A DNA stretch of 61,976 bases, filler included. It is 8 parts of 8 records of this genome, joined end to end, with 100 filler letters (N's around TTAATTAATTAA, not from the genome) between each part and the next. Parts side by side here need not be neighbours in the genome. Positions count along the whole stretch, not along the records: positions 42,908 to 61,976 come from SRR15195285_3092; 7 more parts are not named here. The stretch is one strand, 5' to 3'. The first letter of the stretch is position 1. Each line of letters begins with the position of its first letter. Both the position numbers and the translations under genes were made by a program. This document shows positions 1 through 61,976 of the stretch, piece after piece. The notes beneath the pieces were generated by a model that worked only from the letters and a program-made list of their open reading frames with translations, was not told where the DNA came from and did not search any database.

Positions 1-471
1 TTCAGGAAGAACTTGCTTCTCCGCTTTTCGTCTGTCTGTAGAATTCGTACTGTACGATACACAAACAGAAACTAGAGACGCGCAGCAATCCAACGCTGTA
101 TTGTACAAGTTCAGTGGACTTCATTTGGCTGAGAGACAGCCTGGCGAAACTCGTACACAAATGTTACTAATATCTTACTAACCCTTACATGATAGCTCAT
201 CTTGTAAACGATTCCTCGGTCTCGTCCATGATGAGAATTTTTTTTGAAACGGTGCTACCGTACACTACTTATGTTGGGGCTTTTCTCGTCGACCGCCTCG
301 GCGACGACCGCGTGGACATTTTGCAGTGCATCTTTCGGTTTGGAGTGGTGGTTGGAATTCAGTGTACTACTGTTTTCTGTAATCGTAACATTTTATTGTA
401 AGAACTGAGCATGTACCGGTATGGTATTTTATGGCGACTGATTGGGTCTAGCAATCGCGCGAGAATGTATG

Positions 472-3400
472 TTAGTTGAATAGCTCGTCTGCGCTGTGCA
501 GCGCGGTGTCCGGAAAGTTGCCCGCATTGGGCACGACATCTGCCATGCGAGCGTCATCGACGCCGAACCACTGCGCCAAGCCATACCACATGCCTTCCCA
601 CGGCGTTGTTGGAATGAAGACACCTCTGCCTCGGCCGACCTCAAGTTCGGACGTGTCAGGGTTGATGTCGTCTGGATAGACACCATGGACACGCCGGCCT
701 CTGACTGAGCCTCCAATGATGAAATTGTTGCCCCCCCACGCGTGATCGGTACCAATTCCGTTGGAGGAGATGGTCCTGGCGAAATCAGAGATCGATACGA
801 TGGTCGTCGAATCCCAGAGGTTCAAAGCAACCAGATCAGTATGTAGGGCTTCGAGATCGGTGTTGAAATTGGCGAGGTGCAGGTTGATGTCAAAGTGTGG
901 TGCATTCTGGTGCGCGTCAAACGAGCCAATTCCTACCATAAATGCATCCCGCTCTGACTCGTGTACAGAGTGATCAAGAGCCATGACGCGCGCTATATGC
1001 TCGAAACCTGTGCCCCCTCCGTAGTTTCCTAACAAGTTGATAGCCGCTAGTTGAGCGCCAAGCCTCTCGGTGTTCTCGAGCGAATCCTCAAGGATCGAAG
1101 CGTAGGTGTCTGCGAAAACAGAGTCCGACTGGCGGCCGGTCATCTCGCGCAGCGGATTGCTGAGTGCGTCATATTCTGTGAAGCGTATCACACCTTCTTT
1201 TCCAATAACAGTTGGCGAGACGCTCCCCTCAACAAGTTTTTGAATGCCGTATATCGAGTAGACCTTCGATCTAAAGGGGTTGTCTTGTGATGTCAGAGCA
1301 TCCATCATCCGCCCCAACACGCCGGTGGCACCAGAATTCTGGGCATGCACAGACTGAGCCTGCCGAATTTGGGAGTCGTGCCCGAAAAGCCGCGGTGGAA
1401 ACTGCTTGCTCTTCGAAATAAACTCGTCTCTTGTCAGTGGTTCCACAAGAGCGCCAATATTTGCAAACCATGACTGCACGCACGCCAGCCGACCAGTATG
1501 TGAGTGAGGAGTCAGCATTCATGAGCGCAAGAAAGCAGATGTAGTGGCATGGTATCGGAAGAAACCTACAGCTTGATCAGCCTCCCAGAGTGTCTTCACC
1601 ATACCCAATGTTGGGTGCGTCCCGAAAGTTGTGCAAACCTCCAAGTTGTCACTCTCCTCGTGCAGCTCCATTGGTAAGATCTGCTCAAGCGGGAGCGCGA
1701 TGTTGCTGCGGATCTCGGTGTACTCAGCGTATAGATCTCTCACACAACCACTGTGTGGAATTAACATGTTGTAGGAATCTGCCCCCCCTGAAAGCAGAAC
1801 AACAATGAGCGCCTTGTACGGACGATTCTGCGTTGGGATTTCCGGTAGTGCAGGTCGTGGGTGTTCTCGAAGGACATTTTGGTTGGTGCTCGAGTACTCC
1901 GAAGAAAATGCGAAAAGCTTGATTAGTGTCGGGAGCAAGTCGGCCGCAGAGGGCACCGGCTCCGAAGGAAGGCCTGGGGTGTAGCGGCATCCAGCTGCAG
2001 TGCAAGCTGTGCTATCTTCCAAGCCCACAACCGTGGCGCATGTGGCAACGCCGGCAGGGTCGGCAGGAGCTGATGTCATGTCCGTAGCAAGCATAGTGGT
2101 GCCGTCTGCGGCGACAGCCGGGATCGGCGACATGTCTGCCATGCTAGCGATCCCAACAGCAAGATTGTCACCTCCACCTCCTTCGTTGGCGATGGCACGC
2201 AAGAAGTAGAGGCTGCCGGCACTGAGTGTTTGTGGGGCGGACTGCTGAGACCCATATTTGTTCCATTGGCGGCTGCCAGTCCATCCAGGAACTGAGGCGA
2301 TCTCGCCGGCAGCCATGGCTGTGTCGGGGTCAGTGCCGAACCATAAATGAACGTTGTCATCACCAGCGACTTGGAAGATGTAGTTGCCGTCTTCTGGAGC
2401 CCGAAAGTACGCGTCCATTTCAGTGCCACAGTTGTCACATACGTTGTTCGGCGCCTCGAAGAGTTCGTAGACCTCTTCCACATCAGGTGGGTTGTTGATG
2501 TAGTTGACATCGGCGAGCATTTGTTCAACTTGGCCGCCACCAATGCCGTTCCAGCGTCGATAGTTGATTCCGGCTGGTCCAAGCGTTGCAGGTGGAGTGT
2601 ATGCACAGGTGGGCTCGCCGACCACCCCATCTCTCACCGCAATAACCTGCAGCTCCATCAACACCAGGCACTGTCCTTCTTGCCGCACAGTGACGTACCG
2701 CCCAGTACCTGGGCATGACAACGTCGAAGCAGCGTCGCCAGTAAACACAAGTGGTGCAGCGCACTGAACGCCCGTGGTGAAGTCTGGTGTGTCACTAACC
2801 AATACCGTAGCGCCGTTGATGCGTTGTGGCTGAGAGGCCGTGCGATGAAACACCTTTACACTGTCAATCGCCATCGTTCCTTGCAGGTCGACTTGCACCC
2901 ACTGCTCCCCAGTGCACAACGAGTGGAAGGGGGCCCCAGTGGTCGTCGCACCATTAACGATATTCGCAGGCCCGTGCGCCCCGTCCCACCACTCTGATGA
3001 TGCTGTGGTCGGTTTGTTCAAGGCGAGGTTGACATACTGGACTTGGCTCGCGTCCCAGTACGCACGAATGGCTGGCGGTTCGCGTCCGTTCGTCAAGATG
3101 AGGGCAAGCTCCGATACTACGTCACCTGCACCAGATAGATTTTCATACTGGTACGTGAGCACGCCGTTGCTGGTCAGCTGCAGTGCTTCTTTGCCGGACC
3201 AGCACCCTTCTTGTCCCATGGCGAGGTGGGGTTGGTTGGAGGGAGCGGTGACACCGAAACCACCTGCACATGACGTAAGCCCATTCTCCACGAGCGATGC
3301 AATGCCGTTCATGTACCCGATGAGAAAGGGGGTTGTCATAATCTGAGCTTCCGGTGCATACAGTTGAGATTTAGCAGCGGGGCCGGCCGGAACATAATCT

Positions 3401-6400
3401 GGCAAATAGAAGTTGAACACAGACGGTGACTTAAATGCCTGCTGGCCAATTTGAAGGTCGAGGTGAGACATTTCGAACTCCATACCATTGTTGGGGACAA
3501 AAGTCAAAGAGCGAAACACGTTCAGAATCTTGAGAAGCGGCTCGCGCAGCTTGCCTGCGGCTGGATCTAGGTCGAGCGTTGAATCACGTGCCTCACGGTC
3601 AGAAAATATCGCGGCGGTTGCGGCTCCAAGATCACCATACTCCCCCGAAAATGCGCGCCCTCCGTATTCTCCAGTTCGGAAAGCTGTGACAACTTCCAAT
3701 ACATAGCGGGGTGATGGATTTGATGTCATCAGAAGCTGGATGAGCTTTTTGCATATGAAAGGGGCCGTCGACGGGTGCGTCGTAAGGTGGTTCAGCACTG
3801 CGTCAGTCTCGAGTTCGGCTTGGCGTAGCGTTGGGTGCTCGAAGTCGAGGAAGGTTGGTGGGTTGCGGAACGAAAAGTCATCGATGGTCACATGTAGGTG
3901 CTGGTTCTTGTAGAAGCTAGCCGTACCGTCGGAACGGGGCACCTCGAAAATTGTGTGCTCATCGTACATGAGCTCATCAATCCCAGAACTGAACTCGTAC
4001 AACTCGGGGGAATACACGAGGCCATCCGCAGTCTGAATCGCCTCCACGAGCACCTCCATCTCCATCACCTGCAGGCACTGCCCTTGCTGTCGCACTGTCA
4101 CATACCGTCCGTGCACCCCATCACACGAATTCACTGTGGGTGCCCACGCGTTGTGAGTCAGCGGGTCGCCACACTGGGTTCCGTTCGAGAAGTCGGGTGT
4201 GTTGCTGATCAGGATCTGGGCGCCGTTGATGCGTCCTCCACAGCAGTCTACTCGGTGATAAATCAACACAGAGTCGATGTAGGTCATTTGTTCGAGGTCA
4301 ACCTGCACCCACTGTTCTCCAGAGCAAGCTGAATGATACAAGCCTTCGTCTGTTCGACCATCGACAATCCACGCGTCCTGCGACTGGCCGAGGTTAGACG
4401 AAGTGGCTGTAGGTTTGTTGAGAGCGATGTTGATCTCTTCGATTTCAGCGTGCAGTTCTTCGTACATTCGCCAGCGTTTCGACCACACCGTGACGTCGGA
4501 CGATTCGCACAGTGCAGAGGTGCAGTGGATATACTCCCCATCATCATATGCTCTCGGGTCGATCGCACCGACCTTAAACTGAGCCAGTTCGCTAGCTGTC
4601 GGGATGCGTGAATTGTTTGCGAACACAGCTGACGTGGTAGCTGAAAGGTCGCACAGGCACGTGTCTTCGACCACGGTGCAAGAGGTGGAGCACCCAGTCT
4701 CAGCTTTCGGGTAGGCGTCACTCCACAGCACGTCAAACACACTCTTAGATCCAACTGAAATGACTTCGGCAACCGATTCTGGGTCAATCCTGCCGTCGAG
4801 AGCGGAGTTGTCAACCAGATCGCCAGCATGCACCACGTTGACGCGGCCATCGCGCTGGACCTGCACTTGCGTCGAGCAAGGTCTTCCCATCCACGTCGAG
4901 AATCGCCACTGGCTGAAGGGGTGGCAGGTGTTCCAGCCAGCAACGTTCGAGCTTCCTTGGCAGACATCTGGCCTCCAGATGCCTTGTACTTCACAGCGGT
5001 GGACAGCAGTAGCATAGGTGACTCGCTCTCGATGATACTCGCAGCGAGCGGTTCCAGTGCCATCTGTGGCGCCTCCTTCCTCACAACACAATGGCGCTGC
5101 GGCGGCACGCCTGGGGTCTGCGCAGGACATGGTGTTGATATACGGAGCTCCGTACCTGCTCAGGAAGTAAGAAACTCGATCAGCAGTCAAAACAGTACAG
5201 AAATTCAGTGGAAAATATGATCAACAGCGAAGAGAATCATTTCTCGGAAAAGGTACTTGACAAATTGTCCGTCATTGAAGAAGGGAAACTGGGTGCAGGC
5301 AAACTCGATACCTTCGAAAAAGCCCACCGCCCCATTGGCATCGACCACCTGTATGAGGGGTGCACGGTCCAAGCCACATTCGTACCCAGAGCACGGCAGC
5401 GACTCTGGCAGTGTGATTTCGCTTGGATACGTACAGACACCTGCGACTGGAGCACAAAGGGTCTGGTACAGCGCCGAGGACGAATCTGACAGTGTCAGGT
5501 AGGAGACTACCCCCGCGTCATCCTTCAAGCTATCCATCTGCTCTACGGTGTCTCCACGGTACGCATACGAGAATCCTTTCCGCAGAAATGCACGCTTGGG
5601 CATATCGACACACGGAGGGAAGCCGTCACCAATGAAACCATCGAACAGGTCCATTTTTGGCGAAGCATCTCGATCCTTAGCAATGATCTCCATCGTATCA
5701 ATAAGCGAATCGATTCTGTTTGTGCGCAGGTGGTAATAGGTGGATTGTCCTGTTGGAGCCACAAACCCTGTCCACGCCCGTGCGAACGATGCGACATCTT
5801 TGACCCCGTAGGTTGGAATGTGGTTCCCATTGGCGTCTAGTACATGCGTACCATCGCTGTTCAGGTGCTCCGTCCCGACTGTAAACAGCTGAATGCACTC
5901 GCGGGCGAAATTCTCATCTGCAAAGTCTCCAGATACTGCCGCCGATTTCGAGTCGATGAAAGTGAGCATGGAACCCATAGGCTGACTGAACGCCACTTCC
6001 TTGATCAGGCTGCCAAAGTTTCCGAACGCATATCTCACAAATATGTCGTAATATTTAGCATTCGCTTCCTCGTATGGGTGAAAGCCGCCCTCGCTCACAA
6101 CATAGATTTGGCTGAGTGCCCCTGTTCATGACAAAGAACGAATGCGAGTCAGTCAGGTGGTGACAAATGCAGTTCTTGAGAGACCCACGTAAGCGTTGTA
6201 CTCACAGGCCACCTTTTGACGCAACTGGTCCTCGGCATTGAAGACAGTGTTGAGCCACAGCATTTCCAACGTCCAGTACGAAGGCTTCTGTGGGCCATTG
6301 CCTCTGCCACCGTACTTGTGCCCGTAGTATGGGTCGTTCGCAACCTCTCCAATAGAACCGCAGGACTCTGATACCCCAGGGTCGACCGAAATATCTTGAA

Positions 6401-9400
6401 CCCCAGCAAGCTCGGCAAGCCAAGGCTTCTGCATGGTGGTTGGAAGCGAGCTGAAGTCGACTGTTTCTCCGAGCACACCTAGCCGGCGGGCGAGTGGGGT
6501 AGGATTGCGTGCACTAAACCTGGTAGGCCAGCAAGATCGATCCGGGCAGACAGCTGTAATCGGTAGTTCCGTCTGCCCAAGGGTCGCGAAGCGCGTCTGT
6601 GGGTAGATGCCATCCCCTGTATTGCCTGGTACCTGATAGAAGTAACCCGACGTAATCCAGTACGCCATGTCGTACACGTCATACTCCTCTGGATGTACGT
6701 GCTCCAAGCACGTGCCGTTTATGGTGATCTTTGCGCCCACAGTACTCACTCCATTCGCCTCTGTGACGCACTCACCTTGTACTGTCTCGATAATGACTAT
6801 ATTAGGAGTCTCTAGGCCGACGCCCGCTTGCATTGTAGCAGAGATCGAGGCCAGAGTGGCCGCGTCAAGCAGCGTATCGGAGTCGCAGGCGCCGTCAGTC
6901 TTTTTCCATCGCGAGGCAGCGGAGCATGGCGAGTGGCTCATATCCATTGGGCCCATGTCGGTCAGATAGTACACATACTTCTGACTTTTGCTGAACATTT
7001 GTCGCATCAGATCTTCATCCAGAGTCACCGTTCCTTCAGTCCATAGGGGTTGCGAGCACGAGCTCTGACGCACACAACCCTCGGCGTTGGTGAAAGCTGC
7101 CTTAGCCGCTGGACAGAACGTCGGGGTAAGCGATGGGATGAACTGCTTGTCCCGCTGGAAGGTTATGCGGCGTTCAAGGTACGGATTATCGACGGTGTTT
7201 TCGACCAGCTCCCTCCGAGGTTCGTGGCGAAAATACCTCTCGCCATGACGAATGAACACTGTCGGATTCGGCGGTAGCTCACAGCTTTCCAATATACTGC
7301 GCAGCGAATAGGAGTCCTTAAGCGGAGGTTGCATGGGAACCATATCAATCGCATCCAGCTGCTGCGTCAGGAACGGGTCAGGTACTCGCAAACTGACTGG
7401 GGGATTCCCAATAATGATCTGCTCACTACCCGACGCCTGGCACCCTAATACTCTCCAGTCGACGCCTGGATAAGGTACGCCTGGGTTAAGCAAAGACACA
7501 TCGCCTCCCTCGTACTCGTTCACGAAGCAGATCACATAGCTAGTGTTTGCCTGCAGTCGTGGGGCGGGGGCTGGCGGAGGCGCTGGCATGGAGGGATCTG
7601 GAATGCATCTGTGCGCGTTTGCGGCAGGGTCAGTGGTTACGCAGCCGTTTAAATCTCTCCCGTACCGACAGCAATAACCATTTGCACCGCAGAACTGCGG
7701 ACAGGGGCCATGAGCTCCGCACTGACCCCAGCAACCATCGCCCATGTTCTGCAGTCCTTCGACTGGTGTAGTACTCGGGTACGTGTATATACTGAGACTG
7801 CAGTCAGCAGGGCCCGTTCGCCATGGGCCTCCTGCGCCCAAAACATGGCGGTCTCCAGGAGCTTGCAGGTGGCACGCTCCATCGGCTTCCTTCCAACTGA
7901 AGTAACCGCAGCCACTGGTCGTAGCACAGCGCTGGTGGCACGCCTCGACGGACGCTTCCGTGGTGGCGCTGGTCCCTGGCATATCCAGCGGCACACGGAA
8001 ACCGCGTTTGTAACAGCTCCACTCAACGTCTTCCCTGATGTCTTTGGTACTCTCAACTACGGTTCTGACGACTCCCTCAATACTTAGTGAGTAAGAACCG
8101 TCTGAATTTTGGAAAACGTCAACTGCCCGTCCCGTGTCATACTTACTGAATGCGAAGGTCACCCACGACGATTTTTCCTGACACGGCGGACGCATCACTA
8201 AGTTCGGGGTTCGGGCTGAATCCTGTTGGTCATTTGTACGAAGACGAAGGTACGCCCTATGTAGGCTGGGCTCAGTCTCCATCTGTCCGCGCAGCCATTC
8301 TTGCATCGCTGCCTCTGTGTCTTCAACTGTTGCCGCGCTGAGGCTATCAATTTCGTTTAGTGTCGGGCCAAAGGTGGCCTGCGCCAAGAACCGAGATGCA
8401 AGTGCTTTCGTGTCTTGCGTAACTAGTGCCGACCCGTCATATGTTCGGAGCTGATATACAGCACCCTCGGGCAGCGTTGTTGAACATGCGACCGGCTGCA
8501 TCTCTGTGCATTGGAAAGCAACCGAGCTACCCATCGCTTCCCACTTGTTGCCGTTGTAGCTCCTGGCGATGGGGACAGCGCTTCCGCGGAGAGGAGCTTC
8601 GCCCTCAGGAACTTCAACAAGCGTCGCAAGCTCGAAGGGCCCAGCAACCGGCAGGGTGATCAAGCCAGGATCGACGTCTCTCTCGATCAGACCAGCTGGG
8701 CAAAGGTTGTCGCATCCCTCGCTTTGGGTGAGACCTTGTTGTGGGCAACTGCCGCCGAACTGTGCTGGTGACGTCACGGTGAACTGTCGAATCGTGCTTC
8801 CAGGTCCGCACACCTCGCTGCAAGGCCCGAAGTCACCCCACTCCCCTTCACAGTCTACAGGGCACTGGATCTCGGTATTGCAGGGCTGGGAATCCGTAGC
8901 ACCTGCTTGTTGGGGACATGCCACGCCACCGTTGCTGGCGATCCGTGCGATTGTGTACGTGCGTTGCTGCACGCCGTCGGTCCCACAAGTGTGGCTACAC
9001 TCGCCATACTCCGACCATGAGCCCACGCAGTCCACTCCCGGTGGTGGCGGAGGAGGACACAGTTCCGTATTACAGCCTTGACTTTGTGAAGTGTCATGGT
9101 CGGGGCACTCTGCTCCGCCATGTTGTGACTCTTGGAGGACTACGAAACTACGCGTCTGTGTGCCATTTCCGCAAGGGAGTGAGCAATCCCCCCACTCCCC
9201 CCAGTCGCCAACACAGTCCACAGGACATTGGACGTGTGTATTGCAGGGTAGCGCTTCAGGCAGCACCGCAGCATCGGCGCAGTTCTCTCCACCGTTCTGC
9301 TCAGCACGAGACACTACAAACGTCTGTGCCCTGACGCCATCCGGACCACACGCTTCGCTGCATTCGTCTAAGGCGACCCACAAACCCTCACAATCAACGA

Positions 9401-10160
9401 CTGCCGGAAGGATCGTCGGGGGCGCCATCGATGCGGTGTCTGCTGTGAACGTTAGACCTGCGACCGCGATCTCAATTTGCTGATCAGTTTCCTGCAGCAG
9501 CGCGAGGAGAGAGGCTCCAGCTGCTTGCACTGTCTCGGGAATGAGCAAGTGGAACAACACCTCGATGTACACGGGAGTCTCGGTCTCATTTTGCGCAGCT
9601 TGCAGGCGCCGGCGACCCACCTGCTCCCACTCGGCCTGAACCTCGCGAATCTCGTCAACGATCACAGCCTCTGGGCTGACGGTGGCGCCATTGCCAAGGC
9701 TGGCAGCCATGCTGTCTGCAAAGCCCTCTTCAAACGCGCGCCTCGATATCTGCGAGTCGGTGATGAGGCTGATGTCGCCACCGAAGGAGATGGAGGAAGT
9801 GACCGCCGCCAACGGAGCGAACGGGTCGGCGAAGTCTTCGGCCGCGCTCTGGAAGGCAAGTGCCGCTCCCGCGGGCGTCGACGTGTCCAACGTGCCGCAT
9901 ACGTCTCCGAACGAGGCCAGCAACGAGAGTAGGTCGTCCGTACCAACTCTGCCATCACCGCTGACGTCCGCGACCCGAGCCTGGGACGTGTCGGCTACAT
10001 TCCGCCCGAAGACTGCGAGCAGGTAGAGCAGGTCGTTGGTCCCTACGACGCCATCGTTGGTGAAGTCGAGCGCACACGCCATTTCTTGGCCTTGGCCGCT
10101 GGCACGCGGCGCGCCGACCAGAAGGAGCAGCAGCACCGACGGTTTGAGCGGCGCCATCAT
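472..10160 (-). CDS. Secreted multidomain DUF1800-DUF1501 fusion protein (~3135 aa, 4 exons): signal peptide, dockerin-like Ca-loop pair, SEA-like module, 4x TSP1, split DUF1800, PAN/Apple, 2x F5/8C (F-type lectin), PA14, DUF1501
   Basis: Exons 10160-6206, 6121-5257, 5155-1570 and 1473-472 are joined by GT-AG introns 6205-6122, 5256-5156 and 1569-1474. The spliced length is 9408 nt, in frame. Splicing restores LRQKVA-W-ALSQIYVVSE. DUF1800 motifs: ASRFLAQATFGP, DENFARECIQLFTVG, HPSTAPFICKKLIQ, GKLREP, SPSVFNFY. DUF1501 motifs: LSGGADSYNMLIP, FDAH, SDFARTISSNGIGTDHAWGG. Signal peptide MMAPLKPSVLLLLLVGA. Confidence 0.88.
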
Positions 10161-10673
10161 CTCAGCTGCACGCCCGACGTTCTTGCCCCAGTTCTGCCGA
10201 CGGGTTCTTGCCCCAGCTAGCGGCCTGACCCGCGACTCCTCCGCGAAACTGGTCGCGCAGGCGTTGAGGGCGCTGGAGGTGATCTCACTTCCCGTACTAT
10301 ACTTGTACAATTGTACGGGTACTTTATACGCGAGCGCGATGGAGTGGATCGCATCATCGCCAACATGCACAGACAGCATGCAGGTGGATGGATACATGTA
10401 GGCGCGAACTTCGCGAGCGCGCGCGTGCTCGCACTTTTCAAGCGTGAAACCGAGCCTGCATGCACGGCCGCGGCGGTATCACGCGTGGGTTTGAAGATTG
10501 AAGGTGGAAAGTGCGGTAATTCGATTCATCATCATATGATTCAAAGGGCAACGGCTTTCTCAAAACGGCTTTCTCACCCGTGTCGGGATCTCGGGAATCA
10601 TGTTGGGAATTGGGACTTTGTGGTTCCGTCGGGGCAAAATACATTGACACCGGGCATAAGGCGCCTTATGCCC

Positions 10674-10773
10674 NNNNNNNNNNNNNNNNNNNNNNNNNNN
10701 NNNNNNNNNNNNNNNNNTTAATTAATTAANNNNNNNNNNNNNNNNNNNNNNNNNNNNNNNNNNNNNNNNNNNN
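10674..10773. other. Artificial contig-joining spacer (N44-TTAATTAATTAA-N44)
   Basis: Fixed 100-nt spacer with stops in all six frames; the same structure occurs seven times in the window. Confidence 0.98.
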
Positions 10774-13700
10774 AACCCGAGGCCGGGTGGAAAACCCGAC
10801 CGCATCATCGTATATATCCAAGGTCAGCCTAAGAGGTTTAATAAGCTGCACCTTTAAGCTGGAACCTGACGCAGACTCTGGACCTCGCTGCTCCGGGTCC
10901 GGCTCCAGCTCGAGCTCAGGCTCAGGCGCCGGCTCAGGCTCCGACGCGTGAGCCGGGGCAGATGCAATCGCATCCGCCGTGCCCTTCATGAAGTCTCCCA
11001 AGTGTTTCAGTAGTCGCAAGTCACAGTAGCTTATTCTGATAACGAACATTCCAGGGTGGTGAAGACAGACGCTACGTTTTGAATCCTCATTGCGGATTGA
11101 GACGCCTAGACTCAGCGGCTCTGCAACAACCATATGGCGGTTGGTTTTGTGAGAACTACGCAGGTGGTGTGCCCCGCCAACATATGTCCAAAGCGTGAGG
11201 CCTTCTAGTTCGACATCTTGATGATCGGGCACAGTCTTAGCAATGATGGAAAGCTTCTCCATGCCAAGTCTTAGTCCGCTAACCGAGGACTCATTTGGAA
11301 TGAGCAGAGCGACCTTTTCGACGGCAACATCTATTTCCACAGGCAATGGTGGTGCTGCATCTTCCACAGTCACCGCGTTTGGATTGCTGCCTGTAGGCTT
11401 AGTGGCACTGGACGAGGACTGCTGTGCTTTGTCGTCTGGTTTCAATTTGCGGGCATCCATGAACGGATTGTGCAGCGCCCAATCTGCAATTTCTTTCAAA
11501 AAACTTGCTGACACCATTAGATCCAGTCCAATAAGCCGTGCTTTCACACTCATTGGTAGGTTCCTCGGATCTCTCGGAGATGGCTTGTTCAAATCAACGG
11601 TAATACATCCACCATCGTACATCCAAACCAAGATCGCCTTCTCCACATTCTCGTCAGCCAGTACTGCTGCCATGGTGTCTGGAAGCTCTCCGTGCATAAG
11701 CACCATAGAACCAACCGATGCTTTGACCTGCATGCCGCCTAATTCTTGAACCACCTTGGCAGACACATTGTTGATCCTAAAATCGGATACTATCGCTTGG
11801 TCCTCATTATCAGGTACGAGCCTTGCCCCAACTTCCCGAAGATCAAGCGAAATCGTTTGCTTGGTGCGATCTATGACCTTTGCCGGCACTGCTCCTCCTG
11901 CTCCTCCTGCTCCACCTGCTCCTCCTTGGTTCACATTACCCACTGCCGTGCTGGCCTGCCGAGCTTGCAGTGTTTCCAATGCTGATCTAGCCCTTTGCTC
12001 TGTCAATCTCAAAGCTCTAAGCTTTTCCTCGGCAGCCCTGTGCTCCTGTCTTAGTTTTTCAAGCTCTCCGACTGTAACTGAGTCGTCTTGTTCGGCACGA
12101 GTCTCAGCTTCCAGTGCTCGGTCGCAGACTTCAGTCGCTTCCACAACCTTTGCCTCTGCAGTGGTCAACGCAGCCTGCTCTGGATTGACCAATACATCCA
12201 AATAGTGAGTTGCAGCCTCACCAAAGTTGGACAGCTCTTGCAGCAGGCCCATCCGAATTCCTGTGTCAAGGCGCATAATCTCTGCCGCGATAATCGAAAT
12301 TGGCACATAGTCAACTGCATATGGAGATGTGGCCTGTGCGGTCCGCATGTTGACCTTGGTACCTTGGATAAGTAGAGTGTACGTATCGGCGCGTTCGTGT
12401 TCTACTTGTTGGCAATCCACGACATCGAAAGTCTCGAACCCAACCTCCACGTCTTGATCTAACGGACGTTTCGTGACTTTCGCATTCAGACCGAGCAGGT
12501 GAAGTTCCATGAGGTCATCTTGTCCATCATTGTCTGACAGCACTATATGCAAGTCTTCGACGTGAACGACGAGGTCCATCAACTTCCACTCTTTTAGCTC
12601 TCGCTGTGCAAGCTCTGATTTCGTTGGTTCGACGGTCTTGGCTGAAGCTTGGGGCACCTCGCGGAACCCACCCCGCAATGCGCTCTGTGCAGTCGCTTTT
12701 TTGGACGCTCTTCGCCACGCATCTGCTTGCTCAGCTCTGGTCTTCTTCGCCTCGGCCATCTTTGCCTTTGGGGTATCGCCCTCAAACGCAGCCTCGAAGC
12801 TCTCGCTACCCATGAGAATCTTATTCGCGACCTGTCTTGATGGCTTGTCTGCTTCTACTTGTTTCGGCACCGATGGTTTTGACGCATTTTGCACAGCACG
12901 TGATGGCTCAGGAATTTTGATCGAGGCCAGTACCTCGGCGAAGAGGCCTGCCAAGTCTTGAATTTCTCTGTCAGATATTCGAATTTCAGTAGAACTAAAT
13001 TGAAAGCTGCCGATCATCTTTGTCAGCGCTGGATCAAACTTTGTACATACGGACACATCTCCTTGCAGTCTCGCTGAGTCTATGATCACCATCTTTTGCC
13101 CGGTAAATTGCCCACTCAGCTTCCACCACTCCATAAACTCATTTTTCTCTATCGCACCCGAATTATCTGCGTCCAGGGCTGTCCATATCTTTAGAAAACC
13201 CTCATCAGTAGTTCGCTTCCCAAGCAAATGCAACACCGCTTTGAGCTCCGTTTTGTCCAGACTCGCGGAGCTATCCGTGTCCGCCTGTGACCACAGCCAC
13301 TCAACGTATAAGGAAGCCTTGAAATAATCCAGAAACTCTCCAAATTCAATTTCGCCGGACATATCCTCGTCCATACTTCGCATGTGCTTTTGGATTTCTT
13401 CCTCGGTGAGTCCGTCGTTTGATATAGCACTCAAAAGCTTGCGGATCTCGCCCATTGAGAGACTGCCACTGTTGTCTTTGGCGTACGTGCACCACAAGTG
13501 AAGAATCTGTTTGTGCTGAGCAAAGTATGTGTTGGTTGGGCAGTAGTAAACTTCCGCGCCGAGTGTGGAGACCTTTGATACGTCATAGTCACCCAAAGCG
13601 TCCTTACTTGTCGCCACAGTGATTCTACCAGTGTCGACCACAAGAACAATGGGATCTGCGTCATCGAGGGTGAACTTTTGTGGTAGGCAAAGCACTGGCC

Positions 13701-16136
13701 CACCAATGGCAAAGTGCGCAGACACTCGGTTCTCAGTCGCTTGCTCCATCTCTAGACCTTCTGCAGCGGCACTCATCTGCAGCATGTAATTATCGTAGAG
13801 CTCGTTGAACGCGTTCGCAGCTTTCAACTTCGTTTCCGTGAAGTCCGCGTCTTTGCCGTGAAAATCGGCGAAGTTCTGGAGCACTGGCAACATGTTGTAA
13901 TTTGCGACGATCTGTAGCGGTTGCATGTCCAGTTCCACTGAAACAGTCTGCTGAATCTTTTCAATTGGAGCTGCTGCCCCATCTTCAACCTTCTTCGTGA
14001 TTTTTTTCCCTATCTGGAATTTGAACACTGGCTGGTCGCTCGCCCCAGAATCATGGCGTTGGATGATATTCGGGAAGATAGGATTGTGCGTGAACTTATC
14101 GTGCACTGTTAGGCTGTGGATGCTGACAGCAGCTCCACCCCCACCGTTTCCGAACATATGAGCTTCGATGCTAAACTGGTCGACAATGAGGTGGATCAAC
14201 GAGGCTGACTGTTGGCTAAGCTCAAAAGCGATCCGCTCGTTCAGTAGCTTAACTTTCGCGAAGCTGACATCGGGTTTGAACTCAATTGCATCGCGTAGCC
14301 TGAAGGCCGCGCGTGGATCTACCATCTCGATTTGTGCAAGTGTCATCTTTCGAGGCTGCCCTTGTTTCTCTTGCTCCAGGTCGTACTTTAAGAGTCTGTG
14401 CCAAGCAACGCTACGCAACGCGACAATCATATCGAAAGTGTGAGCGTCTTCGAGTTCTGTCATGAATTCCTGCTCTGCTTCAGTGAGATCTTTCAGGTGC
14501 GGCCGCCCATTGCGACTGTGGCGCTCGTACAAGCTCACGTAGGCCTGCACCGTGCGCAAGGTATGTTGGACATTCCGAAGGTTCCTTCTTTCGTAATTGT
14601 TCCGCACTTGCGTCACGATGCAGCGTCCAGCAAACTTCCACCACTCGCGCGCATTGATTCCACCCGATGGCGGATAATCCGGGCGGCCACCGAACTCGCG
14701 CCAACGGTAAATATTTTGCATCCAGGAAACAAGATTAAACCCAATCGATGCGTGCTTTTGACGCAGGTGCGTCTCGATTCCTGTAAAGTGAACTTCAACC
14801 TCGTTGCTGGAGCCATGCTGCCCGTGCCATATCCGGCTTTGCTCAGGCGCATTATGTTTCTCCTTGTCTATCGACAACTGCACCTCCATTGACATGGGAC
14901 CAAAGGCATACATCATTCCCTGTGCTGCGCGACCATCCCGCGCGATTGCGTCCCACATCTGCGTTATCCAGGCGTCGCTCCCTGGATCATCATACGGCTG
15001 TTCGCCGGTGTTAATGTACAACGCAAGGCCCGACTGATTCAGTGGAGAGGTGTCATGCTCAGACCGTGGCGCCTGACCTTGTAGCGCTTGACCAATCGTA
15101 AACATCTTGTTGAGATACCGCTGCTCCTCTTCCACAAACTTCTTCTGCCACTCCCCAGTAGTCAGGTCAACGAAGAAGGACCTGAGTTCAATACTGTCAA
15201 TCGTAAGGCCAGCGGCAAACGCACTCGAGACCTCTGTCTCCCATGTGGTGCGCTGCGAAGAGACGCGGTCCTCATATCGTACATGGATATCCTGGATTGT
15301 GACCTGAATATTATCCATGATTTTTTGCAGGTATTTCGCTGCCATGCCCTTAGATTCTTCATCGTCATCATCTTCTTCATCCTTTGCCTGTGCCCATGCT
15401 TTGTCATGCCCTTCAAGCTTGCTGCGGAGCATGGTCTTCGGGTCGATATCAGGGCTCGGCGCCAAAGTTGCATAAACCTGACTGAGCTCCACCACGATCG
15501 GCTTTGTCTTGAGGTTTTGGAAAGGGATGTCGAGAGTCAAGCTGCCGACGTACGAGGCCACGAGCTCCAGCGGAAGGTTGAGCGTGTGAAAGAACTCCTT
15601 TCTCAGCCGCAGATTCGACAGCTCAACCCTGCCCTGGCTCATACTAAAATGGAAATCGTCCGCGTTGATTCCCTCGATGAAATCTCCGAGGGCCTTGTTC
15701 AGTACTTTTGCGATAGTACCTCGCATCCCTACACGCGGGCAGTGCGCGCGGCAGCGATGTCAGAGAATTGGATGGTCGAGAGCAGCATGACAACGCAGGC
15801 GAACTACGGTGCACTTTTCTGACCTGACGCCACCTTATCGGTCAGTCTGTCCTTAAACGAGAGCTTGACTTGTTTTTGCTGGCCCATGCGCTCGCGCGCT
15901 TTGTTGGCCGAACGCTGGGAGCTCTTCAGCAGTCCGCCAGGCGTCCTGAGTGGCGTCGTCGGCGGCGTACTCTCGCCCTTTGGCGACACCACTGGCGACT
16001 TTGTGTCGGGCATGTTTATGCCTTCAGCGCGCATCAGCTCCGCCTTGTCGGCCTTCTCCGCTGCCAGCTTTCTCTCCTTCTTCGTCATCTTCTTCTTGTC
16101 TTCCTTCTCTTCGCCTTTTTTCCCGCGCTTAAACAT
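10774..16136 (-). CDS. VPS13: VPS13-family bridge-like lipid transfer protein, N-terminal part (3' truncated by contig end), with an internal 4x EF-hand module
   Basis: Chorein_N signature IAKVLNKALGDFIEG...GRVELSNLRLR...VGSLTLDIPFQNLKTKPIVVEL...IMDNIQVTIQDIHVRYED, plus WWKFAGRCI. The Lys-rich ORF 16136-15804 joins in frame through a phase-1 GT-AG intron (donor 15823 or 15814, CTGAC branch, acceptor 15729). If that exon is not used, the start is 15726. Confidence 0.88.
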
Positions 16137-16348
16137 CGCGCCGGTGGGTCTCGCCCACGCCTGCGCTCCGCTTCAGCGCACGGAGTGTGGCCGTCGCACC
16201 AGCAGGGATCCTATCCTGCTGCCGTTCTCACCATCCTGACCACCGCAGCCACAGCTCACACCTGCTAAGAAACGAACTTGCGGCGCGCACCTCCGGACAG
16301 TAGCTGACACATCCGCCGCATGTGCAGTCCAGCAGCGGCGGCAGAAGC

Positions 16349-16370
16349 AGCAGCAGCAGCAGCAGCAGCA
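16349..16370 (+). repeat. (CAG)n microsatellite at contig end, possibly a poly-Ala N-terminus of a truncated divergent gene
   Basis: cagcagcagc... runs into the spacer; the ATG at 16320 reads MCSPAAAAEAAAAA. Confidence 0.7.
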
Positions 16371-16470
16371 NNNNNNNNNNNNNNNNNNNNNNNNNNNNNN
16401 NNNNNNNNNNNNNNTTAATTAATTAANNNNNNNNNNNNNNNNNNNNNNNNNNNNNNNNNNNNNNNNNNNN
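16371..16470. other. Artificial contig-joining spacer
   Basis: N44-TTAATTAATTAA-N44. Confidence 0.98.
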
Positions 16471-17446
16471 TGGCCTCTAGATCCTCTCAACGAAGGTGGC
16501 AAATATTTGCTGCTGCGCCAAGTGATACCAACGTCTCCTCCTACCCTAGGTCCTGCATTTTGGGCAAAGGATCCTGGTGCAGGTTTTTCTGAAACAAACA
16601 AGCGGCTTGGGATTCGTACCCTGGCACAAATGCCGCAAGAGACGCGCACCGACATTTCGGCACTGCTGTTGGGTGCACGGCCATGCCCTAAGAATGCCAC
16701 CAAGTGCGAGTTCTGCGAAGATGGCTGCCAAGATCTTCGCGAAGCCGCACTGGGCAATGCGCCGTGCAAGCTGGCAGATCCAGGCGGTCCGTGGATCGAA
16801 CGAACACATTGGCGTGTGCCTGGAACGCAGGAGGACGTCCTCGTGTACCGGGCGGAGGGGCAAGTATTATGCTTCTCGCAGAGAAGCGGTGGAAACCGTG
16901 GCAACTGGAGCGCACCAAGCTCGACTAGGCTAACAGATATACACAGCAACATGAACGCCGGTACATTACCCGATGGGCGCATCTACCTTCTTCACAACCC
17001 AATTTTGGGAAAGACTGAGAGAGACCCGCTGGTTCTGTCGCTCAGCACAGACGGCTTCAACTTTGATCAAGCCTTTGTGGCCCTGAGCTGTCGGTTGCAA
17101 CCGGTTGCACCTATCAATACGTCGTGTCCGAACGCAGTCTCATGCCCCCATCTAGGATGCAAACGACGCAACCCTGGGGGCGGATCTCCAGGCCCTCAGT
17201 ACCTACTCCATCCAATCTTTGCATTCGCCATGCACTTATCTGACCAAAAACTCAAGTCTCAACGAAGTTTCTGCATGCAGAATACGTTGCGTTGTTGCCT
17301 GTGCAGCTGGCTGAACGGTTGCGCGGCGCAGGTACTCGCAAGGTCTAGTGCATGAAGATAATCTATATATCATCATGAGCATGAACAAAGAGGACATATG
17401 GGTCGAGCGGATACCGATCAGCGCGTTGAAGAAGAAGGCTGATTGA
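16471..17446 (+). CDS. BNR/Asp-box (sialidase-like beta-propeller) protein, 5' truncated
   Basis: The frame is open from the contig start (WPLDPLNEGG...). Motifs SNMNAGTLPDGRIYLLHNP and RDPLVLSLSTDGFNFD (Asp-box). Intron 17199-17331 gives PQYSQGLVHEDNLYIIMSMNKEDIWV...KAD*. Confidence 0.75.
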
Positions 17447-17544
17447 GGTGTACCACAATGAGTTCGCAAGACGTCGCAACTACGTGTACGCCGTGGTGGT
17501 GCTATGTTTGGAAAGGGAAAACGAAATGGTATTGTCGGCCACCA

Positions 17545-18888
17545 TCATAAGATATTGACGCCCGCCTGCTCAGCAACACCACGAGCAGCTGAGGCCTCAT
17601 CCTTCATGTCTGTCGCGCCGATCCGGTTGCGATCGCGTTAGTCTGGGTGCTAGTAAGCAGGGGGGGACTATAAATGTGTAAGTGGCCACGCACCAAGTTT
17701 CTCCAACATCTTGATGAGAGTTGAGTGCGACTTGATGCACAGCGGGTTAGCCTGAATGGCCCGCCGCAAGGTCGCAATGGCCAGCCTCGTGTCACCACGC
17801 GCCTCCGCAGCGAGCTCAAGTTTCAGCAGGATCTCCGCGTTCGTAGGGTCTAGCAATAGCGCTGATTTAAGTAAGCTCGTCGCGCTGGCGAGTTTCTGTT
17901 TTGCCGCTGGCCGTGTATGAAATCTACGCTTCGCCAGGTCTATCCACTCCGCGAGCAGATCGGAGGCATTGTGATATAAGTCGTACGCGGAACCAGGCAC
18001 GTTCTCGACGGAGTGCTCTGTGATCGCCACCGCGTCACCGACGCACGAGGTGGCGTGCCAGAATCCTTCGGGAACATAAAGAAGCTCCCCTGGTTTCTGG
18101 ACACACTGGTAGGATGATGGAACTGTAAGGTCGGCGTCCACCTTCTTATTCTGCCGAGAAACTAACCACTGCTCAAGCGTCTCGGAAAGTAGGAACCCTG
18201 ACGACGGCATGCGGCCAGGAGGAAATACGACCCACAGCTTTGCACCATGAAGTTGTACGCTGTATGCATCGCCATGCCAATGAAAAGGGATCCCCTGCTT
18301 ATCCCCACCAAGCGCGATCGTGATGATACCCGCCGGATCTGTTGAGTCTCGGTACCGTCCTGTTTTTGCAAGCCCGGGAGCTGTGCGCCAGTTTCGATCT
18401 AGACCGGTCTCCTTGAGGAATTCGCCCGTGTCGAAGAGGTACTCGCCGTTTGCCGGCGGAAGTGATTCGACGTACTCCGACAGGGAGGCTTTCGTCGAGC
18501 TGCCTGGCTGCCATAGGTTGCGGAACCGGTCCAAGTTTACGTGTACGTGCCCGTGCTCGCGCAATAGCACCGAGCGCTGCGTGCGCGCGCGGAGCGTCTC
18601 AAGGGCTCCACTACTTGTCCAATGGAGAATCGCAGGCTTCTTCAGATAGAATTCGAGTGTGAAACGAGCCTCCCACTCCGTCTCGTTTAGACGCTCGATC
18701 GTGCAGGTGCTGCTGTTGACCAGAGCCACGCGCTCAGGTGGTGGTCCGCGCCACTCGGGACCTGTCGAGAAGTTAATGGACACACCAGCGAGCAAAGCAG
18801 CCCCGAGAATGGCTCCGCCGCTAAGAATCTGCGACGTTCCTCTGCCTCCTTTATCGCCCTCCCGCTTCCTTCCTGGGCGCGTTGACAT
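17545..18888 (-). CDS. JMJD8-like JmjC (cupin) protein with N-terminal hydrophobic anchor and C-terminal TPR-like helices (~419 aa)
   Basis: GIPFHWHGDAYSVQLHGAKLWVVFPP and CVQKPGELLYVPEGFWHAT. The HxH motif resembles JMJD8. Intron 17693-17610 (GTGCGT, ACTAAC branch, CAG) adds DMKDEASAARGVAEQAGVNIL*. Confidence 0.8.
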
Positions 18889-19727
18889 CGTACAGGAATC
18901 GGATGCCTGCTTTCAACTGGTCGATGTCACGGCATGACCGCGCGTGGCGCACCCAGCACGTCTAGTCTGACGCACTACTGTACGCATGATACCAGCACCA
19001 CGCGCACAGTCTAGCTCGAGCTCTGACGAGCGGTGCAGATAGTTGCCGAGAGCGATCAGTGGGGAGACGGCAACAGCCTGGATGCTGTACTGCTCCGTCG
19101 GCTACTGGTACGTGTTCGCTGCCAACCCGCCGTGATGATCTAGTGATGTGGACAGTGATATCACCACATGCAGCGAGCGCGCGTGAAGCCCGCGGCCGCG
19201 GCCCCGGCGGCGGTCCGGGATCGATCGTCGGGCGCGAGCTGTGACCGGAGAGTCGTACGTAGGAGGATGATTGATGATACTATTATAGATCTAGTACTAT
19301 TCATACTACAGTAATCAGTATGCCAACTATGAATAGGACATGTAATGCAGAAACTGTACAGTTTACTATAGGGTCCTAGTATACTTTCTAGGATCCTACA
19401 CTACTCTCTCTACTACTATATACTATAGCTATCTCTAGAGGTACTTGAGTAGTGGGAAGTTCCTACTACAGTACCAGTAGTACTGACTACTTCGTTCCTT
19501 TGCATGATTCATAATCGGAACAACGACTGAACTTAGATCTATCATAGTACGAACTTCCTCTCTCTGAGCTAGAGTACTACAGTACTAGATCTAGTACCGG
19601 TACTACTATTATAGTAGGGTACAGTAGTACCGCGGTACAGCGAATCGTAGGTCTGTCTATGAGTGTCTCAGTGCCAGTGCATTCCTGGGAACTCATACTA
19701 CATAGCCCATATATGATCGGTGCCAAT

Positions 19728-19827
19728 NNNNNNNNNNNNNNNNNNNNNNNNNNNNNNNNNNNNNNNNNNNNTTAATTAATTAANNNNNNNNNNNNNNNNN
19801 NNNNNNNNNNNNNNNNNNNNNNNNNNN
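19728..19827. other. Artificial contig-joining spacer
   Basis: N44-TTAATTAATTAA-N44. Confidence 0.98.
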
Positions 19828-22800
19828 GTGTCGTCTGGGGCAGCGAGAGCTCCACGAACTGGAACCCTCGGATCGAGATTTACAAGGATTCCAAGACAGC
19901 GCAGAAGGCTCTAAACTCGCCGATGAAAAGGCCTGACTCGCCAGTTGCAAAGAAGGGACCCGAGGTGCTGTACCTGCTAAGCAGCGCACAAGTGCACAAG
20001 GAGACTGAAGACAAGTACAAAACCGTCCTGCTTGCGTTCAGGCAAGCTGGGGAGGCAAGTCAGGGGGAGGGGGACGAGCCCATGCGGATTCGGCTGGATG
20101 ACAAGGAGAAACTCAGTGGGTCGGCTACACCTGCCAAACATTTCCAGGACGCGATCACGAACGCCATGACACCCCCGCCGGAGCCTGAGCCGGACACACT
20201 GACCGAGACAGATCCGTCGGAATTGTCACCGCGAAGCTCCTTGTCCACCTCAGACTTCGGCTCGTCGGAGTGGGAGATGGTGATTGAGAACGATGCGGCC
20301 TCAAGGATCCAGGCCGCCAGACGAGGGCAGCTGGCTCGCCGGAGGATGCGCCAGACGGAGCTAGGGCACCAACTCAAGGACGACACCACCTATGCGTTGG
20401 TGGCGCTTTTGCCCCGGGACAACACGGCAGATCGTGATTTATCGGAGCGGCTCGACGAGTCACGGGCATCGCTGCACAGTAGCTCGACAGCGAACGCTTC
20501 CGGCCCATTGCTCTTCAACGACGGGAAATCCGTGGACAAGCTTGAGCAAGAGCAGAAAGCCATGCGAGCGATCGACAAGGCGAAACAGGACGAGATAGAT
20601 CGCCTCCAGGGTGAGGTTACGGAATGGGATATGTCCATCGAGTTGAATAAGCAGCGGGCACAGGACGAGGAAATCAAACGACTCAGGGAGGAGGTGGCGC
20701 AACGAGAGCAAGACTTTGCGGCGCTGCTTGAAGAGCGGGAACGAGAAAACGAGAGGCGCATCGCTGCAGAGAAGACGGCAGAAGAGGAGCGCTTGCGGCG
20801 TCAGCAAGAGGCTGAAGCAGCCGCGAAGATCCGAGAAGCTGAGAATGAGGTTCAGGCCCTCGCGAAGGCTCGGCAGAGGGCCGAAGAGGCTGCGAAGGTT
20901 CGCCAGCTACAGGAAGCAGAGCTTGCTATCACGCAAGCGAAAGTAGCGGAAGAGGCGCGACTGTTGGCAGAACAAGAGGCACTAGAGCACGCGCGGCGAG
21001 TGGCTGAGGCGGAGGCTGCACGCATCAAAGCAGAAGCTGAGGCAGCGAAGGCACGGCATCAGCAGCTGAGGAATTCCGCTGCAGTTCAGATCCAGAAGGT
21101 CGAACGGGGCCGACAAGCGAGAGCAAGGCTGACTCAGGAGCAACAAAAGAAGATAGAGAGACGCAAACTGTGGCAGCTGCCTTTGCGGGAACGACGTAGG
21201 CAATGGGAGCTGCGGTTGGCCACCGAAAAGGAGGCAGCTCTCGCGCAGAAGCGGCGCCGTGAACAGCATAGAGCTGCGGCAAAGATTCAGGCAAGATGGC
21301 GCGGCATTGTGACACGACGGATCGTAACACCACTCATCCTACAGGTGCGGGAAGAAGAGCGAGTTCGCAAACGACGTGAAGAAGAGAGGCTGCTGCGAGA
21401 GCGGCAAGAGCGCGAGAACAATAAAGCCGCAGCACGAATCCAGGCGATACAGCGCGGCAAGAACGAAAGACGGCGGGTGGATGAGCTGCGAAAGCAGCGT
21501 GCAGCAGAGGAAGTCGCGAGACAAGAGCGCCTTCGGGTCGAGGCGGAGGAGCAAGCAGAGCAGGATGCTGCTGCGCGTCGCATTCAAGCGATCCAGCGTG
21601 GCAAGCAGACCAGAGCTGCGCAACAGGCAGCGAAGGAAGCCCGGCTCGAACGTCAGGCCCGCCGTGAACACGACTCAATCGCACGTGTTCAGGCGATGCA
21701 GCGTGGCAAGATCGGCCGACGTGAGGTAGTCAAGCAACGGGACAACAAGCAGAGACGAGACGAAGAGACAGCCGCAGTACGGATCCAAGCTATGCACCGC
21801 GGAAAAATAGGGCGGCGACTATCACCACGGCGTCGTCTCGAACCACGCATTGCTGCCCGCACCAAGCACATGGAGCAGATGTCGACAGACCTCCCGGGCC
21901 AGTGGGTCTTGATCGAAGGTGGCGAGGTCGGCCAAGTGCTGCACGTGCAGAAGCGTCCAGACTCGGCACCGCCTGAGGTGCGCATGAAAATGGAAAATGG
22001 CAAGGAAGTATGGCGTGGTTTGGCTCAGGTAGCAAAGCTTTATGGCGATAAGAAACCAGGTGCACGCAGTATGGCTGGGGCAATTCACCTCGCCGTAGAA
22101 ACGGAGAAGATTGCGCGTCGAATCTCTCCTCAACGAGCCCGGCCTGGTCCCGGAAGTGGCCAGGACGGGTCTGCAAAGGGCGGTGGAGGAAAAGGAGGCA
22201 CTGTGCCGGTCGGGTCGATTTTTCACTTGCTTCCGGAGGCAGATCAGAATATGCAGTCGCGGATCAACACTCGAGTGCAACACCTTGGTCCTGGACTAGA
22301 CCATGCAGACCGACATGATGGGGCACCGGATGGGTACGAGTGGGAGACTGAATCGGAGTTACCTGACACACCGGATTCGTACAGTCGTCACGCACATAGA
22401 AATTTGCAGCACCAGCACCATGATGACCGTAGTCGTGCGTCACCACCACGCGTTCATACTCATGGAGCGTACCACCTCTCGTCGAAAGCAAGAATGCAAC
22501 GTGAGCATGCTGCGGTACTGCACCAGATTCGACAAATCATGCAGTCACAGCGTAGGTTGAACGGCAAGTCTATTTCAGACAGCAGGGCGGTGTTCTTGGC
22601 TATGGATCGTGACAACTCTGGTACCTTAGACCCGGGTGAGTTTGCAGACGCAATGCGTCGGCTCGGTCTCGGCCTTTCACCACAGCAAGTCGGTAGCCTC
22701 GCGCGAGCCCTTGACAGTGATGGCGACGGTGCTATTGACTACGAAGAGCTGCTTGATTATCTCCACGGTAATGTTCCTGTTCCAGGACCAAATGACTTTG

Positions 22801-25118
22801 ATGAGGAGGGGTTTCTCCGAGAGGACGAGTCTGTTCGGAGCATTTCGCCTCCGCAGCGCTCGCGCAGCCCCCAGCTTCCTCGACGGAAAGAAGGAAGTGG
22901 CATGCCGCCTCGCAGTGGCAAGAGTGTTTCGTTTAGTGGCAGGCCACAGCAAAGAGGAAGCGGCAACACTAGTCCAAAGCGAGGAAGACCGCCGGGTATG
23001 GGGGGTGAAGGAGCACAGCGGAACACAAAAGATGGAGAGCCAGTGAAGGTCGTTCGTGAGAGTGGGGACAAACCGTGGGGTGACAACAAGGTCAGCAATC
23101 AGATTCCTGCGTGGATGCTTCAGAGAAAGAAACAAGTCGAAGAAGAGGCGGCAGCTGCAAAGTCAAAAGATAAAATGGAGAGAATCAGAGGAGAGGATGA
23201 TGAGCAGCAGCAATCGTCTGCTGATAGCCCGGTGCGTCTACACAGCCCCCCAATCCCAACCCACCTCCCGGGTGGGTCGCGATTTGGAGAGCAGTCACCT
23301 GATGCATCACTAGATGAGAGTGACGACGAGGCGCTACAGCTTGCAGACGGCTTGAATGCGAGGCAACAAAATAATGCAGATCGCCTGCAGCAGCAGCCGT
23401 CTCTGCAACAGCAGCGACGGGTCAAAGTTGCGGGACCGATTGGCCAGTCCATTGATGACCAGGCTGCTTTGCATAGCGAACAAGGCGACGAGGACAATAA
23501 CTTCGACAATGAATCGCTCGCAGGTTCGGAGTACAGCGCTCGCTCATCGGCGTACTCGATGTCGCACCCAGGCACGCCGCCATCGATGTCGCACCGCGCT
23601 GGGCTACATGCACTCGCACCTGAAGAGAGGGCACGGAAGCATGCACACGCAAGGCGAGTACTTAAAGGCGTCTGTCGTTTCGGAGACGGGATGCTCAGAC
23701 AGCGTGTGACGGAGCGACTTGGACCAGACGCTGCCGAGATGGAGCGAAAGGGTGCAGGGCCGCCGCCAGCTGCACCACCACAGGATGCAGACTGGAATGA
23801 GATTGGTCGAACGGAGTGCATCCACGATACCAGTGACCCACGCTTTGCAACATCTCTGGTAGTGTCGAGGCTTGGACCTCATGCGAAGAAGAATCGCACC
23901 GTGCGCTGGCTCCAGATCAAGGTGCTTGATGTGGACGGTGATGGTGTAGACCTGTCTAAAGACGACCTCTGCGGGGAAGCAGTCCTTGACGTCGACTCCT
24001 GGCTTGGCGAGCTCTCCCGAGATGCTGATGCACGTGCTGCTGACACTGCTGATTTTGCTGACCTTCAACTCGCGATTAAAGAGGCTCCTCTGCGACGCCC
24101 GCAGAAAGGCGCGAAGAAGCCGAACAATAAAACTTACGGCACTGTCCGGATCATTGCGGAGCCGCTGCGCAATAGTCCGGGCGCACACCAAGGCAGAGGT
24201 GCAGTGCGCGTGAGCATGCGAGGAATGAATCTGATAAATGTCGAAGGTTTCCTGAGCAAGTCTGATCCGTTTTGCACGTTGAGTCGTGCACTGCCAGCGG
24301 GAGAGGACGACCAGAGATGGGTACGTACACTTACCCTGCTAGCATGCAGTTTTGTCGTGCATGTGTGATGAGGTGTGGTGCTGCAGGCGACCTGCTTTAG
24401 GACTGAATGGGTGAAGAATTCGCTGGACCCGATGTGGCAACCTTTTGATGTTCCACTCTCCGTCTTGTGCGGCGGCGACCGGGACACCACTCGAGCTCTC
24501 CGATTGCAAGTTTTTGACTACGAGAAGTCTGGTGACCATCGATTGCTCGGCGAGGCAACAACGACTGTTGCACAGCTGCTGGCGTTGCGGAGTGAGGTGG
24601 ACCAGAGTGGCGGTTCTGCAGCGGAGGTGGTCTTGGCGTGGCCGAAGGAGGGTCCACTTGCAGAGAAAGTAGAGAAGGCCAAGAAGAAGGGCAAGGCTAC
24701 GGAGGAGGCTGGCTCGCTACTCTTCGATGTCTTCAGCCTGCTCCCTGGAACTGCAAACGATCCTGTAGCTGCGAGCGCCGCAGCTACTGACGAAGATCAG
24801 TTCATTGGTGAGCCGAGCGTTTCTTTCTCCATCACATTCGACACGTAGCGCACCTTGTGTGTGCGAGTCCGCTCCCCTAAACGCAATCATGTGTGTTCCT
24901 GTGCAGTGTCAATTGAGGCTGACAACTTGCCGAACATGGACATGATGAGCAAGTCTGACCCAATCGCTGTGCTCTCGGTCCAGGAAACAGTGCCGGCGCC
25001 GAAGGCTGCTGACGCAACTTTGCTCGGTAAAATGCGGCTGAAGACTGCGAGGCGAAATCTCTCGCTCGCGACTGTCATGGCAAACACGCCAGATTTTCGA
25101 GTTTCAAGCCGTGTGTGA
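19828..25118 (+). CDS. Large Ca2+/calmodulin-related protein: coiled coil with 7 IQ motifs, EF-hand pair, copine-like C2 domains; 5' truncated
   Basis: The frame is open from the contig start. IQ motifs include AASRIQAARRG and AAAKIQARWRG. EF loops DRDNSGTLDPGE and DSDGDGAIDYEE. C2 motifs SKSDPF, FRTEWVKNSLDPMW, LQVFDYE. GT-AG introns 24321-24386 and 24808-24906 preserve the frame. Confidence 0.82.
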
Positions 25119-25323
25119 GAAGCTGTCATGGTAGGCCTAGCTAGTGCGGTCCTGGTCCCCATGGTGCGGCAAAGCTATCACGGCGAGGCTTGTCTCACAT
25201 CGTCCAGATGGTATGAAACGCGGGCGCAAGAGATGAAAATCGTTGAACTTTGACCCTGCTCTGAAGTGTGATGCTAAGAACTATTGCCACATCGCCTACA
25301 CTTGTTTTTCAAAAGCGTTGCAT

Positions 25324-26876
25324 CTATTTAGACTCGAGCAAGTTCGGACAAGCGCTTGGTCCATCCCCAAAGGCGTTCGTCCACGGGGCCAGCATCTCCG
25401 CGACAGACATTCCCTTAATGCCATTGTCAGGGTTGCCAACGAGTGTCGAGATGTAGCAGCCGTCAGCACAAGGAGTCGTCATGTTGGTCGGGTCAGGACA
25501 CGCGGCAAAGCAAGCCTTTCCAGCCCTCTCAACTGCGTGATCCACCAGGTGTCCAAGGCAAGTCGCGTTTATCTTCCGCTTCAACAACTTTGGCATCCAT
25601 GTGCACCCACTCCCGTCGCCTGGCCGCGCATCACCAATGCATTCACCCGCAGCCGGGAAGCTATACCAGTATCCACCCAGGATCTTTTCCACTTCGTACC
25701 AGCTGGTGCCGTGATGCTTGGGTGGTTTCGTGTGGTTGCCGTTTGGCTTGTCTTGACTACGATGGTAACCATTCATGCACTGCTCGCTCGCCGGCGATGG
25801 AGGGCCTTTTGTTTTAATTATCTGCTTATGCAACTCACAGACAGTCACACCCGTGGTCGAGTTGTGCTTTCGCGACCAACCACGACATATGGGTTTGTTC
25901 TCATCACTACCCTCGACTCCCATTGCTTGGCACGCGTCACAGCACTGAGTCTCAGACTGCGCAGATGGGTCCGAGCTGTTGCCTTTGCTCCAGTCGATTG
26001 GGATGGTTCCAATCATTCCAGATTGGTTTAAACAGTTGCCCCACGCAAGCGAAAAGTTTCGACACTGCGGTGGTGGCGGTGGGCGTTGTACATGGCCGTG
26101 ACCGTGACCGTGGGCCATGTAGCCACGGTTCACTCGGCCTGCCGTGCGATCTGTCCGAGGGCACGCGCACGCTGGGCCGTGCATTGAGCCACTCTGATTG
26201 CGCGCTGCGTTGTTTGGGTTTGGCCACACTGGGCAGTCTGGTGGCGTGAGACATTCCAAGCTGCAGCTCCAACCCCCATCTACGGTCTCGTTCATCCAGC
26301 CATGCAGAGGATTGCACATCTGATAGGAGCCCCACCGACCATCTACCTCCACTTCCCACTGCGCGACCGATGCCCAGGTTACTAGTAGGTTTCGCAACGT
26401 GAACAAGCTGTGTGGTCGATAGAAATGAGCGAAAACATTGGAGGCCTTTGTGGGCGGAAATTAAGTACCTGTACAATCACGTTATCGCCTGCCAAGAAAC
26501 AACCATTCCCATGAGCGTGTGAATCCTGCGCGCATTCCTGGCGCAGGTCGTGGCGACTCAAGAAAAAACTCAGATCGCCGTTTGGATCGCCCGCATCCTT
26601 GTTCACCATGTCTGTGATGTGGTTCGGGGTCACGCGGTATACTGTCACCGTCTCAGGCGTCCCTTTCTCGCCCGCAGTCGCGTTGAAAAACGCACACTCG
26701 TTGGAGCAGAAGGACTCGCACAGCTCGTCGATTGGTGCCGAGACGTTGCAGGCAGCCTGCTGCCTTGCAGGTAAGCTCCAGCCCGTACCGGTAGCTGCAG
26801 TAGTGGCGGCAGCAGCGGCGAGATGAACCCAGGCACTTGCACATATACAGCTCGCAGCGCCGAGGATACTGCGCAT
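25324..26876 (-). CDS. Secreted Cys-rich protein of unknown function (~480 aa, 2 exons)
   Basis: Signal-like MRSILGAASCICASAWVHLAAAAA. Intron 26468-26359 joins NVIVQ-WEVEVDG in frame. Conserved-looking blocks VTVYRVTP..NKDAGDPNGDLSFFL and GGYWYSFPAAGEC..GCTW. Confidence 0.75.
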
Positions 26877-26984
26877 ACTTCGGTCTGTCGTGCGACGCGC
26901 GCTGCGCGACAGAGCGAACGGAGCGCGCGTCCGATCCGAGTCCCTCGCCGCCCCACACCGCTCCATCTGAGTCGACACTTCCGT

Positions 26985-27084
26985 NNNNNNNNNNNNNNNN
27001 NNNNNNNNNNNNNNNNNNNNNNNNNNNNTTAATTAATTAANNNNNNNNNNNNNNNNNNNNNNNNNNNNNNNNNNNNNNNNNNNN
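26985..27084. other. Artificial contig-joining spacer
   Basis: N44-TTAATTAATTAA-N44. Confidence 0.98.
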
Positions 27085-27254
27085 CCCTCTGAAATTTTGG
27101 ATCGCCGGCGGCCGTCGCTTGTCGTCAATTTCACCGCACTCCCAGCGCGCTCAGAATCCATCCAATTCCCAGCACGCCCACCGTGCAAACCCCCTATTTC
27201 CAATACTAATCCCACGCAAAAACAAGCAGCGCAGGAGCGGTCCGCGGCGTTCCT

Positions 27255-27272
27255 TGTATTTCTCAGTGAGTT
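27255..27272 (+). repeat. 18-bp upstream element TGTATTTCTCAGTGAGTT, copy 1
   Basis: Identical to 32354-32371; ends 48 bp before the eIF3i ATG. Confidence 0.8.
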
Positions 27273-27319
27273 TTTGGTACTCTTTCAATTTGCTGTAGCT
27301 GGGGGTGGTGGTGGTGGAG

Positions 27320-29188
27320 ATGTCGCACGATGCGAAGGGGACGTCCATCCTGACCAAGGCATCCAAGGCGGCGCAGATCCGCCCCGCGGTGAGTGCTGCT
27401 GCGCTCCTGTCCTGTCCGATCGCGCGCGCTAAGCTCTTAGGGGTTTGTCGGGAGGAGGGAGAGAGGGGATGGAGAGGAGATGGGCCATTTGAAGAAGGAG
27501 AAGAAGCGCCCTCATGGCCCCCCCTCCCCCCGCCTTTCCACACACGCTGTGCGCGCACCAGCCGAACAGGGGCAGGGTAGCTGGAGAGGGGGCGGCACGG
27601 GCTCTCCATCGGGCCCTGGTGGGCGTGCGGCGGATCGTGGGTTGGCCTGTGGTGGGCGTGCTGCAGCCCCTTCCATGCTGCTTGTTCGGCTCCTTCTTGC
27701 CCTTGCCCGGGGCCCCCCTTCTTCCGCGCCCTCTTCCTCCTCGCCCGCGTGTTCTTCTCCCACAGTCACCCATACTGCACTACGCGTACCCGCTGAGCTA
27801 GACGGGAGCTCAATGGGAGGGGCTTTTGAAGACAGGGGAGCGGCCAAACATGTGCTGCTGCGGATATGCCTTGTTTGCTCTGCTCTGGTTTCCTGCCTTG
27901 CGGAGGAGGGGGTATTGGGCGCTGGAATTCTTGGCTTCTGAGGGCGGGAGGATGTCGGGAAGGTGCGGGCGGCAGGGCAGGGGTTGAGGAGGGTTATGGT
28001 GCTGGGACAGGGAGAGAGAGGAAGGGAGAAAAAGGGGGGGCGGGGGGAGCGGGCGGGCGCGAGCGGGCGGGCGCGCTGCGTGTGCTCGCCGGCGCGTGTG
28101 GCGGTGTGCTGATGTTGCGTCCGCACGTTGGCTGGTTCGCGCAGTTCCAACCGGAGTCGGAGACGAAGTTCCGGCCGTTTTTGCTGCAGGGGCACGAGCG
28201 CCCGCTCACCTCCGTCGTATGGAACCGGGACGGCGACCTGTTCTTCTCCTCAGCGAAGGACAAGTGGGCCACCGTCTGGTACGCGGCGACGGGCGACCGG
28301 CTTGGGTCGTACGAGGGGCACAACGGTTCCATCTGGAACCTGGACGTCACGCCGGACTCGCGGCACCTGTTCACCGCCTCCGCGGACAACTCGTGCAAAG
28401 TGTGGGACGTATGCACCGGCGCCGAGCTGTACAGCTTCGAGCACGACACCCCGTGCCGTAATGTGCAGGTGTCCACTGGCGGCTCCCTCGTGTCGCAGGC
28501 AGTGTACGCGGGCAAGGGCCTGGCGTCGCACCTGAAGATTTACAGGGTGGCGGAGGACATGGCTGACCAGACCGCCGATGTCCTGACGACGATCGGCACC
28601 GGCGATCAGGGCTACAAGCATTCGGGCAATATCATCCGTACGCTGTGGTCCAAGACCAACCGACACGTGCTGACGTGCTCAGACGACTGCACGATCCGGA
28701 AGTGGGACGTCGAGACCGGCAAGCAGGTGGGCATCATCGACGAGGATCACACCAAGAAGGTCAATGACATCCAGTTCTCTGCCTGCGGCACGCACTTCGT
28801 CACATCATCGTCCGACACCACGGCGAAGCTCTTTGATTTCCACGCGATGGATTCCGCACCGCCGGGCCGAATGGCAGTGAAGACGTACAAAACCAGCGCG
28901 AACGTCAACTCGGCGTCGATCTCGCCCTGCTTGGAGCACGTGCTGGTGACTGGTGGCCAGGACGCCGCCGACGTCACGACGACCGGCGCCGGTGCCGGTA
29001 AATTCGAGGTGCGCGTATTCGACAAGATCCACGAGAACGAGCTCGCAACTGTCAAGGGGCACTTCGGGCCGGTGAACTACGTCAAGTACAATCCATCCGG
29101 GTCAGCGTACGTGAGTGGCGGAGAGGAGGGCTTCCTGCGTCTCAATCACATGCCTCAGGAGTACTTTGATTTGGGTAAGGAGGAGTAG
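27320..29188 (+). CDS. EIF3I: Eukaryotic translation initiation factor 3 subunit I (WD40), ~370 aa, 2 exons
   Basis: RPFLLQGHERPLT...NRDGDLFFSSAKD...GGQDAADVTTT...VKGHFGPVN...SGGEEGFLRL. Exon 1 is 27320-27388, followed by intron 27389-28144 (GTGAGT...GCAG, phase 0). Confidence 0.93.
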
Positions 29189-29571
29189 GGTCCAGATTTC
29201 TCCAATACAGTGACAGCTTGACGCAATATACAACGAACGCGTTCGAATCACTACTCCGCGATGTCACGCCCAGCGTTGTTTAGCTTCACCATTCCGGCAG
29301 CGCAGTCTCGCGTCCTCATTCCATCTCCGCGGAAAAACAGAGACTATTATTTGAACGGGCTCTCGTGCGCTATAGCACCTTTATGGGGCGTCGAAACAGA
29401 TGCGTCATGACCGAGAAGGTCGTGCCCTCGCCGAAGAGGGGAGGTTGCCTGTTTGGCGTGTGCCCGACGCGTGCCATACTCGTCATGTGGGCTCAGGTGT
29501 AGATCATCACGGGTCGAGTCCGGCGTGGATCGTGACGACCTGCTCGCGCCAACGCAAGCGTTCGATGTCAG

Positions 29572-32218
29572 TCACATCGAGCAAATGGATGCAGCGTATC
29601 TGCTCGTGACTCAGGCATTTGTGCGCAGATCTATCAGCTCGCATGTGCCGCAAAAAGTGGCCAATCAGGCGCACCGTCTCGATGGAGACCCTTGAGGTGA
29701 GCGTGATGGTGACCCTCGCCAAGATAAGTAGCCTTTGCTGCGGGCGTCTGCTTGCTGTCTCGCATACGGTGAAGGTGATCGAGAATCCCCTCGACCACTA
29801 CCGGGCGAAGAGTGAGGAGATTCGTTGTACCGGTAGCTGCCAGGTGAGCCTCTGTCTCGGCTGCTGCTGGGGGATGCAGATGAGCTGCGGCCACGGCCAC
29901 CAGGCGATGTAGCTGCAACTACAGCGTCCGTCTCTTCTCTGTCAAACGTGGCCACAGTCAGTTTGAAACGTTCCACAGATATACAGCAATCTCTGGACAC
30001 TACAGGAACGCAGTTCGGTCTCACCGCAATGCGTCCATTTGGACACGTTCTTTTCTGCTCGGGATATGATCCCGCAATGTTTCTCTGAGTCCCGCTGTCT
30101 CCGCCTCCGCGATTTCCCGCCGCTGCCGTTCGCGGTCCAACTCCGTCCGTACTTGCGCCAACTCACGCTCCAACTCTCTGCAGTCAAGCCGTAAATCCTG
30201 GACTTCCCTAGATAAAGGCGAAGGAGTAGCAGACGATGTTGGGTCACGGCCCATCGGTGAGCGTTGTATAGAAGTGACCCAGTCTTCTATACCCGCGATG
30301 ATATCCGAAGGCAAGCCCTCATCCTGTGCACACGAAATGTGTCCGGAAGCAGCAGGCCACAGCGCAACGTGAGGAAGAGCAGAACAGGGATTGTAAGGCA
30401 TTAATCAGACTGCTGGTCCACGGAGGATGCTCATGCAGGAACGATGTTGCCCAAGCAAGTCGAACTCACCTTCAAGTAGTCTACGACCCGGTGCCAGAGA
30501 GCTCTCTGGCTCTCCTTCGGACGTTTGCTCCTGGCTGCTCTAAGATAGGATTCAACTAGCAAGTAAAAGTCTTCTGTCGCTAATGCTTTCGTGTGGGCTA
30601 CTGCGCGGTGCAGTTGCCTACGTTTCTTGTCGAGCTTACGGCTCAGTACTGCCGGGTCTGCCTCACCCATCTCACGCGCTGAAGGAGAATCCCGGAAGGG
30701 TGAACCATGTGTCGGTTTGAGTGCCCTGCATAAAGCCTTCAGCATTACTGCCCAAGCTTCATCGAAAGCTTCATCAGTAGTAAGGCGCGGACGCGGCGCA
30801 GGCACTCCTGCCAAGTACAGTCGCAGTTGACATTGAATCGCAAGGTGATATGATTGCATAAAAACCAAGCGAGAGACACAAGCGTGCAATGAACACTTAC
30901 TGTCACCAGGATCCGGTGTCCGAAACCGCGCCAGCCAAGACCGCAGCTCGAGAATGTTATCCTGCGGCATGGACAAATCAAGTCGAAGTTTAACGGTGCC
31001 AGCACATATCCAGCGCTCGTAATTGGCGAGGATGTCTGCTGACACACGCGCGTGCACACAGCTGTCGGGCGGACCTGCGCAACTCCCAGCTGTAGCAACT
31101 GTCGCTGTGGCTGCGTTATATCCTTCGCACTCGCTGCAAGGATCTGATCGTCTTGAAGGATCTGCTCAAGGACTTTGGTGCCGATTTTCGACCACGTTTG
31201 ATGTCGCGCAATCAGACGATCATTGAGGTGGTCGACGCGCGTCGTATAGTCCACGTCTATCCCGCTGGACAGCAGCAGGGCATGACGCTCCCGCAGATCC
31301 TCTAATTCATCCTTCGTACTCCCGTGATTGGAGTGCTGCAGTGCGTGCACCCGATATTTCGTGTCATGGCTGACTAGAGAAAGGCAGAACACGTAACAAA
31401 ACCGTGGCACGCGATGAGCGCACCTCAAGGAGGTGCTGCTGCTCCACCACGTCGTGTCGAGCCTGCAGCTCGTGCACGTCCTCTGCGTGCTGCGCCTCAG
31501 CCAGCTGCAGCTGGTGCTCGAGACTCGAAATAGTCAGCTGCAGCTTGGCGATTGCTGCGCCTTCGCCCTTGGTGGAACGCTGTTCCGCCCCCTGTAACTT
31601 TGCGACTTGTGACTTTGCACCGCTGCGGTCGGGGCTTCGGACTGCGTCAAAACTGCCGTCTAAATGACCACTCCACGTTCCATTTTCCATGCTGATCCCG
31701 CCGAGGCCGTCATCTTTGACGACTGCGCGCCACGTTGTCATCTGGCCGCTATCGTACACCTGCGTAAACTGTACGATATTGCCGTCCACTTCACCATCGA
31801 CGACTGTGAAGTGATCCGAGTCTGCACGTGCGCAGTAGGTGGCAGCTAGGCGTCAGAGAAGTGTGGCATCCATGTGGCCGGGCTTGCGTGTGGTTTGATG
31901 AGTGCGCACGGCCAGCAGGAACCGTCGATTCGCCGGCTATCTCGCCGAGAGGCGTCACCCAGAGCACCACCACATCCTCGAGAAACTCGCCTGATACTGC
32001 AGGCGACACGCCCTGCAACCCGCATCGCAGCACACACACACACAGACACACACACAGACTGGGATCAGCTACCAGAGTCTGCGTTGGAGCCTGCCAACGC
32101 GCAGACTGCTCCCCACAGCCCGCAAGGGCTGACGGCGACGCACCCTCGCATGCCACGTGCCAGCGAGCCGGCCCACCGTCAGCCAGGTCTTGTTGTCGGC
32201 GGACATCTGCGTCTGCAT
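29572..32218 (-). CDS. Multi-exon hypothetical protein: N-terminal beta-rich domain, coiled coils, Ser/Arg/Pro-rich tail
   Basis: A chain of minus-strand coding segments (VVDGEVDGNIVQFTQVYDSGQMTTWRA; ELERELAQVRTELDRERQRRE; RSPSP tail) bounded by GT/AG sites, e.g. intron 30024-29939. One internal junction near 31040-31075 was not resolved, so this could be more than one gene. Confidence 0.55.
32031..32056 (+). repeat. (CA)n microsatellite, intronic
   Basis: cacacacacacacagacacacacaca. Confidence 0.8.
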
Positions 32219-32353
32219 CCCGCCAATGGGCAGCCCCAACGCCACGGGGCCCCGGGCTCAGAATTCACTCCACAGACGGAGTCATAACTACAGAAGTTTC
32301 ACTAATGATCTTCGGAGAAATGCAGCGGCTCGAGGTGGTCCACGGGAGTCAAC

Positions 32354-32371
32354 TGTATTTCTCAGTGAGTT
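32354..32371 (+). repeat. 18-bp upstream element TGTATTTCTCAGTGAGTT, copy 2 (at contig end)
   Basis: Identical to 27255-27272. Confidence 0.8.
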
Positions 32372-32471
32372 NNNNNNNNNNNNNNNNNNNNNNNNNNNNN
32401 NNNNNNNNNNNNNNNTTAATTAATTAANNNNNNNNNNNNNNNNNNNNNNNNNNNNNNNNNNNNNNNNNNNN
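32372..32471. other. Artificial contig-joining spacer
   Basis: N44-TTAATTAATTAA-N44. Confidence 0.98.
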
Positions 32472-32752
32472 CTTTCCCTGCTCCCCAGAACCTAAGGAGG
32501 GCGGGAAGAGCCTCCAGCCACACGGCGTCGCTCACGGCGCTCCCTGCCTTACTTCGCCATGCAGTCGCACACGAGGCCCTCGCGCGTGCTACTTGCGTTG
32601 GCCGACTCCGTACAATCGTCCAGCGAGACGCACGCGCTATTGTCGTACACCTGTCACACAACTCGATCCCTGGGTGACCTAAGTACCGTACAGATTTTTT
32701 TTCAGTACCTTTGCCTGGTAACTTCGGGGCTGTTCGTAACCTTCACTGCGCG

Positions 32753-32838
32753 AGTCGTACTTGTTGCCTGTTTATGTTCGACTTTTTCATACTGCATTCA
32801 TAACCCCAATGTAACTCCTCCATTGATCCTACGAGTTT
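32753..32838 (+). repeat. ~86-bp dispersed upstream element, copy A
   Basis: Shares AGTCGTA, TTGTT, TATGTT, GACTTTTTCATACT and TCCTACGAGTTT, in the same order, with 35986-36071. Confidence 0.8.
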
Positions 32839-32970
32839 TGAGTTCCCCTCGGACGCAATACTCGGAATACATCTATAGTATGGGATACCCCGCCGGTTCA
32901 TTCGATTCAGTTAATCGTACGCCGTAGCGCGCCCGTGCGTGCCGCAGCCCGCAGGTGTGCCAGAGGCCGG

Positions 32971-34239
32971 ATGCAGTCAAGATTCGCAGCAGCAGGCTCG
33001 GCGGTGGTCGAGGCCACCTTGCGTGGCTTGATGGCGTCGTCAGCTGCAGACGATATCAATAGTACTCGGCGGCGGGTGCGAGCCATCATACCGGACCTCC
33101 CAGATGAGTTCGTGGCAAGGCTGCAGGGCGTGGTGGCGGAGGTAGCTGTAGCTGGGCTGCCACCTATTGCTCTGGAGCTGCTGGTCGCGCGAACGCCCGA
33201 GGAAGCGACCGAGTTGCTGCGCACTCAGGATGATATCTCGGTGCTCATAGATGCCGTCGAGATGGGCGCGCCGACCCGATGGTGAGCCTGGTGCCTTTTT
33301 AACAAAGAGCAGCCTGAATGCCTGGACACGACCGGCGTGCTTCCGTGCAGGTCAGTTGACAGGTGCTGTACAACTCACGTCCACATCTCCGTTGTCGGAC
33401 GGGGCAGGGCGTGCACAGAACAAATGCTGAGCGTGGCACAGCCGTCGCTCAAGTGGGTGCAAAGTGGCCAGGCCGGCCAGGATGCTGCACCACTTGCGTT
33501 ATACAGAACAAAGGACGTGGTGTTGACGAACGCCGCTGTCATCACTGGGTCTCACCTAGCGGAGCACATCCTGGCATTCATGCTGGCGTTCAGCCGTCAG
33601 CTGCCTCTGCATTTTGCGAACCAACAGTCGAGCAAATGGGTAGAACGGTCTGAGTACCCTTCTGGCGAGCTGACTGGCTCGACAATTTTGGTGGTGGGGC
33701 TCGGTGGCGCCGGCCTCGGCACTTGCCAGCGTGCGAAGGCTTTCAATATGACAGTAATCGCCACTCGCCGACGGCCCGATGCTAGCGGAGTGCTACCAGC
33801 TGGCGTCGACGAAATACACGGTGGCGACAAAGATTCGTTACTTGCGGTGCTCCCTCGCGCCGATTACGTTGCTGTTTGTTGCCCGCTCACCTCAGAAACA
33901 CGAAATTTGTTCGACAAGGACACCTTCGCAGTGATGAAGCCATCCAGCATCATCATGTCTGTCGGTCGCGGGCCCATCATCAACACAGAAGACCTAGTAG
34001 GTGCTCTGCAGAGCGGCCAGATCCTCGGCGCTGGGCTGGATGTTACTGACCCACAACCACTACCGGCTGACCATCCTCTATGGAATATGCAGAACGTTAT
34101 CATTACGCCACATGCCTCTGGACACTCGCCGCTGCGCGCAGGTCGAATGCAGGATCTTGTGGTGGACAACATGAAACGGTTCGTTGCAGGTGGCACAGCA
34201 AATCTCCGAAACTGCGTCGACACGACTGCTGGCTACTAA
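32971..34239 (+). CDS. D-isomer-specific 2-hydroxyacid dehydrogenase (NAD-binding), ~399 aa
   Basis: LAEHILAFMLAFSR, Rossmann ILVVGLGGAG, CPLTSETRNLF, VGRG, GAGLDVTDPQPLPADHPLW, TPHASG. Intron 33282-33350; a second 45-nt in-frame intron at 33363-33407 is possible. Confidence 0.9.
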
Positions 34240-34363
34240 TACGGCAGGCGACATAGTCGACATCGTGAGGGTCGCGTCGAGACCAGTGGATTAGAATGAT
34301 ATCCGTTTCCGATAATGATTATTGTAATCGTTATCAATCATCATCAGTCCAACAGAGCTCTGG

Positions 34364-35848
34364 CTACCGCAGGCTGTGGATATTTTGCGCAATTACGTCA
34401 ACAGTCGCCTCCCCCAGCTCCGAACTCCGTGCACCATTCCAACCGGTGGTTGGCTGCAAGTTGAGGATCGGATCTTTGAACGGCATCTCCAGCGTGATCG
34501 CCAGGCAGTCTGTAGTACCAACCGATCAGTATGCATCACGCAACAGTTGCTCAAGAACGAGGTCTGCTCCGTGGCCTAAAGGGCAGCCAATCACCCAAGG
34601 AGTTGCTAGTGGACTAGGCGTACGTCGAGCGGGCGCAGTGAACTAGCCTTGCGCACCGAAACGATGCCCGATCTGAGCTGTACATACATCAAGGTTCGTC
34701 TCGGCGAGATCGGTTTCCATGTTGCAGAACTGGCGGTCGAATTCTGAGGACACGCTCGCCCATCCGTCGAGGAAGCCATCGCATAGCCTTCTTAACCGCG
34801 GAGTCCAGCCCGTGCACAGAGTACCCCACACTCGCGGAATGCCTTCGCTGCCGTGAATATCGAGGCAAAGGTCACAACCGAGCCGGTCCATCTCGTTCCG
34901 GATACATAGGATCTCAGGAGAAGTGGCAGCATTAGGTGATGCCCATTCCCGATTGAGATTTGCGCCGGCAGCATTTGTACGAAGGTGACCGCGGGAGCCA
35001 CCGTCTGGGTTGGTATGTGGGACTGCGAGAATAGTCGCCTCATGCATGATGACGGTGCAGGCACTATCTGTCCTGTCCGCCGCCACTAGGCGCCGCAAGA
35101 AACCCTCAATGAAATACGACCCCATGGTCTCGCCCGGGTGCTGGCGCCCGAACACCCATATCTTGAGCGCCCCGCCTGGAATCGTCACGAGATCGATCGG
35201 CGCTCCATCCAGGGACCTACCGATTACTCGGTGGTCGACCGAACGCACGACTCGCGTGCCAGGATGCACAGGCGGGGCTGTGATTTCTGCAAGAAACGCC
35301 GCGTGGTCCGCCGCGGTGTACGGTTCAAACGCTGCAATGAAGACTTCGTCAGCCTCTGGAGTCAGCTCGATCGTTAGGATCCCACTCTCGGCATCATAGT
35401 GCGTCTCCAAGCACTGATGCCAGTGTTGCTGGTCGTACGACACGCGCGCCCGGAAGCCAGGATCTCCCTGCACGATGGACGGCCAGCCCTTCCAGGCGTA
35501 TGAAGCCTCGCCAGCGTTGACGATCTTAAACGAACACCGTTGCCCCTTGCAATTGCGTGCTGCGAAGTAGAACCAGTGAAAATGCTCCTTGCCCTCCTCC
35601 CGTGCGCAGGGCACATCTGGACGGATCCGTAGTCTCAGATCCAACGCTGAGCTCAGCGAGACCACTTCGATGTTGCCGCTGTCCAAACCGGCAGCGCTCA
35701 CGTCGATCTCACGACGCGTGCAGTGCGCTGCCGCTGACCCGCTAGCGGCGCCAGTTATGTTCACAGCAGCAGCAAGCATATCCATCCCGTATGGTGTGGA
35801 GCGCAGCACATGCCCACTCAATTGCTTCAGCACCCTGCCACCCTCCAT
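34364..35848 (-). CDS. M14 zinc carboxypeptidase, cytosolic-carboxypeptidase (bacterial CCP-like) type, ~445 aa
   Basis: LDSGNI, HFHWFYF, FEPYT, RQHPGE (HxxE), NPDG, HLRTNAAGANLNREW, DIHG. Intron 34656-34510 (GTGCGC...CAG) restores DCLAITLEMPFKD, which carries the catalytic Glu. Confidence 0.9.
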
Positions 35849-35985
35849 CTCCACGCACCGCGGCGCGTAGCGCAGGGCGTGCGTGTACCGCGGCGGGGTA
35901 GATCTATATATGTATATAAGTTGTACCGCGTGGCGCGGGCGAAGCATGAAGGGCATCAGCTCGACATTGATACTGGTGATTAACA

Positions 35986-36071
35986 AGTCGTATTGTTTTC
36001 TCTGTATGTTTGACTTTTTCATACTACATGCAGTTATTGTAACGCTACTGCTCCACAATTCCTACGAGTTT
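35986..36071 (+). repeat. ~86-bp dispersed upstream element, copy B (between the divergent M14 and GH130-like genes)
   Basis: Colinear similarity to 32753-32838. Confidence 0.8.
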
Positions 36072-36207
36072 GCACCGCGGTGCAGTGTACCCAAAAGTAC
36101 CCAGGTTGCGAATCGAATCGGCCAACTACGTGTACAGCTGTACACATATATACTAGCGTGGCACGCCGCGGTCCGACGCGGCGACGGACGTCTTTTCGTC
36201 TACATCG

Positions 36208-37795
36208 ATGGCGCTGGCGCTGCAGCTTCTGGCGGTTGGAAGCAGCTGGCCAAGCTTGGCCCTGCCGCACCCCACGCATGTACCAGAGCCATACTACGCA
36301 GTTGAGGTCGATCGAGCCGGTGTGGGCGGCTTCAATGTGCTTTTCGACGGACACAATCACCCAGAAACCACTGACTTCGCCATCAACAATGGGCCGTCGT
36401 TCGTCCGAATGCTCGACGGGACTGACGCGCTTGTAATCCGCAGCTGCGTCAATCGCACCGGGTGTTCCACCCCTGGAAACCCCGATGTTATCACCCTCGT
36501 CAAGCGCCACACGGGGCCCGTCGATCTGTCGGACCTGCAGTCGCAGTTCGAGCGGAACACGATCGACAAAATCATCCTCCGGCCGCGAGGGCCCGACGAA
36601 CAGTGCGGTGTGCAGGATCCACGCATCACCGTGGATGCACGGACAGGTACCTACATTATGGCGTACACAGCATGTGAGTGCATTCGTGCTCGCGTGGTCG
36701 AAATGTGCTCCAGGGGCAGCATATGCGTGTAGACGTGTGTGCGTTCGGTGGTTCGCCAATAATGTGAGCGTGGCTGCTGCTGTGGCTGCTGCCGTTCGCT
36801 CACGCCACTGCCGATCACGCAGACGGTGACGCTGGCGCTAAACCTAACGTATGCAGCGCTTCTGCCTGTGGGCCTACGTGGGAGCAGTGCAGCCACTGTT
36901 GCCACAGCGTGTCCACGAAGGTTGTGATGAGCAAAACACCTGAGATCGAGAGCAGCTGGGTCAGAGTTAACCGGACGGGGGACCCCGGCTTCAACGCGAA
37001 AAGTTCTGCCATCCTGGTCCGCGATACGCCACCACACTTCATGTTTACTGGTACTGGGACCGTTCGGTCGTGGCAAAGCGACGACCTACTACATTGGACC
37101 CAGTCGGAAGTAGCCATCGCGGGCAGACCGGGACACTTCGATTCAGGCTAGTGAGTGGCAACTCAAGTTAGTGCCTTTTGCACTGAGAAATCTACAATGT
37201 CGCATTCGAACAGTATGATCTCGCGCTGAACGTGTATGCCGTTCATTGTATTTATACATGTACGATCGTGCGGAACCAAAACGACTCGCAGCTGCGAGGC
37301 TGGTGCACCGCCAGCACGTCTCAGCGACGGCAACTATTTTGGAACATGTGAGTACGACCTGCACGATAATCATTTTAGACGTGTCAACATTGCAGCAGTG
37401 ATACCTCGTTCATGGCCGTGTGTCTGCTTGTCTGTTCGTCCGTGTGTCTGATTGGTTTGACATGCCCTGGTTTCTTGGTGGCAGACGATACTATCATCAA
37501 CAGTGGTGGGCCGGGGCGCAGTGGCTGGGCCGCTGGGTGGGTCATCCTCAACGGCAGCAATCCTCGCCACGTGCTCCAACGAGGTGGCGAGCCTCTGGTT
37601 ATCCCAACCATGCCTTGGGAACTGCAGACTCCACCGTGGAACTGGACCCAAGCTGTGAGTGAGGGGCACGTCCCTATGATTGGGGCAACCAACGGCCTCA
37701 TGCCACTTGGAAATGACAGTTTCGTCGCGTGGGCGTGCGCGTCTGACTCAGTGGTCGAGGCTTTCGTTGTGCACGTCAGTCGTTGGCACAGCTAG
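36208..37795 (+). CDS. Secreted five-bladed beta-propeller glycosidase, GH130-like (~386 aa, 4 exons)
   Basis: Signal peptide MALALQLLAVGSSWPSLA. Motifs CGVQDPRI..YIMAYTAY, AKSSAIL, RPGHFDSGYCEAGAPPARLSDGNY, GWVILNGSNP, PWE. Introns 36674-36822, 37151-37291 and 37348-37484 (all GTGAGT...GCAG) keep the frame. Confidence 0.75.
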
Positions 37796-37962
37796 CTGGA
37801 GAGTGCGTGAGATATGGGTACTACGTAGTTTCTAGCTCTCATGTAAGGCAGATAAAAATGATGCTCAAATGCGCTGAAATGGAACGTACTCGCGTCTCGT
37901 GCTTCTGGCCGTGTCTCTGTAACACCAGCCCTTCGCACATCGGACGCTCGCCACCGCAGAGC

Positions 37963-38894
37963 TCATTTACCACTACCACCAGTCCCATTACCTGCGCCCC
38001 TGGCAATAATATCCAGCCCCATCGGCTTCGCAGTCGCCCCTTCGAATTGCTTGGAATACATCCCTGTGGGAGCCATCTGCCAGGACGAGACCACGTGGGG
38101 TGAGCATGCGGTGCAAGGCAGCGACAATGGTAGACGTCGGCACTGTGTTCGATCGCAGGTCGAGATATTGATGTGAGAAACAGAAAAACGAGCCCACCTT
38201 CTTCTTCGTAACATTCCACGCGGCGGTGTCCTCAGTCACAGCATTTGCTCGCCCTCTTGCTACTTGCGGCGGCAGCAGCACACCGCCCCCGCCAGAAGTC
38301 CTACGCATGATTATGCAGGGATGCGCACAACAGCGCTCACCCAGATGCACACTGCTGCTGTAAACGAAAGGGTGGGACATACCAAGAGCGTGCGACTGAG
38401 GAGTTGGTCTTCGGTTTCTGGCCCTGGCCATAGACCTTTTTCTTGCCCTGCACCTTCTTAAAAATGGTGTTGTCTTCGTTGTCACCCAGCTTGCGCTTTG
38501 TGTGGATCTCTTGCTGCTCATAGGGATTGTGGTAGATCCCTGCGCCGACGCCCCCCGCTCCACCTGCCATCAGGTCCGACGCGCTCGGCAGCGCAACTGC
38601 TCCTGCCTTCGAGTCGCCAAGGCGCGATCCACGCGCGTCCTCCGGTTCGCTCTCGCTGTCGTCGCTGTCGTCGCTGGCATCGCTGTCATCGCTGTCTGAC
38701 TTCTCCATCGCAGTCACCCGCTGCACCCGCGCTGCCTCGGCTGCGGCCGTCGCCACCGTTCCCGCCCCGCCTGCAGTGTGGGACGCCGCCGCCGCATGCA
38801 CCGGTTGGTTCGCCGTGGAGGTGCTCTCGGTGCTCTCGTCGTCCTCATCGTCGCTGCTGCTGCTGCTGGTTGCGTATCCTCCCAGCGCCTCCAT
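37963..38894 (-). CDS. Acidic low-complexity hypothetical protein, probably nuclear (~242 aa, 3 exons)
   Basis: MEALGGYATSSSSSDDED N-terminus and a basic KRKL/KKV patch. Introns 38382-38301 and 38197-38077 give an in-frame LLPPQVARGRANAVTED motif. Confidence 0.65.
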
Positions 38895-39473
38895 GTCTGG
38901 TCGGCCACCAGCCAGGGGCACGCGTGAGGGCGCAGGCCCCCCTGGCGGCGGGGATGCTTGGGCTTATCGTTATCGGAGGAGCATCCTCGCTCCGCCGCTC
39001 GCGCGAGCGAGACCGCCCTGACGCGCGCGACACCGCGCGCGACGTCGCGACGACGCGCGCATTTACGCGCGCCGGAAGACCCACATCACTTGAGGCGAGT
39101 CCGTCGATGAGCGCATGAGCCTGTACAGTGCCCAGGTTGTAAGGGAATTACTCAAGTGGCCGATGCACGAGGCTCTCTCGTATATCTCTAGTCTAAGTTA
39201 GTATAGTAGAGGGTCCGGCGGGTGCGCACGGCGGCCGCACGCGCGGGGGGGTGTCGCGCGCGCGAGAGTGTGGCTACAGCGCTACACGCCCCGGACAGTC
39301 CTACTATGCTGGGCGCCGCTCGTGCTGGGGCAGTCGCCGCCGGGCAAGCGCTTGAAGGCGCGCGGCCCCCGCCTGGGCGTCGCTCTGGTTCCCATCGCTA
39401 TCGATCCAGCATTGTACACATGAGCGGTACATGTGCGGCGCGCTGCCGATGGGGCGGCGGCGTGACGCGCTCA

Positions 39474-39503
39474 TGCTGGCTGCTGCTGCTGCTGCTGCTG
39501 CTG
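39474..39503 (+). repeat. (CTG)n microsatellite at contig end, possibly the poly-Leu signal peptide of a truncated gene starting at 39420
   Basis: ATG AGC GGT...TGG CTG CTG CTG... runs into the spacer. Confidence 0.6.
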
Positions 39504-39603
39504 NNNNNNNNNNNNNNNNNNNNNNNNNNNNNNNNNNNNNNNNNNNNTTAATTAATTAANNNNNNNNNNNNNNNNNNNNNNNNNNNNNNNNNNNNNNNNN
39601 NNN
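39504..39603. other. Artificial contig-joining spacer
   Basis: N44-TTAATTAATTAA-N44. Confidence 0.98.
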
Positions 39604-39770
39604 GCGGTGGGGGTGCCCAACCGCCACCTGCGCCGCCGCCTCGCCCACCTCCAGCTCCGCCGCCGCGGACCGGGCGTCCACCACCGCCAGCAAGGTTGAG
39701 CAAGGGGGCATCGGAAGACAGCTATGAGGTGATTGAGCTCGATGACGAGGACGACGATGACTTTCTATAG
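39604..39770 (+). CDS. 3' end of a truncated gene: Pro-rich segment followed by an acidic tail
   Basis: The frame from 39606 reads GGGAQPPPAPPPRPPPAPPPRTGRPPPPARLSKGASEDSYEVIELDDEDDDDFL*. VIELDD resembles a SUMO-interacting motif. Confidence 0.5.
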
Positions 39771-40024
39771 GCTTTCGTGTTCCGGTTCGCAATTCATTCG
39801 GCCGCGCTGGTGACACAGGGCCTTTCGCCCGGCGTAAGCTATGGCGGGCGTTGGTGAGGGGCTGACTACCTGGTTGCAGATGGTCGGTCGGCGCAGGCGG
39901 AGCGCGAGGTTGCGGCGCTTGCCATGGCAGCGGCAGCGCTAGAGCCCGTCGAGCGCGAGGCGTGCTAACGTGTCAACCGCTTCGAATGCAATGCTTTGTT
40001 GACAAGGAGTTTGATGCCTGGCCC

Positions 40025-40062
40025 AGCATAAGGGCAGTCTACTAGCATAAGGGCAGCCTACT
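40025..40062 (+). repeat. 19-bp tandem duplication
   Basis: AGCATAAGGGCAGTCTACT followed by AGCATAAGGGCAGCCTACT (1 mismatch). Confidence 0.85.
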
Positions 40063-40586
40063 GCATCGATGAAGCCTAGATTCTACCGGTACTGACTTGT
40101 GAGGCGCGACAAGGAAAGGCATCCGCTCGAGTAGACCGACCCGTGTGGGATTCACATCTCACAGGCAACAACGCCCACCACCCGCGTTAGAACTCCGCCG
40201 GGTCCGCATACCTCTGTCCTGAGCATTAATCGTCACGTAGCGACACTGGTGAGGGCTTCAAACGAGGCAGACTCGAAAGAAGCAGCTCAAGCTATTGGAT
40301 GGGGCGCGATTGCTGCGAACCCCAAGCCCAGACCCAGACGTGGTTCTCTGCAGATGGGTAGCAGCACTAGTGTTCGCCACCAACTAACTTCATTCTGAAA
40401 TGAATCATGGGTTATACCGGTATGGTACATATGTGATACTACGAACCACAGTGGCACGAAACAACGCTTGCTGAACTCGTTACTGAGCTACGAGCCGGCT
40501 TTCGCAGCCGATCATACGTCCACTGCTTACTGCCTGGTACTGTGCTCAGAGTATCATTTTTTCTCCTGCCCGGCTTGCTCACGCGC

Positions 40587-42602
40587 TTAGGCTGCTTCGG
40601 GTTGAAATGGAATATACACTGCAGCACAACCGTCGTGTAAGCCCTGAAATCCTTCCCAGGGCCAGGAGACGTCTTCGAGGGCGTGCCAGACCGCGTGGGA
40701 GGCCGTGCCCACAGGGCCAGCGCTTGCTGCAGCTCGACGCAGAGCCTCAACCACCATGCCTTTGACCAACCGATCCTGACCTCGGACTCCAGCGAGTATT
40801 GGCATCGATGCACCGCGGGCGGACGGCTCAGAGCAAAGTCGCATCAGTGCAGTGCCTGCTGTCGTCCTGATTTGGTTGTTCCACAAGCCATCGGCTCGGA
40901 AGCCTGCACCAGGCTCTCCATCGGTGCTGCATAGCACCAGTAATAGCGCGTCTAGCGCGAGCAGTGTGGCCTGCACAGCATCGATTCTGCGTGCTCGATG
41001 GCCCAACAAGCCGAGAGCGCAACACAGTTCCGCTGCTGCCGTACGACGGGCATGTGCGTAACTGTCATTCTTGACTGTCGCCCACCCTTCAGGTTTTTGA
41101 TCGTTTCCAGCCGGAGCGACGTAGCCCGGCTGCATTGTGCCAGCTGACACAGCTGTGCGAGTGTACTCTGCAAGTTCATCCAATGAAGTAGCGAGTGCTG
41201 ATGCTAGGGTATCAACCGCAGCCTGATCACCCGCTGCGCTGCACTGACCGATAACGTGTGCAGCATCTGGCACCAGCTGCCATTGCTGTTGTGCGACAGC
41301 ATCAGTAACGTTCTCGATGACGACAGCAGTAGCCGCAGGACCAGCAGAGCAAAGTCCATACTTGGCTGCTCGATGGACGGCATCCCCGCCATCACCAAAT
41401 GCACCCCCATAGGAGATGGCTGCAGTAGATGTGTGGACGCCAGCATTGAATGCAGCGAGCAGTGCATCGAGAGCTCTAGCATTTCCACCCGCAGCTGCTG
41501 ATGCCAAGCGGTGCGCAGCCTCCACACGTTCTACCTCTGACTTGCTCTGGCACATGACCGCGTCATCGTCTTCGATAGTTGAGCTCGACTCAGTTTGGGC
41601 TGAGCTGCCAGCCAACCATGCCCATATAGACTTGTGAACGGCTGGAGTCCCGTCCAGGGGCGATATCAGCTCGATAGGCACGTCAGCCCACGGCGGAAGG
41701 CTCGCATACGCTGGCTCGGAAATGCGTGAAGCACCCATCTTGACATTCGGACGCCACGGAGAATCTGGACCAGCGTTACGCGAAGCCCTGTGATAAATGT
41801 GGTAATCAGTGATCAACACTGCGCCAGGTGGTACGATAACGCGAAAGTCCTCGCGCCCTTCGTCTCCGAACGAGTTGGCTTGTTTCAGCAACCAAGCGTC
41901 CCTATCTTCGTGTGAATCTGGCATCGGACCTAGATTTGAGACGAGACCCGAATCGGGCATGAAATGGTGACTTCCAGGCACGATGGCTGTAGGGCCCTGG
42001 TCCAGGGTGGCTCCGTTAGGGTAGTACATGAGAATTACGCCGCGTGGCTTGATGTCTCGAACCACGGACGCAGGGGTGTGTATGCCATCTTTGTGGTACG
42101 CCTGGTCATGTTTGTAAACGGAGGTGTGGTGGTTCCCCATCATACCTCCATTATTCAGGTCTTGAGCCCAAGCGCATGCCATGGCGAAGTCGCTACCGAG
42201 GAGGCTGATCAGTGCGCCGTGCAAGGAGGGCGTGCGCAACACAGTTGCGATATCCGTCTCCAGCTCGAGGAAGCCAACATCCTGCAAAGGAGTCTCACGC
42301 GGTCGCTGATTGATCTCGTGGGACCTGGCCGCGAACCTTTGATGGAATTCGGCAGACAATTCGCCGCGCGTATCGACGCAGTGAAAGCCCCTGCTGACGA
42401 ACGCTGCTACCTGCGATGCGTCGAGAAGCACGGGGGCGGCCGGGCCGCCGCCGACACGCGGATCGCCGGCGGCGCTGGACTCCACCGCGTCGACGGGGCC
42501 GCTTTCGCTGGCAGCAGGTGGAGCTGTGAGGTGGGTGTTGAGCGCTGCCAGCCGCGTGCTCGCGATGCCGACACTATCTGCTGGGCGAGTCATCCCGCGC
42601 AT
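40587..42602 (-). CDS. PhyH-family Fe(II)/2-oxoglutarate dioxygenase with PTS2 and a C-terminal HEAT-like helical region
   Basis: LLDASQVAAFVSRGF, YHKDG (HxD), MYYPNG..QGPTAIVPGSH, PPGAVLITDYHIYHRA. N-terminal RLAALNTHL. Ala/Leu-rich helical C-terminal half. Confidence 0.82.
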   Translation of the reverse strand: MRGMTRPADSVGIASTRLAALNTHLTAPPAASESGPVDAVESSAAGDPRVGGGPAAPVLLDASQVAAFVSRGFHCVDTRGELSAEFHQRFAARSHEINQRPRETPLQDVGFLELETDIATVLRTPSLHGALISLLGSDFAMACAWAQDLNNGGMMGNHHTSVYKHDQAYHKDGIHTPASVVRDIKPRGVILMYYPNGATLDQGPTAIVPGSHHFMPDSGLVSNLGPMPDSHEDRDAWLLKQANSFGDEGREDFRVIVPPGAVLITDYHIYHRASRNAGPDSPWRPNVKMGASRISEPAYASLPPWADVPIELISPLDGTPAVHKSIWAWLAGSSAQTESSSTIEDDDAVMCQSKSEVERVEAAHRLASAAAGGNARALDALLAAFNAGVHTSTAAISYGGAFGDGGDAVHRAAKYGLCSAGPAATAVVIENVTDAVAQQQWQLVPDAAHVIGQCSAAGDQAAVDTLASALATSLDELAEYTRTAVSAGTMQPGYVAPAGNDQKPEGWATVKNDSYAHARRTAAAELCCALGLLGHRARRIDAVQATLLALDALLLVLCSTDGEPGAGFRADGLWNNQIRTTAGTALMRLCSEPSARGASMPILAGVRGQDRLVKGMVVEALRRAAASAGPVGTASHAVWHALEDVSWPWEGFQGLHDGCAAVYIPFQPEAA

Positions 42603-42807
42603 CCCGGTCGCAGTCGCCCTGGGCGCGCCGGCGGCGCGCGCGCCCCGGCGCGGCACCTACCGACACACGCGCCGCAGAATAAACGCTTGATCGTTGATGC
42701 AACAACGTGACAATGACGGCAATGACAATCGTTCATTTGGCTTCACAGCATTTTTGGCGTCACTCACCGCTCAATTCCAGTCATTTCAATCTGGGCACTG
42801 CATGCCC

Positions 42808-42907
42808 NNNNNNNNNNNNNNNNNNNNNNNNNNNNNNNNNNNNNNNNNNNNTTAATTAATTAANNNNNNNNNNNNNNNNNNNNNNNNNNNNNNNNNNNNN
42901 NNNNNNN
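42808..42907. other. Artificial contig-joining spacer
   Basis: N44-TTAATTAATTAA-N44. Confidence 0.98.
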
Positions 42908-43054
42908 CGGCGCTTGAATTTGCATGAATGAGAATCGGCCAAAATTGGTTCGGCGTTCGTACGGTACCGCTGGAGCGCTGCTACCGGCGGCGTTGGCTCC
43001 GGAGAGCGCTGCTGCCGCGCTGCTCCGGAGAGCGGATAGACGCCGGCAGCCACG

Positions 43055-44884
43055 ATGCTGAGCGCGGAGGACGACTCTGACATGCCCGGGCTGGAGGATA
43101 TGGCGGCGCCGACTGAGCAGCGGGTCGAGGCGACGGCCGCGGCGCGGCAGGCGCAGCAGGAGCGGCTGGCGAGTATGTCGCTGGATGCTGTGGAGTTCAG
43201 CGACGAGGACGATGGGGAGCTGGTGGACGAGCGCATCCCGTGCTTGTTTGGCGCGGCCGTGTACGGATCGGCGGCGGAGGCGTACACGGCGCTGGCCCAG
43301 GAGCACGGCTTCGATCTGGAGGCGCTGCGGGTGCTGTGGTCCATGGACTTCTATGCCTGCATCAAGCTCATCAATTTCGTGCGCCGGCTCTCGTCGCAGC
43401 TGGTCGGCGGGTGCGCCGACGTCACAGCCGCTGGCGAGCTGCGACTCCTGTCGAGCAGCGGCGCCGTGGTGGCGCTGCTGACGCGTGCCTCCGGAGAGTG
43501 GCAGGATGACAGCCTGATGGTCCCTGTGCTCGAGGACGACGGCCTGATCACTGGCCTGGAAGACGAGGACGATATGGGCGATGGCGCCCCGCCGGTCACC
43601 ACAGAAGACATCAGCACCAAGCTCGACATGACGCCAGAACTCTTCGAGCAGCTGAACTCGATGAAGAGTGCTGCCGGGAGTGTCAGTGTCGGTGTCGGCG
43701 GCGCAAGCGCTGCTGCAGATGTCAACTCGGACGATGAGGACGAGGACGGGCTCATCAAAATGGCCAAGCGAATCGAGGCTGAAGATGACAGCAAGTACTT
43801 CGATTCATATTCGTTTATCGAGATACACGAGACCATGCTGAAGGACAAGGCACGGACAGAGGCATACAGAGATGGCATGATGGCAAACAAAGCGCTGTTT
43901 GAGGGTGCAACTGTGATTGATGTGGGCTGCGGAACTGGCATTCTCTCCATTTTCGCGGTGCAGGCTGGTGCTGCTCGAGTTGTGGGCATAGACGCGTCCA
44001 ACATGGCGAAGCACGCGCGGCAGATTGTAAAGGATAATGGTTACGATGACAAGATCACGATTATCCAAGGGAAGGTGGAAGACTTGACTGATGAGGTAGT
44101 GATGGGTGCGACTGGTGGCAAGAAGGCGGACATCCTAGTGTCAGAGTGGATGGGCTACTTTCTGGTTTACGAGTCCATGCTGTCGTCCGTCCTGGTCGCG
44201 CGCGATCGCTGGGGCAAGCAAGGTGTCGAGGTGATGCCCCAGCGTGCACACCTCTATCTATCACCCATCACAAACCCGGCATTGTGGGCAGAAAAAGTCG
44301 GCTACTGGGATGACGTCTACGGCGTCAACATGAACTCGCTGAGAGACTTCGCGGTGAAGTCGTCGTTTGGTGTTGACTGTGCAGTCAACGTCATTAATCC
44401 GGACTGCGAGATGGATGCAGCTCTCCCGATTTACTCGATCGATTGCAACACCGTGACTGAAGCTGAGCTACAGGAGTTTGAGAAAGATTTTTCATTTAAG
44501 GCGATGTTTCCCGGCGAGGTGCATGGGTTCTGTGCCTACTTCGATGTAGTTTTTGGCCCGGTACGCTGTGCTGCTCGCCTGTGTGCTGCTTGGTGCTGGA
44601 TAGGCTAGGTGGAACTGCTAAACACTGCCTGCCTTGGCTGTGAATATTGCGAACCATAGGAGATCGTGGTGCTCACCACAAGCCCGCACGCAGTTCCTAC
44701 ACATTGGCAGCAATCGATCTTTTACTACGACAAGCCCGTCGGTTTCTGTCCGCAGCACCAGGAGATCAAAGGATCAATCAAGGTGTCCCGCGACCGCACG
44801 CACAACAGACGGATTGTCGCAGACATTGAGATGGAGATGCCTGGTATCGATGGTAGCCAGGCAAAGAAGCGATGGAATGTGTAA
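43055..44884 (+). CDS. PRMT3: Type I protein arginine N-methyltransferase 3 (~576 aa, 2 exons)
   Basis: YFDSY, IHETMLKD..RTEAYR, VIDVGCGTGILS, SEWMGYFLVYESML. Intron 44561-44659 adds the THW loop. PRMT3-type N-terminal domain HGFDL...DFYACIKLINFVR. Confidence 0.9.
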
Positions 44885-45001
44885 GTGAAGCGCCCGTGGG
44901 CTCGTATGCACGCCGCAAGTGGGCATAGGTTGCGAAATTTATTGCCTGTTGCTCCAGCTGCTTGTCGCAACCTGTGAGGAGCTGCGTCAGCAGTCCCGGT
45001 G

Positions 45002-48000
45002 TCATATTCCTAGCTTCTTCCCGTGTCGTTCGGCTGGCCCAGCGCTACTGCTGTCTTCGCTCATCGGTCCACTCAATATGGTGCCCCCTTCAATCTTGCT
45101 CCGCGTCTCGCGAAGTCGCTGGATATCTGCCGCCTCGTCGTCATCTAATGTTGCGCTCAAAAATTGATCGTCCTCCTCTATACTAGTCTCCTCGCGCTCT
45201 TCACGATGTTCCGTAACCCTGGCAGACGCGAGCCGAGCTGCATTGCTACGTCGGCAGTCCTCGATGAGCGGCGCGAACACCATAGTCGAAAGCAATATCA
45301 TTGGAGGTATCTGAATGACCAACAAGAAGTGTCCTGCAATATCAAGAAGCTCGGGTACGTGTGGATGCGAGCAGTGCTGCAACCACTTTAGCACACAGCA
45401 CGTGACATAGGCGGCACAGACCGTGGCCGTGCAGACAACCAGTGCAACATTCGCAAGCGGCCCACCATGCGATCCAGGTGGGTTGAGCCTACGCTTGATC
45501 TTCAGCACATGGTGCCAAGCCCGGCGCTTGCGGATGATCGCTTCATCCAACGCGTTCCGCATGTAAGATTCTTTAACAAACGTGTCTAAGTGACCTTGTG
45601 TAAAGTCGCAAACTTCGTCGATATCCTTGCGGTAGCGCTTGAAACACACTGCCAGGAAATTGAGCGTGATCCCGACCCCGTGCTGCACCGGGAATACTTC
45701 TGCTTGGTTCATGAAAGCTCGGTTGATCTCCTCGACAACGTAGAGTTTATCCTGCACTTCTTTAATCGCCCACTTCAATCCGACTTCTTGCCCAGGCGTG
45801 GGGGCGTTGAGTATGTCCTGGTCGCGGTTCCATACGCGCTGCGGTACCCATGCACGCGCCAACCCACCTTTATCCTCCTTGTTACGATCATAATCGTTCC
45901 TGTCGAACTGACGCAGGCCAGCGGCAGGGACAATGTGGGGCCGAAGGATCCTACCAGCGATTCGCCTCTGCTTCCAAGTCAATTCGTCTAGGTAAGCCGT
46001 TGCCTCCTCACTGACCATGTGCACCTTCAGCGCACTCCTCTTCTCGTCAACCACAGCCTGCGCGATCTTAAAGTCTTCGTTCGCGGCGTCGAACAGCCGG
46101 GCTGCGTCTGGTGAGCCGACGCTCCCTGAGTCCAATGGCCGTGTCCATGCAGAAATCGCCAAGAGCGCAGCGCTGATGGCCGCGCCCACGACTGGTTGGA
46201 CCATGCGTCCACGCTCCCACATCAGCAGCCCACCTGCGAGTAGACCCCTTGCAAGCACACTGTATACCTCCGACATGTAGAATGATGGCTTATAGTGCGC
46301 ACAGAATGGCTGAGACCATGGATGCTTCTCCCCGTTTTTCAACAGCTTCCGTGCAGACAAAAGCTTCAGCAAAACCAACGACGGCAGCAGCCCGCACCAA
46401 GCACCCAAGACCCCATAGCCAATCCAGGAGTGAAGAGAGTATGTGGCGTCCAGAGGACCGAGGCCAGAGTCGCCAACTACTCGTGCAGTGGTGCAAGCGA
46501 CGCTCACATCAACGACCAGGTGGCTGGAACCGTCGTCCATATTGCGGCAGTCGTAGAGCTGCAACCATGTGCGAATGATAGAAGGGTGAGCCAAGCTGAC
46601 GATATTGAAAGTCCAGCCCACCACCAACTCAGTGAGATCGTGCGAGCGCATCAACTGTGCTGCGTGCTCCTGCATTAGCCTGCCCTTCCCCCGTTTTTTC
46701 GCAAGGGCTATGTACATGTGTGACAGTAGCTTTGTACGAATCGCCCAAAGCACCCATGCCGGAACAACCAGCACAGCAACAGAGACGCTTCGCGCGTACA
46801 GGACTTGGTAATAACCTAATCCACAGCCAAACTTTGCAATTGATGCGATGTCCAGATTCACCAACGGCGCGAAAAACTCAACCACAACCCAGGCACGCTG
46901 CGGCAGTGGTAAGCCCAGCACAATTGAAAGTGAAGACAGTATCTGATACGTCCACGCCAACAACATTGAAGCCACATATAGCCGTGGCCAGAGCAGTTTG
47001 ATTGGCTGTACCAGCATCACAGCAACCCCGCGCAGTGTAATGGTAGAGCAGAGCCCGTGCACGAGGCGTGTTTGTTTCGGAGCTGCCGAAGTATCATCTG
47101 GCACAATGGCAGCTGGATCGAAGTCGGGTTTGGTACAACATCGTGTCCGCCGCAGATCATGGCCAGTTGCTGCAGCTCCACAGCAACTCGAGAACAACAT
47201 TATAATCGTTCCAGTCGCGCCCACACAAATGTACAACAGCGACCAATCAGTTGCGTCGTGACATCTCACGTTATCGCAAAACCTTCGGCCGGCATCACCG
47301 CCCACGCACTGCGCAAGGCACAGGGGCCCAGAAAAGCCCAACGCACAACGATCTCCGTAAAGATTAGTTGCGAAAAACTGCGACGTCGACTCGTTCAATG
47401 GCCCCGGCTGTACAGCGTGATTTGCATGGACGTGCGCATGGACGGGAGCCCAGGCTGCGCCGTGTTGCAGTCGTGCCAAGCCTGTTGGCTCGGTTTGGTA
47501 GTGTACCGGAGTACAGTCAACACTGTCGCAGCCCGTGAGCACCTCGCCGAGGCACAACTCTGGCACCGGACATCGGTATACATGCCGTGGTCCATGCAAG
47601 GGTTCGTCTGGTAGAAGCATCAACGTACCATTTGAACTCGCTGCCGTCCCTCCAACCGTATGATAACCTTCGCGCACCCTTGGAATTCCACCGTCGCATT
47701 CGACACAGCTCGGACAAGCAACACACTTTTTACCGTCAGCGACGTCCTTCAGGGAAGGCAGATTCGATGGTTCTAACCACGGCTGCTCAGTATATTCACT
47801 ACCATCCCAACAGAATATATGTGATTTATCGTCTCCGTATATGTCTGCGTCGTACGTGCCATCGGGACAGCGGCAGTCGTCCGCTGAAACAGGAGCTGCT
47901 AAAATCATGCCGTCCAAAGTTTGCGTCACAGTCTCCTCCGCACATCTATGGCATTGGTCACCTGCACTGTAATGGTTTACTGTACATAAGATGCAGGCAG

Positions 48001-51000
48001 TGGCGGCAAGCCTGGCATTTGGCTCCCAACCAGATGGGCATGTTTTGCATGCAAGTCCAACGTCACTGTACGTCCCAGCCGGGCATTCCAAACACGCCGT
48101 GCGAGCTGGATTTGGCCCCGTGCCTGCTTGACAAGGTACACACGGCGTTCCGTCAAACGATACATGCCGCGGGCTGACGTTGATGCATGAGTCACAGTGA
48201 GCCATTGTCGTTGTGTTGACCTGCGAGCCTCCGCCGCACAATTCGTCACATTCAACAGGCTGCGGGACAGCGGCAATTTCTGAGTTAAAAGAACAGCGTC
48301 CCGCCTCCAGACAAGCATCCTCAAGAGACTGGTGTGCAGAGGCGATCGTCGACCGGGTATATGCATGCGGTTTGTGCCTGCCGTTGGCATCAGCACAAGA
48401 TTGTTTATCTGCTGCCTCGCATGTCCGCATTCCGTCGCGATTTAAAAAAACGCAAGCGCCGTTTCCGCCCGCAGCAGACTCGCAGGCGTGGCGTGACGCA
48501 ACCCAAAGCCTGCAGGTGCCGGCTGCTTCACACGCCTCGGCAGCCGTTGTAAGATTACCAGAGCCTAAGTCAGTCGCTGAGCACACGTTGCGGTCTGAAG
48601 CCAGGCACTCTGCTTGCTTGTGTGGCACGAATGGTTGATACGTGCAGACACCCTCAGTGTCATCGAAAGGTACCCTTCGAATTTCACATCGAGTATCATC
48701 AGACGGAGAATTTAGCCGTCTGTCTCCCAGATCAATTCCGGCACACGTTGCACTGGCTTGAGCAACGCAGGCTTCAGCATAGGTGCCAGCGATATAGATG
48801 CACGTTGCAACAGTCGAGTCTACGTCGTCACAAAAACCTGGCGTAACACCTAAGTCAGGTGACGTTGTCAAAACACAGTTAATGATATCTTCAAATGTAG
48901 AAGTGTGATCACTGATCATGGTAGACGTGCAGCTATCTGTTGTCGCAGCTGTGTAGACACAACTGAGCGCGCCACCGACAGGTCCTTGTCCGGCAGCATG
49001 GCAGTCGGCTTCCGCCGAAGCTGTTCCCAGTACTACGGCAGCGCAGCTCTGCTGCACGGTTGCCTCGCAAGTTTCGAGTACCTCGTCGACATACGGCAAA
49101 TATTCGCATTGTGTCAGTCTAGTCGACATGCAACTGTCTTCAGCATGAATAGTGTCCAATGCTCCGCTTGCGGAAAAGGTGCCGGGCACATATGTGCATG
49201 TAGTTACACCCGCGTCCATGCTAGCACATGAACCCTGCGTGAGGCCAAAATCAGAACTTGGTGTCAAGACACAGTTGATGGTGTCCAAGGCTGTTGTCGT
49301 CGGCACTGACGTTGACGTACAACTGTCTACAGTGACAACCGTGTCTAGTGCGCCGTCTACATCAGCGTCGACGTATGAGCCGCTAATGTACGAACACGTG
49401 TATTGGCTTGAGTCGATGTCTTGACAAGAGCCGGGAGTAAGTCCGAAGTCTGTAGACGGGGAAAGAACACACCAAGATGTATCCGCGTTTCGTGTCACGG
49501 ACACCGACAATGATGTGCAACTATCCTCGACGTCAACGATATCGAGTACACCACTAGCAGAAAAGCTACCAGCCACGTACGCACAAGTTGCCACATTTGG
49601 ATTAGTCTCCACGCATGATCCTGGGGTCACACCGAAGTCAGTCGTTGGTGTCAAGTAACAATTGATAGTGTCACCCAGTGTAACACTCCCTGCCGCACCG
49701 GCAGCAGCACAAGCTAGACTGGGATCAGTACCACTGAGATCCGTTGCATTACACATCTCTGCGTGGCTTGGAACGCATGCTACCGGCTGCTGTCGATCGT
49801 GCAGGTATGCGACAGGACTCTGCCAGACATCGTCTCCAGTGACATCGACATTTGCACAGGCAGTCGTAGCGCTTGCAGTGCAGGCAACCGTGCGATTGCG
49901 ATAGCGCCCAAGGCTGCTGAAATGTCGTGGGCCGTCGACTGCGCAGCTAACGCAGTGGCGTGCAGCAGAGCCACGGTTCGGGCGTGTCCCAGCCTCGCAA
50001 AGTGTGCAGTTCTCGCCATCCGAGTTATAATATCCCATATCGGATCGGCATGCATCGCACCCACTGGAGTCAGCGTTGACGGTGTGCCCTGGCTCGCACG
50101 TGTAGCAGCGTATGTGATCATCAGTATACTCGTGAGCAGGGCACCTTGTGCAGTAACTATTTTCTTCACTCCATCGACCAGCGGGGCATACCTCGCACGT
50201 CCGGCTGCCGTCAAGGCCACGCCGGTACTCAGTTGTAGCTGGGCAAGGCTCGCACGTATTCGTTCGCAAGTCACGAACAAGACGTCCAGGGCACGCATAT
50301 CGAAGACTATGCAGTCCTTGTAGAGGGTCAAATGTTGACTGATTTGCTGATATGCTGCTCGTTACGTTGCCGCTCAGCAGTGGCGAGTTCGGATCAGCCA
50401 GTTGGGCATCTAGATCGGCGAAGACCGAGCGCGAATCCGTTCTGATGATAAAGAAAAACTCTACCGCTACATCGTCGTCCTGCATCCTGCGCCTGGTCTC
50501 GCCCAGCACGTTCGTAATTTCTACCTGAGAAGCGTTGATGCCCAAGGAATGGACCAGGTCCTGGACAAGGCCTCGCTCGAGAAGCTCACGTGCAGGACCT
50601 ACGAGCTTACGCGATTCAGTCTGCCGCACCGAACCATCGCCAAATTCTAGGGATACGCCTGTGCCGATAAAGTCAATCAAAGTTGAACGGCCATCATCAA
50701 AGGCCACTGTGACACTCGTAGTGTCAGAGCGGTCTACTGCGACAATGGTCACCAAGGTACGAGCGTCGCCGTCGTGATAATAGACAGACGCACCGACTGA
50801 GACATCTACGGCCAGGACTTCGGCACTAGCTCGCATTTCCAAACCAACCTCTGGCGACATTACTGTCTCGTCTTCCTTCACTGGCGGTTCCAGGCAGGTG
50901 GTGTTGCCAGTCAAAACTGAGTAATGCATCGAGAAATGCGGGCCTGAGTACCCAATAGGGCACGGCCCACATTCACGACCAGGGCTGACGTTCTTGCAGA

Positions 51001-54000
51001 CTGTTGATATGTCGCAGCCGCCATTGGTGTCCAGACACTCATTCAGGTCAACGCAAGTGGCATGGTGGTCGTTGGGATTCATCCACACTGGTTCAGATCC
51101 AGCAGAACAGACACACCAGTCCCGATCAGGTATCGACTCTGAGTTCTCCCAACATTCGACACACGAGAAACCAAACTCGCTATAGCGGCCGGCTACGCAC
51201 AGGTCGCATTCGGTCTGCTCAACATTTGGACTGCGTCCGGCTGCGCATGGGGTGCACTCAATCCCATTGCTAGAAACAGTGCCCTCTGGGCACTGGTCGC
51301 ACGCGGCATGATCGGCCGAGTTACGAGTTCCACCTGGGCACGGGGCACACTGTCCAAGAACCCCTGCCCAGCCAGGCTCGCACAGACTACAACCTGACAG
51401 CGAATCTGTTGTGTGTCGTAATGGTTGCACTGGCACAGTGCCGTCAAGACACGGAATGCAGGAGACCCCAGGGAAGCTAGGAATGTGTAGACCAGTAGCA
51501 AAGCATGGTAAACACGCCTCTTTACCAGGTTCGCCATTGTATTTGCCGATCTCGCACGCATCACAAGCGGTTTTCAGGTTGTTCGGGACGCGTCCAGCTG
51601 GACACTCTGTACACACTCCAAACGTACCTGCGGTTCCTTTAGGGCACCGCACGCACGCCGCGTGTTCGGGGTCTGGAGAGGTTCCATGCGGACAAATAAG
51701 ACAGGCACGCCCATCCAAGCTGTATAATGCCTCACCAGGAATGACTAGGTCTGTGATATCCTGAGCCAACCTTGCATCGATGAGTTGCACCGCCGCAGCA
51801 CGGTACAACTCTGCTCCGATGACAGCTCCGGGTAGCTTTTCAATCTCGTTTGCTACCGAATTTAGTGTAGTGATAGCGCCATCAAATGCTGAAGTAGCGT
51901 TTGTAACTTGGCTAACTACTTGCCACTCACTTTGCGCGTTTGAGTAGACAACGTCGTCAAGTGTGCTGCAGGCCAAGCAAGATGTCGCATCAGCGGATGG
52001 CTGATGCCCAGGTGGACAAGGACCGCAGGAAACTCCAACGCCGGAGTATTGACCAGATTCGCACGCCAAACACGCTGTGTGATCGGCATTTGGTTGCGTA
52101 CCCGCAACGCACGACTGACACGGTGTGCCGTCAGGACTGAATAAGTTGTCGATTGCAGGTGAAATTGTTCCAAGGTATGCACATGCAAGGCATTCACTCC
52201 TGCCCGGATTCGGCTGCTTGCCCGGGACGCACTCTGTGCAGGGAGACCCATCGGAAGAGTATAGACTCGTCCCTTGCAGAGCGCACGGTGCGCATCCGGA
52301 ATTGTCACTGACTTCATCGCCAGCGCACGGAGATACAATTGGGATACACACTTGCTGGGGAGCCGTCTCAAGATCCTTGCACGTCTTCGTACCAGGCACA
52401 TACGAGCATGCGGCCTCGTGCAGGTGATCTGGTTGAGATCCCGGCTCACATATAGCACAGCTGATCCCATCGGGCCCGTACGAGCGGTCGCTCTGCCCAG
52501 AACAGTGCAGGCACCGGATTGCACCGAAGGGGAATTCAGGGAACTGGCCGAGGCTGCAGCTTAAACACGCAACTCCATCGGGTGAGTACTGTGCAACGCA
52601 CTGTTCACACCTATCCAGGTTTGAACTGGGCTGTGTGCCAGGGGGACAGGCTAGGCACCGGCGACCAACGCCGTCGCCACTGCTGACTCCATCGACAATC
52701 CGTCCATCCCCACTAACTTTTCCAGGGCCACAGCTTTCGCAGGTAGTCTGCTCGGCATTTGGTTGCATACCCATCGGGCAGCTGGAGCACAGCTCGCCAT
52801 CACCGCCTGCATACCATCCCGGATTGCAGCGAACACACCCTGTAGCCCCAACCCCGCCAGTGAAGACCACGCCGTCTACATTCATGTTCCACGGGGGCAT
52901 GGGTTGCTGATGGTGAGATTCAGGCATGCAGCTCATCTGATTTGGTTCGTGAGCTGCACTGCAAAGCTTGCACTCTGTACCATCATCGCTGAACCTGCCT
53001 AGGGGGCACAGCACGCATTCGGCGTGATTGCTATCTCTGACCTGCAACAGCACGTCGTTCACCGGAGTCTGCGCGCCTGGAGCCCGGCCTGGAGGGCATC
53101 GAACGCAAACCCCACGGATCCCAACGAAACCATCTGCATCAACTAAGGTGGACGTGCAACTATCCGGAACAAGTTCCGTGTCAGGGATGACAGACAAATA
53201 CACGCCCGGCACATAGTCGCATGTTGCGATCGAGCTGTCCACGTCTGAGCATGATCCAGGTGTTGTTGCATCAAAATCAGAGTCGCCAGATTCCAGGTCA
53301 CAGTTGTATCCCCACGTTGGGTCCGGTCGTGAGCGCTCGACTGTAGTCGAAGTGCAACTGTCTTCCGTGATCTCAATGTCTGCAACGCCGTCACTTGAGC
53401 AGTAGGTACCAGGCACGTACGTGCACGTAGCTACACTCGAATCAACATCACTACATGAGCCTGGTGTTACACCAAAGTCTTCTGTTGGGGTAAGGGCACA
53501 GTTTGAGGCATCACCGAATGCTGCAGTGCCGTCAGCCACCAGCGTGGAAGTGCAGCTGTCTGCCAATAGCACTGTATCGTGAACTCCACTACTTGAACAG
53601 TAGGCACCAGCAACGTAGGCGCACGTTTTGACAGCAGAGTTCACGTCGGTGCACGAGCCCGGAGTGACGCCGAAGTCGGCAGTTGGGTTCAGGTTGCAAG
53701 CAACAGTGTCTACAGACACGACCGTTGGGACCGGAGTCCACCAGCACCTGTCTCGGATTTCGACGGTATCCGGGTGGTTCGAGACGAATGTTCCAGGGAC
53801 ATAGCTGCAAGTTGCAGTCAGACTGTTGCTGATACAGGTGCCAGCAGTAACGCCAAAATCGGGGGTACGAACCAACGAGCAAAGCAAATCATCACGAAGT
53901 GTGGTGAAGAGTCCTGCAGGGTGACTACTCGCCAAATTTGTCCACTCGCCACAGTCCAGACACTCAGTGTGGCCTGAATTTGCGAAGAGTCCAGGTTCGC

Positions 54001-57000
54001 ATTGGATGCAGACACCGTCCACTCCGATTTCGCCTGTTTCGCATGATATGCAAGGGTCTGGCAGCGTGCGATCATCGTTGAGTCGGAAACCTGGACCGCA
54101 TAAATTGCACGTATCCGTTGCCTCCACATAATATGTGTCCTGTGGGCATGGAAGGCACGCTACCTGTTCATCGTTGGGTTGCAAGTATCGTCTCACAAGC
54201 GGATCGGCATCGCAGTACGTGCAGGGCGTGCCATCGGGTGAAATCGTGTTCGCCGGGCACCTCTCGCACGTGCTCTGTACAGAATTTGGCGCATAACCAG
54301 CCTGACAAGCCACACACTCGCCACCGAGGGCAGACACGTGCGCAGCGCTGACCTCCGAGCACGCTCGGCATCCTGTACGGTCGGCTAACGGCTCTTCGCC
54401 AGCGTCACAAGTCACGCAGACCTCGCCTAATGGACTATGCATATCGCCTGCCGGCCGAGCACTGTCGCTGTTTCGAGTAATCCTTCCACAGAATTCACAG
54501 CCTTCCCTACCAAGGTTTGGCTCTGATCCGGCTGGGCACGCAGTGCATTCCATTCCCTTTGGACTGACGAGCCCAGGACCGCGCTCAGCACACGCAGTGC
54601 AGCCAACATTATCGATTCCATTCCAGTGGTTGGGCTCGTGCCCAGCTGGGCACTCTAGGCACGTCACTCCGTCCGGACCGTACAGCGAGTCTCCGAGATC
54701 TTTGCATCCAATGCACACAGTACCAAGAAATGGAGTGTCAGGTCGCGAGCCAAGGGCGCATGATACACATTCACGGCCGTCAGCAGACACTTGATCTAGA
54801 CACTGCATGCATCCATTGCGCTCAGGAGTAGGCTGCTCGCCAGGTGCGCAGACCTTGCATTCCCGACCGTCCGGAGAGTACTTACCGAAGCCGCACTCCA
54901 CGCAGCTAGACCGACCCAAATTGGGCTCAGTCCCGGGGCGGCACAGGATGCAGTCTGCGCCCGTCGGCCCGTAGGTTTGAATTGGGCATGAGGCGCATGC
55001 TGACCTATCATCCAGGGGCCGCTGACCAGGTCCACACGCAAAGCAGGCTCCCGCGCGACCAGCGTGCCCTGCCGGACATGGGACACACGATGTCTTCCGC
55101 TCGTTCGGTTCCCATCCATCCGGGCACACGGCGCACTCGCCATCGATACCTGCCGACCCAGCTGAGCACTCGACACACAGCCCGCCGGAGGATTCGGTCC
55201 CTGACAAGCAGCCTTTGCACCCAGTCAAAGCTAGGTTCGGTGTGCTCCCGCTAGGGCACTCTGTGCAGACACCATTAAGTCCAGCCGTGCCTGGAAAACA
55301 CGGTTGGCACTCAGTGCTATGCGAATTGGGAGCTTGGCCGTCGCCACAGACGGTACATGTACCCCCTGTGCCAGCAAAAGCTGGTGGGCAGGGCAAGCAC
55401 GCAGACTGATCTTCGTTTGGGCGAGTGCCTGGGCCACACACCTTACACAACAACCCAGTGCTTGCATGCGTCGAAGGGCACGGCATGCACTCATCCAGCT
55501 GATGGCTAGGTTCAGTGCCAGTGGCGCATGGTTCGCAGATGCCGCTGGCGCCGGCGAATCCAGGTGCGCAGGGAACGCACGTCGTTCGCGCTGAACTTGA
55601 AGTTTTCCCACTCTCACACAACGTGCATATGCCGTTGAGCCCAGCACGGTCGGGGCTACATGCTTGGCACGCCGTGCGATCCGATGTCGGCTGCTTGCCA
55701 TCCATGCAGCGGTAGCATTCCTCATTCAGACCGAAATGTCCATCTGGGCATGCTTCACAGCCGAGTAGGTCATCGGTGGGATGGTAGCCGTCAGCACAGA
55801 CACATCCGGACCGAAAATCATTCAAGTGACTGTATAGGCCGCAGGATGCATCACCGATGGTGACCTCCCGAGATTCTACCAACTCGCCCCATGAATAACT
55901 GAGCACTGGTGTCTCCCCGACGATAGCTTTGGCAGCATTCGACGCATCGGTAGTTGCTATTTCTGCGATGAGAAACATGACTGCGTTCCCTGCTTGCCAC
56001 CCTGGTCTGTCCACTACCTCTTTGAGCAGGGCTGACAAGTCAGGGGTCCTGACTGTCAGCCATGGATAGACATCTGAGCAGGGAGGGGGCTCTAGGATAG
56101 GCACGCAACCGCAGCCTTCAAGCTGCATACCAACTGCTGAGCACGGGTCCATGGCACGTGAGCGCAGGCTCCAGATGACACTTTCTGTACCTACGCTTCG
56201 TCCAGAGAGCTCACCTGTAGTTCCAAGCGGTTTGGCAGAATGATCGGCGGCTTCAGCGTGAATCCTCAGGTCCACACCCTCAATGCTATCGAAAACTGTA
56301 TCAGTCATCTTGAAAGTCATGTAGACGTCATGCACTAACGCACCCGGCAAAGCTGTGATGCCTGGCGTTCGAATGCCCAGTAGTTGTCGCTTTTTCCCAG
56401 GCACCGTGCATCGATAGTTTGCGCGAGGAACTACAACTGGTATATACATCTTCTGAACTCCAAATGCTTGGTTGCCTCCCAGACATACTCTGCCAGCCAT
56501 CCGCTCTGCTGCGAAGATGTTCCACACGTCGCCGAATATCTCATCGTCTACAAGAGATCGAGCGGTGATGCCGTCTACCTGTTGGAATCCATCTGTGAGC
56601 CATGGCGGCGGAACAGAAGCTCGCGCATCGTACAGCACGTAGACCGTAGCGTCACGGTCGATGTCGAAACACAGCCAGTCTGCAACATTTGCATCCACAC
56701 CTACATCCGAAAATATGGTGCGCACAAGCTGTCCGCCAGGCAAGAAGTCCGGTAGGTCCGTAAAACTCCAATCCGCGCCACCACCATCGTAAAACAACCC
56801 GACAGCAAGGACTGACGTTCCATATGTCAGCGGGTGCCCTACATTTGTACATGCCTCAGCTTGTCCATTGCCAAATGGTGTGTACACACAGGCACCGGCG
56901 CTTGTGCAGGTTCGGGCCGAACCATCCAATGTGACAAGGGAGCACACATCAGCAACGGCAACATTTGATATTCTGGGCGCATCCCCAACGATTTGTGGCA

Positions 57001-60000
57001 CAATATAATTTGGAAAGTCGAGATCGATTGAATGTAGGTTGACGTGGTTGGTTCCCTCCCCACAGTCATCCAGTATCTCTTCTGCAGCATTCCCGAGAGC
57101 TAATGGGATGTGGTACGTTCCGCCTGTCCCTTTAGAGTCCACGCGCATTGAGAACACGCCGGCCTTCTTGAGATCGGCTCGTATGAGATATTGTTGGCTG
57201 CTTGCGTCATAATACGATGACGCAGAGTACGGTTCTAATGATTGCCCCACCTCTGTCAGCCGGAGCACAAACTCCAAACCAGCTATGGTGATCGGATTCG
57301 GTGTCCCCCCACGCCCGTGCATATCTACTGGGAACACTTGCACTACAAGTTGTTGGCCTGCGATAGCGCTGGGCACATGAGCACAAGCCCCAGCTGCAGT
57401 GCACGTGCTGGCGACTCCGTCCAAAATGACTCCGTTGCATACACCGTCGTCTGCTGCTTTGCAGGATTCTGGCATGTCGGTAGACGAATCTGCCGAGACG
57501 TACACGCACGGTGTTCCCGTGGATGTTAGTACCTCAGTACACGTTGTCGGGTTGCCGTCCAGTGCAACGTCGCAATCAGAGGCATCAGCTGCGACGCAAG
57601 CCTCAGAAAATATTCCGGTTGCAGTGATGATCTCTGCGGTGGTCGCGTCGGCGTCCAACGCTCCGGTCTCGACCGTCATGGTGACATCAAGGATGCCGAT
57701 ACTTTGCGCTGTGTCAAGCACCTTACGACCAGAATTGGAGCAAACTTCATCCTCAATCAAGCATGCCACTACATCATTCGCTGCCTCGCATGACTCAACG
57801 ACAGGAGTCACGGGAGCGGTGAAATCGCATTTCCCTGCCGCATCGCAGGTTGCAGCTGACTGCAATGAGGCAGCTGCACACGCCAGAAGATCTGTCGCTG
57901 TACAAGCCTCAGCAATGGGTTCGGTCTGAGGAACATAGGCGCAGGCTCCGACCGAAACGCATGAATATGCCGACCCGTCGAGTGTCACGTCGCTGCAAGT
58001 TTCATGGTCTGCTGCCTTGCAAGATTCAGGGTCGGCCCCTGCAGGTGTATGTACACATGCGGTCCCTGACGTCGTGGTCGCCCCTGTGCAGGTGCTAGGA
58101 TTGCCATCCACAACTACATCGCAGTCATCAGCATCGATTGCTACGCAAGCTTCGGCTACCGCGATTACCGCTTCAGTGTATGTACATAGACCAGCGTTTG
58201 TGCATGTTTCTGAAGTTCCATCTAGAGTAACCGAGGAGCACGTATCAGTGTCTACAGCAGCGCACGAATCGTCGACGCCATTGTCGACATCAGCTGCTGT
58301 ATACGCGCATGAGCTAGGCACGGGACCACGATAAACACATTCTCCAGCAGATGTGCACGTCGATGAAGTCGATTGTGCAACGTCGACGGCGCTACAGATG
58401 GTTTCGTCCAAAGCAACACAGTTTTCAGCTATCGAATCAAGTGGATCCGCAGCAGTGTACATACATGCGTTGCCGGAGGGCCCGACGTCTCCACACGTGC
58501 ATGAAGCCTCCGTGCCGTCCAAAACTTTTGCCCGACATACGTCCACGTCTAGCGCAGTGCATGAACTTCCGTCGTACGAGCAGTAACCTGCGGACCGGCA
58601 TTTGTCTTCTGGAGTGCGGAAGTCAACCGCGCCACACGTAGCCACATCGTCTGCATGTGTATCGTCGATAGCGAGACAAGCTTCTGTTACCAGGTCAACG
58701 GTTCCCGCGTCACTACATTTTTGTTCGATACTTCGCATGTCAGCTGTCGCGCAAGACTCTAGGTCTGCAGCTTTGCAGTCCTCAGCGACTGGAGTCACTG
58801 GTGCTGTCCATGCACATGCGCCTGCACCGGTGCAGGTTGCCTCCGTTTGGTCCAGCACCACATTTTCGCAATTGTCTGTGGCCATGGCGTAGCACAATGG
58901 CGCTACTGGCGTTACTGGGACCGTGTAAGAACAATCACCAGAATTGAGACACAAAAACTCCGGCGTACTCATTGCAGCAGTTTCACAAATGGCACTCTCT
59001 GAAGCAACACACGATTCTCGAATTTCATCGCCCGAATCCGGAACGCTGTCAGGATCAGAAGCCGGACTGTGTGTACAGACACCGACTGCCACGCAGCGAG
59101 CGGCGCCAGCATCAGTGCCGTCCAGGTCCACAGCTGCGCATATTGTGGCCGCACTTGCCGGCACGTAGGTGCATGCTTTAACATCGATGTCCCCGGTGTA
59201 CGTAGTCTCCAGAGCCTCGCATGCCGCGGAAGATTCTAGATCTGAACCAGTGATACTGGCACACAAAACTGCATCTCTTGGGTCGGACACTACGGCAGTC
59301 TCCGTACATGTCGCTACCGACAAACGGGCCGTGCACGTGAAACTGGCAGAATCGAACGCGCAGTTTCTGACCTCATCCCCCGTATCTGCGACGCCATCTG
59401 GATCGTCTGTAATCACAGCCAAGCAGGTTGCTTCGGCAGTGTGAAGGTCCGCGCTGGTGCACAGGGTTTCGTCCGTCGCAGAGCACCTTTGATCTTCCTC
59501 TGCAAGATATGTGCATGCCCCAGCTTCACTGCACACCGACGCTCCGCCGTCTGCTATTTCTGATGCTGAAACGGCCAGGCAAGCAGCCTCGTCAGCAGCA
59601 GCGCAAGCCTCAGGTACTTCGGCACTAGCAGCAGCATACGTGCATGCCCTGACGTCATCGGCATCGTCAGTACTTGTGGTTCGCAAGGACTCGCACGCCG
59701 TTGCAGTATCAAGGTCTACTCCCGCAACACCGGCACAAAGTGCCGCGTCATCGGCTACAGAATTTGCTGCCGTTTCGGTACACGTAGCTGGAACCGCACC
59801 GCTGGCCACAAACGGTGTATAAATGCAAGCTACTCCAGATGGAGTACCCACGCCGTTGCATGTTGATGCTTCGCCATCCAAAACAACTGCATCGCACACG
59901 CTAGCATCAGTGGGAATGCAGGGGTCTGATGCAGCAGCGACGAACGTGCACGCCCCTAATCCTACGCAGGCGTCCGAGGCGGGCAGCACATCAGCAGATG

Positions 60001-61976
60001 TACATGCAACTGGGTCTTGGGCTGCATCGCAGGACTCTGCCACATTCGCATCTGCAGCAGTGTACACACACGGAGTACCAGAGGGCGTGACTGTGACTGT
60101 GCAGGTAGTTTCACTACCATCGAGTACCACAGCTTCGCAGATCCCAGTATCGCTAGCCAAGCATTCGCCATTGTTAAGAATGCAATCACCAGCGGCAGCA
60201 CATTTCGCTGCAGGGCTTCTCAAGTCTGCCGCGCCACAAGTCTCCAAGTCAGTAGCGATACAAGACTCCAACACTTCGACAACCTCTTCACGTACTCCAC
60301 AAGAACCTGCTTCAGAGCAACGCACCGCTGCGCTCTCCAAATCGACCACTGAGCAGGATAAAGCATCCGTGGCAACACAAGATTCTGCCACTGGCGCAGT
60401 GTAGGTGCACTGTCCGAGCACAGACAGCCCATCCTGAACGCACACTTCCTCTGTAGAACGCAAATCAGCTGCTGCGCATGCTTCTTCATCTACTGCCGCA
60501 CATCTCTGGTCGACCTCACGTAGGTATGTACAAGCACCAGCGTCTGTGCACGTCGACGTGCCCCCGTACAGAATATCTGTTGTGGTAATTGCTAGGCATT
60601 CGTTCTCGTCTGCAGCAGTGCACGCCTCTGCGATCTCATCGCCGTTCGCTGGAACGCCATCAGGGTCACTTGCAGGAGTGTACTGGCAGGGGTTGCCCGA
60701 CGGAGTCTGTGCAGAGACGCAGGGAGAAAATGTACCGTCCAATTCTACAGCGTTGCAGATGTCTGCGTCGGTCGCAATGCATGGGTCTGATGTGGCGGGA
60801 ACCAATTCACACGCCCCTGCCGCAGCACACGTTTGAGCCGGGGGCAAAATTGTAACCGCAGCACATACTGCTTCGTCAGCTGCAGCGCAATATTCTGCTG
60901 TCTCGTCGCCAGTATCTGGGATGCCGTCAGGATCCGTTGCGGCTGTGTACGCACACTTGGTACCTGATGATGTGGTTATACCTGTACAAGCCCACATCGT
61001 TCCATCCAACTCTGCACAGGCACACTCGGTGTCCTGGGAAACGCATTTTGCTGGTCCCACTGTACACCCAGCAGGACAAGCAGTTGCACCGTCTGCTCCC
61101 ATTATATCGACCCGCAGTATGCCACATTCATTCTGAACAGAAAATCCACTGCCATCGTAATCACTGCACGTTGGAATATATGCAGCCGCAAAGGAACAGT
61201 CTCCGGTGCTTACTTCGCAGGCGTCTCCAGCTAAATTCACCGTGCAGGCATTCCCGTCTGCGTCTTTGCCATTGCCGCATGTCGCAGGAACTTCGGTCGC
61301 GGTCCCACTGCAACTGGCTGAAAACTCACAGTTGCCCGCTGATGTGCACTTCGTTTCAGCATCGCGTAGATCTGTGGCGCCACACGACTCCGTCTGTATC
61401 GCGGCACATGAGTGAGCAGTCCCAGCGTCTTCATCTGCAGCGACGTATGTGCACTTGTCAGGGACAGTGGTAGCACACCGTTCTGCAGGGGTCGTAAGCG
61501 GCACTGCACCGCACTGCTCCTGAGCAGCTGCGTCACAAGACTCTGCAATTCCGTCGGCCGGATTAGGGGCAGTGTAGACACACGCATGCCCAGACGGAGC
61601 CACTGTGTTCGTGCAAGCTGTTGCGTCACCGGAGAGGTATACGTTTGAACACGTACTCTGATCTGTGCTGAGACATGCCCAAGTCACCTCTTTGGTGTAG
61701 GTACAGGCAGCTGACTCAACAAATGTACATGAACCTGGGCTCAAAACTCCAGCGTCTTCACAGGTCTCTGCATCAGTGTTAGCACTGGCACACGAAGCCA
61801 CTTCTGTGGTTGTACACGTGTCAATTGCGGGCACTGCTGCCTGCTCAGCCCCTGCAGGAATGTAAGTGCACGCAGTGACGTCGTCGCCATCGCGGGTATC
61901 TGTGGTTAGCAATGCCTCGCAAACTGTAGCGTCGTCTAGGTCTGCGCCCGTGACTTCTTCGCAGAGCTGCTCATCA
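45002..61976 (-). CDS. Giant (>5650 aa) Cys-rich repeat cell-surface multipass membrane protein, 5' truncated by the window edge
   Basis: One ORF open to base 61976 (DEQLCEEVTGADL...). It contains dozens of ~35-40-aa 4-Cys repeats, CxxC (GCC2/GCC3, ephrin-receptor-like) repeats, EGF-Ca CVDLNECLDTNGGC, a SEA-like module with RRRMQ, and several hydrophobic helices at 47250-45270. Confidence 0.9.
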   Translation of the reverse strand, partial: DEQLCEEVTGADLDDATVCEALLTTDTRDGDDVTACTYIPAGAEQAAVPAIDTCTTTEVASCASANTDAETCEDAGVLSPGSCTFVESAACTYTKEVTWACLSTDQSTCSNVYLSGDATACTNTVAPSGHACVYTAPNPADGIAESCDAAAQEQCGAVPLTTPAERCATTVPDKCTYVAADEDAGTAHSCAAIQTESCGATDLRDAETKCTSAGNCEFSASCSGTATEVPATCGNGKDADGNACTVNLAGDACEVSTGDCSFAAAYIPTCSDYDGSGFSVQNECGILRVDIMGADGATACPAGCTVGPAKCVSQDTECACAELDGTMWACTGITTSSGTKCAYTAATDPDGIPDTGDETAEYCAAADEAVCAAVTILPPAQTCAAAGACELVPATSDPCIATDADICNAVELDGTFSPCVSAQTPSGNPCQYTPASDPDGVPANGDEIAEACTAADENECLAITTTDILYGGTSTCTDAGACTYLREVDQRCAAVDEEACAAADLRSTEEVCVQDGLSVLGQCTYTAPVAESCVATDALSCSVVDLESAAVRCSEAGSCGVREEVVEVLESCIATDLETCGAADLRSPAAKCAAAGDCILNNGECLASDTGICEAVVLDGSETTCTVTVTPSGTPCVYTAADANVAESCDAAQDPVACTSADVLPASDACVGLGACTFVAAASDPCIPTDASVCDAVVLDGEASTCNGVGTPSGVACIYTPFVASGAVPATCTETAANSVADDAALCAGVAGVDLDTATACESLRTTSTDDADDVRACTYAAASAEVPEACAAADEAACLAVSASEIADGGASVCSEAGACTYLAEEDQRCSATDETLCTSADLHTAEATCLAVITDDPDGVADTGDEVRNCAFDSASFTCTARLSVATCTETAVVSDPRDAVLCASITGSDLESSAACEALETTYTGDIDVKACTYVPASAATICAAVDLDGTDAGAARCVAVGVCTHSPASDPDSVPDSGDEIRESCVASESAICETAAMSTPEFLCLNSGDCSYTVPVTPVAPLCYAMATDNCENVVLDQTEATCTGAGACAWTAPVTPVAEDCKAADLESCATADMRSIEQKCSDAGTVDLVTEACLAIDDTHADDVATCGAVDFRTPEDKCRSAGYCSYDGSSCTALDVDVCRAKVLDGTEASCTCGDVGPSGNACMYTAADPLDSIAENCVALDETICSAVDVAQSTSSTCTSAGECVYRGPVPSSCAYTAADVDNGVDDSCAAVDTDTCSSVTLDGTSETCTNAGLCTYTEAVIAVAEACVAIDADDCDVVVDGNPSTCTGATTTSGTACVHTPAGADPESCKAADHETCSDVTLDGSAYSCVSVGACAYVPQTEPIAEACTATDLLACAAASLQSAATCDAAGKCDFTAPVTPVVESCEAANDVVACLIEDEVCSNSGRKVLDTAQSIGILDVTMTVETGALDADATTAEIITATGIFSEACVAADASDCDVALDGNPTTCTEVLTSTGTPCVYVSADSSTDMPESCKAADDGVCNGVILDGVASTCTAAGACAHVPSAIAGQQLVVQVFPVDMHGRGGTPNPITIAGLEFVLRLTEVGQSLEPYSASSYYDASSQQYLIRADLKKAGVFSMRVDSKGTGGTYHIPLALGNAAEEILDDCGEGTNHVNLHSIDLDFPNYIVPQIVGDAPRISNVAVADVCSLVTLDGSARTCTSAGACVYTPFGNGQAEACTNVGHPLTYGTSVLAVGLFYDGGGADWSFTDLPDFLPGGQLVRTIFSDVGVDANVADWLCFDIDRDATVYVLYDARASVPPPWLTDGFQQVDGITARSLVDDEIFGDVWNIFAAERMAGRVCLGGNQAFGVQKMYIPVVVPRANYRCTVPGKKRQLLGIRTPGITALPGALVHDVYMTFKMTDTVFDSIEGVDLRIHAEAADHSAKPLGTTGELSGRSVGTESVIWSLRSRAMDPCSAVGMQLEGCGCVPILEPPPCSDVYPWLTVRTPDLSALLKEVVDRPGWQAGNAVMFLIAEIATTDASNAAKAIVGETPVLSYSWGELVESREVTIGDASCGLYSHLNDFRSGCVCADGYHPTDDLLGCEACPDGHFGLNEECYRCMDGKQPTSDRTACQACSPDRAGLNGICTLCESGKTSSSARTTCVPCAPGFAGASGICEPCATGTEPSHQLDECMPCPSTHASTGLLCKVCGPGTRPNEDQSACLPCPPAFAGTGGTCTVCGDGQAPNSHSTECQPCFPGTAGLNGVCTECPSGSTPNLALTGCKGCLSGTESSGGLCVECSAGSAGIDGECAVCPDGWEPNERKTSCVPCPAGHAGRAGACFACGPGQRPLDDRSACASCPIQTYGPTGADCILCRPGTEPNLGRSSCVECGFGKYSPDGRECKVCAPGEQPTPERNGCMQCLDQVSADGRECVSCALGSRPDTPFLGTVCIGCKDLGDSLYGPDGVTCLECPAGHEPNHWNGIDNVGCTACAERGPGLVSPKGMECTACPAGSEPNLGREGCEFCGRITRNSDSARPAGDMHSPLGEVCVTCDAGEEPLADRTGCRACSEVSAAHVSALGGECVACQAGYAPNSVQSTCERCPANTISPDGTPCTYCDADPLVRRYLQPNDEQVACLPCPQDTYYVEATDTCNLCGPGFRLNDDRTLPDPCISCETGEIGVDGVCIQCEPGLFANSGHTECLDCGEWTNLASSHPAGLFTTLRDDLLCSLVRTPDFGVTAGTCISNSLTATCSYVPGTFVSNHPDTVEIRDRCWWTPVPTVVSVDTVACNLNPTADFGVTPGSCTDVNSAVKTCAYVAGAYCSSSGVHDTVLLADSCTSTLVADGTAAFGDASNCALTPTEDFGVTPGSCSDVDSSVATCTYVPGTYCSSDGVADIEITEDSCTSTTVERSRPDPTWGYNCDLESGDSDFDATTPGSCSDVDSSIATCDYVPGVYLSVIPDTELVPDSCTSTLVDADGFVGIRGVCVRCPPGRAPGAQTPVNDVLLQVRDSNHAECVLCPLGRFSDDGTECKLCSAAHEPNQMSCMPESHHQQPMPPWNMNVDGVVFTGGVGATGCVRCNPGWYAGGDGELCSSCPMGMQPNAEQTTCESCGPGKVSGDGRIVDGVSSGDGVGRRCLACPPGTQPSSNLDRCEQCVAQYSPDGVACLSCSLGQFPEFPFGAIRCLHCSGQSDRSYGPDGISCAICEPGSQPDHLHEAACSYVPGTKTCKDLETAPQQVCIPIVSPCAGDEVSDNSGCAPCALQGTSLYSSDGSPCTECVPGKQPNPGRSECLACAYLGTISPAIDNLFSPDGTPCQSCVAGTQPNADHTACLACESGQYSGVGVSCGPCPPGHQPSADATSCLACSTLDDVVYSNAQSEWQVVSQVTNATSAFDGAITTLNSVANEIEKLPGAVIGAELYRAAAVQLIDARLAQDITDLVIPGEALYSLDGRACLICPHGTSPDPEHAACVRCPKGTAGTFGVCTECPAGRVPNNLKTACDACEIGKYNGEPGKEACLPCFATGLHIPSFPGVSCIPCLDGTVPVQPLRHTTDSLSGCSLCEPGWAGVLGQCAPCPGGTRNSADHAACDQCPEGTVSSNGIECTPCAAGRSPNVEQTECDLCVAGRYSEFGFSCVECWENSESIPDRDWCVCSAGSEPVWMNPNDHHATCVDLNECLDTNGGCDISTVCKNVSPGRECGPCPIGYSGPHFSMHYSVLTGNTTCLEPPVKEDETVMSPEVGLEMRASAEVLAVDVSVGASVYYHDGDARTLVTIVAVDRSDTTSVTVAFDDGRSTLIDFIGTGVSLEFGDGSVRQTESRKLVGPARELLERGLVQDLVHSLGINASQVEITNVLGETRRRMQDDDVAVEFFFIIRTDSRSVFADLDAQLADPNSPLLSGNVTSSISANQSTFDPLQGLHSLRYACPGRLVRDLRTNTCEPCPATTEYRRGLDGSRTCEVCPAGRWSEENSYCTRCPAHEYTDDHIRCYTCEPGHTVNADSSGCDACRSDMGYYNSDGENCTLCEAGTRPNRGSAARHCVSCAVDGPRHFSSLGRYRNRTVACTASATTACANVDVTGDDVWQSPVAYLHDRQQPVACVPSHAEMCNATDLSGTDPSLACAAAGAAGSVTLGDTINCYLTPTTDFGVTPGSCVETNPNVATCAYVAGSFSASGVLDIVDVEDSCTSLSVSVTRNADTSWCVLSPSTDFGLTPGSCQDIDSSQYTCSYISGSYVDADVDGALDTVVTVDSCTSTSVPTTTALDTINCVLTPSSDFGLTQGSCASMDAGVTTCTYVPGTFSASGALDTIHAEDSCMSTRLTQCEYLPYVDEVLETCEATVQQSCAAVVLGTASAEADCHAAGQGPVGGALSCVYTAATTDSCTSTMISDHTSTFEDIINCVLTTSPDLGVTPGFCDDVDSTVATCIYIAGTYAEACVAQASATCAGIDLGDRRLNSPSDDTRCEIRRVPFDDTEGVCTYQPFVPHKQAECLASDRNVCSATDLGSGNLTTAAEACEAAGTCRLWVASRHACESAAGGNGACVFLNRDGMRTCEAADKQSCADANGRHKPHAYTRSTIASAHQSLEDACLEAGRCSFNSEIAAVPQPVECDELCGGGSQVNTTTMAHCDSCINVSPRHVSFDGTPCVPCQAGTGPNPARTACLECPAGTYSDVGLACKTCPSGWEPNARLAATACILCTVNHYSAGDQCHRCAEETVTQTLDGMILAAPVSADDCRCPDGTYDADIYGDDKSHIFCWDGSEYTEQPWLEPSNLPSLKDVADGKKCVACPSCVECDGGIPRVREGYHTVGGTAASSNGTLMLLPDEPLHGPRHVYRCPVPELCLGEVLTGCDSVDCTPVHYQTEPTGLARLQHGAAWAPVHAHVHANHAVQPGPLNESTSQFFATNLYGDRCALGFSGPLCLAQCVGGDAGRRFCDNVRCHDATDWSLLYICVGATGTIIMLFSSCCGAAATGHDLRRTRCCTKPDFDPAAIVPDDTSAAPKQTRLVHGLCSTITLRGVAVMLVQPIKLLWPRLYVASMLLAWTYQILSSLSIVLGLPLPQRAWVVVEFFAPLVNLDIASIAKFGCGLGYYQVLYARSVSVAVLVVPAWVLWAIRTKLLSHMYIALAKKRGKGRLMQEHAAQLMRSHDLTELVVGWTFNIVSLAHPSIIRTWLQLYDCRNMDDGSSHLVVDVSVACTTARVVGDSGLGPLDATYSLHSWIGYGVLGAWCGLLPSLVLLKLLSARKLLKNGEKHPWSQPFCAHYKPSFYMSEVYSVLARGLLAGGLLMWERGRMVQPVVGAAISAALLAISAWTRPLDSGSVGSPDAARLFDAANEDFKIAQAVVDEKRSALKVHMVSEEATAYLDELTWKQRRIAGRILRPHIVPAAGLRQFDRNDYDRNKEDKGGLARAWVPQRVWNRDQDILNAPTPGQEVGLKWAIKEVQDKLYVVEEINRAFMNQAEVFPVQHGVGITLNFLAVCFKRYRKDIDEVCDFTQGHLDTFVKESYMRNALDEAIIRKRRAWHHVLKIKRRLNPPGSHGGPLANVALVVCTATVCAAYVTCCVLKWLQHCSHPHVPELLDIAGHFLLVIQIPPMILLSTMVFAPLIEDCRRSNAARLASARVTEHREEREETSIEEDDQFLSATLDDDEAADIQRLRETRSKIEGGTILSGPMSEDSSSAGPAERHGKKLGI

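Follow-up and report, generated by a model that had tools for sequence, protein, structure and literature searches.

Four open reading frames (ORFs) on the minus strand of the window, the whole 61,976-nucleotide stretch of DNA analysed here, together carry DUF1800 and DUF1501, two families encoded by adjacent genes in bacteria. The locus raises the question of whether these frames make one spliced protein and, if so, what a fusion of the two domains does; in the literature searched, we found no paper assigning a function to either family. The ORFs lie at 6153..10478, 5205..6125, 1519..5220, and 472..1518. They were originally predicted to splice through three GT-AG introns into one protein, and our model has the same size and the same coordinates. 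The coding sequence runs from 10160 to 472 on the minus strand and consists of 9408 nt, with no internal stop, encoding 3135 amino acids (aa) plus a stop codon.

6206..10160, minus strand: exon 1, aa 1-1318 plus 1 nt; start ATG at 10160..10158
6122..6205, minus strand: intron 1, 84 nt, GTGAGT..AACAG
5257..6121, minus strand: exon 2
5156..5256, minus strand: intron 2, 101 nt, GTACCT..AGCAG
1570..5155, minus strand: exon 3
1474..1569, minus strand: intron 3, 96 nt, GTAGGT..TGCAG
472..1473, minus strand: exon 4, including the stop codon at 474..472

An unspliced reading is impossible, because introns 1 and 3 hold in-frame stops, at which ORFs 1 and 3 end, and intron 2 shifts the frame. All junctions are bridged by homologues. 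Junctions 1 (aa 1318/1319) and 3 (aa 2802/2803) are crossed by gap-free alignments with profiles of 50 bacterial DUF1800 proteins and 49 bacterial DUF1501 proteins, respectively, and junction 2 (aa 1606/1607) is spanned by alignments to the relatives P0011 and P0010. The match between P0011 and the window protein is a single HSP covering aa 1397-3055 at 69.7% identity. The four ORFs are one spliced gene of a marine-protist-like genome and encode one protein, whose features are as follows, from the N-terminus.

10095..10160, minus strand: putative signal peptide, aa 1-22, MMAPLKPSVLLLLLVGAPRASG; read by eye only
9921..10067, minus strand: weak dockerin-like or EF-hand pair, aa ~32-80; every match below curated cut-offs
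8661..9389, minus strand: four thrombospondin type 1 (TSP1) repeats, aa ~258-500; TSP1_spondin, 109 bits, 4 stretches
8223..8426, minus strand: DUF1800 segment 1, aa 579-646; positions 48-108 of the bacterial profile, E 2.7e-11
6273..8222, minus strand: insert A within DUF1800, aa 647-1296
5649..6272, minus strand: DUF1800 segment 2, aa 1297-1476, spanning intron 1; E 1.3e-55
3856..5648, minus strand: insert B within DUF1800, aa 1477-2040, spanning intron 2
4081..4407, minus strand: F5/8 type C (F5/8-C) domain 1, F-type-lectin-like, aa 1857-1965
3277..3855, minus strand: DUF1800 segment 3, aa 2041-2233; bacterial profile E 7e-52, also Pfam
2683..3009, minus strand: F5/8-C domain 2, aa 2323-2431; Pfam
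2155..2439, minus strand: PA14/GLEYA domain, aa 2513-2607; Pfam
1882..1938, minus strand: likely last DUF1800 helix, aa 2680-2698, ..FSSEY.., ~20 aa ahead of DUF1501; by eye
499..1833, minus strand: DUF1501 domain, aa 2715-3127, spanning intron 3; bacterial profile E 8e-92

The N-terminal sequence suggests that the protein is secreted, a putative eukaryotic signal peptide exporting the whole fused chain; no membrane span is predicted because no 19-residue stretch reaches a Kyte-Doolittle value of 1.6. The dockerin-like stretch matches Pfam Dockerin_1 (E 0.0027), NCBIfam dockerin_GC (E 5e-4), and the PDB dockerin 2y3n (E 0.007), and the TSP1 region also matches thrombospondin and properdin in the PDB.

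Both Pfam families score above their cut-offs, as expected from the DUF1800 motifs and C-terminal DUF1501 first noticed at this locus. For DUF1800 (PF08811), which the window protein matches in pieces, two scores, 69.3 and 77.9 bits, exceed the cut-off of 26.1; for DUF1501 (PF07394), exon 4 alone reaches 67.2 bits against 27. Compared with the bacterial profile, DUF1800 consists of three collinear segments. Segment 1 by itself is weak in Pfam (E 0.0039), and segment 2 carries a PDENxARE-type motif at aa 1385-1401. The profile search gave no match for the final ~85 positions of the bacterial profile (~487-573); the last helix listed above is a by-eye fit to the A1 and A2 consensus lines, for which the profile search was not significant. 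Thirty-one of the 32 residues invariant in 50 bacterial DUF1800 proteins are kept, and the one lost is a His changed to Arg, the majority state in the fused family. The DUF1800 model (pLDDT 89.3, pTM 0.92) had no match among PDB structures at E<=0.001, with a best E of 0.22 and a TM-score never above 0.15. As modelled, DUF1800 is a mostly helical domain without a solved counterpart.

Insert A contains a weak PAN-like stretch (~aa 731-767) and a family-conserved part (~aa 970-1283), while the first ~355 aa of insert B are also family-conserved; neither conserved part belongs to a Pfam family. Insert B ends with F5/8-C domain 1. F-type lectins bind fucose through the motif H-x26-R-x-D-x4-R/K, which is complete in domain 1 (aa 1881-1915); in domain 2, an Ala replaces the Asp (aa 2351-2385). 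PDB matches for F5/8-C include FBP32 (E 7.8e-13), eel agglutinin 1k12 (E 2.3e-9), and a pneumococcal fucolectin-related protein. The last module scores 32.7-34.3 bits as GLEYA (cut-off 26.2) and 28.7-30.4 as PA14 (cut-off 24). The glycan-binding modules attributed to this protein are present, but the lectins lie mostly within DUF1800 loops and are not appended to that domain.

The fusion has many relatives. Of 204 relatives retrieved, at least 126 combine DUF1800 and DUF1501 in one chain by our own profiles, and both Pfam families are found in 52 of 70 long hits. DUF1800 precedes DUF1501 in 126 of 127 chains, the window protein included, and in 10/10 of those scanned with Pfam. Where both ends are seen, a linker of ~10-25 aa separates the end of DUF1800 from the start of DUF1501. 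Family members share two insertion points, at ~108/117 and ~300/310 of the profile, and the window protein has both; the inserts themselves are conserved among relatives (25-33% identity, E down to 1e-49). A third insert, holding the second F5/8-C domain and PA14/GLEYA, is confined to near relatives of the window protein. Examples of fused relatives are P0211 (EukProt COSAG06, 3129 aa), P0011 (EukProt COSAG02), P0210, P0212, and proteins of Aureococcus anophagefferens (P0239), Epithemia clementina (P0242), and Pseudo-nitzschia (P0068/P0071). Like the window protein, they end in DUF1800 followed by DUF1501 and have the same two conserved DUF1800 inserts; P0211, P0210, and P0212 also share TSP1 and F5/8-C, and P0211 and P0212 share PAN. 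Accessory modules differ among fused relatives and include Kringle, fn2, DUF7402, C-type lectin, WSC, and copper-binding domains. All are hypothetical proteins without a name or an assigned function.

Similar fusions had been noted in some algae, and they exist in number in algae and other protists. The locus had also been put forward as an undescribed system. Its function is indeed undescribed, but the fusion itself is already known in a large family, with near-identical architecture in P0211, P0210, and P0212. DUF1800 and DUF1501 are widespread, with 4191 clusters at 50% identity (E<=0.001) and more than 100 fused protist proteins retrieved. The window gene is one ordinary member among many of a large uncharacterised fusion family, so its value lies in the family and not in the locus.

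We next consider DUF1501. The window protein has GGAD at aa 2730, FDAH at aa 2987, SDF at aa 3031, and TDH at aa 3044, and all of the family-invariant motifs GGxD, R, LFxH, FDxH, S(D/E)FxR, and GTDH. These invariants are kept in 157/163 (Arg) to 203/203 of the relatives aligned per column and in 49/49 bacterial proteins; the residues proposed as metal ligands are near-invariant across the 204 relatives and 49 bacterial proteins. A model of DUF1501 from the relative P0086, 42% identical to exon 4, has a pLDDT of 88.1 and a pTM of 0.89. At E<=0.001, 140 PDB structures match this model; those listed all belong to the alkaline-phosphatase superfamily and are headed by S1 sulfatases, LtaS/LtaP, EptC/MCR-1, YejM, phosphonate monoester hydrolase, and phosphonoacetate hydrolase. 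Foldseek reports a probability of 1.00 and E from 1.5e-6 at low TM-scores (0.26-0.39) and 7-11% identity. Weak DUF1501 profile matches in the PDB fall in the same superfamily in 12/12 cases, all at the SDFGR~SDHG motif. The suspected kinship with the alkaline-phosphatase/sulfatase fold is borne out by this model, and by its predicted fold DUF1501 is a distant member of the superfamily.

Solved structures in this superfamily include S1 sulfatases, EptC, MCR-1, LtaS/LtaP, phosphonate monoester hydrolase, and ENPP4/5. DUF1501 shares with them the core fold, the strand-SD(H/F)G motif, and, in the model, the acidic residue that ends the first strand. Unlike them, it has no formylglycine motif, and the fused clade lacks a conserved Ser/Thr at the expected place of the nucleophile. 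In the superfamily, a Ser, Thr, or formylglycine nucleophile usually sits at the N-terminus of a helix. A helix in the DUF1501 model begins at an invariant His, and the residue before this His is Ser in 48/49 bacterial proteins but Gly in the window protein; of 192 aligned relatives, 121 have Ala at this position, 40 have Ser, and 27 have Gly. S1 sulfatases carry a C/S-x-P-x-R formylglycine motif. We rejected membership in that family, as the sole match, SNPLR at aa 2907, lies outside the conserved blocks and is absent in P0011 and P0008. We regard the protein as a variant, so far uncharacterised, within a known enzyme superfamily.

In bacteria, the two families are encoded by an operon-like pair. 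Our survey found at least 597 loci encoding a relative in one-genome-per-species data, of which 80 were kept. The co-directional ORF upstream of DUF1501 encodes a full DUF1800 in 75/77 cases, which confirms the reported adjacency and gives the same order as the fusion. A twin-arginine motif is found in 66/78 bacterial DUF1501 ORFs. In Photobacterium kishitanii (locus L044), DUF1800 has no signal of its own and DUF1501 starts SRRHFL. Bacterial pairs, such as those of this species and of Flavivirga algicola (L041), are two chains of ~520-600 and 450-480 aa without inserts. Such pairs share with the window protein 31/32 DUF1800 invariants and all candidate ligands of DUF1501, differ in the Ser ahead of the invariant His, and have an extracytoplasmic location implied by the Tat signal. 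The window DUF1501 is internal, directly after DUF1800, and has no N-terminal Tat signal, as expected for a fusion in a eukaryote. Bacterial DUF1501 proteins are 28-40% identical to P0086. In a quick-search DUF1501 tree (LG+G4), for which we took every second fused row and added a few by choice, one branch with SH-aLRT 100 lies between the 64 fused-type and the 49 bacterial rows. Among 130/201 flanking ORFs scanned from 27/40 chosen bacterial loci, no third partner or pathway recurred consistently. In the Bacteroidota loci L041, L065, and L036, a small F5/8-C protein is encoded beside the pair.

The two partners had been proposed to act as one complex, and the bacterial pair is indeed predicted to bind. 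We modelled the complex for the L044 pair rather than for the window protein. The prediction scored 0.92, and the best of 3 controls scored 0.00; the score is the model's own confidence, and such a mark is reached by 51/78 solved complexes and 2/108 mismatched pairs. Separate runs share >=96% of contacts, with partner pLDDT >=88. A solved complex remembered by the model is an unlikely source of this result, because a profile search found no solved relative of either family. The predicted interface comprises R82, L152, H155, D313, H315, D369, and H370 of DUF1501 and residues 159-166, 169, 173, and the C-terminal 508-516 of DUF1800. Judged from this list and not from coordinates, 5/7 candidate ligands (H155, D313, H315, D369, and H370) group in the interface; D61 and the acidic residue of SDF are absent from the list. 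In L044, the three insert sites correspond to loops 64-73, 245-254, and 437-451, and the list includes none of these loops.

Taken together, the fusion, the strict bacterial gene order, and the predicted interface over the Asp/His residues suggest a hypothesis that can be tested for both families at once: that they form an extracytoplasmic metalloenzyme, either heterodimeric or fused. The window protein is probably a secreted two-domain enzyme of this kind, with a metal site capped by DUF1800 and lectin modules that steer it to glycans. DUF1501 would carry the conserved Asp/His metal site, and DUF1800 would dock on it, capping the site with its most conserved motif, PDENxARE..Q. What bacteria encode as two adjacent genes, with a Tat signal on DUF1501, would here be one chain with a short linker in the Tat signal's place. 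The extra modules, namely four TSP1 repeats, the PAN-like stretch, two F-type-lectin-like domains, PA14/GLEYA, and two family-specific inserts, either precede the core or occupy three DUF1800 surface loops predicted to face away from the DUF1501 interface, and could therefore steer the enzyme without disturbing the core. Given the lectin modules of the protists and the F5/8-C proteins encoded beside the pair in Bacteroidota, the substrate search can be narrowed to glycans. The most likely chemistry, we infer, is metal-dependent hydrolysis or transfer of phospho- or sulfo-esters on or near extracellular glycans of the fucose or galactose type.

A bolder reading, which we consider possible but doubtful, is that the pair represents an unrecognised class of two-part metalloenzyme, in which a subunit with the alkaline-phosphatase fold is active only when a partner of new fold covers its metal site and contributes part of the substrate pocket. 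To our knowledge, none of the superfamily enzymes named above depends on a separate helical partner to cover the active site. As the fused protist clade has lost the usual Ser, the chemistry there would proceed via the invariant His or a metal-bound water, an arrangement that is not known in the superfamily. On this reading, the lectin-decorated protist forms would be major extracellular enzymes, so far unrecognised, for remodelling or harvesting substituted marine glycans.

We consider unlikely a general nutrient-scavenging phosphatase or phosphodiesterase that acts on dissolved organic phosphorus, with the lectin and TSP1 modules only tethering it to the cell's own coat. The superfamily fold, the predicted extracellular location, and the spread of the family among marine protists would suit this role, as would ENPP4/5 among the profile matches and a weak Phosphodiest match in P0068. 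However, the bacterial neighbourhoods scanned held no link to a phosphate regulon, and the structures that match best are not phosphatases but sulfatases and transferases of phosphoethanolamine or glycerol-phosphate. Lectin modules also recur in relatives (F5/8-C, DUF7402, fn2, C-type lectin, and WSC) and beside bacterial pairs, which points to a glycan substrate.

It is unlikely, and more so than scavenging, that DUF1501 of the fused eukaryotic clade is non-catalytic; the protein would then serve in adhesion or as part of an extracellular matrix, a large molecule with a DUF1800-DUF1501 core that does no more than bind a ligand. Adhesion-type modules abound in the chain (TSP1, PAN-like, lectins, and PA14/GLEYA), and the Ser found beside the invariant His in bacteria (48/49) is Gly here and Ala/Gly in 148/192 relatives. 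However, the other candidate ligands (D, H, D-x-H, S-D/E, R, and T-D-H) are retained by ~99-100% of the relatives aligned at these columns, and DUF1800 retains all but one of its 32 invariants. Purifying selection across more than 150 clusters at 50% identity suits an active site better than a scaffold.

We give little credence to an alternative in which DUF1501 works with its partner in redox chemistry or electron transfer, a role proposed for clusters of DUF1501 with PSCyt/PSD1. Passages of PMC3542564 describe Planctomycetes and Verrucomicrobia modules of a Tat-signal DUF1501 and a large partner, sometimes with F5/8-C or laminin-G, and propose membrane-targeted electron transport for them, noting the Tat signals and the carbohydrate-binding domains on the partner proteins. 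In the PSCyt1/PSCyt2/PSD1 modules of those passages, the partner is a cytochrome-motif protein and not DUF1800. Pfam finds no cytochrome or other cofactor family in DUF1800, the window gene has no CxxCH-type partner, and DUF1501 has a fold typical of hydrolases and transferases.

Least credible of all is that the four ORFs are two or more separate genes, a mis-joined model, or a pseudogene, given that the three junctions all give collinear gap-free alignments to independent homologues, that the coding sequence is open throughout its 9408 nt, that both domains lie in one chain in Trinity records from other protists (P0014, P0048, P0060, and P0065, labelled complete) and in the transcriptome-derived P0133 (also labelled complete), and that the look-alike P0211, at 3129 aa, has the same modules.

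The gene at 10160..472 on the minus strand encodes a single spliced protein in which DUF1800 (PF08811) is joined to DUF1501 (PF07394). The minus strand carries four stop-to-stop open reading frames here (6153..10478, 5205..6125, 1519..5220, and 472..1518). Scripted joining of exons 10160..6206, 6121..5257, 5155..1570, and 1473..472 gave a coding sequence of 9408 nt (3135 codons plus stop) with no internal stops. The gene extent, the size of about 3135 aa, and the three GT-AG introns of the original prediction were reproduced with identical figures. The introns are as follows.

Introns of the fusion gene
6205..6122, minus strand, intron 1 (84 nt, GT..AG)
5256..5156, minus strand, intron 2 (101 nt, GT..AG)
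1569..1474, minus strand, intron 3 (96 nt, GT..AG)

Unspliced read-through is excluded because stops within introns 1 and 3 end the first and third reading frames, and the length of intron 2 is not divisible by three. Junction 1 (aa 1318/1319) is spanned gap-free by a profile of 50 bacterial DUF1800 proteins (aa 1297-1476), and junction 3 (aa 2802/2803) by a profile of 49 bacterial DUF1501 proteins (aa 2715-3127). Junction 2 (aa 1606/1607) is spanned in alignments to the retrieved relatives P0010 and P0011, the latter matching the window protein in a single HSP over aa 1397-3055 at 69.7% identity. The genes that neighbor the fusion gene in the window are of ordinary eukaryotic type (VPS13-like, eIF3I, JmjC, cytosolic carboxypeptidase, and PRMT), and it is therefore nuclear and eukaryotic. 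Bacterial contamination was rejected on the strength of these neighbors and of the spliceosomal-type introns in the gene itself. With homologs across all three junctions and an open 9408-nt coding sequence, the proposed joining of the two domains in one spliced eukaryotic protein was borne out, and we regard the gene model and family assignment as nearly certain.

The window protein starts with a putative signal peptide, judged by eye, and would be secreted; no hydrophobic span was found across the whole 3135-aa chain. Its domains are listed below, with DUF1800 and DUF1501 located by the bacterial profiles.

Domain map of the window protein (minus-strand gene; residue numbers of the spliced protein)
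aa 1-22, putative signal peptide
about aa 29-88, weak dockerin-like stretch (matches under cut-offs)
about aa 258-500, four TSP1 repeats
aa 579-646, DUF1800 segment 1
aa 647-1296, insert A with a weak PAN-like stretch
aa 1297-1476, DUF1800 segment 2
aa 1477-2040, insert B, holding F5/8-C domain 1 (aa 1857-1965)
aa 2041-2233, DUF1800 segment 3
aa 2323-2431 (window 2683..3009, minus strand), F5/8-C domain 2
aa 2513-2607, PA14/GLEYA
aa 2680-2698, helix like the DUF1800 C-terminal SPEF/Y motif (by eye; profile search not significant)
aa 2715-3127, DUF1501

The C-terminal fifth of DUF1800 was not detected in the window protein by the bacterial DUF1800 profile, and the sole match to that part of the profile falls inside a lectin and was discarded as spurious. 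Both F5/8-C domains match solved fucolectins, including FBP32 (E 7.8e-13), eel agglutinin, and the pneumococcal fucolectin-related protein. The fucose motif of F-type lectins, H-x26-R-x-D-x4-R, is complete in domain 1. Domain 2 has R-T-A where domain 1 has R-V-D, placing Ala at the Asp of the motif, and P0011 retains the Asp at this position (R-M-D). The sugar specificity of domain 2 may be lost or changed.

The window gene is a typical member of a large uncharacterized family and not a one-off. A search with exon 4 among longer proteins returned 70 matches, 52 of which contain both PF08811 and PF07394. An exhaustive search of representatives found 4191 clusters at E<=0.001 and 422 at E<=1e-30, with chains of up to 3153 aa among the best 150 clusters. 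Profiles built from bacterial proteins detected both domains in 126 of the 204 retrieved proteins, the remainder being mostly fragments. With the window protein included, 126 of 127 chains have DUF1800 ahead of DUF1501 (the exception is P0147), and a Pfam scan gave the identical order in 10/10 chains. The relative P0211 (3129 aa) has the same TSP1, PAN, F5/8-C, DUF1800, and DUF1501 content, and further full-length look-alikes are P0210 (2969 aa), P0212 (3317 aa), and P0209 (70% identity). Both domains also occur in single transcripts, namely four Trinity records labeled complete (P0014, P0048, P0060, and P0065) and P0133. Fusions in algae had been anticipated and were found, for example in Aureococcus anophagefferens, Epithemia clementina, and Pseudo-nitzschia. 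The accessory modules of other members are of the fn2, DUF7402, C-type lectin, WSC, Kringle, or copper-binding type. DUF1501 begins only about 10-25 residues after DUF1800 ends in relatives for which both boundaries were detected.

Throughout the fused family, DUF1800 is broken at the same two points, at bacterial profile positions of about 108/117 and about 300/310. Parts of inserts A and B are conserved as well, dozens of relatives aligning to aa ~970-1283 and 1477-1832 with identities of 25-33% and E values as low as 1e-49. These conserved parts are located as follows.

Conserved parts of the inserts
6273..7253, minus strand, insert A (aa ~970-1296)
4480..5648, minus strand, insert B (aa 1477-1832)

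At E<=1, Pfam returned nothing in aa 920-1318 and only the edge of the F5/8-C domain in aa 1608-1907. The ESM Atlas gave no usable match to the conserved part of insert A; insert B of the relative P0019 matched its own kind alone, a eukaryotic DUF1800 cluster, with a score of 0.86. The two conserved inserts are probably unnamed domains. A third insert, containing the second lectin and PA14/GLEYA, is restricted to close relatives of the window protein.

Next to this fused family stands a bacterial gene pair. Scanning one genome per species, we found 597 loci encoding a relative and kept 80. Of these, 77 have a same-strand ORF whose end falls immediately upstream of DUF1501, and 75 of these ORFs encode a full DUF1800 (complete copies at E 1e-67 to 1e-96), which upholds the expectation that the two genes are adjacent in bacteria and establishes their operon linkage. 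Three loci have no such upstream ORF, and in one of them, L049, DUF1800 lies downstream of DUF1501. Two variant arrangements were also seen, with two tandem DUF1800 genes ahead of DUF1501 at locus L010 and DUF1800 divided between two ORFs at locus L022. A twin-arginine motif is present in 66 of 78 DUF1501 ORFs, and the misses are mostly wrong-frame ORF picks at GC-rich loci. At L044, from Photobacterium kishitanii, DUF1800 has no signal sequence and DUF1501 starts with a Tat signal; going by this one example, export as a preformed pair would fit. No constant third gene accompanies the pair across 130 of 201 flanking ORFs from 27 of 40 chosen loci. Scattered neighbors include TonB receptors, one sulfatase, one sulfotransferase, and DUF885. 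At three Bacteroidota loci, a gene for a small F5/8 type C protein adjoins the pair (L041:6272-7024, from Flavivirga algicola, L065:6269-7018, and L036:2160-2891), and the proteins of L041 and L065 also have a T9SS sorting tail. This arrangement parallels the lectin inserts of the protist fusions.

We also inferred a DUF1501 tree (quick search, LG+G4, unrooted), for which alternate rows of the 114 full-length fused set were taken and a few selected rows added. One branch with SH-aLRT 100 splits 64 fused-type rows from 49 bacterial rows, and this unrooted tree is consistent with the fusion having arisen once among the sampled sequences.

An AlphaFold2 model of DUF1501 from the relative P0086 (21-row alignment) reached a pLDDT of 88.1 and a pTM of 0.89, and had 140 PDB matches at E<=0.001. 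Top matches were carrageenan, choline, aryl, and steroid sulfatases, LtaS/LtaP, EptC/MCR-1, YejM, phosphonate monoester hydrolase, and phosphonoacetate hydrolase, all at probability 1.00 but with TM-scores of only 0.26-0.39 and identities of 7-11%. Searching PDB sequences with a profile yielded 12 weak matches, all to the alkaline-phosphatase superfamily at the strand-SD(F/H)G motif. DUF1501 is thus related to the alkaline-phosphatase/sulfatase fold, as had been stated. The L044 DUF1800 model (50-row alignment; pLDDT 89.3, pTM 0.92) is mostly helical and had no PDB match at E<=0.001 (best E 0.22, TM-score never above 0.15). PDB sequence and profile searches found no solved DUF1800 or DUF1501, and NCBIfam has no model for either.

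The window protein keeps 31 of the 32 residues invariant in bacterial DUF1800 and all of the candidate DUF1501 metal ligands. In aligned relatives, conservation is nearly complete for the D of GGxD (160/160), the H of LFxH (191/192), S-D/E (203/203), FDxH (D 202/202, H 201/203), and TDH (D 203/203, H 202/203); in bacterial proteins, every candidate ligand is conserved (49/49). In the P0086 model, the residue preceding the invariant His occupies the N-terminal end of a helix, where the alkaline-phosphatase superfamily usually puts its nucleophile. This residue is Ser in 48/49 bacterial proteins and Gly in the window protein; in relatives, Ala (121) outnumbers Ser (40) and Gly (27). No sulfatase motif C/S-x-P-x-R is conserved.

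We then predicted the complex of L044 DUF1800 with mature DUF1501, a bacterial pair folded together without the alignments built in this analysis. The pair scored 0.92 in 3/3 runs, and the best of three controls scored 0.00; in benchmarking, the mark was reached by 51/78 solved complexes and 2/108 mismatched pairs. At least 96% of contacts are shared between runs, and the partner pLDDT is at least 88. The predicted interface on DUF1501 includes R82, L152, H155, D313, H315, D369, and H370, which takes in five of the seven candidate ligands and an invariant Arg. Included on the DUF1800 side are residues 159-166, 169, and 173 (the invariant PDENxARE..Q block) and C-terminal residues 508-516. Invariant residues are mildly enriched in the modeled interface by a hand count for which no significance is claimed, both in DUF1800 (7/32 versus 71/516 of all residues) and in DUF1501 (7/28 versus 64/408). 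The protist insert sites correspond to L044 loops 64-73, 245-254, and 437-451, and the predicted interface contains none of them (0/3). From this model of the bacterial pair, it is likely that DUF1800 and DUF1501 physically associate.

The core may be a two-domain extracytoplasmic metalloenzyme in which DUF1501 would supply an alkaline-phosphatase-type metal center, with metal binding and catalysis both putative, and DUF1800 would close over that center and probably shape the substrate pocket. Fusion in protists would make the association permanent, and the lectin and adhesion modules at the N-terminus and on outward-facing loops would bring the enzyme to fucose- or galactose-containing glycans or surfaces. 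Ester hydrolysis or transfer at glycans is a tentative candidate for the chemistry of the fused core, about which we are somewhat more doubtful than confident, and the kind of ester attacked is conjectural. As far as it could be tested, the earlier interpretation of the two domains as one lectin-steered, hydrolase-like machine is supported. The interest lies in the family and not in the locus: its enzyme of alkaline-phosphatase fold seems to depend on a partner, one without a solved structural counterpart, covering the active site. Marine protists have fused this pair and equipped the fusion with lectins.

Searching the open-license PMC and bioRxiv literature by family name and accession, we found no function for DUF1800 or DUF1501 and no description of the eukaryotic fusion. 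The two family names occur together in just two papers of this literature, PMC5122149 and PMC6653060. Passages of PMC5122149 describe the two genes as an operon, accompanied in some bacteria by a chitin synthase gene, and note the Tat motif on DUF1501. Excerpts of PMC3542564 report PSCyt/PSD1 proteins as the partners of DUF1501 in Planctomycetes and Verrucomicrobia, and suggest electron transport. In a section of PMC7563939, Emiliania huxleyi has 10 DUF1800 genes, two of them upregulated in a calcium experiment. The relevant portion of PMC6653060 merely lists both family names, and those of PMC12981691 and PMC3597751 list DUF1800 without function.

Several other genes in the window were recorded.

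Other genes in the window
10726..15759, minus strand, 1677-aa ORF directly upstream of the fusion gene, with a VPS13-like N-terminal region and several EF-hands
16423..17355, plus strand, 310-aa ORF with a BNR repeat-like (sialidase-type) domain
19776..24368, plus strand, 1530-aa ORF with EF-hands
45002..61975, minus strand, 5657-aa ORF of a giant gene, running off the window end

The 1530-aa ORF is embedded in sequence whose composition is strongly skewed (AT skew 0.365 and GC skew 0.141 at 20001-22000). In the giant ORF, the sole Pfam match in the 4997 aa scanned is one ELAPOR1-like TNFR repeat.

Follow-up and report, generated by a model that had tools for sequence, protein, structure and literature searches.

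Among the channels called 'TRP-like', the proteins of Pfam family PF06011 are the least understood. Published accounts assign Pkd2 of fission yeast to this family, regard the fungal members as TRP-like Ca2+ channels and mention a proposal that the Flc relatives are FAD transporters (PMC8618638); a channel nature of the PF06011 proteins themselves is only partly established. Pkd2 comprises a 23-aa signal peptide and domains of 147, 405 and 135 aa, AlphaFold predicts nine helices for it and, according to the 2022 preprint, no PF06011 structure had been determined by then (bioRxiv 10.1101/2022.08.11.503631). Calcium is reported to pass reconstituted Pkd2 upon membrane stretch (PMC9727806). Our PDB sequence and fold searches found no PF06011-type structure. 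Here, we describe the 3′-terminal 17 kb of a gene without introns from an uncultured marine protist, the product of which carries a giant Cys-rich ectodomain on a membrane domain distantly related to the PF06011 family.

The window, that is, the whole stretch of 61,976 nucleotides analysed, consists of eight contigs joined via N44-TTAATTAATTAA-N44 spacers, and the contig of the gene itself corresponds to positions 42908..61976 only. On the minus strand (45002..61975), 5657 codons run without interruption to a stop codon at 45002-45004, yielding a frame of 16,974 nt with the stop codon counted, the 5′ end of which is cut by the end of the contig and of the window. This agrees with the earlier note on this DNA, which reported a single ORF of >16.9 kb encoding >5650 aa. 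The second-longest stop-free frame of the whole window spans 1677 aa and, by our own arithmetic, with ~3.9% of codons expected to be stops at 55% GC, a frame of this length would arise by chance with p ~1e-96. The sole true neighbour, which is convergent, is a PRMT3-like arginine methyltransferase gene (43055..44608, plus strand; PRMT_C, 59 bits; PrmA, 42 bits) formed by a single 517-codon frame and lying outside the receptor system. Because the window is made of joined contigs, the comparison drawn by the earlier note with introns in most neighbouring genes is void.

The source assembly is fragmented, the window is itself a concatenation of contigs, and the protein is strongly repetitive, all of which could suggest that assembly produced the frame artificially, as a chimera or by collapsing repeats, or that it is non-coding and open by chance. 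Several lines of evidence, in addition to the chance expectation given above, render this explanation negligible. The repeats are diverged at the DNA level (a single 24-nt tandem repeat, plus a 42-nt family with 64-76% identity), and no near-identical DNA repeats able to collapse in assembly were found in the gene. Independent metagenome and metatranscriptome contigs are collinear with the frame, without joints or indels in the ORF; these include DNA contigs from two runs of different studies, the longest being 5887 nt. The list of in-ORF variants that distinguish environmental strains has 33 entries, with 21 at third codon positions and 19 synonymous, and three homologues described below are collinear with the protein from end to end. 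It is strongly supported that the frame is coding and that purifying selection acts on it. The gene is widespread in seawater, being present in 19 of 23 listed runs (14 studies), six of the 19 recorded as RNA; metatranscriptome contigs without joints cover 30 (X9) and 22 (X15) of 30 bins, with the proviso that contigs from RNA libraries may include DNA. We conclude that the gene is real and expressed.

The three homologues, unnamed metagenomic proteins of 7304-7703 aa (P0002, P0003 and P0004), align with the protein over its whole length and are 35-42% identical to it across the C-terminal 808 aa. From this alignment it follows that ~2500 N-terminal residues are absent here, and the complete protein probably comprises ~8000 residues. 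Each homologue has a hydrophobic N-terminal segment (signal or anchor) and, according to precomputed Pfam lists, the homologues additionally carry discoidin, fn3, and EGF domains. Given that the N-terminus of the window protein is missing, its signal peptide and full architecture are deduced from these homologues. A protein scan of metagenome contigs with residues 1-400 yielded no relative among 193 pattern matches, an exact 41-nt scan for the upstream continuation gave 0 matches, and in a tblastn search of P0002 against the window 0 of 30 HSPs lay outside the ORF, no N-terminal part being recovered on the other contigs; the sole sign of an upstream continuation is one X2 contig extending 1980 nt beyond the window end. 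Close relatives are confined to unnamed marine-metagenome proteins, and no part of the protein matches NCBIfam at E <= 1. A giant-virus origin was also considered and is not supported, with no relative among 60 pattern matches in a scan of viral contigs with the close family (A4). It is strongly supported that the protein belongs to a small family whose members measure 7300-7700 aa and begin with a hydrophobic segment acting as signal or anchor. Its layout, in which a giant Cys-rich ectodomain leads into a multipass domain and then a cytosolic tail, fits the original description of a receptor-like surface protein from an uncharacterised protist family.

The protein contains 429 Cys residues (7.6%), at 10-26 per 200 aa across most of residues 1-5000, with the exception of residues 1601-2000 (~6 per 200 aa). 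There is strong support for an ectodomain built as a long chain of disulfide-rich modules, namely, class A, TNFR/ephrin-receptor-like, class D, EGF-like and RR[RL][ML]Q modules; the several repeat classes seen from the letters alone were recovered as class A, CxxCxxG and class D units. All features described below lie on the minus strand. The available part opens with an array of class A units (residues 1-1540, 57356..61975), 4-Cys units of ~30-40 aa with the pattern C-x2-3-[DE]-x2-4-C-...-C-...-G-x-C-x-[YF], which accounts for all but one of the 21 strict regex matches and has no Pfam match; the unit recurs in P0002 (19 matches), P0003 (6) and P0004 (5). Next comes the region delimited by its low Cys density (residues 1541-2060, 55796..57355), which is probably beta-rich and has no match in Pfam, NCBIfam or PDB sequences (0 matches) and no usable match in the Atlas. 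Residues 1861-2004 correspond to an unnamed ~115-aa domain common to bacterial-type multidomain proteins, where it forms repeated unannotated segments (P0039-P0043).

Two TNFR/ephrin-receptor-like arrays, defined by PF23091 and motif positions, occupy residues 2061-2689 (53909..55795) and 2946-3640 (51056..53140); the second is 60% identical to P0002 and lacks Cys at ~3340-3420. The Pfam family PF23091 (TNFR_ELAPOR1_6th) scores 63.3 bits, with four stretches, within residues 2001-4000 and 28.4 bits within residues 4001-5657, against a cut-off of 33.2, and the protein contains at least 55 CxxCxxG motifs of the TNFR/ephrin-receptor-like type, to which PF07699 is related. Between the two arrays are four copies of a ~65-aa 4-Cys 'DFGVTPGSC' unit (class D array 1, residues 2690-2945, 53141..53908), which constitute an insertion: the alignment skips from 2689 to 2946 here while P0002 runs from 5172 to 5175. 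Alignment and motif reveal another insertion relative to the homologues, with four further copies (class D array 2, residues 4094-4407, 48755..49696), bringing the total to eight, and the class D motif is found in none of the three homologues. The ectodomain ends with class-A-like units, three further TNFR-like repeats and a juxtamembrane Cys-rich module (residues 4408-4905, 47261..48754; Pfam and motifs); this last module can be aligned with its counterpart in distant relatives, and it is in those relatives that Pfam DUF7630 gives a sub-threshold score.

Downstream of the second TNFR-like array, a module starting with DLNEC (residues 3641-3680, 50936..51055) matches EGF_CA at residues 3643-3677 with 17.9 bits (E 0.0037; cut-off 27) and EGF_3 with a likewise sub-threshold 16.5 bits; the designation 'EGF-Ca' of the earlier note is one of its weaker points, as is 'SEA-like' for the module that follows. 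It precedes a small beta-rich segment and the module '...NASQVEITNV-(loop RRRMQ)-VAVEFFFII-...VFADLDAQLADPNS...' (residues 3700-3890, 50306..50878), recognised by motif conservation. RRRMQ itself corresponds to residues 3828-3832 (nt 50480-50494), and the motif RR[RL][ML]Q is conserved in all three homologues (P0002, P0003, P0004) as well as in P0029, a distant relative; an hhalign comparison of the module profile (A6) with P0029 gave 95% and E 2.8e-8, with the alignment confined to the module. Judged from sequence, the module appears to read strand, basic loop, strand, helix. SEA domains autocleave, and furin cuts Notch, at such a strand-loop-strand position. The same pattern at the place of cleavage would be what the module has in common with mucin SEA domains and with the heterodimerisation domain of Notch. 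A furin-type site does not account for the conserved Q that follows the basic residues; that the multibasic loop is a processing site is speculative. Pfam SEA gave no match at E <= 5, and the best PDB sequence hits of residues 3690-3900 (protocadherin-15, E 0.078) and of profile A6 (a dynein chain, E 0.038) are not meaningful. A degenerate Nup98-type S59 autopeptidase preceding RRRMQ, as in P0029, was considered and is rejected for now: hhalign aligns the module only, not the S59 body, and PF04096 has no match at E <= 5.

The membrane domain (residues 4913-5570, 45266..47239) is delineated by hydropathy, AF2, K+R counts, invariant columns and homology. Hydropathy places hydrophobic helices across residues 4913-5568 and, together with AF2 secondary structure and charge bias, points to nine helices with the N-terminus outside and the C-terminus inside: the loops on the proposed cytosolic side contain 6, 8, 5, 37 and 13 K+R versus 2, 2, 2 and 0 outside. 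AF2 models the core with a pLDDT of ~90. Within the family, conservation is highest in two motifs, CRNMDDGSSHLVVDVSVAC at 5143-5161, corresponding to a conserved extracellular beta-hairpin (C5143...C5161), and HYKPSFYMSEV at 5227-5237, with a cytosolic 'YKP' motif at 5228-5230; both strings had been taken to mark a multipass region, as they indeed do, and 27 columns are invariant among nine family sequences. A 226-residue helical, coiled-coil-like cytosolic insert (residues 5279-5504, 45464..46141) is located between predicted TM7 and TM8; AF2 predicts long helices in it (model residues 440-499 and 611-648), structure searches match it to nothing but coiled coils, and it is missing from the fragment P0010. 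The protein terminates with a cytosolic tail of low pLDDT (residues 5571-5657, 45005..45265), the acidic character of which (21 D/E versus 13 K/R over its 87 residues) had been noticed before.

No solved structure was found to resemble the membrane core: the best Foldseek E values were 0.064 and 0.36, the best VIA hit (a designed nanopore, Z 7.9) is at background level, and the best E in a PDB sequence search with the membrane profile (A1) was 2.5. These searches thus gave no sign of a pore. Atlas searches with the membrane region provided leads only (score <= 0.93; TRP and Ephrin_rec_like clusters), and a predicted complex of three membrane-core copies, computed with no alignment and no controls, had a score of 0.00 and carries no verdict.

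The relationship to PF06011 emerges from sequence comparison with intermediate proteins. A phmmer search with the membrane domain against 1.84 billion representatives returned 26 matches at E <= 0.001, and PF06011 was detected in 5 of the 17 that were scanned against Pfam (P0013, P0015, P0018, P0023 and P0029; phmmer E 3.6e-9 to 5.1e-4). The PF06011 scores of these five range from 18.7 to 37.7 bits, two of them (P0023, 36.9 bits; P0029, 37.7 bits) above the gathering score of 28.5 and three below, and the matches are confined to profile positions ~207-411 of 426. Profile-profile comparison by hhalign of the close family with the five carriers (A5) gave 100%, E 5.1e-47, over 484 columns, whereas residues 4850-5657 of the window protein have no direct PF06011 match in hmmscan even at E <= 5. 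Homology of the membrane domain to protist proteins matching PF06011, the 'TRP-like' family of fungal Pkd2, Flc and TrpR, thus has strong support at the sequence level. In two distant relatives, the equivalent membrane domain is accompanied by Ca2+-binding modules: P0023 has a pair of EF-hands, P0015 a C2 domain.

Overall, the observations are best explained by a single-chain receptor-channel built on a Pkd2/Flc-type membrane domain, a reading of function to which we assign a probability of roughly 40%. In a somewhat unlikely alternative, the protein would serve adhesion, structure or particle capture at the surface (as a coat, glycocalyx or feeding-apparatus fibre), with the nine-helix domain being a non-conducting anchor or trafficking module. 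This would suit a protein more than 85% of which consists of disulfide-rich modules of the kind usual in adhesins and matrix proteins, the discoidin, fn3 and EGF domains of the homologues, the eight class D units, the rapid acquisition of which resembles ectodomain diversification, and the finding of neither a pore nor a known channel fold. However, one helix suffices as an anchor, yet few parts of the protein are as well conserved as the membrane domain with its loops; furthermore, this domain is homologous to far smaller proteins across protists, and in two relatives bears EF-hand or C2 modules. Those same fusions point to Ca2+ and, together with the calcium-channel activity reported for PF06011 proteins (PMC9727806, PMC8618638), argue against an Flc-type transporter of flavin, lipid or another small molecule that is targeted or regulated by the ectodomain. 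Although nine helices without a VGIC-like match would suit a carrier equally well, an ectodomain of ~8000 aa has no obvious role on one, and we consider a transporter distinctly unlikely.

Far less probable still is an adhesion GPCR or a homologue of animal-type polycystins (PKD1/PKD2). The earlier proposal of an adhesion-GPCR/polycystin-like sensor survives in the narrow, 'polycystin' sense of the PF06011 kinship of the membrane domain, but neither Pfam nor fold searches connect the protein to GPCRs or animal PKD1/PKD2. As for its other suggestion, a prey-capture or coat protein, the evidence speaks neither for nor against it. Specifically with regard to GPCRs and polycystins, the protein has no PKD_channel, REJ, PLAT or GPS/GAIN match in Pfam (E <= 0.01 for the whole ORF; E <= 5 for residues 4850-5657), Foldseek with the transmembrane region recovered no GPCR or TRP/polycystin fold, and TRP/PKD chains are absent from the Foldseek lists at E <= 0.001 and from the VIA top 50; taken by itself, this absence at the fold level decides nothing.

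If the protein is a receptor-channel, its ectodomain might bind or tether to particles, prey or surfaces, and load or ligand on the ectodomain, or membrane stretch, could open a cation (Ca2+) path via the nine-helix domain, in the way that stretch acts on fission-yeast Pkd2. The helical insert and the acidic tail would link the membrane domain to cytosolic partners. A more specific version, unlikely as a whole, is a one-polypeptide 'tether plus channel' mechanosensor, in which the ~8000-residue extracellular chain, linked covalently to a Pkd2/Flc-type Ca2+-permeable domain of nine helices, transmits the pull of a captured particle or surface directly to the gate, and the RR[RL][ML]Q loop is cleaved to give a non-covalent two-part receptor as in SEA/Notch-type modules. 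Should the domain conduct Ca2+, the family would provide a natural system for studying how an extracellular tether gates a channel and possibly an entry point to the question of how tiny uncultured heterotrophs detect or capture particles. Moreover, the diverged family sequences yield a confident AF2 model of a PF06011-type core, which may aid structural work on the fungal proteins.

By transitive and profile-profile comparison, the membrane domain is homologous to that of the fungal PF06011 proteins (S. pombe Pkd2, Trp1322 and Trp663, S. cerevisiae Flc1-3, A. nidulans TrpR), and the window protein and these fungal proteins share approximately nine predicted helices, an extracellular N-terminal domain, a cytosolic C-terminal part with a coiled coil and, putatively here, a Ca2+-permeable, stretch-responsive module. 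The fungal proteins are, however, far smaller, with a small ML-like/Ig-like lipid-binding ectodomain in contrast to the Cys-rich one of >4900 residues described here; an ML-like/TRP_N domain preceding the membrane domain has no Pfam match, the Cys-rich juxtamembrane module taking its place, and the membrane domain is divided by the insert between TM7 and TM8. In this family, marine protists have fused a PF06011-type membrane domain with ectodomains that rank among the largest known.

The layout is shared by protist and algal proteins combining PF07699, DUF7630 and PF06011 (for example, P0014, P0016, P0022, P0029 and Atlas clusters), which display CxxC repeats, a juxtamembrane Cys module and the membrane domain, P0022 also having a discoidin domain and P0029 an RRMQ module. 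These relatives are 590-2640 aa long and 20-28% identical. The window protein exceeds them in length by a factor of 3-10, as do its three full-length homologues, and all four have both the class A array and a cytosolic insert; class D arrays are specific to the window protein. Our literature search found no paper on this architecture, none with both PF07699 and PF06011, and none mentioning DUF7630. The likeness to animal polycystin-1/polycystin-2 and adhesion GPCRs would not go beyond the general plan, in which a multipass signalling domain carries a very large adhesive ectodomain made of modules, with a juxtamembrane module that may be cleaved. Unlike in the animal polycystins, sensor and putative channel would here be united in one polypeptide, and the tether-plus-channel arrangement, if true, would represent a protist parallel to the animal PKD1-PKD2 complex or to tip-link/channel complexes.

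On the minus strand, a single reading frame (45002..61975) runs through 5657 codons without a stop and off the last bases of the window, as the earlier note had claimed in describing an uninterrupted ORF of more than 16.9 kb. Stops should make up ~3.9% of codons at 55% GC, which puts the calculated chance probability of such a frame near 1e-96, and the second-longest stop-free frame in the window measures 1677 aa. Fourteen runs of 44 N occur in the window, each pair of runs enclosing TTAATTAATTAA; these six-frame stop spacers (N44-TTAATTAATTAA-N44, n = 7; 10674-10773, 16371-16470, 19728-19827, 26985-27084, 32372-32471, 39504-39603 and 42808-42907) separate eight artificially joined contigs, and gene neighbourhood across any of them is therefore meaningless. 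On its own contig (42908..61976), the giant gene has one true neighbour, a convergent gene for a PRMT3-like protein arginine methyltransferase (43055..44608, plus strand; PRMT_C, 59 bits; weak PRMT3-type zinc finger, 25 bits), the two stop codons lying 393 nt apart. Because the contigs were joined artificially and this neighbour is itself a single 517-codon frame, the contrast previously drawn with intron-containing neighbouring genes has no basis. The other contigs also hold long stop-free frames, at 1519-5220, 6153-10478, 10726-15759 (minus strand) and 19776-24368 (plus strand), of 1233, 1441, 1677 and 1530 codons, respectively.

The DNA repeats within the ORF, a single 24-nt tandem repeat and a 42-nt family with 64-76% identity, are old and diverged, which removes any concern over collapsed near-identical copies. 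Nineteen of the 23 public seawater or marine runs listed contain the stretch (14 studies); 10 of the 19 have at least half of its sampled words, and 6 of the 19 are recorded as RNA. Contigs from two DNA runs, each belonging to a separate study (X1 and X2), and from two metatranscriptomes (X9 and X15), all assembled from short rather than long reads, were compared with the giant gene's contig. Every piece was at least 95% alike to it, joints were absent and the ORF was free of indels; the sole indel, a 6-nt GCCGCG insertion after 43024 in one RNA contig, lies outside the ORF. The longest DNA contigs measured 5887 and 4063 nt, and the RNA contigs covered 30/30 and 22/30 bins, bearing in mind that RNA libraries can contain DNA. 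In the first bin of the contig (42908-43543), summed depth reached 25.7 (X1), 93 (X2) and 28 (X9) versus about 0-9 elsewhere, and this bin may represent a repeated or widely conserved element. Among the 40 variants listed of 122, 33 fall inside the ORF, 21 of them at codon position 3, with 19 synonymous and 14 non-synonymous, as purifying selection on the frame would produce. The gene is real, is found in RNA libraries (which can contain DNA) and encodes a giant surface-type membrane protein; that the frame is an assembly artefact is extremely improbable.

A word-indexed search with residues 4850-5657 against 5.8 billion clusters, restricted to proteins of 3111-9900 aa, recovered three unnamed homologues from ENA/Logan assemblies, P0002 (7536 aa), P0003 (7703 aa) and P0004 (7304 aa), with 35-42% identity to the query. 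By BLASTP, all three are collinear with the window protein over its full length; for P0002, residues 91-2689, 2946-4093 and 4408-5657 correspond to 2521-5172 (40% identity), 5175-6351 (60%) and 6294-7536 (46%). Each homologue has a hydrophobic segment near its N-terminus (~residues 50-130), and F5/8 type C, fn3 and EGF domains appear in the Pfam lists precomputed for them; Pfam scans of the window ORF found none of the three. From these alignments we infer that ~2500 N-terminal residues are missing from the window protein, probably including a signal sequence and those three domain types. The gene extends upstream of the window, as shown by a 3323-nt X2 contig that ends 1980 nt past base 61976. 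Exhaustive phmmer comparison of the C-terminal 808 aa with 1.84 billion representatives yielded 26 matches at E <= 0.001 (8 at E <= 1e-10), a profile search added a few unnamed marine fragments, and an IMG/VR search found no member; this is a small family, restricted to marine metagenomes.

The ectodomain is rich in Cys, as described earlier (429 residues, 7.6% of the translation), and modular. Residues 1-1540 form an array of 4-Cys units of ~30-40 aa (class A), which has no Pfam name, accounts for 20 of 21 strict regex matches and is abundant in P0002 too. Searches of Pfam, NCBIfam, PDB sequences and the Atlas gave nothing for the low-Cys region that follows (residues 1541-2060). Within it, an unnamed ~115-aa domain (residues 1861-2004; window 55964-56395, minus strand) gave blastp matches (E 1e-8 to 1e-15) to bacterial-type multidomain proteins (P0039-P0043), where it recurs 2-3 times in stretches not covered by the domains that Pfam annotates (PKD, Big_9, cadherin-like and metallophosphatase); it appears to be a widespread beta-domain that is as yet undescribed. 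TNFR/ephrin-receptor-like repeats occupy residues 2061-2689, 2946-3640, about 3895-4030 and 4600-4680 (PF23091, 63.3 bits versus a cut-off of 33.2; 55 CxxCxxG motifs). A ~65-aa 4-Cys 'DFGVTPGSC' unit (class D) occurs in two four-copy arrays (residues 2690-2945 and 4094-4407), its copies being 29-58% identical to one another; both arrays are insertions relative to P0002-P0004, which contain zero copies. The EGF-Ca domain proposed earlier corresponds to an EGF-like module (residues 3641-3680) with a sub-threshold score (EGF_CA, 17.9 bits versus 27).

A conserved segment at residues 3700-3890, ending '...NASQVEITNV-LGETRRRMQDDD-VAVEFFFII-...VFADLDAQLADPNS', carries an RR[RL][ML]Q motif that is present in P0002-P0004 (two copies each in P0003 and P0004) and kept in P0029, a distant 934-aa relative; hhalign of four orthologues against P0029 aligned this module only (95%, E 2.8e-8). 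Its order of strand, basic loop, strand and helix, as read from the sequence pattern, would fit a SEA-like sandwich, and it had no match in Pfam or PDB sequence searches. In residues 72-260 of P0029, a complete S59 autopeptidase domain of the Nup98 type (57.8 bits), ending in the catalytic motif HFS, is joined directly to the RRMQ module, with ephrin-receptor-like repeats and a PF06011-type membrane domain after it. This arrangement may be an autoproteolytic ectodomain comparable to GAIN or SEA; Pfam scanning and hhalign against P0029 found no S59 domain in the window protein. Since no signal peptide is seen at the P0029 N-terminus, its gene model may be cut there.

Hydrophobic helices are confined to residues 4913-5568, in agreement with the multipass region noted previously, both strings quoted for it being present (5143-5161 and 5227-5237); the tail is acidic, as claimed, with 21 D/E versus 13 K/R in the last 87 residues. 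Hydropathy, AF2 model helices and charge bias (K+R of 6, 8, 5, 37 and 13 per proposed cytosolic segment versus 2, 2, 2 and 0 outside) point to nine predicted helices, with the N-terminus outside and the C-terminus inside, at approximately residues 4913-4931, 4978-5020, 5055-5078, 5118-5141, 5177-5207, 5235-5252, 5259-5278, 5505-5535 and 5540-5570. In AF2 models, pLDDT was ~90 across residues 4979-5349 and 88-97 in the last two helices (24-sequence alignment), with a mean of 81 for the core alone (4975-5290). In the predicted topology, C5143 and C5161 clasp an extracellular beta-hairpin and the 'YKP' loop is cytosolic; C5143, C5161, L5153 and D5156 are invariant across 21 sequences. TM7 and TM8 are separated by a 226-residue helical insert whose structural matches are coiled coils only and which is missing from the fragment P0010.

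The membrane domain has no direct Pfam match down to E <= 5. Among the 17 of 26 phmmer matches scanned with Pfam, five carry PF06011 'TRP', two above the 28.5 cut-off (P0023, 36.9 bits; P0029, 37.7 bits) and three below it (P0013, P0015 and P0018, 18.7-25.2 bits), and several contain Ephrin_rec_like and sub-threshold DUF7630. When the profile of the close family (A4, 9 sequences) was compared with that of the five PF06011 carriers (A5), the probability was 100% (E 5.1e-47) across 484 columns that span the juxtamembrane Cys module to TM7; independently, the Atlas indicated TRP and Ephrin_rec_like clusters, a lead only. The membrane domain is a diverged member of the wider PF06011 kinship. Automatic annotations already include proteins that pair ephrin-receptor-like repeats with a PF06011-type domain, and our literature search found no paper on this pairing. 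What is new is the two repeat types (class A and class D), the conserved RR[RL][ML]Q module, the membrane domain split by a cytosolic insert (predicted topology) and, probably, the scale (~8000 aa for the full protein).

We favour, with a probability of roughly 40%, a single-chain receptor-channel, in which the ectodomain would bind particles or surfaces and a Ca2+-permeable path would open in response to force, to ligand binding or to membrane stretch. Weak hints in this direction are fusions of the membrane domain to an EF-hand pair in a loop of P0023 (residues 122-185) and to a C-terminal C2 domain in P0015 (524-633). An adhesin or coat protein with a passive anchor is a possible, rather unlikely, reading. 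PMC8618638 describes PF06011 as the family that defines TRP-like channels in fungi, with A. nidulans TrpR as an example beside S. pombe Pkd2, Trp1322 and Trp663, and mentions that Flc relatives were also proposed as FAD transporters; an Flc-like transporter is improbable here, and an adhesion GPCR or animal polycystin highly so. PMC9727806 reports that membrane stretch leads to calcium passage through reconstituted Pkd2. A preprint (bioRxiv 10.1101/2022.08.11.503631) describes Pkd2 as lacking an experimental structure at that time and predicts nine helices for it, versus the canonical six of TRP channels; nine are also predicted for the membrane domain of the window protein.
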